A stretch of DNA of 61,251 nucleotides, filler included, from Kipferlia bialata (lineage: Eukaryota): assembly GCA_003568945.1 (NCBI GenBank). It is 3 parts of 3 records of this genome, joined end to end, with 100 filler letters (N's around TTAATTAATTAA, not from the genome) between each part and the next. Parts side by side here need not be neighbours in the genome. Positions count along the whole stretch, not along the records: positions 1 to 22,817 come from BDIP01000278.1; positions 22,918 to 45,662 come from BDIP01000279.1; positions 45,763 to 61,251 come from BDIP01000329.1. One strand, 5' to 3'. The notes beneath the pieces are model-generated. The model saw only the letters and a program-made list of their open reading frames with translations. It did not search any database and was not told where the DNA came from. A program made the position numbers and the translations under genes. Shown here piece by piece: positions 1 to 61,251 of this stretch (position 1 is the first letter of the stretch; every line of letters begins with the position of its first letter).

Positions 1-27
1 TCTCTCTCTCTCTCTCTGACCCCTCAG

Positions 28-1332
28 GAACGAGGCCCACAACAGTGAGCTCTCTGCTCTCAAGGCAGCCCTGGACGACGAGAGGGCTGAGGTATATAGA
101 ATATAAAATATATTATTTCATGTATAGTATAGTATATTAGTATAGTATATATCTGCCCTCAAGGCAGCCCTAGATGATGAGAGGGCCGAGGTAAAGTGAT
201 ATGTATATTTGTATAAGTAATGATATATCAATTATGAATGAATGGCATATGTACTCTTATATTTCATGGTATTTATTGCCTCTCAAGGGGGCCCTAGATG
301 ATGAGAGGGCCGAGGTATAGAGTATATGTATATTATACACATATATATATACTATATATATATATACTATATGTATATATATTTATCCACCCCTCACCTC
401 CAGATCCAGGCCGAGGCCGAGAGAGAGAGGGCCGAGGGAGAGGTCATGAGGCAGGAGTACGAGACTCAGGTATGTAGGGATATATATATATAAATATATA
501 TGGCGTCACTGTAACAGTGTATGTGTTGCTTACCATCTCTCTCTCTCTCTCTCTCTCTCTCTGACCCTTCAGGTCCGTGAGCGTTTCAACCTCCAGATGC
601 AGAGGGAGAGAGACAACCTCACTGCTGTCACCGACACACTCAGGTATGTTACTACTATATTCATATGTACATATATATATATATATGTATTATATCCTTA
701 TCTGTAGGCACCAGCTGGATGAGGAGGTATGATTAATGTATATATATATTCATATGTATGTACGATATCTAATATATGTCTAATATACAGGCACCAGCTG
801 GATGAGGAGAGAGAGGCCCTCCAGGCTGCCAGTGCCGAGGCAGAGAGGCAGATGAGACAGGAGGCCAGGGAGGAGGCAGAGACACTCAAGGCTGCCATGA
901 AGGTACAGAGTATACATGTTACATATATATATTTAAGAAGAGAGTGTGTGTGTATGTGTATATGTATATGAATACCTCTCACCCCAGGCCGAGCTGGCTG
1001 CCGAGGTCCAGAGGGTGGAGGCAGACCAGGAGAAGAGGGTCCAGGTATGTGTATGTGTATACATTGCTATAGATGAATATATATAGAGAATATATAGAGA
1101 ATATATATAGAGAGAGGGAGAGAGGGAGAGAGATTGTGTTCAGAGGGTGGAGGCAGACCAGGAGAAGAGGGTTCAGGCACTTAGATTCTCTAGTATTCGT
1201 AAATAGTTTTCTATATACCTGCATGTATATATAGTTAGTATTATCCTCATTCCAGGCCCACGAGGCCCAGTACGAGGCCCTTCTGGCCGCTGAGCAGGAG
1301 AGGGTCAGGAAGATGGAGGTCTCCAGGTAGGG

Positions 1333-1369
<37 letters not shown>

Positions 1370-1515
1370 ACACCCTTAATGCCAGGATTGAGTTTGAGGA
1401 GGCTGCTCTTGTCAAGGCCTCTGCTGCCGTTGCTGAGAAGCAGGAGGAGATGGACAGGGTGATGAGGCTCGAGAGAGAGAGCCTTAAGGCTCAGGCAGAG
1501 CAGGTATATATATAG

Positions 1516-1551
<36 letters not shown>

Positions 1552-1650
1552 AGCAGGAGGAGATGGATAGGGTGATGAGGCTGGAGAGAGAGTCTCTGAA
1601 GGCACAGGCCGAGCAGGTATATATATAGTATATCTATAGTATATCTATAG

Positions 1651-1684
<34 letters not shown>

Positions 1685-3282
1685 AGCAGGAGGAGATGGA
1701 CAGGGTGATGAGGCTGGAGAGGGANNAGAGAGAGAGAGAAGCAGGAGGAGATGGACAGGGTGATGAGGCTGGAGAGGGAGTCTCTGAAGGCACAGGCCGA
1801 GCAGGTATAGTGTATGTATATATATATATATAGAGAGAGAGGGGGGGGGGAGAGAGAGAGAGAGAGAAGTAGGAGATGGACAGGGTGATGAGGCTGGAGA
1901 GGGAGAGCCTCAAGGCACAGGCAGAGCAGGTATGTACTGATATATATGAGACATATGTATTAGTTTCTCTGTATATCTGTAATCTGTATATTATAGTATA
2001 CTTATGTCCCAGGACCAGGCTGCTGCCCGCCAGTCCGTTTATATTGTAAATGATGTGATAGTATTAATGTATAATTGTGTATATATTGTATTTAGTGTAT
2101 ATACTTATCCCAGGACCAGGCCGCTGCCCGCCAGTCCACATACAATTAGTTGATTGTATATATATACATATATACATTTGTATATACACTGTACTATGTA
2201 TGTATATATATATTCACTTATCCCAGGACCAGGCCGCTGCCCGCCAGTCCATCGCCGAGGCCCAGCAGAGAGGCAGGGAGGTGGAGGACGAGATCAGGTA
2301 TAGATATGTATTTATTATACACTCTATAGAGAATGTGTATATATATATGTATATATATATATACAGAGAGAGAGAGTGAGAGCTAGAGAGGCAGGGAGGT
2401 GGAGGACGAGATCAGGTTGAGATGTATATATTAAATAATATATATATAGAGAGAGTGTGTATATGTATATATATGAATGGAGAGAGAGAGAGAGCCAGAG
2501 AGAGCTAGAGAGGCAGGGAGGTGGAGGACGAGATCAGGTAGAGATGTATATATTATTCACTCTATAGAGAATGTGTTTATGTGTATATGTATATTTATGT
2601 GTGTGTGTGTGTGTGTGTCTAACCCCTCAGGATGCGCTACTCCCAGCTCCTGTCCCAGGCTGAGCACAGGGCCCAGCAGGCTATTCAGAAGAGGGTCGAG
2701 CAGGATAGGTGTATATATATATATATATATATATACATATGTGTATATGTGTATGAATCTATATACACACTTTGTCCAAGCGCAATACCTACTTCCCCCC
2801 CCCCCCCATCTCTCTCAATGTGTATATGTACCTAACCCCCTAGGCTTGAGTGGGCCAAGCGTGAGGCTGCTGCCCAGGAGAGTGAGGCAGAGCTCGACAG
2901 CCAGAGACAGGTCTACGAGCAGGAGACTAAGGAGAGATACGAGGGTATGGATTTCTAATATACATTGTTTTATGTGAATATATTATACTCCCTCACCCCC
3001 AGCCATGCTTGCCGATGTCAAGAGGCATTTAGAGCATTATATTCAACTACATAGATATATATAGTGTGTATAGTATCACCCTCACCCCCAGCCATGCTGG
3101 CTGATGTCAAGAGGCAGTCCCAGGACAAGTGGAGGAGGGAGCAGACCAGGTATATATGTATATACACACACTGCCTGGCAACATATATACATATATGTGC
3201 ATTTGTATTTGCATATGTTCTCACCCCCAGGCACGACGCCGCCCTCCTTGCCGAGAGGCAGAGCCTGGCAGTCCAGATCCAG

Positions 3283-3321
<39 letters not shown>

Positions 3322-4325
3322 ACAACCATACTCCCCTGAGACTATTCCTTTACATTATTGATTAACACTTTCTATTACTTCTCTCTCTCCCTCTACACCC
3401 TTATTCCCCAGGAGATGGAGCAGGAGAGGTCTGCCAACGAGCACATGCTCAGGGGACAGCAGAGAGAGGCACTGGCTGCTCAGAGGTACATACATCATTG
3501 AGTGTATAGAGAAACCATATTATTGTCCATTATTGAAGTTTATTTTGTACATTTGAGACATATGTATATGTCTCATATCATCCCCTTACCCCCAGGGCCC
3601 AGCACGACGCCCTGATCGCCAACGAGAGAGAGAGGCTGGAGGCTGAGAGGGAGAAGATGAAGACTGCGGCCAGGTATGCTTATGTATGTATATATCACCT
3701 CCTATCGCGAGAACGCACTCTCCCTTGCCGCAGGGATTTCTTATAACTATATATATACACTATGTCTCTTATTATGTCTTACCTCCCAGCGAGCGCGAGC
3801 ACGCCTTGTCCCTGGCTGCCATAGAGAGAGAGAGAGAGATCAGGGCTGAGGTGGACGCCCAGACAGAGGTCTACAAGAAGCAGACCCAGGTAATGAGGCA
3901 TACTCTCTGTCTCTCTCTTCACCCTTCATTAGTGCCTACTATACTGTACATACTCTCTCTCTCTCTCTCTCTACACCCCTGATACCTAGGCCCAGCAGGC
4001 TGTGCGTGTTGCTGCCCCCCCTCCCTCCTCTCTCTCTATTTGTATATATAGTATATACAAATAGTATATACATACCCTTACTCTAGGCCCAGCAGGCTGT
4101 GCGTGTTGCTGCCCTTGAGGCTGAGTACAAGGAGAGGGCACAGGCACAGGCAGAGACTGAGCACCAGAGGGTATGTGTATGTGTACTATATACATAAACT
4201 AATACACAAACTAATACATATACTATGATATATATATGGTATGATATATATAGAGAGGGCGCAGGTCCAGGCAGAGACTGAGCACCAGAGGGTACGTGTT
4301 TTCATACTGCTCTTTAAGGAGAATA

Positions 4326-4359
<34 letters not shown>

Positions 4360-5091
4360 TTATATACTCTACACCAACCCCCAGGCCCAGGCCTATGCCG
4401 CCAAGGAGACTACTCTCTCTCTCTCTCTCTCTCTCTATACTAATATCCCAGGCCCAGGCCCATGCCGCCAAGGAGACTACTCTCTCTCCCTATATATAAT
4501 ATTTATATACTAACCCCTAGGCCCAGGCCTATGCCGCCAAGGAGACTGCCCTCAGGGCAGAGCTCAGACAGGCAGAGACAGAGGCCACGGCCAAGAACGC
4601 ATCTCTGGTATGGACTATGTATATATATATATGTATTAGTAAATAAATAAATATCTTTGAATTTGAGAATTTGTATATTTATATATATTTAGATTGAGTG
4701 TATATATCAGAGACAGAGGCCACGGCCAAGAACGCATCTCTGGTACGATGTCTCTCTCTCTCTCTCTTCTCCCTCTCTATTCATATCTGCAGGTCTATAT
4801 ATATATAATATTTATATATATGGCTCTAACCACCTAGATTGCTGACGAGCGTGCCCGCCTTGACCAGGAGAGGAAGGTCATGGCCAAGCAGGCAGAGGAG
4901 GCAGCAAAGGGTAAGTAGATGCATACATTGCCCCCCCCTGTCTATGTATATATGCTATAGGTATGCGTGTACCCCATCTCACACTCCAGAGGTGCAGAGG
5001 CTGGCAGATGAGAGTGTCAGGGAGAGAGAGAGAGAGCTCGAGAGGACCAGGAAGAACCTCCAGGTCAGGGTGGTTATTGTTCCTATATTCG

Positions 5092-5122
<31 letters not shown>

Positions 5123-7644
5123 CTAGGCTGCCCTCACCACTTCTAGACAGGACATGGACAAGGAGTTCTCGGCCAAGAGAGACGCACTGGCCAGGTATAT
5201 AGCACAATGTGTTCCTCCCCCCACCCCTTAGTGCCTTACAATACTGATTATCACTCTTATATATGCCCTCCCTCACCCTTGGGAGCACACTGCCCAGCAG
5301 CAGCATATCCATGCACATACCCCAACATATATATATACTAGTCTATGTAGATATATAGATACACTGGGGTCTCTAACCCTCTAGGGAGCACACTGCCGAG
5401 CAGCAGCAGATGCTGGACAGTACCATCACAATATAGAATATATATATACATATTCATATACACTCATATATACACTCATATATACATACTCACCACAGGG
5501 AGCACACTGCCCAGCAGCAGCAGATGCTGGACAGGGCAAGGCAGTCCGAGGAGGCAGCCCAGCACAAGTGAGTATTATATATACACATACATACACACAT
5601 ACACATATATATATATAGAGAGAGAGAGGGAGAGAGAGAGAGCAAGGCAGTCGGAGGAGGCAGCCCAGCAGAAGTGAGTGGTATTACATATATATATTTG
5701 TATACGTGTAGTTAAGTATGAACCCCTGCTCACCCCAGGTACGAGACCCTTACTGCCGAGACCCAGCACGCACACGCAGAGGTACATACACACACTATAT
5801 ATATATATATATATCAGTAAGTATATGTCGCACTCTGAGTATATATCTAACCACTAGGAGATGCGTACCCTTGCCGACGAGAGGGAGAAGGAGAGAGACG
5901 CACTCCACGCCGCAGCTAGGTATGGTGGATATTCTACAATTCTCTCTCTGTGTGTGTATCTCCCTCTCCCTCTTTCTACCCCCTTATTCCAGGGAGAGCG
6001 AGGCTAGCCACAGGCTGGCTCTCACACGTGCCGAGGACGCTGCTAGGTATATATAGACTATATGTATAGGGTACTGTAATGCATCTTGTCCACCCTCCAA
6101 ATTCTCTCATACATTTGTGTCTTTTATAATTTCATTCTCACTCTTAGGGAGCGCTATGCTGCCCAGCTACATTGTACACACTATACCCACATATATGTAG
6201 TATCCCGCTCTCTCTGTATATGTATGACACTGTCCCCTCACTGTTAGGGAGCGCTATGCGGCCCAGCTAGATTGTGGACACTGTACTGATAGTTATATAC
6301 ATTGCATATCTCTCTATATATGTATATTACACTGTCATCTCACTGCTAGGGAGCGCTATGCTGCCCAGCTTGCCGAGACCCGCACCCTACTCATGCAGGA
6401 GCAGGAGGCGGTGAGGAGACAGGTATGCATTCGTCTCTCTTACACTATATACTCCGGCCATGGCTTCTTCTATTATCAGTTCTAACACCCCAGGATTCCC
6501 TCGACCATGCCGGTGTGATCCGTGTGCTTGAGCAGAAGCAGAGGGCCGAGATTGAGGGTATCAAGACTGAGGCACACGCTGCACTGGAGAAGAAGTTCCA
6601 GGTATAGTTTGTATGCATACTCCCCCCTCCCATCTCCAACCACCGCTTTACCCTATAGGAGCGCGAGGCCGAGCTTGTTGCCCTGCACACTGCCCAGACA
6701 GCCAAGGCAGAGGCCGCAGCTGAGACCATTCTCAAGGAGAGGTGAGGAAGACATGTATAAACCATGTTGTTCATTCAACACTCTCCAATTATTTGTATTA
6801 GTCTCACCCCCAGGTCCCTCCAGTCTGACACCCTCCTTATCTATATATTATACTTACNNNNNNNNNNNNNNNNNNNNNNNNNNNNNNNNNNNNATCTATA
6901 TATTATACTTACTATACTTACTATTCTTACTATACTTACTGTATATACCTGACTTGTACCTCACCCCCAGGTCCCTCCAGTCTGACACCCTTCTGGCCCA
7001 GGCCAGGAGGGAGAGTGAGGAGAGGGAGAGACTGCTCAGGGAGGACTGCGACGAGAGGCTCAGCCTCGTGCAGCAGGTGTGTATATACTGTATATGTATA
7101 TATATATACTCTCTCTCTCTCTCTCCCTTACCTTCAGGATGCCGCCCAGCAGATGGATGCCCTCAAGGCCACCCTCCAGCAGGTATCAGACTGTTTCTCT
7201 CTCTTTCTCTCTCTCTCTCTATATATATATATCAGAGTGTATATACGTCTTCCCCTTACTCTCTCTCTCTCTCTTTTCCTCTCTCTCTCTATGTATGTGT
7301 ATATATCTATATGTATATATCTATGTATATATGTCTCACCCCCTAGGAGAGGCAGGCCCTGGTGTCCGAGAACACCGCTGCTATTGCAAAGGCACAGAGA
7401 CAGGTGTGGTATCTAATATACACATATATATACACTCCTATGAATGTGTATACTTACTATGTGTTTAGGTTTGACTCACCCCCCAGGTCACCCAGACCCA
7501 GTCCGACATCCAGTCCAAATATTACTTATACATATATTCTCTCTCTCTCTCTCTCTTCCTGTATATATGTATATATGTGTATATATATGTACTCACCCCC
7601 TAGGTCACCCAGACCCAGTCCAAATAGTACTTATACATATCTAT

Positions 7645-7680
<36 letters not shown>

Positions 7681-8881
7681 CTAATACTCTACTTACCCTA
7701 CAGGTCACCCAGACCCAGTCCGACATCCAGTCCAAGTACGACGCCCTCGCAGACACACTCAGGTGAGGGTCATACTCTCTCTCTCTCTCTTCCCCCACCC
7801 CCTCCCTATTCTCTAGGTATTTGTATATATATATATCCTTACCCCCAGGTCCGACCTTGAGGTTGAGAGACAGCGCATCATGCAGGACCACCAGGTACTA
7901 ACACATCTGTATACATATATATATACTGTATACATATATATATACTGTATACATATATATATATACTATATATACTATATATATACACATACAGGTATAT
8001 AATTATTGTGTATTACTGTATGTGTACTATTAGGGAGACAGCGCATCATGCAGGACTACCAGGTACTTGGTAGTTGTATACATATATTGTATGTCTATAT
8101 GACAGTGTGTGTGTGTTACTATCTTCCTAGGACCGTGTTGCCCTCAACCGGCAATCATATGAGTTGATGTCTCAATATATATGGTTACATCCTATCTAAT
8201 TCGTAGGACCGTGTAGCCCTGAACCAGAAGGCCAGGCAGGAGTACGAGGCACAGCTCAGGGCCAAGTACCTGGCACTGCAGCAGCAGTTCAAGCAGCAGG
8301 TATAGCATCTCATTGCATAGTATATATATAGTATATATAGCAGGATATATATATATATATATATATATACTTACAGTAGGGCGAGCAGGAGGTGGACAGG
8401 GCCAGACAGCAGCTGGATGCACAGAGACTGTCACTGGAGGCAGAGAGGACAGCCTTCATGCAGAGGTATAGAATATATAGTGAATATAGTGGATATGTAA
8501 TTGTATGTATACGTCCCATCTTACCCCTAGGACCCACGAGCAGCTCACCAAGGAGTACGCTGCCAAGGAGGAGTCCCTCAGGGAGAGCCTCAAGGTACAT
8601 ATATGTATAAGTATATATACATATGTTTATGTAGTGTCTATTATTTATATGTATAGACCTCCCCCCCTCACCCCTAGGCCGAGGAGCAGCACCTGGACGA
8701 GAGAGAGGCAGAGCGTCGTGCCGCCATTGAGGTATCTCTCTCTCTATGTATATGTATATATGTCAGTGTCTCTCACCGAGGCTTAGCGCGGGGCCATGTG
8801 TGTATCCAATACTCTCTCCCTCTCTCTCTCTCTCTATATATATATATACTGCTTACCCCTAGGCTGAGCGCGAGGCCATGC
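28..8881 (+). CDS. Long E/Q/R/A-rich coiled-coil protein (multi-exon, 5' end outside the window); apparently continues in frame into 8944-16439
   Basis: Many short GC-rich exons bounded by (C/T)AG and GT translate into heptad-like sequence, e.g. 28-91 NEAHNSELSALKAALDDERAE and ...EKQEEMDRVMRLERESLKAQAEQ ending at 1503. The introns are microsatellite-rich and contain partial exon copies. Confidence 0.85.
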
Positions 8882-8889
8882 GTATATCC

Positions 8890-8934
<45 letters not shown>

Positions 8935-8943
8935 TCACATCAG

Positions 8944-11631
8944 GTCCCTACTTCCTCGAGATCATCCCCTGCCAGGAGTTCGCTGTGCAGGGCCATGTAG
9001 AGAAGGAGAACACAGGTACTGCTACTCCATCACTTGTCACATTGGCATGCTACTCGATTGCTCACCCCCAGGCCAGGACCTCGAGGGCGTGCAGGTCAGG
9101 GCCTTCCCCGTGGCCTCCCTCATCCCCCTCGCCACCACCTTCACTGGTGAGTCTCTCTGTCTCTCTCTCCTTTGACTATTGATGACTGCTATTGACTATC
9201 ACTGACCCCCAGATGCTAACGGTGACTACTTCCTCGACCTCATTGACGATGCCGGTCTCTACGGCACCCTCAGGATGGAGTATGTCAAGACAGGATTCGT
9301 CACAAAGGTATAGCCCCCACCCCTCTCTCTCTCTCTCTCTGTGTCTTTACCTCCTATATATTCACACACCTTCTCACCCTAGGATGTCATCATCGACGTC
9401 CCTGAGTGCGGCCTCCTCAACGTCGACGTCGACCTTGTTGTCCTCCCCGATGAGGTACCCGCTGCTCTTGTATCGTGTAGTGCACATATCTATTGTCTTG
9501 TGCCTATTTATGTATCATCTGCCTCTCACCCCTTAGGTCATTGAGCTCGACCTCACCTTCGTGTGCGAGAACGACGGCCTCCCCATGGGACCAGGTAACA
9601 TATACTAAGGGTATAGCAGTGGGTATTGAATGTGTGTAGCTAGTATGGCAGTGACTGACCCCCAGGCTGCGAGGTCACTGTGTGTGTTCCCAGCTTCATC
9701 CCCGAGATCGAGTGCGACTACGTCGTGGCTCAGGTAACTCACTGTATCGTGTAGGATAGCCCCTCTCCCTTCTCTCACACCCAGGGTGAGACTGACATGT
9801 ACGGCAAGGTCACCTTCGACCTCCCTGCCTCCCTCGGCGAGGTTGTACTTGTCACAATCGAGCCCTGCGACCCCTTCACTGACCAGGAGCCAGGTACACA
9901 CCCTCACAATCCTAACAGTCCTAACACTTGCTATTCTCTACGCGGTTGTCTTTGCTCACCCTCAGAGATGGGCACCCTTGTCGGCCTCCCCCCCGTGGGC
10001 TCTGTCGAGAAGACCATCTATATCCGCTGTGACACCATCTTCCTCCACGGCTGCGTCAAGTCCAACGTCGACGGACGCCCTCTCGTCAGGTACATACAGT
10101 GTATATAGTATGAATACTATATATACTATATATACCGATGCTGATGCTAACTGTCAGGGCTGAGGTCTGCGCCACCTGCGAGCCCGATGTGTGCACCTAC
10201 ACCGACTGCGACGGCATGTACTGGCTGGACCTGGACACCTGTGCCGAGAGGGGTGACCAGATCGAGGTATATACATACTCAGCTTGTCACTATTGTGTAC
10301 TGACATGTACTGACGTGTAGGTCACTGCCTCCTACGAGGGCCACACCACCGTCACCACCGTGTTCAGGACAGACCCCAACGAGATGGAGAACGAGCTCTG
10401 CTTCTGCCTCGACTGCGAGTTCCGCGGTACGTGTACCTTACTGGTACCTATATCCAAATGTCTATTTAGAATATACTGCTACAACTAGCTTCTTACGCTT
10501 AGGTATCCGTGGACTGGTGCTTGACCACGTCACCGAGGAGCCCGTCGAGGAGGGCAAGGTACATTAGTATGTACATACATCAATCGATTGATGACCTCTA
10601 ATCAATTGATCGATGGTGGTCTCTAATCAATCAGGTCAAGCTCTACAACGAGGAGACCCACAAGTTCATCTCCAAGACCTACCTCAACGAGGACGGCACC
10701 TTCGAGCTCGAGGTACCAGCTATATACGCATCGTGTAGTAAGTATCGACGTGTAGAGACTCATGCCAGATCCCCGACTGGGTTGAGCCCGACACCGAGCT
10801 CAGGGCTGTGGTCTATGCCTACAACTACGAGTCCCAGCACTGGCACTTCGACGCACCCTTCTGCGGCGCCCTCTACTACAGGTACCCTCTCCCTCTATAT
10901 TCAGACTCTACACGATTGTGGGCATACTGTACTGACGCCAGGTTCGAGCTCCGCTGCAACTACATCCGCCTCTGTGTGACACTGACTGACGAGAACGAGG
11001 ACCCCCTCAAGGGCCTGCCCATCAGGCTGCTCACAGACACCCAGGTATAGTGCACACATCCTACACGATTGCCCTCTAGTGTAGTACCTCTAGTACCTCT
11101 AGTACCTCTAGGCTTACCCCTAGGAGTGGATCGACTTTGACTACGACGGCCACCACTGCACCAACTGCCGCGGCAAGGTCAGTATTTAGTAGTGAGTAGT
11201 ATCTATACGTATATCTACTGTTTCTCATACAAGGTCTGCCACATGTTGCCCCCTGACCTCAACGGACATGTCGTGGATGTGCTCGCCCAGCGCGGTGTCA
11301 CCCCCTGCTACGAGCTCGACCCCATCCAGGTACTCCCACTACTATATAGGTATCGTGTAGAGTAGGACCTGACATCCAGGGCGGCCCAGGCATGGGATGC
11401 GACGTCAACCCCTGCATCTACCCCCTCGACGATGAGAACACTATCAGCATTACCCCCGGCTTCCTCGGAGACGGCGATGAGACCTACAGGTACACACGAT
11501 GGCTGCAGTATATTGTCATACACGATTGGTGGCGTAGTATTTAGAGGCTCACTCTAGGCGCGACTACCCCGACTGTGGTCACCACGACAACATGGGCGGA
11601 CACTGCCTCGACCTTGAGGTACATTACTCCT

Positions 11632-11665
<34 letters not shown>

Positions 11666-14600
11666 ATTGTCAGGAGACAGAGGAGATCTTCTTCTGCACT
11701 GAGCTTGGCGAGTCCCTCTACCTCGAGTGCGGCTGCAACGACATCACCCTCAGGTAGCTACCCTACTCTTAACTCCCCGTGTAGTAACCCTTCCTCACCC
11801 CAGCTCCAAGGACTGCACCTCCCAGGACGACTGGCAGACTGACTTCACCTTCACTGTCTACGACGCTGTCTCTGGAGAGCCCATCAAGGGTGCCACCATC
11901 AACATCTCCAGGTACCATCACGACATTACTTACTACACGATATTGAATGCTACTCACACTCCAGGATCGAGCCCGAGTACGCTCCCCTCACCCCTCTCGC
12001 CAGTGGCATCACTGACGACTTCGGTGTCTACGACGGTATCGTCCCCACCTTCACCAACATCATCGAGCTCGGAGACTACGTCTTCATCGAGGTTCGTGTA
12101 GATTCTATGTTACACATACAATCTACCCGATGGCATCTAACCCCCAGGTTGTTGCTGAGAACTACTACGAGCAGGTCACCACCATGTACTTCCCCGAGGG
12201 CTGTGCTAACCTGTTCCGCAAGTTCTACATGACATGCTGCGACACCCACGCCACTGGAAGGGTCATCGACGAGCACGGCCTGCCTGTGCCCTTCGCTGAG
12301 GTACTATCAACCGTGGCATACCTATATATGGTGTCTACCGTTTGCCTCACTCCAGATCATTGCCTGGAGCGCTGATGTCTCAATGGACGTTGACTACGGC
12401 TTCTGGAGCGGACCCCAGGTCGCCAAGGAGCTCGGCCACGCCTACGGTGGTGAGTTCGCATTCACACTCCTATTCTTTCCTTGTTGATATTACTGATGTA
12501 TACCCTCGCTCTGTTCCTCACCCTTCAGCCCTTGACGGAACCTTCAACATCACCATGATCGGCCTTGACGACGACGAGTTCTGGCTGACTGTGAAGGACA
12601 TCGACGGCGGCCCAATGAAGCCTTACCGTGCCATCGCAGGTCCCTTCTACGCCATCTGCGGAGGTGTTGTGGTTGGCGACATCGAGGTCGAGTGCACTGA
12701 CTTCAAGCAGGAGTTCCAGTACGTCGACCGCTACGGCAACGGCGTGGGTGACCTTCCCTACAAGGTACGTGACCATCATATTGACCGACAGCCCCCCCCA
12801 CTCATGTATACATACTCTAACGACAAGGGCTTCGAGACCTCCTCTGGTGACGTCATCAAGTATGCCGCCACCACCGACTGCGACTGCGACGACTACTGTG
12901 ACGACTACTACTGCAAGGAGGGATACGGCTGCATGTCAGCCGGACCCAAGGAGGAGTGCGCCTTCCCTCTTGGCGAGTACTGTCTTGAGACTGGGTTCCC
13001 TATCCCCACCTTCCCTGGACCATGCGGACTCGGGGTACGTGTTGACTATATATTCACGTTCCGTATCGTGTAGGTTCCTCACCCCAGCCATGCTGCCCTC
13101 ACTGCCCATGGGACTGGGAGGACCCTCTCAACCTGCACGACAAGTGCCAGTACGAGCCCACCCTCTACTGCTTCGACAACGACTGCGAGTGCCCAGGCAG
13201 GGAGGACAAGGAGCTCTACGTTCCCTGCAAGGGCACTAGCATCAACGGCTTCGTCGTTGACCACGATGGCTACCCCGCCCAGTACAAGCGTGTTGAGATC
13301 AGGGACAAGAACGATGTGCTCATCAAGACCGCCGAGACTGGCGAGTACGGCACATACTTCGTGGACCTGCCCCATGACGCTGACACCTGGCCCTACGTCC
13401 AGATCATCGTGTGGGACGACTGCCCTTGCGACCTCGACTGCAAGAACTACTGCGTCGACCTTGTCTAGTACGTGTTGTGTCTACGTATTCTACACGATAA
13501 TGATCCTTCTCACCTCAGCCTCCACTGCGGCATCAACTGCGTCGAGACCGAGCTGAGCGACGACGTTGACATCTACGTCTTCGTTGACTTTGCTGACGGC
13601 ACACACGACTTCGATGACGTCAAGGTCGCCATCTACGAGGTATGTTGCGCAACATGTTCCCTACACGATTGTTCTGTCTTTGATACTCACCCTTAGGATG
13701 ACTACTGCGCCAAGCCTGTCTGTGCCAAGACATACGTTGAGTGCTATGGCGGGTACTACGTAGCCAAGTTTACCATCGACGGCAGCCTCAAGCGCTCTGA
13801 CGTACGTATGCATTGTATTTACATCCTCTAACAGTACCTAATTGCTACTCGATGTTCCTCTCACCCTAGCTCTGGGTCAAGGTGGAGAACAAGGACTGCT
13901 ACCCCAACTACAACGAGTCCAAGGAGAGGATCGCTATTCCCCCCTGCGGCGATGTTGTGCACCACCAGACCATCTACTGCGAGTGGAGCAAGCTTGTGGT
14001 ACGTATCTTGTTACAATATATTCCCTACACGATAGCATCTCTCACACCCAGATCAACGTCTCTGACTACTACCACCCTGAGGAGCCAGTTGACCCTGCCT
14101 ACTACGGATACTGTGAGGGCGACCATGACAAGTACGACTGCGACCTCTGCGATGGCGCCGACACCACCCCCTTCATGGTCGACGGTGTGGTTCCCGTTGG
14201 CGATGTTGAGGTTGACGCCGAGGCCGAGGACGACGACGACGACGAGGACATGGTTATCTCGTATGAGACCTACGACGGACGCAAGCCTGGATACGACGGC
14301 AAGGGAGGCCACAAGGGTAAGGGCGGCAAGAGCAAGGGCGGACACCACCACCACCACTACGGAAGGCCAGTCTTTGGCGCCACCGTTGAGCTCATCGTCG
14401 ACGGCGTCGTCATGCAGACTGAGGTGGGTTGAGCACTAGTGAGGCTATCGCGTAATTCTTGTTGTTTGTATACTGACGTCAGATCACCGAGCTCGAGGAC
14501 GACCGCCACTACCACCACGGACACGGCAAGGGCCACAGCAAGGGCGACAAGGGCGACAAGGGCGACAAGGGCGGCTGCCACGGACCCAAGTGCGAGAAGA

Positions 14601-16439
14601 TCTCCAAGAGCAGCGTGGCCTTCTGGACCGCCTCTCTCATCAACAGCGGCCGCACTGAGGTCACTGTCAGGTACACACCGTGTAGCTTGTCTGTCTCTCT
14701 CTTTCCTCAATGTGTACTCATCCCAGGGTCTCTGGCGCTGGCATCCTCACCACCGAGCGCGTCTACTACCTTGAGTGTGGATACCAGAAGGAGTATGTCA
14801 AGGTATGGTCTACCTTGTCAACTATATGAGATACCCCTGTAATAACGCGATCTCACCGTCAGACCCAGTGCCTGTGTGGCGAGCGCACTGTACAGTTCCA
14901 GATCGTGAACGGCCACGGCGACCCCATCCAGGCCACCGTCCTCGCCTACTTCCCCATCGAGCACCCCACTGACGAGCTTCACGACAAGGTACCTACCTTA
15001 TAGAAACTATAATTCCTGTAGTTTCTACACGATGACTATTACTTACCCTAGTTCATCGTGGACATCCTCGAGTCTCCCTTCGATGACATTGTCGATGTGT
15101 CCATGTACCCCAAGGAGAAGAAGCTGTACTACGACATCATGCCCGCTGACTCTGACGAGTACGAGCACACCTATGGTTGCATGGAGCTCCAGGGTATGTA
15201 ATCTACACGATATACACTGTCTTCTACTCGATAGTGGTTCTGACCCCAGGCTGCGGCAACATCATCAAGGAGATTGAGCTCAAGTGCGTCACACCTCCAT
15301 ACGTGTGCATCTGGGTCAAGGTATAGAGAGATGCACATTCATACCCACACATGCTGGTGTACATGCATATAGTGAGACTCATCTTCAGGACAACGGCTGC
15401 GGTACCGTCGTGGATCATGACGATGACTACTGGGAGCCTGACATGATCCAGAACGCCCACGTCACCATCTTCACACACTGGAACAAGTACTTCTCCAAGG
15501 AGTACGAGTACCCCAGCATTTCCAAGTACGGCGACCACGGTAGCCACCCCCCCTTCCATGGCATGACTGACGTGAACGGACAGGTCTGCTTCACCGCTGA
15601 TCCGACCGACTGCCCCGGTGACACGATGGCAAGTACGTTCTAGTAATAGTTCCCATAGTGGCATTTAGCCATTGTTACCCTATTTCAATACTCACCTCTA
15701 GATGGTTCTTGCATTGTTCGCGATGACTGGAAGCTCCACGAGGGCGACGACTTCTGGGTTGTGGTTGAGGAGAAGAAGAGCTGCGGATGGGCAAAGAGAG
15801 GCCGTAAGGTATAGTATTACTGGTATAGCATCACTATTTATTGCCTCCCAGCGTATATGATGATATATATGATGTATACACTGACCACCAGGCCAAGGCC
15901 CACTACGAGGGTGTGGACTGCGGATGCAACAACTACTGCTTCGAGCTGCCCTGCGAGGAGCTGGACCTTAAGGTACCTAATCGCGTAGCCTCAGTGTACT
16001 ATAGTTATAGTTTGATGACGTCATTTTACCCTAGGTGAAGGTCAAGTTCGACATCGACGCCCCCGAGTGCGACATCCCCCTGATCGGATCTGTCGACATT
16101 GAGCTCTGGACCGACAACGAGGATGGTCCCTTCGACCCTGCCAACGAGACCCTTCTCAAGAGCCAGCCCACCTACTACGGCGGCAAGTGGCTGTGGTGGT
16201 CGTTCAAGGACTACGCTCCCTTCTACGAGCTTGACCCCAACGTGTACTCCAACCTCGAGGTCAACATCATCGTGAACGAGGAGCAGATCGCTGCCATTGA
16301 GGAGGCTCTCGAGGAGGCGACTGGCAACGAGTACGAGTGTGTCTACGACGATAACCTGCCTAGCCTGGAGCACGTGATTGCATGCTGTGGTTGTGACGAC
16401 CCATGCCTGAAGATCTACTGTGACGAGGTGGCTCCTTAA
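8944..16439 (+). CDS. Cys/Asp-rich protein built from tandem carboxypeptidase-regulatory-like (prealbumin-fold / Cna-B-like) repeats; multi-exon, stop TAA at 16437-16439
   Basis: The spliced translation repeatedly gives G-x-V-x-D...G-x-P-[LIV]-x-G-A-x-V...T-D-x-x-G-x-Y: FAVQGHVEKENTGQDLEGVQVRAF..TDANGDYFLDL, GIRGLVLDHVTEEPVEEGKVKLY..LNEDGTFELE, FTVYDAVSGEPIKGATINIS..ITDDFGVY, ATGRVIDEHGLPVPFAEI. Introns are short and clean. Confidence 0.75.
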
Positions 16440-17013
16440 AGAGGGACTGGGTCAGCGACATGGTTGTATGTGGGTCATGTGACTGAACGGTGACAGTCTT
16501 GACAGAATGGAATAACGAGAGATAAATTGGATTAAAAAGTGTTTGTGGGTCTGTGGTGTAAGATGGTATCTGTCCAATTGTTATTGAATCGATAGTCTTT
16601 CCAAGTGCATGCAAGTAGATTGGTCTCCGTTCTTGTCTCCAACGTTGCATCTGTCTTGTTCACAGTATGTACTCTCAGACAGGGCCTTGTGATAATCAAA
16701 GTGTGACTTCTATTATGGGCCATAATTTATGGCATTCCAGACACAAGTTCCTAGACTCCTGGCCTAGGGTATATTTAGGGCAGTCATATACTTACAGTGT
16801 AGCACCCTCCGCAACTCAGACACAATCTCGTGACATCTACAAGACTAGGATTCTAGGCCAAAACTTCTAGCCAGACACCGAGAGTCGGGTATTCTGTACT
16901 GAAGCATCTATACACCCTCTGTTAGAGGTGCCTTCTCAGAGACCGCCTGGGAGGGCACGGTGCTGTCAATGGGCTGAAATGAGAGACTGTGAATATATTG
17001 AAAAGGGATGTGT

Positions 17014-20000
17014 TTACACTACATGAGCCACGTAGATACGTACAGGCTGTGGGTCGTGGAATATGTATGAGAAGCACTCGTGCACACTCCCGCTGTCTCC
17101 AAAGGCTGCTAGCTCCCTTGGGCTGCCAAGCATCCTAGTGTGAGTAACATCGTGCGGCCAATAGTAAATGGATATATTTACCACAAATTGGAAGCGCAAA
17201 GTACACAGTCATCACATACAAAGACTAACTCGGTTAGACACACGAGTGATATTGCACATACCTGTAGTAGTGGTCCTTGCCCCTCCCCACACACTCCGCT
17301 GGCAGGTCCATGAAGGTGTGGTCATCCCCTGAATGTTACGCGGTGAGATGAACATATCGTGTGGGGTTGTTGTTACCTCCTCCGAAGTCCAGTGTGTCCA
17401 GGTTGTCGTTGATGACATCACACAGCTCTCCACAGAGGTCAGCACAGATGCCCTGGAACTCCTTCACCTAGAGTGAGTCTCCGAGTAAATGAAACAAAAA
17501 TACTCAATATCAAAGACTTTATGGTACAGGGGAATATTACCTTGTCTCTTGGGTACTTGGCTGGCACTAGAGCACACAGATCCCTGGACTTGTGCTGAAG
17601 TGAGATCTCTGACGAGTATACATAGTTACACTCTTTGTGTGACATGCACTTACCCACTGTGGCCAGTCCACCTCTGCCACAAAGGCCCAGAAGGCGTCAA
17701 AGTGGTCATCTGCCTAGTGATCAGAGCATACTACAGAAGTATACTAGACTTTCCCCACCTCAGCGTTTCCTATAAGAGTATATATACGAACCACACCTTC
17801 TTCCTCTGTGCCCTCTCTGCCAGTGTCTCTCCCTCCCTCTCCCCCTTGGTCTTACTCTGTGAGGACTGCGAGAGCGAGAGAGAGTGGGCAGCAAGGGTGG
17901 TGTCTAGTAGGGTGTCAGCCTCTGGTACAGCAGTCACAGTCTCCTTCTCCTTCTCCTTCTCCTTCCTCTCTCTCTCCCCCTCTTTCTCTATGGGAGTGCC
18001 AGGGAACAGTGCATGGCGAAGCAGGGACTCCTCCTCCTGGAGTGAGAAAGACTATATATACAATAACCATTGGCTATTATCGACGAGATGAATGATGTAA
18101 CCGTGTAGCTTACCTTGCTGTGCTGTGAGGTTGAGAGCACTGGCTTCTCAGTAATCTTGACTATGGGGGAGACGGCAGCAGGGAAGGCCACATGCTTGAG
18201 GTAAGAAACAGATTCTACACGATATACAATCGCGTAATACCCACCTCGTGACTGTGTCCATGGGGGTGCAGGGGAATGACACCCGAGGCCAGAACACCAG
18301 TAGGGGCCTAGGGGTGGGTGACTCACTCAACTATAGTGTAGCAAAACAATTACAACTACATATCGTGCCTGTCCTGTCTCTGTCTGTGAGCCCTGGGGTG
18401 TGGCTAGCTCTCTCTTTGCGGTACCCTGCTCCATCACCACATCCCCTTTTCCCTCCCCCTCTCCCTCTCCCTCTGCCTCCTGGGGGGAGAGTACCATCAC
18501 TGCCTCCTTCTCAGGTGTGGACAGGACAGGCTCAGGTGAGGACACCACTGCCACCCTCTCTCTCTCCTCCTTCTCTCCCTCTCCACCTGCAGCCATCTCT
18601 GTATCCCCACTCTCCTTCTCCTCCTCCTTCTTCTTTCTCTCCTCCTCTCTCTGCATGGCCAGGATGTGGGTGCCACAGTACTCAGACCCAGCCTTGGCAG
18701 GGCGCTGTGGTTAGAGAAGGTACGACATATATACAGAGAAACATACATAACTATGTATATGTACATAGTGAGACAGAGATAGAGAGTGTGGGTGCCGCAG
18801 TAATCAGACCCAGACTTGGCAGGGCGCTGGATGTATTTGTATATATATATACGTATAGAAAGAGAAAGAGAGAGAGAAGTGCCAGAGTACTCAACCCCAG
18901 CCTTGGCAGGCCACTGGATATCAGCAGAGACACGGAGAGAGATGCTTGTCAGGATGGCACTGCTTATAGGGGTGAAGAGAGAGGGAGGGGGGTATGAACA
19001 TGCACGCGTGTGTAAGTGTATAGTAGTACATACCGTGCATGGCTTGCCGGTCTTGTTCATGGCAGTGCAAGTGGCTGGGGCATCAGTCTCAGATGCAGAG
19101 GTCCTATACGTGAGTGGGAGAAGAATCAAGACACAACGGATGCTCAGATATGAATGTATATAGTAATATGATATCACCTCTCTGCCATCTTCTTGAGGTG
19201 GGTGCCACAGTACTCAAACGTATATGCAGGTCATCACCTTTATATCCGTTATAGTACTTCTAACACTATACATAAATACCTCTCTGCCATCTTCTTGAGG
19301 TGAGTGCCACAGTACTCAGACGTATAGGCAAGCCACCATTATATCCGTTATAGTACTTCTAACACTATATATATACCTCTCTGTCATCTTCTTGATGTGG
19401 GTGCCACAGTACTCGGAGCCAGGCTTGGCGTGGTTCTGGACTGAGCAACATATTGACAAAGTAATGAAACAAAGTAAGGAAACAAAGTAATGAATAACAG
19501 TAATTGAGACATATAGCGGACAATAATTGTAATTACTATATACACTATATACCTTGCAGGGCTCCCCACTCTTCTTCTTGGCCATGTTATATGCCATAAT
19601 ACACACATATCTGAATAACACAAGAATGATATAGTAGTATATGTAGGGGACTAGGCCTAGTCCGTACCTTGCATGGCTCCCCACTCTTCTTCTTGGCCTT
19701 GCACATGACAGGCTCGGGCTAAGGGTTAGAGGGTAGAATGTAGGAAATAGTATATTGTTGTGTGGTGAATACTCTTGGCCAGCAACACTAGGTCTAGTAG
19801 CATATTCAGAAGAATATGAGAAAGAACTCAGAAGAAGAAGAGATGGAGAGGAACAGGAACGGGACTCCTACCTCTTTCCTCTTGACCCTGACTGTATATA
19901 CAGTATAATACTGACTGCTATATAGAATATGTAATATACATACATACATATAAGAGGGTCAGGTGCTTGAACTTACCTTTGTCCTCTTGGCTGCTGGTGC

Positions 20001-21091
20001 CCCAGGGGCAACTGCCTCTGGCTCTGGCTCTGCCTTGTATGAGATACAGTCATTCAGCGTTTCCAACCATTCAGCGACGATATATTGTAAGAGAATGCAG
20101 TTGAGGAGAAATCACACGCCATCCCGCTTCTTCGCGGTGTAGGTATATATATATATATACATGCTTGTGTGACTGTCCCCCTCTGGGCGGCAAGGCTTAG
20201 CACAGTATACTACTGTAGTATACAGGTAAGCATGGAAGTGTGCATCCATATACACAATACATACCTCCTGTGTGACCACTGTCCCCACTTGTGATGTAAG
20301 GTCCATCTCTATCTCCCCCACTCTCTTATAAATGTATGGATGTCTCAATATATATATATTAATATAGAATATATATATATATACACAATACTTGCCTCCT
20401 GTGTGACTGTCCCCACCTGGGAGGCAGGGGTGAGGGGGTAGTCGGTGGCCCTTTGGGTTAGACGGGTTGGTATGCATAGAAACTCATACACACGTACATA
20501 CATAGAGCAGTAAGAGAGTAGTAAGAGAGTAGTAAGAGAGGGGTGAGGGGGTAGTCGGTGGCACTGAAGGTTAGACAAGACGAAAGGACGTAGATGCATA
20601 AACACACAGAGAGAGATGGAGTGGGGGGGAGAGAACACATACAGCGATGTCGAAGAAGGAGATAGGCGGTGCCACTTGAGAACGTGAACATAATATATAC
20701 ATACACCGAGAGAGCTGGGTGCAGTAAGATAGGGCGTATTCATATAAAACACAGACTGCATGTACCCTAGAGTCTTGATGTGGATGCCACAGTAGTGGCT
20801 GTTATCCTTGGCAGCTCTCTGATGGTAAGGAAGGGTAAAGTGAGAGAAGAATACATATAGAGACAGAGTATATAGAGAGAAGAGACCAAGATATAGTGTG
20901 CACTCTGAAGGATATTGAATAGTATCTATCTGACAGAGAGACAGAACGGAGGAAGTGTCGATAGATACACATGGGGTCGTCATACAAAGGAACATAGGGA
21001 ATATATTCAGAGAGAGAGGGGGAGAGAGCATCGATACCTTGCAAGGCACCCCTGTCTTGTTGGTGGCTCTGCAGGCCCGCTCTCCGTCACG
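17014..21091 (-). CDS. Multi-exon protein with three C-x9-C-x10-C-x2-H zinc-finger-like repeats, an acidic linker and a C-terminal DUF4240-like domain (5' end not visible)
   Basis: Spliced repeats are CRATNKTGVPCK|RAAKDNSHYCGIH, CKAKKKSGEPCK|NHAKPGSEYCGTH and CTAMNKTGKPCT|RPAKAGSEYCGTH, each split by a phase-0 intron at the same position. The C-terminus reads MTTFDAFWAFVAEVDW...GGGDDHTFMDLPAECVGRGKDHYYRMLGSPRELA...ECFSYIF. Confidence 0.7.
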
Positions 21092-21133
21092 CTAGACATA
21101 AGAGAGAGTGAAGGGGTGAAGGGGTGAGAGAGA

Positions 21134-21136
<3 letters not shown>

Positions 21137-21175
<39 letters not shown>

Positions 21176-21182
21176 GGGGGGA
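21137..21182. repeat. Poly-G tract at a probable assembly mis-join (a similar tract lies at 59372-59434)
   Basis: A conserved gene (RRP3 here, VPS26C-like at 59372) stops abruptly at the tract, and an unrelated 5'-less gene continues on the other side. Confidence 0.7.
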
Positions 21183-21249
21183 GCTGTCAAAGACGATCAC
21201 GAATGATTAAACATTAGTACATCACAGTACATGCACACACACCCCTCAC

Positions 21250-21708
21250 CTCATCCAGGATCAGGTACTTGAGCTGGGAGAGGCTGAACCCGTTGGTGCT
21301 CTCCATGTGGTACACTATCCTACCAGGGGTGGCCACGACAATGTGGGGCTTCTTGCTGAGTGCAATGGCCTGGTCCATCATGTCGATACCTCCAATGATA
21401 CGGGCACAGCGCAGGCTGATGCAGCTGCCAATGGCATCAATCACATCAGCAATCTGGACGGCAAGCTCACGAGTGGGTGCAAGGACAAGCCCGAAAAAGG
21501 GCTGGGGAGCCTTGAGGAGAGCCTGGATCATGGGAAGAGAGAATGCACCGGTCTTTCCACTGCCTGTCTCGGCCAAACCAATCACATCCTTGCCCTCAAG
21601 AGCAGGTGGGATAGCAGCGGCCTGAATATCGGTGGGGGTGGTCCACCCTAGGCCAGCAAGGGACTCACACAGCTTCTCGCATACGCCGAGGCTCTCAAAG
21701 GTGGTCAT
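21250..21708 (-). CDS. RRP3: DEAD-box RNA helicase RRP3/DDX47, first exon only (Q motif to the DE of DEAD); the rest is missing after a poly-G tract
   Basis: Motifs present: [69 protein letters not shown]. The start could alternatively be 21753. Confidence 0.9.
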
Positions 21709-21849
21709 TTGGCCAAAGGAACACGAGAGAAGGTGCGATTCCAGGTTGCTCATTGTTTTTTCTCAATTCGAAGATCAGGGTGCAGGCGGCCGATCAAGTC
21801 TAGTCTTACCATCTCTCTAAGGCCTTCGTCGGTGTCTCTGTAGCTCCCA

Positions 21850-22817
21850 ATGGAGTATGAGGATGAAGTAGACATGCCTCCTCTTCAGGGGTACGAGACC
21901 TTTCAGTACACCCAGCCGGTCAGGGTTCCCCCTCCCTCAAAGGCTACTGAAGACTTGAGTGTACCTGCCGAACATGCTCAGGTGCCCTCAGCGTCAGACC
22001 ACACCAGTCCCACAGCTGTGGCAATGACTGACCTTAGCACTGAGAATGAAGCACTCATGCAGCTTATTGCACAGGCTGGGACCCCAACAGTCATGCCACC
22101 TGATACTGCTAGCATTGAGAGTGAGAGTCGTGCACTCCAGAGACAGATCCAGGACGCCCAGACTCATGCTGAGGCAGAGCTGAACAGAATTGTAGAGTCT
22201 GGTGTCACAGAGGTATTTGGCCAGCGTCAGAGGACCGATTCGGCACGCAGAGAGACAGAGAGTCTCAGACGGGAGCACCAGGCAGGACAGTCACAATCAG
22301 GTGGGGGAGTATATATAAGCTTATGTTTTGTGTTTTGTATGTATCTCTGTGTTACGTTTGTCCCTTGGTACATACCTCATACTATCCAGTGGTATTGTGT
22401 TTGCGTGACTTCTTTCTCCCATCCCGTTATGTATATATAGTAGATCTCCATCTATTTAGAAGTCTAACAGCTATTCATAACCTCAGTGATTCTATCAAGT
22501 GACCTGTTGAGGCGCTCGAACCAGTCCAGACGCTCCCTAGCATCTGCTGAAGGGGCTAATGAGGACAACAAGGAGGCTCTGCTTCAGGTATATACTCTCT
22601 CTCTGATCGTGATGTGACATGAGAGTTATGGACTGACAACAGGAGATGCAGCGTCTACAGGAGAAGCATGCAGACCTCTGTAGTGGCATCTCCTCTCTGG
22701 AGCATCGGCGCAGGTATCAGTACTGGTCACCTTTGCCCAATTCTTCCCTTCTCTTAGTACCATATTTACTCCAGGGCAGGGGGACAGGCAGTGCACTCTA
22801 GCAATCGCAAGAGGTCC
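21850..22817 (+). CDS. Hypothetical protein with coiled-coil segments; multi-exon, runs into the linker
   Basis: ATG at 21850 opens a ~150-codon first exon (MEYEDEVDMPPLQGYETF...RALQRQIQDAQTHAEAELNRIVE), followed by short exons with GT-AG boundaries. It is head-to-head with RRP3. Confidence 0.55.
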
Positions 22818-22917
22818 NNNNNNNNNNNNNNNNNNNNNNNNNNNNNNNNNNNNNNNNNNNNTTAATTAATTAANNNNNNNNNNNNNNNNNNNNNNNNNNN
22901 NNNNNNNNNNNNNNNNN
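22818..22917. other. Artificial contig linker N44-TTAATTAATTAA-N44
   Basis: Exact 100-nt block with all-frame stop codons; an identical block occurs at 45663-45762. Confidence 0.95.
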
Positions 22918-22960
<43 letters not shown>

Positions 22961-22987
22961 GAAAGAGAGAGACACTTCCTCATATAC

Positions 22988-23650
22988 CTTGTTGTCTCCT
23001 GCGATCTTGTTAGTGGCCTCCACGATGGAATCACCCAGGTCAGCCACATCGATCTGACGGATGAGACACCAAAGATACGCATTGGGGAGAGAGAGTTCAC
23101 CATACCTCCTGCTTGTCGACAGAGGGCCCCCCCTCCTTGTGGTATGACACGTGGCAGATGGGCTCTGTCAGAGATGGGTCTGACTTGAGACGGAGCTCAC
23201 AGGGACAACGGGTGCAGATGCCTGAAGTTGGACTGAGTAGTGGAGTGGGTATGTCCTCAACACTAATATATCCCAAGAGTCGGGCGTATCTCAGGTCTTC
23301 AATAGGATGATGGAACAACGATACCCGTACCGTTGCCTCTGGGGAGTGTGAGGCCGCTGATTGCCTCGAGACAGGAACTCTTACCGGTGGACTGACATCA
23401 GAATCGAAACCAGAGGAATATTCATATCTGCTCTTTCTACAAGTTACACAGGGAATCTAGGTCCCCACAGTATCTGTGAACGTATTCAAAAGCCCGACAG
23501 ACTAACCTGATCTCCAATCACCACGACCTGAGGTAGACTGACGCCTGCACCTCCCACTCCCAGCTCGCGGAAGCGGTCGATGAGTGCAATCAAGGGCTTG
23601 GCAGAGTCCTGGAAACGGGCAAAGAGGGCTGCAGACTCAACGTCGGGCAT
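22988..23650 (-). CDS. Dynamin-superfamily GTPase, Mx/DRP4-like; first four exons, 3' part lost at the contig end
   Basis: Spliced: MPDVESAALFARFQDSAKPLIALIDRFRELGVGGAGVSLPQVVVIGDQ|STGKSSCLEAISGLTLPRGN|GICTRCPCELRLK...|IDVADLGDSIVEATNKIAGDNK. It contains the G1 motif GDQSTGKS and the dynamin signature LPRGNGICTRCP. Confidence 0.9.
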
Positions 23651-23848
23651 GATATAGTACAATGGACGAGAGAAGGAACATAGTCAGTATCCGTATCTAT
23701 TAATATCTCCAGCGAGGCCTATAAATAGTTTCCTAGTCCCTTGAGTCAGAATCGAAAGAAACAGTGCAAAGAGAAACAGTGCAAAGAGAAATCAGGTTCA
23801 ATTTGGTTGCTGTGACGTTCTTTAATCAACGCAACAGTCCACCTTGAT
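23651..23848. promoter_or_regulatory. Putative bidirectional promoter between the Mx-like gene and MAF1
   Basis: 198 bp separate the divergent ATGs. There is a TATAAATA near 23721 and a perfect 15-bp direct repeat GAAACAGTGCAAAGA x2 at 23758-23787. Confidence 0.4.
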
Positions 23849-26216
23849 ATGTCATACCAGCAGAACTACGGAGCCCCTAACGGGTACACTGGATACCAGG
23901 TGTGCTTAGATGCCTTATTTTTTCTTTTAGATCAGTTATTGAACAGTTTTCCGAGCCTTTGTCATTTTCGCTCTTTCTGGAGTGTGTTTTGCTCCTGTTC
24001 TGCTGCAGTGTTGGTCTTTCATGGTTTAGATGAATATATACTAGTATATACTAGTATATATATCTGGCTGTGGATGTCCACGGCACCCATCACTGTAATA
24101 TTTCAGCTTAGGATGTTTTCTGTATCATTTCTCACACACAGGGACAGCAGCCCCAGTACAACCAGGGCCAGCCCCCTCAGCAGGTATACAACGTAATCTA
24201 CAAGTGTTTGTGGTTTTCTTTCGCAATAGATAGAATGTCTTCGTGACAGTCGTTTATTATTGCTTTTTTGTCTCACCCAACAGTACGCCCCTCAGCAGCA
24301 GGGATACCCACCCCAGCAGCAGGGGTACCCACCCCAGCAGCAGGGGTACCCACCCCAGCAGGGATACCCCCCTCAGCAGCAGGGCTACCCCCCTCAGGTA
24401 GTGTATGGCGACGCCTATGGTTTTGTGCTATGTTACTGTTTTTGCGTTGACTCTCTCACGCCAGCAGCAGGGTTACCCCCCTCAGCAGGGATACCCCCCT
24501 CAGCAGCAGGGATACCCTCCCCAGGTATGCGAATATCATTCTTGAATGTGGTGTACTATCAGTCTCTTCCATTCCCACCCCAGCAGCAGTATGCTCCCCA
24601 GCAGCAGCAGCAGGCCTACCCTCCCCAGCAGCAGTACAACCCCAACCTGTGGTCCCCTCCCCAGGTACGAGAGGGTATATCGATATATATACTAATCTCA
24701 CCATATCCTTGCTCTCCCAACCCCCAGCAGCCCCCCATGTACGGAGTGAGGCCACCCCCCGCTGTGTACCAGCCCAACCAGTGCCAGACACAGCAGCCCA
24801 GCATGGGGCCTGCCCAGTACCAGCCCCAGCAGTACAGCCAGGTAGGACCCACACATGCAGAGAGAGAGTGTGTGTGAGAGAGAGAGTGTGTGTACTTGAG
24901 TATCCCCCCTGACCCCAGGCCCCCCAGGGGTACCTCCTGCCAGGCCAGGTCCAGCAGCCATACGAGGTCATGACCACCGATGACTTCGGATGCCCATCCG
25001 GCGACAACGGCTGGGGTAACGGCCCCACCTACGCCCCCCAGATTGCCGCCATGGCCCAGTACCAGGGCGGTGCCCAGGAGGTACAGATGTGTCTATGTAC
25101 ATACTCATTATCATCAACCCCCCCCCCCCCCCCCCCCCCCAATTCCCCCCCCCCCCCCACGGAGACATATCAATATAGTGAGTGTAGTAGAGTGTGTGGC
25201 TAACCTCTAGGAGAAGGCCATGCAGCGGCGACAGATGGACCGTCTATCCGGCTTCAGCATAGTGGGCAAGCAGGAGACGCTCTCCTCAGTCGACTCCATA
25301 GACCCAAGTTGCCCGGCATTCGTCAATCTCGAGCGGAGTCAGGTATAGGGATATGCAGTAATAGTTCAATATGGTCTGATATATTTGCCCCCCCCCCCCC
25401 TCCTTTCCTCCCGATCTCCACATCAACGTCCTCTCCTCTCCTCTGACCACAGGCCCTGAAGCGTTTCATCCTGCTGGTTCAGACCCTGAATGCCGTGTAC
25501 CCTGAGCATGACTTCAGCACATTGACCCCCATGGACTTCAGATGCGAGCCATCGGTGGGGCACGTCAGGTACTCACACCCCTCTCTGTCTCTCTTTATAC
25601 ATTTGTTCCCATAGTAGAGCCCCCCCCCCCACTCTCGCCCCCCTCGCCCTCCTCTCTCTCTCACCCCGCAGACAGTATGTGGACGTCACCCTCTCAGCCG
25701 TGGTGGGTAACTACACCACACTTGGACCACAGGTCAGTATGCATCAGTCATTGTATATCTGTCCAGACTGCACCATGGATTCTCTGTCTCTGTCTCTCTT
25801 TCTCTCTCTCTCTCTTATATATATATATATATATATATCTCACTCCAGGTCTGGGCCAGTATCCAGACTGCCATGGAGAGTGACCCCAATGTGGTGGTGT
25901 ACTCACTCGCCAATAACGCAGGGGTCAACCCATTCCAGGGTGGGTGGATAGTCTATCACTCTCATTCTCTCTGTTCTATATCAGGATGTGCCCCCCAAGC
26001 CATAACCCCCAGGCAGCGTCCTGTGGTCCTTCCTCTCTCTCTCTCTGTCTCTGTCTCTCTCTCTCTCTATATCTCTCCCCCCCCTAACCCCCAGGCAGCG
26101 CCCTGTGGTCCTTCCTGTTTGTGCTCTACTCCCCCAACCTCAAGAGGGTGGTGGTCCTCTCCTGTGCGGCACCCTCAATGAGGAGGGACATCATCATGGC
26201 ATCATGCACAGAGCAG
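23849..26216 (+). CDS. MAF1: Maf1-like RNA polymerase III repressor with a long Q/P/Y/G-rich N-terminal extension; 3' end lies in the gap
   Basis: Spliced: ALKRFILLVQTLNAVYPEHDFSTLTPMDFRCEPSVGHVR...VWASIQTAMESDPNVVVYSL...NPFQGSALWSFLFVLYSPNLKRVVVLSC. This matches the Maf1 B/C boxes (TLN..PDYDFS; LWSF.YFFYN..LKR..F.SC). Confidence 0.8.
24284..24397 (+). repeat. Coding tandem repeat (18-21 bp unit) encoding YPPQQ(Q)G
   Basis: About 5 copies of TAC CCA/CCC CCC/CCT CAG CAG (CAG) GGR; more copies occur in the next exons. Confidence 0.85.
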
Positions 26217-26221
26217 GTAAA

Positions 26222-26252
<31 letters not shown>

Positions 26253-26303
26253 GAAATACAGAGTATATATCCCCCCCCCCCCCCCCCCCCCCCACCCCCT
26301 CCC

Positions 26304-26334
<31 letters not shown>

Positions 26335-26544
26335 NNNNNNNNNNNNNNNNNNNNNNNNNNNNNNNNNNNNNNNNNNNNNNNNNNNNNNNNNNNNNNNNNN
26401 NNNNNNNNNNNNNNNNNNNNNNNNNNNNNNNNNNNNNNNNNNNNNNNNNNNNNNNNNNNNNNNNTCCCCTTTTTGTGTTTTCTTTTCCCCCCCCCCCCCC
26501 CCCCCATCCATCCTCTCTCTCTCTCCTCTGCTCTCATTCTCCAG

Positions 26545-29500
26545 GTATAGACAGTCCACTCTCAATGTCCACTTCGCTCCCAACTGGGACAAGGGATACA
26601 CTACCAAGCGGCTGGTTAGGTATAAGCCGCTATGTATCATCACCGGTTATGTTGATGGTATTCCTTTATGTGTGGATACTGATTGTGGCTGAATGTCAAG
26701 TAGTGTAACCTGTGCTCCTCTCTCTAACACAAGACATGAGGGTCTGGCTGTCATGCACTGCCGGCTGGGTACATCCCTGGATAGTGGAAGGTGGACATTC
26801 AAGGTGAGGCCTATCTAGATACCCCCCCCCCCTCTTCCACTCAACTCAATACTATTCTACTATTTCAAGTCTGCAATTGACCTATTATCTATGCTCTGAC
26901 CCAGTGTAAGGTCAGTGCTCAGTACAACTCGGGCTACATGCAGTATGAGAGGGACCAGAGCATGCCATTTATGAAGAGAAAGGACGCCAATGGGAGCCCT
27001 AACAGGTGAGATACATGCATAGATAGTGAGATATATGCATAGAACCAAGAATTGACTACTCAACCCTTTCTTCATCTGAGACAAAACAGATACACCCTTT
27101 GTTCCAATGTTTTCAAAAACACAACCATGGTCTCACTCATCAGGTCACTCCCGCTCTCCCAAGGGGATATCTATCTGGGATCTGTTCTCCGTCAGTCGTA
27201 TGGGGCTAGAAACGGTGGCAGGAACGAGACAGGTGTCAGCAACGAGCGTCTGGCCCTGCTTGTGGCCACGGCCCTCAGGTACACCGTTCTTCTTGTTGTC
27301 TATAACAACCGGGATACTGCCCCTACCCATCACCTAGAGGGTGCTATCACAGTCTCTGTTATATTTTTCCCTCACCCCTCTCTGAGGAGGTTCTGCAACA
27401 CTCACACTCACTTATATGTGGTGGAAACTTACATAGTCATTCTCTTCCCCTCTCACCCTAGGTGGTTCTCCAACAGACGCGGCCTGGCCAACTGCATCAA
27501 GCGGCTGACGAAGAACAACGCCTACTTCCGCTGCCCCAACACCCGACCCAAGTACGGCCTGCCCCTTCCTGGTATCAACGAGCACTACTCCATCCCAGAC
27601 GCCATAGCTGTGTCAGAGGGACTAGAGGGGGTCGATGCATCTCTTGCCAAGACTGCTGTGATACTCGGCTTCGAGTACGTCGACCTCTTTAAGGCAGAGG
27701 CTCTACCAGTCTGTGAGAGTGAGGCTGCACGTGGATTGGTTCGTTCAGTGGACCTCTCTAGGCTCTCTGGTCTCTCTGCTGCTGGCCTGACCCTCTATGT
27801 CTCCATGCTCAAGTCCAGCAGCTATGTCAACCCTAGGGTACTGGATTGTGTGTCAATGGTTCTTGCGCTCAGAAACAGAGCGGCAGTCTCCGCAGCTACA
27901 GCAGTTGAGCTCGGCCGGATAGTAGCCCGCAGCAGTCCCCGTACCAAGCACTCCCTCACACAACTGAGAGGCTTGATACCAATAGTACCAACTGAGTTCT
28001 GGGTGCCAATCATACAGGTGTGTGTGCAGCACAGGACTAATGGTACCTATATAGATGTCGTGGTTGAGTTCTCTCACTCTATAGTTCATTATGACAATGT
28101 GAGTATGGATGTTCTGACACCCAGCACTGGAGTCAGTCCCATGGGTCTGCCACCACGGCTGGATTCACCTTCGTGGCCGATCTCCCCACTGACACATACC
28201 CCACCCAGTGTAGTGCCATCCTAGATGCTGCTGGGCGGTGCGGCCTCTACAGCGCAGGGTGGTCCCTCTCCCAGGTGTTACAGATGCCAGCTCTCTACAA
28301 GGGGGGTAGTGGCAGCACCCTCCTGAACAGGATACGCTCTATACAGGACCTAAGCCGCCTCCAGCAGGCAGTGCCTCTTCGCGTAGTCATGCGCCCACAC
28401 ACCGATCCCACCTCCATCATCGACCCCCTCTCCACGCTACTCAGAGTGGTGGGTATGGGTAACACCATCCCAGTCTTCAAGGTTGCTATGGAGAGTGTGG
28501 ACAGGACTGAATGCCTTCTCCATTCTCTACAGCAGGCAGAGATGTCGACCCAGGTGGTCGGGGGAGTGTTTACGTCTGCGATCAAGGAGTGTGTTGGGCT
28601 GGTACAGGAGATGCTTCAGCAGGCACCGGACACCGCAGTTGCTGATGTACCAGCTCTACTGGAGGGCGGAGACAAGAAGGACCTGGTTCTGGTAGCTGAC
28701 TGCGCTGACACCGTCCTCTTCAGACACTTCCTCGCCAACCCTCAGCTGCTGGGTATAGCACTCCCTAGTGCTGTAGTGCCTGATAGCGGTGGAGTAGTAA
28801 CCCCTGGGAGTGTGTCAGTAAGCGAGGACGAGGCAGAGAGAGAGAGAGACACGGAGGGTGAGGACCAGAGTGACGATGGCGAGATCATCCGATGCCCGCC
28901 AGAGAGTGGTGGAGAGATCGTGAAGTGCTACGATGCCACTCCTAGTCCAATGGGTCTACGCAGTAAGACCAGTGGTGTAGTTGGTGTCTCCGATCTCTTC
29001 TTTGTCGCCAACCGGGTGTCAGATATCAACACGAGTATTCGCTCCCGCACAGTAGACTCGGAGACTGCCGCCCTGCTTGCCAAGGTACCACTGTCTGTGG
29101 TTGAGGACCATATTGAGGGTTTGCCCTCTGTGGCCACAGGGAGAGCCAGACTCATAATGTATGGTCGCATCATCACTGCAATCCCCTTCCTCGAGGGGTT
29201 CAGCATGTCTCTTCTTCAGACTATGGAGGCTGTGGGCCATCCTGCCAAGAAGGAGGATAGGACCAGTGCCATTGACACTGTCAACACAGCACTCAAGCAC
29301 ATCAAGAAGGCACAGAAGGGCCGCCCTTCTGAGAAGGGCGGCTTCTCCCTCCCCGCCAAGCTGTGTACACCACTGCTATCTTCCCTTGCCGCTCTCTGCC
29401 GCACCTGCAACAGCGGCACCTTCTACGCTTGTGCCGCAGGGTCAGCCAAGGAGGGCCTACAGTTTGCGGCCACGCAGCCTGATGATACCGCCAATGTGCT

Positions 29501-32500
29501 CAATCAGCTGCAGCATCGGGGTGTGGGTGTCCCCATCAACGTCATATCTGACTTCACCTGGTTCATCGCTGACCGTGCCTCCCCCATGTACGTCCTCAAG
29601 GACGACACTCCCTTGCCAGAGAAGCTGCTTGCCCTACTCGATGTGGACTATGGGAAGTGTGAGGCGGTGCTTCTGTCTGTGGATCGGTACAGAGAGGGGC
29701 TGGAGCAGACAATCGCAGACAGCAAGTCCTGTGGTGTTACTGGTCTGAACCACAAGGCGGACTTCATTCTCGGCGAAGGGTGAGTGTATGACCATAGTAC
29801 TATGCTAGTATTCATGATGATATACTTACTATCAGGTTTGCGATGGTGCTGACCGGGAGTGGGCTTACCCTCACTGTCGGAGATGACGAGACTCAGCGCT
29901 GGGACGTGCATGACTTGCAGCTGTTGGAGAATCAGGTGAGTAGTATTGTTGTGTATATACTGCACACCTTAGCGCTATATGCAGGAGATTCTCACACTCA
30001 GATCGTCTTTAGCTCCAACAACGACCCCGCTCCTATCCTGTTGCGCGACCTCCTGAGTACGTTCCAATATACTTTTGTATCAATTCATGAACACACACTA
30101 GTACTCACACCCAGAGAGAGCCGAGGAGATATGTTCCTCCGCGGCCGCCGCTCTAGAGTCCCTCACTGGTCAACGGGTTAGCAGACAGGTGACATTCACT
30201 GCCTGTCACGATCCAACTGGAGCCCGTGACGACATGCTCAGAAAGCTGAAGACTGTGTGTGAATCTCTAGAGGCTGAGATACAGGGGCAGTACCAGATCG
30301 CTGAGGCGCGGCGGGAGGACCCCACATGTGCCTATATGACCACCAGAGACATCATATCCTGCGAGAGGGTATTGGACGAGCGCATCCACAACCACCACTT
30401 TGCAGATATCTCCGCCTTCCAGGTGGAGGCCCTCCCGACCCCAGTCACCCTCACTCCCTCAGCGGTGAGGTCAGCTGTTGTCACAGTAGAGACTGTGCTT
30501 GATACCGTCCAGGTCCTCTGTCGCTCAGCGTCTTCCCCCATACTGAGTGTACGTAACGTGCACCTTGGTAGTGGTGAGTCCACTATCGAGGACATAAAGG
30601 CCCTTGTTGCTCATGCCGCAGCCTATACCGATGTGTGTCATGTAGTTGCCCTCCCCAGTCAGATGCCCCAGAGCGTCCAGGCCCAGATGTCCAAATACCT
30701 TAAGCCCAACTCTTCCCACCTGCCGGTTGTCTATGGTCCTATAGTACTGTGTGATGTCGCTGACAGCCCTGCAACGGTCTCTTTCAAGCACACAGCGGTA
30801 GACAGAGCATCCCTTGAGGGGCTCGTGGCTATCAAGCGAGCAGCAGCTGTTGCGAGGCGTGTTCTGCTGGTTACCAGTGCACATGCAGGGATGGGCAAGA
30901 CAACTGCAGCAAGGCGCCACCTTGGGGACCACCACCACACTCTCCATGTGTCGGGACCTGCTCGCTACTCCACTCTGTGCAAGACTGTTCTCAACCAGCT
31001 TCAAGATGCCACCTCACCCTACAACCTACACATTGAGGTTGGCAGGCCGCTTGGAGATGGAGAGTACACTCCAGGGCAGTGGGTGGCGGAGAGTGCTGTG
31101 TTCTCCCTCCGCTGGCTTGGTGGTCTGAGGGGACCTGGTATAGTGGTACCTGCACCTCAGAAGGTGGCTGTGGAAGTGGCGTCAGACATTAGCAGTCTGG
31201 TTGAGACATATGCCGGTATCGTCGGTGTCCCTGCTAAGCAATTGGCATTCCCAACCACAAGTGACCAGTTTGCAGGTCAGTACGATACTGAGGCCTCTGT
31301 AGATGCGTACAGCGCTGCCAAGGCTCTCTACGTGCTGGCCAAGAACCAGACCGTCGATAACCTAGCTGATCTCTGCAACTGTGCACCTCGTGCCGACGTG
31401 CTGACACACGCATACAACACAATCTGCACAGGGGGACAGAACTCTTGGTCATCGGTTACTTCAGTGCTGCTTTCAATCAAGCCCACTCTGGAGCGCATTG
31501 GCCACTGCCCTCACTTCTGGACGTTTAAGGAGGACGGGAACATGGACCGTAACGCCTTGCAGGCTAGGTCTGAGGTGATTACCCAGGCCGTTGACTATGC
31601 CAAGCAGTACGGCATTGAAGCAGTGATGCAGACTGTGCAGTGTCAGAGAACAGTGATTGAGAACGGCCGCAGGGAGAGTGCGGTAGAGGGAGAGGTACAG
31701 AACGAGTACCGCGTTGGTTACGCCAACCTCAAGTGCACCTACATCACCATCGACAGTGACAATGCCCCTTACGCCTTCAGCTCCTCCAGCTTTGCATGGC
31801 CCAGCGCCTACCAGTCCATCCTCAGTATGTACCCAGACAGAGACAGACAGGGCAACCTGAACAAGGCTACCTCTGATACACTCTCCTCAGAGCAACACAA
31901 GCGTCGGCTCATTGACTTCTGCCTTGGGCCTTCAGCAGTGACGAGTGGTGCTAGCTTCCAGTCGAGTGTGGCTTCATACAAGTACACTGCTGATGCCGCT
32001 CTCAAGATGAGTATGCTACACGCTAAGGTGGATAGTGGGCAGCCAGTGGTTCTGATAGGCGACGGAGGCACAGGCAAGACAGCGCTTGTCACCACATACC
32101 TCGAGATGATGAAGACTCTCTCTCAGAGTGGGTCATTCGACTGGAGGGCCGAGACAGTCAATGCATCTACATCTGAGGATACTATTGAGTCTCTGTTTAA
32201 GAGCACTCTATCAATGGGGTCTGTGCAGAGATACGTCCTCTTCCTCGACGAGGTCAATGCCTCTCCATTCAGTACAGAGATCATGTCTGGGGTCCTAGCA
32301 CGGCAGTTCCGTGGCACCAGGTTCCCATCATGTCTTAGCGTGGTTATGGCTGTCAATCCCCTTCGTACGTGCCACAAGGAGAATGAGATGCTCCGTAGCA
32401 TGACACACAAGGTCCCCTACGTGTTTAGAGTCAACCCTATGCCAGAGGCAATGCTACAGTGCATGATTGACTTCGGCAGTCTCGCCCTAGAGGTACTTAC

Positions 32501-35500
32501 CCTCAGACTCGTATCCATACTGCCATACATTTGACTTAGACATATATATTCTCTAACAATAGGATGAGGCGATCTATGTGACTCAGATACTCCAGTCCGC
32601 TCAGAGCGAGGACCCCGTCCTCGACATCACTGATGCTCTTATCAAGAGAGTGGTAGCCACCCACCAAGCTGCCAAGAGATGGTCAGAGGGATATTCCTTT
32701 GCAGTGTCTCTTAGGTATACATTTATGGCTCTATCCACTCAGGGCTCTATCTTCTATATGTGCATATAATATCCAGGGATGTAAATAGGTTCCTAAGCCT
32801 TCTCAAGGTGGCAAGAGTGGTCTTCACTACCCTTCTCTCCCGTCGTGGTGCTAGTAAGGCTGACGTAGAGTCCTTTGTTCTCCACCTCACGTACGTCCTG
32901 CGGATACCAGACCCCGTCCGTAGGGACAGTGTCATAGAACAGATGGGTTCTAGAGCAGGGGATGGTGTGGAAAGGTGCCAGCAGGAGTGCCTTAGGTGGC
33001 TGGATGAGGGAGCAACTACCACTAAGTCCTCTGATACGGGTGGTATTGTAATCGCCAAGAACGCCGCATACAAGGAGAATGCACCCGCTCTCCTCATGTG
33101 CGTGTGGGCCAAGGTATGTAGCTACATCTTGACCATCTTATAGCAGTAATATATCCATAGCTATTATGTACACTACTAACCCAGGTTCCAATCATCATCA
33201 TTGGAGAGCCTGGTACCTCCAAGTCCCTAGCATTGAGAGTCTGCTATGAGTTCCTCTCCTCTGCTAAGAGGAACACCATATACCCTACCAGAGTGGTAGA
33301 GACAGTGTATCAGGGCACCACACAGAGTACCTCTAGCGCTGTAGACTCTGTCCACAGGGAGGTCCTATCCAAGGTTCCCAAGGTATGGGAAGTGGAACCG
33401 TGTAGTATAGTCATAGGATAGTATCCTAAGGATACTATGTATGTCGTGTCTTAACACGCAGGACAATTACCGTGTAGTATAGTCATGGGATACTATATCG
33501 TGTAACATTTAGGACAATTCCGGCACCATCACCCCCCTCTTTGTCTTTGATGAGCTTGGTCGTGCTGCTCAGGCCCCTGGTAACCCTCTTAAGGCGCTGC
33601 ACTCTATCCTAGAGCCTCATGGCGGACAAGAGAACCTGACCTTTGCCTTTGTTGGACTCTCCAACCACAGCATCGACTCAGCACCTACATCTAGGGCACT
33701 GGTTCTGTACAGGTACCGACACTCTTCTCCTGATCTCTGACACTGACTGCGATGTTGTACTGTACTCACTACCAGGCTTGGCACCGATGAGGGTCTTGCT
33801 GCCACTGTCAGGCACCTGCTACATGGAAAGGTCTCCGATGGGCAGGCAAACACGCTGGCACGCTGTCACTCTGCCCTGATACAGAGTATGAACCATAGGC
33901 TCAGAGGAGAGATTGGCAAGTCCATCTTCGGACTCAGGTACACGATGTAAAACTGACTTTGGCTTTACTATCCACTAACCCTGCAGAGACGTGTACTTCC
34001 TGGCCCACCGTGCTCTAGCTGAGGGTAAGGTTGGTATCACTGATCCAGGTGCTAGGGCTCGTGCACTAGTTGCCAGGTGCTACAGTATAGGGTACGCCAG
34101 AGAGAACAGCGACCTATGCAAAAACATGGTCGATGCTACACACAGAATCCTAGCCACTCTCAGTGCTGCACACACACATTCTAGGCACAGACCATTCTCC
34201 TCGTGGATACGCTGGCGTGGCGGCAGGGGGGAGATTGTCAAGACTAAGGCTGATGAGTGCACAGCCTACCAGGCACTCAAGGACGCCCTTCAGGATACAC
34301 ATGAGTGCGCTAGGTGGGCACTATCCATAAACACATTATATTGTAGGTTCTTAATATCTAACAGCAGGTACCTTTTGGTCCAGACAGAGTCTCCAGAGCT
34401 TATAGTGGAGGCGATGCAGAGAGACGAGAGGCTGTTTGCAGAGTCCAGCAGGGGTATTGATGTGCTCAGTGGGTCCCACTTTAAGGGTGATACCGGGGTC
34501 AGCAACTCCATTGAGACACTGTCGGCACTCATTGATGGGGCTAGACGGGGAAGGTACTTTCACTGCAGTGATATTGAATCTCATTCGGACTCACTTCAGG
34601 GTTGTGGTGCTGGTGTCGCAGCAGAGAATCCTGGACTCTCTCTATGACATGCTGAACAAGAACTACACGAAGCTTAGCAACAAGGGAGAGACCTCCATGT
34701 CATGCAGGTATGTAAATGAGTGTGTTCTTATACTGCTATATAGCCGTTCTCCGTCTCACATCAGAGTATCACTCGGCAACTGCGCTGACAGTTTTGTGAG
34801 AGTCGCCCCTACCTTCAAGCTTGTCATCTGTCTCTCCGCTGCTGAGGTTGCCGCAGAGGAGCCCGCTCTACTGCAGAGACTAGAGAAGATCAGGCTGGAC
34901 ATACAGGATATGGGTGAGGCTGGGAAGGCTGAGAGGACTGTGCTCCTACACGATGCCAACCAGGCTGCCCTGGCAGAGATCCAGCGTGTTGTGCCACGGC
35001 TGGGTACTGTCCAGCAGATACAGGATGGACTTCTGTGGCTTCATTCCACCCAGAGCACCCAGAGTGACACAACAGACATCATGGGTCTCGCTTCCTACCT
35101 TGTTCCCCCTGCTCTCCTGCTCCAGCACATTCTACACGATTCAGTCAGACGCACAGCCCGCACTCTAGAGTCACAGTCTTCACTCCTTGATGGCTCTATA
35201 TTCCATGGCTGCATGGACGTGCTAGACCTCATCCGGATGCTACTTAGAGAGAGGAATGAGCAGCATACCACTCTGGCTGGGGTTCCAGTAGCCCTTTACA
35301 GACGGGCTCTAACTGAAAATATAAGTGACGTTGGGGGGTCTCTTACCGACCTTGTGTGTGCTGGAAGGGACATAGGGGTAGCAATGACTACCATGGGGGT
35401 GTATGACTATGAGACACAGGAGAAGTTCATGGACGCTGTCGACATGGTGCCAGAGGGAGATGTCGTCGTCTGTCACCTCGGTACGGCCACTGAATTCATA

Positions 35501-38500
35501 CCTCAGGTGCAGTCCATTCTGATGAGGAGACAGGGCCTCAGTGTGATTGCTGTGGATAACACCACTGACACCAACTCAATCAAAGTGGGAGTTGCATCTG
35601 GAGTGTGTGTAGTGGACTGCCTAGTCAAACCAGACCTCCCGGTTACCTTCAGCCCCCAGCCTACCTTGAATCTCTCAACTACCCCGTCTGCCGTTGCAGA
35701 CATGGCTGATCGGGGACTCAAGAGACTCATTGAGGCATCGCTGCAGAGAGGCCTTCACCTGGCTCTGGCTGATATACGCGACGGGCAGACTACCCTCTCT
35801 CCTTCCAGGGCTAGAACAATGGCTACGTTTGTTAGCACTCACAGCGCCAAGATTGCCTCACTGGCACTCAGTCACGTTAGAGCCACACTAATGGCAAGAC
35901 ACGGTACACGGGGCCTCGTCACACTTGACATACTGAGGCGGTACTCATCTCTAGTGCAAGCTACTGAGGACGTCCTCATGACCTCGACAGCACATGCCCT
36001 AGTACCATTACTCAGAGTACTGGCCTCCAGAGGCCTACTAGAGGGGCACCTTGCAGTAGAATCGGACTCTCGTACTGCCTTCATGTACGCTGATGCAGTC
36101 AACACTGCTTTGGCGACCCAAGTACAGAGCGAGTGTACCACTGACATTGTCAAGCACTCCTTAGACATGACTGGAGTGACTGCAGATGATATGAGGGCGG
36201 CACACTTCCAGCAGAGTGACGCTTCCCACATCCTAGCCCCTCTTGTACCCTGTGACATGTCCGGTGTACCCACTCTCCTGATCAACGCGGTTCGCACCAC
36301 CCTCTTCAACAGCCTGGACCTCCCACACGACTTGAGCAGGATGTCAGAGGCTGTGCCGTTCTGTGTACGGCGTGCAGTGGAGGCCCTAGAGGAGTCTTAT
36401 CATGATGAGGTGGAGCGGGAGACCCTGCCTATCCTCTGTAACATTGTTCTGTCTCAGCTCTCTCTGGGTCCCATCAGTACCTCTCAGCAGGGCCTAGAGG
36501 CTGCCGTGCAGGCAACTCTTGTATGCATGTCCCCTTGTGGAGAGGACACCTCTTCCTTTGAGACCCTCTCTCAGATGCTGGAGTGTGGTATCACATACAT
36601 GGGCAGTGAGTATTCCAGGTTCGACGCATGCACCCCCTCAGGAGCTGTTGCCCTCTCCAAGGACCCAGCAGAGCTACACGATGCACTGGTGAGCGTGGTA
36701 GGAGACACTGCCACCCAAAGCCAGAGACTGGCCCTATTGCCCATTGGTGACATTGGAGACAAGGACTATATGAGTGTGTGTTCCATCACTCCACCAAGAG
36801 TCGAGGATACCCTTGCCTGTGAGGTCTTCACAGCACGTCTCTGTACTGACGTTGGGGTAACACAGCTATTATCAGACACCAGACGGATAGACACTGGCCT
36901 TTCGCTGATGTTATCCCACCACGCCGAGCAGGTTCTGTGTGGTGATACTTCAGTCCTGTCTGGAGCTGGTGCTACAGGAAACGACGTCCTCTCCCGTGTA
37001 GCTTCAGTGCTTCAGGAGGACACTCTCACTGTAGGGTGGGCCGTGGCTGCTGCTGTGTTTAGACATCTCGCGGTACTCGCCTGCAGCGAGACTCCCACTG
37101 GTCTCTCCCCTGAGGCCCTCTCTAGCTTCTTCAACACCAACAGGCTATGTCAGATGGCGTTTGTGTGGCACAGCTACCAGGGCAGAGACACTCAGACAGA
37201 GTGGGTGGAGAGGCGGGTGGCAGCAGTGCTCGGAGTGACTGCCGCAGCAACCATCTTTGTGGGTAGCTATCAGCAGCGCTACAGGATGACGGGGGTTGTG
37301 GACTGGGCACTTATGTGCCTACCAGCCTTCGGTGGAGACGCAGTCAGCAACCAGAATGACCTCTCCCTCTTCCGCCAGCAGCTAGTGTGTGCCACTAGTT
37401 CTGACGCTGAGGCAAGTGTAGCTATCCCTGAGAGTGTCTCTCAGCTCTATGAGTATGTTGGTATAGTGGGACTTGCAGCCCTCGGTGAGGTGGCTGGATG
37501 GGACACCACAAACTCTGATACCATTCTTCATGCTGTAGTGTCGACTCCTGACGACTACCTGCTACCCTTCGAGTGGCTCAACTCAGTATACGCCACCAAC
37601 ACCTACACGAGAGATGATCGTGTCATGGAGCAGGACGATACCGCCACTAAGACTACGGTGCGTCGGTGTCGTGGCTGCGGGTTCACTGGGTTCGTTGGTA
37701 ACTGCGGTGCTCATGACCATAATAAGATACCAGGAGGTTATGGGTTCCGAGAGTGCCCCGGCCCCGATTGTCACTTAAAGTTTACAGAGCAGAACACCAC
37801 TGCAGTAACAATGGAAGCAGAGCCACCCCGCTCACCTAAGTCTGATAGTGTATGGGCCGGAGATGTAGAGAGTGGGTTCGTGATTGACGCTGATGTAGCA
37901 TCTCCCACGGAGGCATCCTTCCCCTTCACTCGCCACATGCAGCAGCACCCCAGGGAGACAGTGTTTGTACGCGGTGTGTTGGCTGCGCTTAGTCTCCAGG
38001 AGAGAGTGCGAACACACACCTACCAGAACATGTCTGTGGAGCTTAGAAGGACGCTTGTACAGAGGGTATCGGCGGCAGTGACAGAGTTTGGTGATGCCCT
38101 GCTCCCTCTTATACGCCGCGCCTCTGCTACTCTTCAAGGGCTACCCGTATTCTCTGATGTATCTGCTAGATACAACCAAGAGGCCTCTCTCTGTCAGACC
38201 CTTGCTCTGGCTGATGGGGGCCCACCTGTCCACAGCGCAGTATCAGGAGAGGACACTTCAACCGCCTTCCCCTTCACACCTGCACAGGCGGTCTCACAAG
38301 ACCAGAGGCAAGACTACGTCAGCCTCTTGTCCCCACAGGAGCCTCGCCCCCTTCTCCTCGGCGATTCCTCTGCAGCCCATACTGGAGGTGACACTATGCG
38401 GTCATCAGACCATGCAGCAGCGTGGTGTGGTGCACTTGTGCTGCTGCCCCAGGTCCTAGCCCTACCCAGGGTGGTACTGAGACCTCTCTGCAGTCTTGCT

Positions 38501-39640
38501 CTTACTGTCGACGACGAGATTCTAAGGCAGCCACTTAGAGAGGTGCTGAGCAGTGTGGGTGCCGATATAGTGGCTGCAGAGTCCGCAGTTCAGGCGTGGA
38601 ACGCAATGGCACGTTCATTCTCCCTCCATAACTGTCCGATCCGTATAGACTGTACGCGTCTGGTCAGCCTTCCAGAGATATTTGACGATGTTACCTTAGG
38701 TGAGTTCCTGGCCATGTTAGAGGATGTCAACGGGGTAGGGTCAGAGGGTGCAACGCCACTCTCCACCGTGTTGTCCCTGTTGATACGCCAGCACAACGCC
38801 ATGGTGCAGACATGCCTTCAGGAGCTGGGTGTGTGCAACCTGAACCTACACAGAGTCAGTTCTAGTGCCTACTCACTACGTGACATACCGCCACACCTTG
38901 ACAGTCACTCAGTGGAGCCAGTCCCCGCACTCTCTAAGCAAGCGTCAGAGATGCTTTCAGGAGCCAGGGTACTCTCAGCCTTACCCTCCCTGGTACTGAT
39001 TGATGAGAGTGAGAAGCCATTGAAGATATCCAAGCCCGCTCTCACTGGCTGTCTGCAGTGGGTACAGGATTATGAAGACCAAGGAGATGTGGTGGTGAAG
39101 GTGCCTCCCCTCCGTGATGCACTGATTACTGCCGTCAACAGCATACCACAGGAGCATGTGAGCAGAGCCGTAGTGGCTTGCCTCACTGCGCAGGATGCGG
39201 TATCAACTACCGCTAGGCAGGATCAGGATTCTCAGAGTACATTGAGGGAGTTCCTCGACTCCTGTGGTGTATCTCAGCACGTCAGTGTTCTGGAAGAGTA
39301 CAAGCTGCTCGGGATACAGGTCCGGCAGGTGCTGAGGCTATCCTCAGCCCTTCAGGCCAGGCTAGAGTGGAGTGACATAAGGGCTGGGCTGCGCCCTGTC
39401 ACTGATACCTGGACACGGGAGGAGACACACATGGCCCTATCACGTCTCTCTCCCAGTGACAAGTCGATCCTCCAGAACATGCTGAAGGTTCTGGCCTATC
39501 GTGTAGAGCAGAGGTTCATGAACCAGGCTGTCTCTACTGTCAACTACTGTACTAAGTATGAGCTGACTGAGTGTGGTGCTGTCGTTCGTGATGTGCTAGA
39601 TGCAGTACACTTTGGGGCCCTCGTATCGTACTTTGCATAA
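26545..39640 (+). CDS. RNF213 (mysterin)-like giant multi-AAA+ ATPase / putative RZ-type E3 ligase; roughly 3,800-3,900 aa, 5' end lies in the gap
   Basis: RNF213-type motifs in order: HAGMGKTT (~30882), VLIGDGGTGKT (32058), LFLDEVN (32241), IIIGEPGTSKSLA (33203), YQGTTQSTSSAV, FDELGRAAQAPGNPLKALHSILE, FVGLSNHSIDSAPTSRAL, FGLR|DVYFL, SRYLLVQT, GSHFKGD, ILDSLYDMLNKNY, VRVAPTFKLVI, PALLQRLEK. A Cys cluster lies at 37667-37774, the terminal exon is ~4.9 kb, and the stop TAA is at 39638-39640. Confidence 0.85.
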
Positions 39641-40604
39641 ATTGGAGACAAACCCAGAATAGGGAGTAAGAAGTGTCCTTTAGTACGGTATATGATCAAG
39701 CTCATTTCATGAAGTTATTCATGAGATTACGATAATCTCATCAATGATAATCATTATCAAAGAAATAGAAGCTGGCGCATTACGTGCCAATAGTTTGCAT
39801 TATATCAGACTGGTTTCTCCCACAATCATTTGATATATATACAATAGAGTACTCTCTATAGGCTATATGTAGCAGAACATAGGTTCTCAAACACAAGAAT
39901 AGGAGATTCTCAGCCTGAGATTCTGAATCTCAGGTCGAACAGAAAGAGCCTCTATTGAGTGCAGTGCTGATTTCAAGGGTTTCTGGAGGGTGGGAAGGGA
40001 AGAGGGGGAAAAGAGTACATTTTGTGGTTGAAACACCACTCCACTGAGTCACCGGCGGTGACAGAGCGGTTCCTCTGATATGTACTGGGTATATGCTACA
40101 TATACTGTTTGTGTCTCCACCTTCCCCCTCCCACTCCATCGCACTTGTCTTCTAGCCCAAAATCTGGATGATGGGTAATCATATGTGGATACCGCGGCTT
40201 TCGAAGAGGGTGTCAACTATCTCGGCGACGGTGGGGTTAGGACCCATTTTAGTAGCTGCTCTCTGAGTACTCAACATAGGCATATTAGTAACTGAGTACT
40301 TTGGTGGCCTGAAGTAGAGAGTAAATAGTGTTATCGGTCAGAGGTATACAATATCTAAACTATTAATTTACCACATTTTATGATTATTTTATATACTGTA
40401 CGATCATGGAACGAGAATGAGTTTTCATTGCTCGATGGATGTGGCTGCCGGGCTGATAGCGAACACTGTATAATGGAACCAAAAGGTTACCTAAGTACCA
40501 AACAGCAGTAATTCTAAGGGCTATTGGAATTGGAGGAGGGGGGGGGGGGATCGACTTAGTTAGAGTTCAAGTTCAGTGATAGAGAGTAGATCTACTATCT
40601 ACTT

Positions 40605-41003
40605 CTAATATCTATTCTTCATCTGCTCCTTGATATACGCCAAATTGTAGGCATGGATCTCATTTGTCAGCAGTACAGTACTTCGGAAATGCCTAGACTT
40701 ACGTCTCTCCTTCATAGTGGCCCAAAACCTAGCACATTGTGCTGAGACAGTAACCTGATCCTAGGGAGTGAGGAAGCTCAAAGGAGAATACTATTAGTCT
40801 TACTGTTGATAATGATGCATCTGACAAGTGTGTACCTCCCGTGTTAAGGCCCTTTTATGTAGGTGAGGGGGCTCAAAGGAGAGGTATACACAAAGAGACT
40901 CAGAGCACAAAAGAGAGAGTGTATGACTATTTATATGTACCTCCCCTGTCAAGGCCTTGTACTCACTGAGAGTCGATACAGAGAGAACATCTGGGGATGC
41001 GGG
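40605..41003 (-). CDS. Small orphan protein, paralogue A (last two exons)
   Basis: PASPDVLSVSTLSEYKALTGE|DQVTVSAQCARFWATMKERRKSRHFRSTVLLTNEIHAYNLAYIKEQMKNRY*. It is homologous to 44577-44894 and shares the intron position. Confidence 0.55.
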
Positions 41004-41624
41004 CTGGAGATGAGAGAGTAAGAGAGAGGACAAAGACAGGAGATATCTTGCACAGGTATTCAATTCCCATACTCACTGATACGATGTATTAGAGAGAGAG
41101 GGGGGGGGGGATGTCCAACCTTCCGCAGGGGCTTCTTCTGATTGTTTGGGAGTCCCATTGCGGGATAAGTCAAAGGTGGTTTGATATATAGATCACTAAG
41201 AAAGAGAGAGGAGAATGGGCCATGTTAGTGTATTAGAAGTTGAGACCCAGAGTCTGGTGACCAGACTGGGGACCAGTCCTATCATGTACTTCCTTGGCTA
41301 GGAGTCCCAGCTGCTTCAATACTTTGGTAATATTTGTTGATACCTGAATAGAAAGGATATACAGCATGATAGTTCTGGGTGAGAATGTCTAACAGAGAAT
41401 GAGACACGAGGGGTGTATACACAATGCAACCGTTAAATCCACGCTTCTCCCAACAAGATAACAAATGCTATCTATATATTAGGATCACTTGAATGTCAAA
41501 CTATCGACAAATACATAGGATACACAACAACGATACCACACAGTGAGCACCGGTACTGATACTCACCCTGCGTAACACCTCCAGCAACCCACATACTATC
41601 AACGGTCTGCCAACTAACCCTGTC

Positions 41625-42053
41625 CTACTTGGAGAATGGGAACACTGCCTTCCCGATGTGTGACCCCTCTACCGCGTAGAATACCCCTCTTACTACCAGC
41701 AGTGCCTGAAGGTACTCATGCATGGCATCTGCAGAGACAAACTTTGTCTGACTAGCAACACTTAAAACCTGTCTACACCAATCTGGAATAGAATCATCTG
41801 CTACGTTCCGGTCCTTGTGAATGAACTTGAGCACTCTAGTCACCTCACCCCTATCTACTAGCAGCTGCACAGTGCGGGCATTGACATGTCTCAAGCTAGA
41901 GCTACACACGCCCAGGATCTCTGTCCAGATACGTGGCGTGAACACTATATCAGTCACCCTCGCAGAGTGGTAGAGAGACCCGGTAAAGACAGCCATCTCT
42001 GCTTCCACAGAGTTCGTTACCTGGCAGTTGAATGAAGTATTACAGCTTTGCAA
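41625..42053 (-). CDS. Hypothetical protein (exon or fragment)
   Basis: 142-codon open frame with ordinary composition and no motif I recognise. Confidence 0.3.
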   Translation of the reverse strand: MQSCNTSFNCQVTNSVEAEMAVFTGSLYHSARVTDIVFTPRIWTEILGVCSSSLRHVNARTVQLLVDRGEVTRVLKFIHKDRNVADDSIPDWCRQVLSVASQTKFVSADAMHEYLQALLVVRGVFYAVEGSHIGKAVFPFSK

Positions 42054-42281
42054 CTGCTAAGAGTATCCGGCACAGGGGTAGCTAGGGAAGGAGCTGTCGG
42101 GATATATATGCAGAGAATGTGTACTGTAGACTCTAGATATAAATACCAATTTCAATAATAGACACAAGCATTTCAAATATATTTGAATACCTCAGACTGT
42201 AGTCCTTTACAGTGCACTGGCTCACTACAGTGTATGAACAGAGGAACCATGGTGCATCCCTCTCTCTAACAGAGACACAAG

Positions 42282-43635
42282 ATGCAACAGAGTGTGGACA
42301 TTGAGCTGTTTGAGGTTGACAACATACGTGTGGGCACCTTGTACACTCACGTGGTCAGTGCGGGTCACAACTCCGTGATAGCCTTCACAGACCCCTTTAA
42401 CTCAGATGGACTATCCCACACACTGGAGTACGAGTTTCTGGTCCGTGAGGGGTTTGGAACACGCTTCCACCGAGAGAGGGAGACCCCGGAGCAGTTCGGG
42501 ACAGACGTGTCACGTAGAGATTCGCCGATCAGACACCGCATGTGCCGGGACCCGCTGCGGATGCCTACGAGATAGCACGGGTAGGAGGCTTCGTCTGCGT
42601 TTGTGGGTCGCACAGAAAGAAAGAGTATAAGTATCAGCCCTGGGGCATCCACAGCATTCAGGTACACTGTCGTATTAGAATGAGAGGTTATTAGTGACTC
42701 CAACAGTATCTCTATATATAATGATGGTGCTGAGTCAGCAGTCAGCTGAGTCAGCTGAGTCAGCTGAGTCAGCTGAGTCAGCAGCTGACACATCTTACAC
42801 TTATACAGGTGCTAGACCTAAGCACTAGAACCTGAAAGGAAGCATCCCTTCACTCTGGTGATGGTACTCCCGCCAAAGGGTTTGGGAGGGGCAGTATGTT
42901 ATCAGACCTCCGGCTTGTGGCCCTCGAAGACCGACTGGTAATTCTCAAGGGCGGATACAAGCGTAAGTACTATCTGGAGGAGGAAACGGATCCTGCTGTT
43001 AGGGTGTGGATCCTTGATCCAAACCGGGGGGCTGTCAACCAGTACTCTCCAGAGGGGAGAGGTGGTACCGCCCCGCTACTTAGGACACTCAATTGGGCGG
43101 CGGTGGTTGATGATCGCATCTACGTTCAGTCTGGGTTAGTGTTGCACTCTCTGTCTCTTTCTACTGGATGGAGGAGAGAGAGGGAGCTGCCACTACTGTA
43201 TTGCAAGTCGGTGTCTATTCAGGTACCCTATACACGAAAACCTCTGAGAGTATGTAGCTACAATCGTCGGCGATGGTTCTGGATACTCACAACAGGTCCT
43301 GGGACGCCTGATCGTGTGCCTGTCATTCGTGCACCAGGAGCTGTCTGGTCATGTGGACACTAGACACTGTGTCTCTAGAATGCACTGTGATAGGGTTTCC
43401 GGACGTACCTTGCAGTGAGACACCTTACTCTTCGAGCGCCAATGGTGTTTCTGTAGCTCCCATTGAGGCAACCCAGTGTCTCTGCCATCTCTCCGATGTC
43501 AAGAGGAATCTCTCTCTCATCTCCTTCTGTCCCTCCCTGCTCTACTCCCACCACATCGTGGGCTGGGCAGACGCAAGGTGTGACGAGCGGGCTGGGACGC
43601 TGGAACTCGAGGACGAGTATGTCTCTGCACTTTAG
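42282..43635 (+). CDS. Degenerate kelch/beta-propeller-like protein, possibly a pseudogene
   Basis: Blade-like segments occur (DRLVILKGG, VRVWILDP, AAVVDDRIYVQSG, MWTLDTVSLEC). I could not build a clean continuous splice path around 42575. Confidence 0.35.
42729..42789. repeat. 9-bp tandem repeat GTCAGCTGA (about 5-6 copies, palindromic core TCAGCTGA)
   Basis: Directly visible: gctgagtcagcagtcagctgagtcagctgagtcagctgagtcagctgagtcagcagctgac. Probably intronic. Confidence 0.85.
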
Positions 43636-44576
43636 ACTCATCTTGAGAGAGAGAGGGGATTGAGAGAGAGGCAGTCGACGATGCAGCTGAAGATCAGTAC
43701 AATGAGCAGTACTCAGAGGACGACTGGTACAACGACTCGGTGTCGGAGAGATGGTAGATCCGGGAAACAATCTTCGATCAATAGCAACACTTTCAGTGTT
43801 GGCTCTGAGAAACAGGACGAGGTAACAAATGGACCCTTGCTCCATTTAGTTGTTTCGGCATCCCCACACATATCAGTTGGCACTTGAAGTTCAAGATATA
43901 ACCTCTACTAGCACACCCACAAGTACAATTCCCACAATCAACCCAGTGGCTACCCGGTACAAAAGCCAATAGTGAGTCCAGTATAAAAGATATATAGATG
44001 GAATTCCCTCTCCTCGTGTGCATACCATAGACGATGGACCACAGTGAGATGGGCTGGGGACACCAGAAGACACACACGCCAGAGTGTCAGCTGCCTATAC
44101 ACGGGGTCACGCATTACCTTACTACCTTTGATGGATGAACTAGAGTGTATAGTGTCTTCCACCATTTGAAATGGGGCCCATTTCCCTCAACGCCAGCATC
44201 TAGATTCCCACACCGGCCCCTTTAATGTCTCAACCTAGAGTAACGAGAAATGTCCAGCTCACTGTAGCATTACAGCCTGATAAGTTCTGGCATGTGAAGA
44301 TACACGCATCAGTCAATTAGTAGGAACATCATTGACTGTCAGGGTGATACTTATCATTTCTCAGCCAGTCCCACTAGGGGGGGGAAGGGAGATGACTCCT
44401 CTCAGAGGAGTGTCATCAGTTGTTGGAGAATAGGAACAATAGTGAGCCATGCTCCCCCGATGGCATCTCTGTGGCACTTTCCACTTCATAAACACCTCGA
44501 TGACTGTGTGTTGGGGGGGGGGAGTATGCTTTAATCTACAAAAGCAGTAGAGAGCTTCTTTACCTCAATCTATGTA

Positions 44577-44894
44577 CTACATCATATACCTCATAAGCCT
44601 CTCGACGACAATGTTGTCGTATTCCTTAATCTCGTTGATCAGCAACGCTGTTCTTCGAATGTCTGAGTCAGACTCTGACTTACAGTCCCCGGTCTTGAGT
44701 CTCTCCTTTACAGTCCGCCAGAACTCAGTAGCTTGGCGCCATATTGTGGTCTGATCCTAGAGGAGTGGGGGAGCGCAACGGAGAAGACTGAGCTTCAGAG
44801 TAGAAAAGAGTGTATGACTACTATTGTGTACCTCCCATGACAAGGCCTTGTACTCACTGAGTGTCGATACAGAGAGAAGGTCAGGCGACGCGGG
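44577..44894 (-). CDS. Small orphan protein, paralogue B (last two exons)
   Basis: PASPDLLSVSTLSEYKALSWE|DQTTIWRQATEFWRTVKERLKTGDCKSESDSDIRRTALLINEIKEYDNIVVERLMRYMM*. Confidence 0.55.
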
Positions 44895-45240
44895 CTGAGG
44901 ATGAGGAAGCATAGGAACCAGGAATAACCACGAAAGGGTATACTAGTATAAGCAATGGAACGGACTCAAATTGAGTGACTTGAGGTACTCAACCCTAATG
45001 ATGTATACACTCATATTCACTCAGAGAATAGATTATATATGGATGCGGTTCCAACCTCAGGCAAGGACTTATTCCCTGCATTAGGGCTCCATCCTGAGTA
45101 GCTCAAGCTGAATAGACCACAAGAGAGGAGCCCATTCAAAACCACACATATCTGTTTTTCCTCCAACCATATCTAAGGGTCCAGACGACGGTGGTCGCAG
45201 ATCTAACTCTGGAACTACCTCTCCTGTCATCAAGATATAT

Positions 45241-45525
45241 ATGGCCAAGCACTCTCTTGCCACCAAGAAGGAGGGATCTCAAGTCCAGTCTAAGGGGGTG
45301 TGCAAGAGGGAGAAGGCGGATCAGGAACCACCCGCTGCCCATGTCACTCTAGCAGAGTATGAGAGAGGTATGGGTGCACTTATGGCAGATCTGAAGAAGT
45401 TGGTAGACGGGCTTAATGAAGTCCGGGTGCTAATGAAGCGTAAGGAGGCAGAGAAGCTGGCACGCGAGAAGGTGAAAGAAGAGGAACGGATAACACAAGA
45501 GGAAGACCAAGAGGGGAAGGAATAG
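45241..45525 (+). CDS. Short charged coiled-coil hypothetical protein (94 aa)
   Basis: Intronless ATG-TAG ORF with a K/E-rich helical C-terminus; no recognisable family. Confidence 0.35.
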   Translation: MAKHSLATKKEGSQVQSKGVCKREKADQEPPAAHVTLAEYERGMGALMADLKKLVDGLNEVRVLMKRKEAEKLAREKVKEEERITQEEDQEGKE

Positions 45526-45610
45526 AATGCCTGTTTTGTGTCTCTGATAGCGAGGTCACTCTCTCTCCCGGCCTAGAGCTGTCCTCTCCAGTTTCGGACA
45601 CTAGTCTAGG

Positions 45611-45662
<52 letters not shown>

Positions 45663-45762
45663 NNNNNNNNNNNNNNNNNNNNNNNNNNNNNNNNNNNNNN
45701 NNNNNNTTAATTAATTAANNNNNNNNNNNNNNNNNNNNNNNNNNNNNNNNNNNNNNNNNNNN
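45663..45762. other. Artificial contig linker N44-TTAATTAATTAA-N44
   Basis: Same 100-nt block as 22818-22917. Confidence 0.95.
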
Positions 45763-45818
<56 letters not shown>

Positions 45819-45852
45819 TATATACACTATATACACTAATCTATATACACAC

Positions 45853-48800
45853 CAAGGGTCATGAGCTGGGTGGGTATGCTCAGGAACATGGGTACAAGGC
45901 GCTGGAAGACACGTCTCACGGGCTAGAGTGAGGAAATGAAAATATATACATAATATAATAGTAGCCTTTCAGATATATCGATAAATGACTGAAAAGTACA
46001 CAAGCACAACTATATATATGATTGGCACAAGGCGGTGGAAGACACGCCTAACAGGCTGGGGGTGAGTGTACATATACATACACAAACACACACATATGCA
46101 TAAATATAGATAGTGTATATACATATGGGGCCAATGCGCTGGAAGACACGTCTCACGGGCTGGAATGAGTATATATATAGACAGACATAGTATATAGTCA
46201 CATATGTATATACACTATGACACAAATACATACGAGACACGCCTAACAGGCTGGGGGTAAGTGGATACATTATATATCCAGACAAAATGAAATGACCTTG
46301 CAGCCATAGAGTTAATGACTAAAGAATACACATGTATCCAAAGAAACTACGTATACACCCTTAGTTACCTTCAGTGAGGCGTCTCCATCTAGCGTGTGCT
46401 TGGAGTGCCTATCTCCAGAGGTGAAGGTCCTAATGTGAGTATGTAATGAAATTCACACTCTACTCGGTCGATTGTAAGGGCATCATTCAAGCTCTGTCAC
46501 TACCCAAACCATATGGTAGATACTAGGCCTAGTACGAAGAATTTATCCAGCAGCGATACTCTTATAGATTTGCTCATATTGCATGGACAATATTGCAAAG
46601 CATTACCGTAGAATGAACTACATTATGACATATCCTGCACATACCTCACCAGCATCTCACAATTGTTCTTCTGGCCCTCTATCAATCTATATATCAATCT
46701 ATATATACATACATACATACATATTAGATATATATCGTTTCCCTCACCTCACCAGCATCTCGTAGCTGCTCTTCCTGCCTCAATATATATGATATATCTA
46801 TACATAACTACGTATTTGTATATTAACAAATGTCTTGCGCGTACCTAACTAGCATCTCGTAGCTGCTCTTCTGACCCTCTAACAATCTATATATACATAC
46901 ACATTATATATATATATCGTTTCCCTCACCTCACCAGCATCTCATAACTGCTCTTCTGGCCCTCAGACCTCACTATGAAGTGGCCAACAAAGCGCCACTG
47001 GGGTTAGGGACATTGGTATACATGCACACACCCAATGACGCCATGTCAGCGTATGGCATAAGTGTATATCTACTGTACAATATACTCACATACATATATA
47101 TATACATACCATAGCAACAAGGGTTAGCACTATCAATGACGCCATGTCAGCGTATGGCATGTGGGTGCCCCACAGGAAGGAGAGAGAGGCAGCGCCGTGG
47201 TTACTGGGGTGAGTACGGAGTGGAATACATCAATATGTATATATATAGACTGTAGATACTATAGATACTATGGATACTATAGATACTATAAATAAGTAGT
47301 ATTACTACACTAAGTAGGATATGCCCAACGGGAAGGGAAGCGATGTGACATCGCAGTAATACTGCTATAAGTATGGAATAGTATGCATATATATATACAT
47401 AGCATAGTGTATACCCATCTCTCTCTCAATATATATCCAAATGTAAATTCATTTCTACATATACACACCATATATACATATACATACCCACATATTGATA
47501 CATACCTGACATAGAACATGCCCTCCCTGATGACTAACCAAAGGTTTATATTAACGAACTAGTGTATATACATACATATACAACTGTACATACCTAGCAT
47601 AGAACATTCCCTCCCTGATGACTAGATACAGCGTATAGTATGCTAGTCATGATACACATATATGGGTATTCATAATACTAAATATAATATACATACGTAT
47701 ACAGTAATCACCTGACGTAAAACATGCCCTCCCTGATGACTAGCCACAGTATATATATACGAACTAGTATATATATACATCCATACAATTGTACATACAT
47801 ACATACAATTGTATACATACATACAATTGTACATGCCTAGCATAGAACATGCCCTCTCTGATGACTAGATACAGCGTATAGTATGCTAGTCATGATAGAC
47901 ATATATGGGTATTCATAATACTAAATGTTATATACATATGTATACAGTAATCACCTGACGTAAAACATGCCCTCTCTGATGACCAGATACAGCGCATAGT
48001 ATGCTAGTCATGATACCCATATATGCATTCATATAAATATATATATATATATATACGTATACAGTAATCACCTGACATAGAACATGCCCTCTCTGATGAC
48101 TACCAACACCATATAGACAGTTATCAATCATATATATATGTATACTTGTATATACATAGATCAATTAATAGATACCTTGTGTAAAACAGACCCTCCTTGA
48201 TGACCAGCCACAGCACCAGTATCAGTTCAACTGAGAGGAGGGCGGAGACAGGGTTGTGGAAGAGCTAGGGGTGAGGAATATAGAGAGACACAGAGAGGGA
48301 GAGAGAGAGATACTCCATAGACAGTGGTGTGAAGTGTCCAAAGTTAGATATCTAGGTATAGATAGAGGTGCATATATACATACAGTCGATTATCCCATCC
48401 TACCCGCAGTATGTTAAGGCTCTATATACATATATACACACATATACATATATACATATATAAAACACACATATATCTACCTATCTATCTGTACATGTCT
48501 GTATATACCTGCAGCGTGTTCATGTATCTTTCTCTCTCTCTCTATACATATATATAAATATATACCCTTACCTAGAATATATATATATATGATAGTATAT
48601 ATGTTAGTATATATATATACCTGCAGTGTGTTCATGCTGCTGAATGCCACAAAGACATTGGACAGGAACTGGGGGTTGTAGCAGAGCTGGTATTAGAAGG
48701 TATATATACTACATACATATACATACCGATTCATAAAGAAATCTACAAATATGAACACAGATCACTGGACAGAAGCTCAATATGCATAAATGAGTGTGAC

Positions 48801-49465
48801 AAATATATATATGCATCTACACTTCTATCTGTATATAACTCACTATATGTACCTTGACAATCTGCCATATGCACCCGAACATGAGCACCCAGGGGTTGAC
48901 GTGCTCCACCCCACTCTCTACACTCTCTACACTCTCTACACTGATGTCTACACTCTCATTGTGCTCAGTGTCTGTATCCTTGGACACTGGACGTCCCTTG
49001 CCGTGGCCGTCGGCTGTGAACCTACGCGATGAGAACATACCCTGAATGAATTACACACTATTAATACTATATACAGTATTAATAGTGTCACTCTGCTACT
49101 ACTGTATATACTCTCTATACACCTAGCCTTCTGACCCAGCTTCCAGAGAGTATATATTGTATATTGTATATACATTTATATTATATATATAGTACATTAC
49201 AATATAGCCTAGTGTAGTACCTAGCCTTCTGGCCCAACTTCCAGAGTCATATTGTAGTATAGTATATAGAATAGTAGCAATAAATCAATATTATATAATA
49301 CTATAGTATACCTAGCCTTCTGGCCCAACTTCCAGAGGGGACTGCCAACAGGTACAAGGCTGGGGGTGAGACAATGACGATATACTAATATATGCATATG
49401 TATATATATACACATATATGTATTATACTATACCTGTTCAATGTCCTCAGTAAATGTATATATTA

Positions 49466-49511
<46 letters not shown>

Positions 49512-50317
49512 ATACATATATACTCCAACACGAACAATGCTGGGGGTGAAAAAGGGGGTGCCATGCGATACGGCATATATATACATACCCACATTTTTAC
49601 CAGTATATACACACACACATATGATAAAGTACCTGTTGAGTGTCCTCAGCTCTGTCAACAACAAGTCATCCACTGCCGTGATGCCGTGCGACACGGCATG
49701 GGGTGATGTAGGCACTGCTGTACACTCTGTGTCAGACATGTCACTGACAGTGGATATGGACATAGGGAGGGAGAGAGAGAGCATAGAGGCAGGCGGAGGG
49801 CCAGAGTGGGTGGGGCGCATCAGTACTAGGGGCACGTCTACATCCAAAGCACTCTCTGTCTCTGAGAGGATAGTCTCACTCTCTGATACCACGATGTCTG
49901 CATCGCCGTATGCATCGCAGTGCTCAGATAGAGAGAGAGAGAGGGAGAGGGACACGGGGTCCAGGCAGGGGGAGAGAGAGTGGGTGGGTGAGGGTGTATC
50001 ATGGACCACTACCCTCTCTCCCTCTCCCTCTGTCTCTCTATCCCTCCTCTCAGCCACATCGAATGACTGTGTCATCGAGTAGATACTGCTGCCCTGAAAG
50101 GAGGATGCACTACCCATACTGGGTACACTCCCTCTACTTCCTATAAAGGAAGATGCACTCCCTCCACTAGGTATACTGCACATAGACCCCATAGAGCCCA
50201 GAGAGCCCATAGAGCCAATGCTCCCTATGCTGCTGATGCTTCCCATCACCTGGGCTACTGCTCTCTCTCTCGCCTTGTCCCTTCCCACAGTCGACATGGA
50301 CCTGGGGTCAGATTGAT

Positions 50318-50360
<43 letters not shown>

Positions 50361-50486
50361 CTCAATACTAAATACGTATATATTAACTATACCTATACAT
50401 ACATAATGTATATATTCCAATACATGTATCCATATCATACCTCGGCATGGCAGAGACTGCCCCCATCACCACACATATACTACATG

Positions 50487-50517
<31 letters not shown>

Positions 50518-51107
50518 ATGCATACAGTAATACACTACTACTATATATATATATCTCACCTCGGCATGGCTGAGACTGCCTCCATCACCACACATGTCAT
50601 GTCGGTCTCTCTCTCCCTCTCCCTCTCGGGGTCTGGGGTGTCACGTCTGGAAGAGGCAACCCTAAGATGAGGGATATATATATATATATATAGACAATCA
50701 TATAAGAGGCCACCCTGGGGTGAGGGCATTACCCACGTACATATATCAATGTATATGTATATGTATATGTCTTGTATTGAACATACAGAGACATCCTTGG
50801 GGGAGGCAACCCTAAGAGGTGAGGGGTATATATATATATATATATATATATAGACAATCATATAAGATGCAACCCTGGGGTGAGGTACATGTGGTATAGG
50901 TTCATATACTTTGTGTATATACATATACATACATACATATACCCTTGGAAGAGGCCACCCTGAGGTGAGGGCATTACCCACGTACATATATCAATATACA
51001 TGTATATGTATATGTCTTGTATTGAACATATGGTATAATAGGCTCATATACTTTGTGTATATGCATACAGAGACATCCTTGGAAGAGGCCACCCTGGGGT
51101 GAGGGGA

Positions 51108-51150
<43 letters not shown>

Positions 51151-54100
51151 CATATATATATATAGACAATCATATATGATGCAAGTCTGGGGTGAGGAAC
51201 ACATGGTATAACAGGTTCATATACTTTGTGTATATGCATATACACACAGACATATCCTTGGAAGCGGCCAGCCAAATGGATGAGGGCAATACAAATGAAG
51301 AGATCTACGTATACATTGGAGTGGGGGGTATGCAAATCCCAGTGTATATTCGCACACACAGATCCAGATATACTTCAACACATACCTACTCCATTCTTGG
51401 GGAGGGGAGTATATATATTCATATATGTGTACCTAGGTGTGTAGAGTGTGTCCCCCCTGTGACTGAAGCTGTCCTCTCTGGCCAAGGTGGTCTGCTCAAT
51501 GCTGAGGGGTTAATAATGGAACAGTATCATGCATATAGTGATATATATCATATATGCAAATATTTATGTATATGACTATTAACAGTATATACTCCCTGGC
51601 CAGGCTGGTCTGCTCAATGCTGGGGTGAGTAATAGTCTCCACATCATAATAGTCTCCATATGTGTGTGTACCTGGCTGTGATGACAAACCATGGGTCATC
51701 CAGTAGTAGTGGATGTTATCAAACATATATCTTAGAATCTATTTCTCTCTCTCTCTATATATATATGTATTCATATGAGTATACTCCTATATATATACCT
51801 GGCTGTGATTACAGACCATGGGTCATCCAGCAGTATGGACGAGGTGTATCCAAAGAGAGAGGGGTGGTCTCTGTCACACTCTCCCTCTCTCTCTCCCTCT
51901 CTCTCTCTGGGGGATAGGATCTGGGGTGGGAGGGACGTTGACAGATATACACACCAACACAACCTATTGAATACTGTTAACACTTCATAGCAAAATTCTC
52001 ACAAATATATATGTATGTATATATATATATATATGCGTGTACCTTGTCCACCCAGGATGCCTTGTGCTCCAGCAGACAGGTATCGCCTAACTCCTGCGGT
52101 GAGTGTAACACTTCTATAACACTAATGAATGTGTGGATATATTAGTGTACCTGTATAGTATACACCTCCTCAGATTCATTAATACTCAATTTGCAATAGT
52201 ATTCAATGAAATTTACATATCCATGCAACCACCTCAATCACCTCCAGTGCCATTGTCAGTGCTGGACAGTACATATATATACATCACTGTATATCACCAT
52301 ATAGTGGTACATATGGTATATACCATTATACTCACCTGTATCACCTCCAGAGCCCCTGTCAGAGCTGTGCTGGATAGGAGTATCACCCTCACAGGGAACA
52401 GGCATGGGGTGAGGGTTGTATCTATACTTAAGGATTTCCATCAAATTACTATGCGTAATACACCGCTTTCATACTTACAGTACTCTTGTGTATACATTGT
52501 ACATACATATATATACCTATTCCCTTGAGCACCTGCACCCTTGGCTCACTCTGCACCAGAGGACATGGAGGGGTAGAGGTACAGGGGGGTGCTTTGCAGA
52601 CAGCTCTGGCAACCTAGGGGGTGAGGAGAGGACTCTACTTCCTGGTAGATATATCATAAGAGAGAGAGAGAGAGGGGTCATCTTGCAGACATCTCTAGCA
52701 ACCTAGGGGGTGAGGTATGAATATATCTAAAGAGATATATATATGTATATATATATGGAGAGAGAGATAGAGGGAGAGAGATTCTGCAGACATCTCTAGC
52801 AACCTAGGGGGTGAGGTATGAATACAGTTAGAAAGGGAGAGAGATATGTAGGGAGGGAGAGAGAGAGATTCTGCAGACATCCCTGGCCACCTAGGGGGTG
52901 AGGCGTAATCAATCCACTAACTCTGTCATTGATATATAGTACAACTCACTGATCATTACCTCATTTCCTACTGCGAAACTACAATGACACACTTGTATTG
53001 TACAGTATAAATATACTCAATACAATACCCACCTGCTCACTGACCAGCACCACACTCTAGGTATCTATAGTAGATACATATATGTATATATATATGTATA
53101 TATGTATATATATATATAATACCACCCACCTGCTCACTGACCAGCACCTCGTTGACCCTGTTGTATAGTACAATATATATCTATATATCTATCTACCATA
53201 CAGATATATGTGTATATATATATACACAATGAAGTGCCCACCTGCTCACTGACCAGCACACTCTAGGTATGTATAGTATATAGTATAAGTATGTATAGTA
53301 TATATGTATACATCTATATATACAATACCCACCTGCTCGCTGACCAGCACCTCGTTGACACTGGCCTTGGCCATCAACCTGGGGGTGAGATAGATGTAGA
53401 TGCATATAGATAGAGAAACAAGTAGAGAGAGATACACTAAATATATACAATCTATATACTATATATATACTAGATATTTACAATTTACTATATATTTTAT
53501 ATACACTATATATATACTAGATGGTGTTGGCACTGGCCTTGGCTATCAGCCTGGGGGTTAGGTACGCATACGCAAATACACTATGATCACATAGGTAAAT
53601 CTAATGAGTACAGACATAATTAGAAGTCGTAAACTACCACAACATAATAGTTGTACAAATACGAGAATAGTGCTTATGAACATATCCGTTGGAATGAAGT
53701 GTGTAAACGAGAGTTATACCTAGCTGCTGTGTTGACTGTGTTGCCAAACACGTCGTGCATTAATGTCAATATAACATTATACTATATGTAGAATACAAAC
53801 ACACATATATATATACTGCACTATATACATGTACCTAGCCGCTGTGTTGACTGTGTTGCCAAACACGTCGTACATGAGCTCCGTAGAGCCAAGGACACCA
53901 GCCGTGACATCACCACAGGCAACACCGCCTCTGAGAGTTAGTGCATTATACGCAACTATATATATATATGTTAGTCTAAAGGGAGAAGATAGATAAAACT
54001 AGGACACCAGCTGTCACATCGCCACAGGCTACTCCACCCCTGTAGGGTTAGTAATAGTATAGAGCAAGAGTGTGTGTGACACACTGACATGTATATATAT

Positions 54101-57025
54101 AGTGTATATATATAGTGTATATATATGCATATACATGTATATGTGTACTAGTGTACCTCAGACCCACAATAGTATCTGCTGACACTGTATCTCCCACCAT
54201 CTGGGACACACAGACATATACACACAGACATACATATATATATATATGTAATTCCATATGTATATGTACACATATATATACCTGAGCCCGCTGAGTGTAT
54301 CTTCCGACACTGTGTCCCCCACCATCTGGGACACACACACACACACACATATATATATAGTGTATATATATGCATATATATGTATATGTGTACTAGTGTA
54401 CCTAAGCCCCAGAATGGTGTCCTGTGACACTGTATCTCCCACCATCTGGGACACACTGACATACATATATATATATATATCAATGCCTTATTATACATAT
54501 ATATACTGAATTACCTCAGCCCAAGGATAGTATCTCTAGACACCGTGTCCCCCACCATCTGTGACACACACACACAGGCAGTGCACATGTACTGGCACAG
54601 GAGGCTGGTATGAGGGGGGGAGAGGGGGAGAGAGAGAGAGAGAGAGAGAGAGATACAGGCAGTGCACATGTACTGGCACAGGAGACTGGGGTTGGCTATA
54701 CACTCATATATACATAGGGAGAGAGACAAAGATGAACACGCAGTGCGCATAGAACCATACCTACTCCCACTATGTTCCTTCCCATCTCTCTCCCCCTCTC
54801 TCTCCCCATCGCTGTCTCTAGCCAACAGAATCAAGGTACCGTCAGCGCCTGGTGTCAGATTAAGGCAGATATGCAATCATGTGTACCTCAACGAATATGA
54901 ATCTAGAGATACCATATCTCCATAGGAAAACTTGTGACAGCAATCAATATATATATGCCTCACCCTTGATCTTGTCCACCCCTGGGTATCTGTGCAACAG
55001 CTGGTCGAGACAGTGCATCACAGCAATGAGGTCCTGGGGTTAGTTATTGGCATGATACCCAGTACATATATGCGAATATATAGATAGAGAGAGAGAGAGA
55101 GAGAGAGATGTGCCAGATAGTAGAGTGTCTCATTATATACTATACAAATAAGAATTGTAGTATATATACATTTACCTACTAAGGATTGAGAATACAACAC
55201 ATATATCACGTATGTATGTAGTACACACATATAATAGCACATATATACCTTAACGTATTGTGCCGCTGGCACCGATGTCCCAGACAGCTTGACACTGAGG
55301 TGCCATATATATATATATGTATGTGTATGTATGCACACTTCTCCTATATATATCATATATATTATAGGATTTACTGTATATATAGTACATATTAAGAGTA
55401 CCTTGACATACTGTGCCGCTGGGACGGATGTCCCTGACAGCTTGACACTCAGGAACCCCACTGTGACACCAGTCTCGGTGGTGACCATGCCTATTATGAG
55501 TATATAGTATGTATATATTAATAACGATAGAGAGAGAGAGAGAGAGAGAGACTGAGGAATCCAACTGTGACACCAGTCTCAGTGGTGACCATGCCTATTA
55601 TGAGACATATATCCACACAATATCCACAATATATATTGATACACATATGAAGAGAGAGAGAAAGGAAGAGACTGTGATACCGGTCTCGGTGGTCACCATG
55701 CCGAGGGTGTGAGTAGGGTAGGTGTATAAATATGTGTGTGTATGTAGAGAGAGAGTGAGAGACAGTCGCATTAATCTCAGTGATGACCATGACTAGAGGG
55801 TGAGGGGAGTATACATATATATAGAGAGAGATAGTTTAGAGAGAGTCAGAGCAATACTTGCGGTGATGACCCTGCCTAGGGGTAAGTAAGGTAAGTAAAA
55901 ACAGCGAGAAACAGCGAGAAACAAATAGATGGATAAATAATGGCTATACAGTATGACAATACCACAATACCTGGTACACTTCTCTCTACTTCTCTCTGCC
56001 CCTCCCCCTCATTCTTCGGAGGTACACCCTCTCTCTGTTCTCCTGCATGACTCTGTGCCTCTGCATCTCCATCTCTCTCCCCCTCTGTCTCAGCCTGTGT
56101 GGCTGTCTCCAGCAGTGTCTGGGCAGAGGTGATGTGCAGGTGGGGCAGAGTGACATAGCTACTGTTAGACACTATATATGTATCATATATGTATGTACAT
56201 AACTGGTGTTATTGAGTTACTGGTGAGACTATACACACATATATATATGTGTGAATCGACAGGCCTATATATCCCTCACCTCTGCATGTCCTCGGGCAGA
56301 GGGATCCCTCTCTCCCTCTGTATATCTTCATACATGTATATATATATGATACATGAGTATATATATATATATATATCCCTCACCGCTGTGTGTCCTTGGG
56401 GAGTGAGCTCTGGAAGACCCGCAGCGCTGCCTGTCTGCTCCTGAGAGGGTTAGGTGAATAAGTATATTGATTGATTGGTAGATATATAGATAATGACCAC
56501 TGTATATGGTGGTTGATACTGGTACATATAGGCTGCCTGTCTGCTCCTGAGGGGTTAGGTGAATAAGTATGTATATTGATATATATTTGGTATTTATGTA
56601 TATATATAATATAGTGTGCCTGTCTGCTCCTGAGGGTTTAGGTGAATACATATAGTTACATATAAAGATGGAGTATGTATTTACATACTCACCTCAGGCA
56701 CTGGTTGCACTGTCTGTTGACACAACTCTCATTCACAACAAACATTTGTATAGTATACATATAACATATATATATATATAATGTTAGTATAGTAAATATA
56801 CTACACATATACATGGTACATTGATACAATATATATATGTGTTTGTTAGAGTACTCACTTTAAGCACTGGTTGGACTGTCTGATGACGTGGGTGATGTCG
56901 CCATGCATGAGGAGACTCCTGGGGATAAGAGCCGGTGTATATAGAAAACATACATATACACAAATAATTAGGGGGCAAGAACTATATATATATAAATATG
57001 ATGAGACCATACAATTATATATACT

Positions 57026-57065
<40 letters not shown>

Positions 57066-59094
57066 AGACTACTGGGGGAGAGCACGGCACCTTGAAGACA
57101 CATAGTAATATATATGTATATATATATATATAGTAATTGTGAATACACTCACATTCTGACCCCCAGGAGGCACAGCACCAGACGAGTACACATGTATAAT
57201 AGTAATATACTTGTCATATATATATTGAATTCAGTATATACAATGTATTCTGAATATGTGTTGACTCACATTCTGACCCCCAGGAGGCACAGCACCAAGA
57301 GAGTGCATCCAAAGGCCACGGAGGGGATGTCCTTATGAGTCCTGGGGGGTAAGGGATAGAAGTATTAATATAAATAGTATATATATATATATATTGAGAG
57401 AGAGAATGAGAGGGAGAGACTGGGGACATGATGTCCTTGTAGGGTTAGGTATCATCTACAGGCATATATATACATATCATCACAAATATGCATCATCTAC
57501 AGACAACACACTATATACACACATACCGGAAACTGAATGTGACAAAGTAAATGGCGTATGCCACCCCACCCTTGATAGGGTGTGGTACATAGATACATAT
57601 ATATATATACTCCACCATACGTATACTACATACTCATATACATTGTATATGTATATATATGGTAGTACTTACCAGAAGCTGAATGTGACCAAGTTGATTG
57701 CGTATGCCACCCCCACCCACACCCTTGATAGGGTGTGGTATCTGGGGGAGAGGGCATTGCGAGAGACGACTAGGGAGAACATGAACTGAGGGTAAGGGTG
57801 TGTAGATATAGATACAGATACAGATAGAATAATTCATGAAGTATAATCATGTGTCTATGTGCAATTGATATGTGTACATACATACCTGTGTGTTTCCTAT
57901 GAATGTCTCCCCCCCTGTGATGTCTATGTACCACAGCTGGGAGCACAGGGAGCCAAGGGTCAGGATGATGGAGACTATCCTGAGGGTGAGTATAGTACTA
58001 TGAACATGAAGATATATATATGTGTGAATGTTATATACTATATTATATAGCTGGGAGCAGAGACAACCAAGGGTCAGGATGATACTGACAGTCCTGTAAT
58101 TAAGTACTGGTATATACAGTATACATTGTATATATAGTATACATATGAATAATAGAGGCCAGGGAGCCAAGGGTCAGGATGATACTGACAATCCTGAAGG
58201 TGAGTACTAGGAAGAGAGAGGTATTAAGTATTAACAACATGGAGCTACATATACAGAATATCCACACACATAATACCTCTCTATATATCTATATAGACAG
58301 AAAAGATTCACCGACACAAACACTCACCATGACACCACCAAGTAATGCTGCCCGGCTGTGACACATGTACACACACTAAGAAGTGTATACTATATGATAT
58401 ATATATATATATGTATGTACATACCACGATACAACCAAGTACTGTTGCCTGGCCCTGACACACTATATACTACATGTACTATCTAGAATATTGTATGTAC
58501 TGATTCTCACACTTACCAAGATACACTCAAGTACTGCTCCCTGGCTGTGACACATGAACACACTAACAAGTGTATACTATACAATATATACATACCATGA
58601 CACTATCAAGTAGTGCTGCCTGGCCCTCACACATGAACAGAGGAAGGGGGGACAGTCACACTCAGTGCTATCACTCTCAGCACACTCCCTGCTCTCTCTC
58701 TCTCTCCCCTTGGCTGATGTGGTATGGTGACCACATACGCCTAGCCTAAGCCTGGGGTAAGTAAGGGGGGAGAGAGAGAGAGAGAGAACAGATGTGGTAT
58801 GGTGTCCGCATACACCTAGCCTAAGCCTGGGGTAAGTAAGGAGAGAGATATATCTACAAATATATGCACATATACACACCCATACTTCACACACTACACC
58901 AGTCATTGCTACTATTGCCATACGTTATAAATATATATATATACACCAGTCATTGCTACTATTACCATACGTTATACATATATATATATATATATATATA
59001 CATATATACATATGTATACACCTGTAGTAACAGCACAATCCGGACGCAACTAGCAATATCTGGTATCCCAGGACATGTATCTGGGCAGAGAGGT
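45853..59094 (-). CDS. Multi-pass membrane class III nucleotide (adenylate) cyclase: TM block - catalytic domain - long Ser-rich linker - second TM block; both ends incomplete
   Basis: Spliced catalytic motifs: TETGVTVGFLSVKL, YPGVDKIK|GADGTLILLA, GLR|GGVACGDVTAGVLGSTELMYDVFGNTVNTAAR|LMAKASVNEVLVSEQ (about 53330-55490). Hydrophobic exons lie at 57280-59090 and 46930-48670. A pre-catalytic helix is duplicated: LRVFQSSLP (56385-56441) and RRVFQRLVP (45853-45922). Confidence 0.8.
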
Positions 59095-59122
59095 CTGGGG
59101 GGTGAGTTGGAGAGAGAGGGGT

Positions 59123-59163
<41 letters not shown>

Positions 59164-59555
59164 CAGGACGTATATCTGGGCAGAGAGGTCTGGGATTGAG
59201 GCCTATGTATAGAGAGAGAGAGAGATATATAGTGATATAGAGAGGCGGAGAGGTTTGGGAGTAAGGATGAGAGAGTATATAATTGTAGAGAGGGGAGGGG
59301 TGGGATAGAGAGAGTGAGAGAGAGAGTAAGGTGGGGGGAGAGATATAGGCAGAGAGCGAAAGAGATGGAGGAGGGGGAGGGGGGGGGGGGGGGGGGGGTG
59401 GGGGGGGGGCGGGGGGGGGGGGTGGGGAAGGGGGTACTGCGATGACACTTACTGAGTGTTATGCTGTTATGAAACAGGGAGCGGGCTAGTGTAGCAGGTC
59501 ATATACTAAGATAGAAGTCCACTTGACTAGACATGACAATGAGTGAGGTAGTCAC

Positions 59556-59822
59556 CTTATCTTAATGTCCACCCCCTCATGGGGCAGGGGAGTCCCCGTC
59601 TCTAGACACACATCACCCCTCAGCACATCCTAGGATGAGGGAGGATATGGGGAGGGCAGGAGGTCAGAGTATGAGACAATCCAGTGCACTTGGGTCATAG
59701 AACTGAATGAAGTCATAGGTTATACATAGGATATGTATATACATACTGCCACTTACCCCCGTTGAGTATGTCTTGTCCTTCCTGGAGAAGTTGACTGATA
59801 CTTTCAGAGCAGGCACCGCCAT
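59556..59822 (-). CDS. VPS26C/DSCR3-like arrestin-fold protein, first two exons; the rest is missing after a poly-G tract
   Basis: MAVPALKVSVNFSRKDKTYSTG|DVLRGDVCLETGTPLPHEGVDIKIR resembles the VPS26-family N-terminus (..K.Y..GE.L.G.V.......HQGV). Confidence 0.6.
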
Positions 59823-60399
59823 GTCTAAGTAATATGTGTTGTCTCAATAGACCTCCACTCAATGAGAGCCAGTGCACGACAACAACGCGTACACCTGCTC
59901 AGATACCCTTGACCGGTGCTGACCTAGCCACTCTCACAGCGCAAGACGCAGTGGAATTACAGATGAGAGGCTCTCACACTCTATAGAGAATGAAGGAGAG
60001 TGACACTTCAAATGGAACAAACTGACCCCCTTTGACACTGTCATCATACACCGTATCTAAAGCAGTGACATGTGCCGGGTTTATTACTGGAAGCTGACCC
60101 ATAGCCTGCACTCAGTGCTTAGTGCCTTGATACCGTGATTCACATGGTGTGTGACCTGATTGGACACGTGTTTGGCAATCTGCGACAGGTGTCCTATCAT
60201 AGTACCTTCCTACAAGTTGCTAGGGTATGCGGCACACCTTGGGGACAGGCATGTGTAACACCCCAACAGCACACCGGATATGGATACATCAGAGGTCTTC
60301 CAACCACTGTGGACTGCCAGTACGGTTGGACGCATCAGTAGAGCCGCAACACTATAAATAATCTGCCGCGTTCTCCTATGCACCATGCGCCACTGCCCC

Positions 60400-61142
60400 T
60401 TAGCCCATGAATACCCTGCCCGATATGTCATCCACCAGCCAGTCCACAGCCTCCTCCAGACCCTTGCCAGTGATGGCAGAGACAGGGAAGATGGCCCAGT
60501 GTCTGGGGGGTGAGGGTGTGGGTGTGTGTATAATAGGTGCTTAGTATACACATGTATAGCCCTGATGTACCTGCTAGATATATCGTCCAGTGACAGTGTC
60601 TCCTTGATGCTGTCCATGGATAGGGCAGTCGGGATGTCCTGGGGTCAGGCAGTGAGAGAATCAATCAAGGTGGAGAGTGAGCCCCATGACGCACAACCTA
60701 AACCACATATGCGAGTAATGAGGGATCTGTTCAATACACAATTCTTCACCCCCACCTGCTTATTGGCCATGACTAGTAGTGTGGCCCCAGCCAGCCTCTC
60801 TGCATCTAGGAGGTCCCACAACTCCTTGGCACAGTCCTGACATGTTAGAGGGAAGAGCGAGAGAGGATACATACCAGAAAACCACCACAGCAACTCCCCC
60901 TCCATTGCTGACCCCACATGCCAAGCTCTCTCTCTATATATGTACATGAACACATTTCCCCCCACCCTGAGCCTGATTGGGTCTGCGCTGTCCACCACCC
61001 AGATGATGCCGTCCGTGGCCTCAAAGTAGTTCCTAACTATCAGTACCAGCATCAACAATACATTGTATACTGATGCTCATACCTCCAGTAGGCACGGATG
61101 GTCTTCTGGCCACCCACGTCCCACATGTTCAGCCGGTAGCCC
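60400..61142 (-). CDS. ARL2: ADP-ribosylation factor-like GTPase 2 (5' exons outside the window)
   Basis: [76 protein letters not shown]...|[33 protein letters not shown]. Confidence 0.92.
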
Positions 61143-61251
61143 CTGGGGTGGGAGAGAGTCATGTATAGGTATAGGTATAGGTATAGTTAATACACAAGGA
61201 GGAGAGAGATGGGGGGGGGGGGGGGGGGGGGGTTCACAAACAACCTTTCTC

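Follow-up and report, generated by a model that had tools for sequence, protein, structure and literature searches.

Half-exon copies in introns of Kipferlia bialata differ from the adjacent exons mostly at silent sites

The window, the whole stretch of 61,251 nucleotides analysed here, comes from the marine flagellate Kipferlia bialata and includes three repeat-rich genes (A, C and Z) whose introns hold partial copies of neighbouring exons, hereafter called echoes. The product of gene Z is a membrane protein with an adenylate/guanylate-cyclase domain (PF00211), and the model containing gene C encodes zinc-finger-like repeats. The gene A protein is rich in Glu, Ala, Arg and Gln and, judged from composition only, may be coiled-coil-like. 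The span 28-59200 given in an earlier note on this DNA is not one locus, because N44-TTAATTAATTAA-N44 spacers divide the window into three contigs that are separate sequences. Echoes lie on the first and third contigs, and the second holds one or two. There are N gaps inside two echo arrays and probable mis-joins elsewhere in the window. The features are as follows.

28-8731, plus strand: gene A, 36 curated exons, an 886-aa open frame and 28 echoes (omega 0.10)
152-314, plus strand, gene A: downstream echoes 152-190 and 280-314 of exon 28-91, each with a terminal GT
1548-1929, plus strand: downstream echo array of exon 1386-1503, a four-gamete mosaic made up of 1548-1616, 1681-1715 (truncated by a gap), 1736-1804 and about 1860-1929 (which has an indel and a stop)
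2013-2537, plus strand: exon 2227-2297 with upstream echoes 2013-2036 and 2114-2138 and downstream echoes 2385-2415 and 2507-2537
3702-3731, plus strand: upstream echo of exon 3790-3889, old and without its acceptor; its score of 28 is borderline
3990-4742, plus strand: exons 4087-4170 and 4521-4607 with echoes 3990-4017, 4253-4291, 4385-4417, 4452-4484 and 4708-4742
5282-8149, plus strand: other gene A echoes, at 5282, 5385, 5636, 6148, 6248, 6814, 7487, 7604, 8035 and 8131
17262-21091, minus strand: gene C, the 3' part of model KIPB_001836, 15 exons and six echoes
22818-22917, no strand: contig-joining spacer (N44-TTAATTAATTAA-N44), not biology; the first contig is 22817 nt long
45663-45762, no strand: second contig-joining spacer (N44-TTAATTAATTAA-N44), not biology
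45849-59094, minus strand: gene Z (KIPB_002112), 29 curated exons and 49 echoes (omega 0.17)
46645-46997, minus strand, gene Z: exon 46997-46930 and three echoes
47506-48264, minus strand: exon 48264-48176 (IKEGLFYT) and six downstream echoes, with 12 four-gamete pairs
51150-51735, minus strand: echo 51708-51672, and upstream echo 51619-51592 with exon 51501-51433; single DNA-read contig, 0 differences
52045-52713, minus strand: upstream echo 52702-52683, exons 52613-52517 and 52421-52336, and downstream echo 52264-52233; single DNA-read contig, 0 differences
53720-54039, minus strand: cyclase-core exon 53930-53835 with upstream echo 54039-54001 and downstream echo 53760-53720
54157-54685, minus strand: exon 54604-54515, one echo upstream of it and, downstream, three echoes of 60 nt each (pS 0.40-0.84)
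55249-55792, minus strand: exon 55490-55402, three echoes upstream of it and one downstream, the latter (55300-55249) with 7 silent and 0 replacement differences
58328-58826, minus strand, gene Z: exon 58751-58596, one echo upstream of it (58826-58791) and three downstream, the latter mosaic

A codon-blind search covering 80 curated exons of the three genes found 83 echoes beside 40 of them. Matches with a score of at least 20 numbered 95, and 12 were removed before counting: 10 with scores below 24 and two whose polarity was reversed and which arose as by-products of real echoes. Polarity was strict, with 38 upstream echoes carrying the acceptor and the exon start and 45 downstream echoes carrying the exon end and the donor, against 1 + 1 matches of opposite polarity; it follows that each echo has one breakpoint in the exon and the other in the intron. 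All 83 echoes (13-69 nt) are anchored at one end only, which agrees with the claim that most fragments have a single splice site; the 19-nt echo 708-726 is exceptional in carrying both AG and GT. Echoes match the adjacent exon only, and match density was 20-24 per 10 kb in adjacent introns versus 0.05-0.14 in introns of other genes. The tandem unit (half exon plus intron) has a median of 107 nt, introns lengthen by 118 nt per echo (slope), and introns without echoes have a median of 83 nt.

The five exon-echo pairs named in the earlier note are correctly located and, in the exon frame, contain 5, 8, 8, 7 and 4 nucleotide differences with zero amino-acid change. All 8 nt that differ over six codons at 1548-1616 are silent, including a Ser AGC/TCT exchange, and the eight silent nucleotides at 54000-54039 fall in seven whole codons and a split codon. 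Such silent-only pairs are real but not typical, as these five are the cleanest of the 83, and echo 277-314, already said to carry replacements, has two. By NG86 counting, which scores Ser AGC/TCT as two non-synonymous steps, 12 of the 83 echoes are identical to the exon, 18 differ at silent sites only and the other 53 show one or more non-synonymous steps. Pooled over all echoes, dS was 0.43, dN 0.071 and omega 0.165 (pS 0.328, pN 0.068), with 70, 59 and 213 differences at codon positions 1, 2 and 3. The dN/dS comparison of exons with flanking introns put forward in that note, computed here on 80 exons of three genes, accordingly gave a pooled omega of 0.17.

The claim that the fragments diverged under protein-level selection had been argued from a neutral expectation that left the correct null unstated. 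In a fair null the echo decays neutrally while the selected, working exon gains silent changes, and omega is about 0.5; selection survives this null. Simulation of it gave silent fractions of 0.31-0.41 (kappa 1-6), and no run among 60 per setting exceeded 0.50 untrimmed or 0.53 trimmed, whereas the observed fraction was 0.64-0.67 (0.64 with one echo from each of 50 arrays). The pooled silent bias is far beyond chance. Restricted to non-redundant codon states, omega is 0.22, and a binomial test against 0.5 gives p 5e-11. It is therefore highly improbable that the echoes are ordinary dead junction duplications, with synonymous change in the working exon itself accounting for the silent excess. 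That account fully explains the anatomy, yet it is contradicted by these fractions and by an omega of 0.25 when echo is compared with echo, and we reject it for genes A and Z. It does fit gene C, whose echoes (4.5 silent and 11.5 replacement differences, omega 0.67) are compatible with plain decay, as well as single echoes such as 46679, with 0 silent and 3 replacement differences.

Multi-step synonymous swaps (Ser AGC/TCT and TCC/AGT, and four Leu swaps) point to long constraint. Echo replacements were conservative, with BLOSUM scores of at least 0 in 71 of 108 versus 49% for random changes; at family-conserved positions they were not significantly depleted (3/43 vs 12/75, p 0.25). Among 124 silent differences, the echo codon was the commoner one in 56 and the exon codon in 68, with 50 and 74 expected for random neighbours. 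pN rose slightly towards the cut end (distal 0.074, proximal 0.062), and far echoes had higher pN than near ones in nine arrays, with the reverse in three.

Signs of neutral decay were small. GT or AG was intact in 78 of 83 echoes and changed in five, one stop was found in 889 codons, and GC3 was 0.71 in echoes versus 0.75 in exons, intron GC being 0.37. Silent changes ran GC>AT in 50 cases versus AT>GC in 40, and the neutral share of the dS of 0.43 is at most about one sixth, capped by the dN of 0.071. The echoes thus resemble recent copies made from old sequence under protein-level constraint, although some are plainly decayed (stop, indels). Their intron flanks are diverged whatever the silent divergence (rho 0.01). 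Up to seven distinct versions occur per array, and four-gamete conflicts appear in three of eight arrays with at least three echoes, to which recurrent mutation at saturated silent sites could contribute. The six echoes of exon 48264-48176 share the reading REGM, with silent differences from one another; echoes 46879 and 46679 have a common cut point and left flank, yet differ at 8 of 35 nt. Flanks more alike among array members on the cut side than on the splice side, as copying from another allele would predict, did not show in raw scores (6-7 of 18 arrays) and showed only weakly after scaling (p 0.04-0.15). Cut points lie at dinucleotide repeats in 24 of 83 echoes versus 33% in the control, and we reject microsatellite-mediated junctions on this lack of enrichment. 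Nor is any long word common to the cut points and the exon upstream.

Contiguity was examined over 2.1 kb (51150-53270) in contigs built separately from DNA reads, in which rare variants drop out and whose source run may be that of the assembly itself rather than an independent sample. Two contigs, of 586 and 669 nt, each carry exon and echo together without a difference, at a depth of 350-392 that neighbours match. Collapsed haplotypes, which the earlier note had named as a refutation, are contradicted over this interval. It is likewise highly doubtful that the assembly joined pieces of different haplotypes or cultured strains in tandem at microsatellites. The genome is a short-read SPAdes assembly of a repeat-rich diploid, according to the available part of its report (PMC5874029), echo density tracks repeat density (rho 0.84), and the N gaps and probable mis-joins would fit such an artefact. 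Opposed to it are the separately built contigs, the number of distinct versions per array and the cut points, which lack a long word in common with the exon upstream.

The DNA-read contigs of 51150-53270, from which rare forms drop, contained no second allele and no exon-echo joint; the lone listed joint links two GA repeats. One RNA contig in this interval (depth 3.2) ends at the real donor 51433 with no echo joint seen, and the RNA-hinted annotation skips the echo splice sites. These data bear on the proposal that echoes are used now, a fraction of the mRNA (or DNA) joining the kept half of the exon to the echo by direct-repeat skipping, so that both copies and the echo's splice site are selected. 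Present use accounts for the low omega, the intact splice sites, the diverged flanks without outside donors, and the strict polarity, since after skipping the echo's site becomes the needed one; that no donor allele turned up also agrees with it. We nonetheless consider it unlikely: an in-register AG|GT permitting ordinary splicing between the repeats is found in only four of 83 echoes, DNA depth is flat over exons and introns, the RNA contig offers weak evidence against it, certain echoes have plainly decayed, and the silent alternatives offer no apparent benefit.

Several known systems resemble the echoes in part. Ciliate-type programmed DNA elimination acts between pointer repeats, and we reject it given the flat depth and the lack of an exon-echo joint among the contigs of 51150-53270, where rare forms drop out. 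Silent-cassette gene conversion, as in Borrelia vls, Neisseria pilS, trypanosome VSG and chicken Ig pseudogenes, also draws on in-frame partial copies that lie unexpressed next to the expressed gene. Diversity at the amino-acid level is what such cassettes provide, whereas echo changes are mainly silent, with conservative replacements, and lie in unrelated genes that are not surface-variant, so we consider this candidate unlikely. Intron gain by proto-splice duplication is the subject of PMC3265369. This process needs an in-register AG|GT, and the scarcity of that motif rejects it. Such gain is likewise an intragenic tandem duplication that leaves the mRNA unchanged; the echo duplicate differs in containing a pre-existing splice site and intron. 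In the 37-bp VNTR of human F7 intron 7 a tandem unit also spans the exon-intron boundary, the real donor being followed by intact downstream pseudo-donors that are normally silent and tolerated, and the most upstream donor is used (PMC1557585, available portion). Echo sites, intact in most cases and skipped by the RNA-hinted annotation, may be similarly silent. The F7 pseudo-sites are, in the same portion of that report, identical in sequence and belong to one minisatellite (PMC1557585), whereas echoes occur at half of the exons, in several genes, on acceptor and donor sides and with protein-constrained divergence; identical or neutrally decaying copies are rejected by the silent fraction of 0.64 versus 0.31-0.41. 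Mutually exclusive exons are also exon-like copies in adjacent introns diverged under purifying selection, which the echoes share (omega 0.17-0.25); those exons are whole, with two splice sites, and alternatively spliced (PMC9013439, available portion), whereas the echoes are halves with one site, and this class was rejected. Drosophila Y-linked genes have extra exon copies near the working gene, for which the authors invoke repair pathway use and gene conversion; in the available text the copies comprise entire exons or blocks of them, located mainly at the gene periphery, and no single-site halves or silent recoding are given (PMC8794474). We found no description of such echoes in the literature searched, subscription journals being mostly outside its scope. 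The available main text of the Kipferlia genome paper does not mention them, and 'duplicat', 'microsatellite' and 'heterozyg' each occur 0 times in it.

No donor allele was found in the 2.1 kb of DNA-read contigs, protein clusters (all of size 1) or JGI metagenomes. In these metagenomes, 39 pattern matches for cyclase relatives yielded 0 confirmed, and an exon of gene B gave five weak, unrelated matches. Two sediment RNA runs contained 7-9% of the words of 9000-16450 versus 54% in a same-sample RNA run and gave no evidence of a diverged relative; one sediment RNA run and one same-label run had no match on 51150-53270. Kipferlia has a large protein family to which the cyclase belongs: a search of representatives found about 20 members at 33-47%, the nine looked up all being Kipferlia proteins, and the paralogues examined as donors were KIPB_011308 (46%), KIPB_012999 (34%) and KIPB_009595 (34%). 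None was closer than about 47% over the domain in a search that left out the whole protein at 90% clustering and lengths 608-1935, and one 63-aa exon, searched among proteins of 112-2000 residues, retrieved the gene itself only. Present paralogues are thus too distant to be the donors, and capture from them, one of the origins offered in the earlier note, is not supported. Diverged duplicates of these genes, tandem or segmental, that unequal crossing-over later removed or merged are also quite improbable donors. Like alleles, these would supply several working copies at once, and the large cyclase family suits them; weighing against them are the lack of a closer paralogue, the independent events required in unrelated genes on different contigs, and the matching of echoes to the adjacent exon only.

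Serial replacement on one chromosome could not give an omega below about 0.5, because one copy per chromosome would be selected at a time; a lower omega would need copies that diverged as working exons elsewhere, or that are used now. Of the four origins in the earlier note, capture from diverged alleles therefore fits best, and a diversifying cassette is unlikely because the changes are mostly silent. We infer, with a probability of roughly 55%, that the coding part of each echo was copied recently from a long-diverged working allele of that gene during recombination-based repair, giving tandem units of about 107 nt that would bear the mostly silent differences of the donor allele. If introns turn over fast, exons would be the sole homology left between such alleles. 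A broken end anchored at an exon would re-prime part-way into the other allele's exon, a step that has no sequence signature, as cut points are unenriched at dinucleotide repeats, and copy the exon end and the intron. The product would be exon A, part of intron A, half of exon B and intron B, with the mirror image for upstream echoes. Later misaligned crossovers or conversions within an echo could enlarge arrays and refresh their bodies from more alleles while retaining the cut point. The spliceosome would pass over single-site copies and use the outermost sites (first donor, last acceptor), a choice suggested here by the RNA-hinted annotation and the one RNA contig; the echoes would then be nearly neutral and decay. 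The strain may have become homozygous here afterwards, which would leave the donors absent. Allele capture requires the unusual circumstance of still-recombining alleles or cryptic lineages at dS of about 0.4 (up to 0.9). Also weighing against it are the lack of a donor in the material searched, the fit of gene C to plain decay, the flank comparison and the echo replacements at family-conserved positions. In its favour, Ku70/80 and DNA-PKcs are missing from metamonads, for which reliance on homologous recombination has been proposed (PMC8516963, available portion). The same absence of Ku end joining would suit echoes as spare parts, where single-strand annealing after breaks between exon and echo makes the echo coding often enough to purge replacements. 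Polarity, intact splice sites and mosaic arrays also fit, but we hold this to be very unlikely: each repair would destroy the echo, leaving too short a lifetime for dS 0.4 at a selectable rate, annealing is expected to weaken at 10-25% mismatch, and no collapse joints were seen in the DNA contigs of 51150-53270.

An omega near 0.2 is unexpected for a fragment with a single splice site. We regard it as fairly probable that, throughout the genome, Kipferlia introns archive halves of exons from deeply diverged lineages, captured by exon-homology repair and recording population-scale synonymous diversity and hidden outcrossing, or else that half-exons are recombined into mRNA or DNA via direct repeats by an undescribed process. 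If allele capture is right, thousands of echoes in the genome of one strain would sample alleles of past lineages that it no longer carries. From them, synonymous diversity, constraint at each site and signs of outcrossing or hybridisation could be read for a free-living Giardia relative, and they would show repair behaviour in a lineage without canonical end joining. They would also provide a natural test of splice-site choice: since decoy acceptors and donors remain intact at spacings of about 100 nt, a reduced spliceosome (87 of 174 proteins detected, in the available part of PMC6679479) must be selecting the outermost pair over short introns. If echoes instead prove to be used in mRNA, gene expression of a new kind would be involved. 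On the practical side, echoes interfere with both gene prediction and variant calling for the Kipferlia bialata genome.

The census of echoes (truncated exon copies carrying one splice site, in the intron beside their exon) was built on 80 curated exons from three genes, a set assembled to avoid hand-picking:

28..8731 (+), gene A: 36 curated exons, 886 aa, stop-free
45849..59094 (-), gene Z: 29 curated exons, stop-free once two boundaries were adjusted, agreeing with the exons of the public model KIPB_002112 (PF00211)
17262..21091 (-), gene C, the 3' part of model KIPB_001836: 15 curated exons

Each exon start or end was searched, codon-blind and without requiring a splice site, against every intron position. 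At a score of at least 24, the introns upstream of the 80 exons held 38 copies of exon starts and those downstream 45 copies of exon ends; these adjacent introns held one opposite-polarity match of each kind, and 940,614 nt of introns from other genes, used as a control, gave 5 exon-start and 13 exon-end matches. From 95 matches listed at score 20, 83 echoes were retained, belonging to 40 of the 80 exons and forming 50 arrays. The five exon/echo pairs of the earlier note were confirmed at exact coordinates, with silent differences only.

Between exon and echo, pS was 0.328 and pN 0.068 over 889 codons (Jukes–Cantor-corrected dS 0.43, dN 0.071), giving a pooled omega of 0.165; the dN/dS alignment of exons to flanking introns proposed genome-wide was thereby run for 80 exons of three genes. 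Omega was 0.10 in gene A, 0.17 in gene Z and 0.67 in gene C (6 echoes), 0.22 when counted on non-redundant states, and 0.25 between echoes in 22 arrays. The appropriate null pairs a neutral echo with an exon under selection. Its simulations took kappa as 1, 3 or 6 (four-fold sites gave an observed value of approximately 1.7) and set the omega of the exon at 0 or 0.15, with 60 runs per setting. They gave silent fractions of 0.31–0.41, with 0.53 in the highest run, whereas the observed fraction was 0.64 with one random echo per array and 0.67 once two codons were trimmed at the cut end (the truncated side). Plain decay of dead duplicates fits gene C alone and, given this excess, we accord it very little credence; the claim that these fragments diverged under protein-level selection held. 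Conservative replacements (BLOSUM62 ≥0) made up 71 of 108 versus 49% expected, and avoidance of family-conserved columns by echo replacements was not significant. Six silent differences require two or three base changes, including Ser AGC/TCT and TCC/AGT. GC3 was 0.71 in echoes and 0.75 in exons, and intron GC was 0.37.

Decay was slight: AG or GT was intact in 78 of 83 echoes, the splice site being changed in five (GC occurred in two), with one stop and indels in a few echoes. Slight decay together with constrained divergence means that echoes have been junk for only a short time (neutral age approximately 0.03 substitutions per site, 0.07 at most) yet are old as sequence (dS approximately 0.4). 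Since no more than one copy on a given chromosome can serve as the working exon, we infer that such a ratio calls for present use or for copies whose divergence took place as working exons on other chromosomes. Present use, in mRNA or DNA, seems improbable to us. Mutually exclusive exons share purifying selection with echoes but are defined by two splice sites, a definition echoes fail. Junction-spanning repeats bearing pseudo-splice sites share their build, but the neutrality of those repeats does not extend to echoes. No description of such echoes was found in the literature searched. A 19-nt upstream echo at 708-726, identical to its exon, carries both AG and GT and is possibly a frame-shifting micro-exon.

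Echoes are 13–69 nt long, with a median of 107 nt between successive splice sites and 76 nt of spacer ahead of the cut end; introns lengthen by 118 nt per echo, and echo-free introns have a median of 83 nt. Such unit spacing and intron growth are what one-step tandem duplication gives when one of its breakpoints falls in the exon and the other in the intron. Echo pairs were denser where dinucleotide repeats were denser (rho 0.84 across 31 bins; 23 matches in these bins come from an internal peptide repeat at 24.3–24.6 kb), and pairs were absent from 10–18 kb and 28–44 kb of the window. Cut points were not enriched at dinucleotide repeats (24/83 versus 33% in the control).

We favour, at a probability of roughly 0.55, a model in which homology-based repair captured the echoes from functional alleles that had diverged. 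Metamonads lack Ku and DNA-PKcs, and dependence on homologous recombination has been proposed for them (PMC8516963). If introns can no longer be aligned between lineages, the broken end would anchor at an exon and could re-prime within the other allele's exon, copying its end and intron; misaligned exchange would then build arrays and refresh echoes. Single-site copies would be skipped in splicing, like the silent pseudo-donors described for human F7 intron 7 (PMC1557585). Arrays often have a common cut point with silently different bodies (46879/46679; 58560/58371), and 3 of 8 arrays holding at least three echoes failed the four-gamete test, as expected if echo bodies were exchanged after birth. 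That echoes are spare parts for annealing repair we consider very unlikely. The flank asymmetry predicted by capture was weak at best. Intron flanks beside echoes resembled the real flank a little more than random introns did (mean 6–7 versus 0.6–1.7, s.d. approximately 5), independently of pS (rho 0.01). Kipferlia has many cyclase paralogues, at 33–47% identity and thus much more diverged than the echoes; of the options in the earlier proposal, capture from present paralogues was not supported and capture from alleles is preferred. Paralogues since lost are a distinctly improbable source. The missing piece of allelic capture, a donor allele, was found neither in the DNA contigs covering 51150-53270, nor among paralogues, nor in JGI metagenomes, where no relatives were found.

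The genome (51 Mb) was assembled with SPAdes from Illumina pairs, k-mer peaks suggest diploidy, and its annotation reports 124,912 GU-AG introns and AUGUSTUS models with RNA hints, according to the genome paper (PMC5874029). Over 51150-53270, DNA run X1, which may itself have been the source of the assembly, yielded one contig of 586 nt at 51150-51735 and another of 669 nt at 52045-52713, both with zero differences and each crossing an exon plus its echo at a flat depth of 350–392. Contiguity of exon and echo was thus borne out in this stretch by contigs of DNA reads; we regard echoes as real and an assembly artefact as scarcely credible. The five other letters listed, all inside one array, match neighbouring copies, which we read as cross-alignment between those copies. 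No second allele was seen on exons at 80% likeness in these contigs, which drop rare variants. RNA run X2 gave a single informative contig (213 nt, depth 3.2), ending at the real donor 51433 and continuing outside the stretch.

Two spacers, N44-TTAATTAATTAA-N44, at 22818 and 45663 divide the window into three contigs. Gene A ends at two upstream-type echoes (approximately 8781 and 8863) whose exon is absent, followed by a 38-nt CT run and then gene B, unrelated-looking and beginning mid-frame; the junction (8731-8943) is probably a mis-join or exon loss at a microsatellite. Exon 21250-21717 is 100% identical to K. bialata KIPB_001836, whose model, at 21136-21708, passes through a 39-nt run of G from an RRP3/DDX47-like helicase, represented by its N-terminal DEAD domain only, into a zinc-finger-repeat protein; a chimeric contig or model is likely. 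The initial 46 residues of KIPB_002112 are encoded on the far side of a long G-rich run (59380-59822) and seem to belong to a different gene, possibly through a mis-join. The gene Z cyclase domain reads KIKGADG (54964-54848, -) and paralogues read KIKGSDG; class III cyclases have KIKTIGD at the corresponding motif. The Kipferlia family is expanded, with approximately 20 or more cyclases that are possibly altered.

Counting both strands, there are 18 copies of the 9-mer CTACACGAT versus 0.64 expected (9472-18223 and 34946-39506); 13 of them lie in 9.4–15.3 kb, by eye within short echo-free introns of gene B, and it is possibly a regulatory motif or mobile-intron relic. A very large echo-free gene with few introns and a 1744-codon open frame spans 27043-39640 and has two P-loop-like motifs seen by eye; we guess at an AAA+ ATPase of RNF213/midasin type. 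Segments 40755-41014 and 44751-44905, 4 kb apart and 82% identical over 115 nt, are apparently degenerate duplicated gene fragments. Exons with short echo-free introns at 60440-61150 (-) presumably encode a small Arf-like GTPase, as labelled from the peptide by eye.
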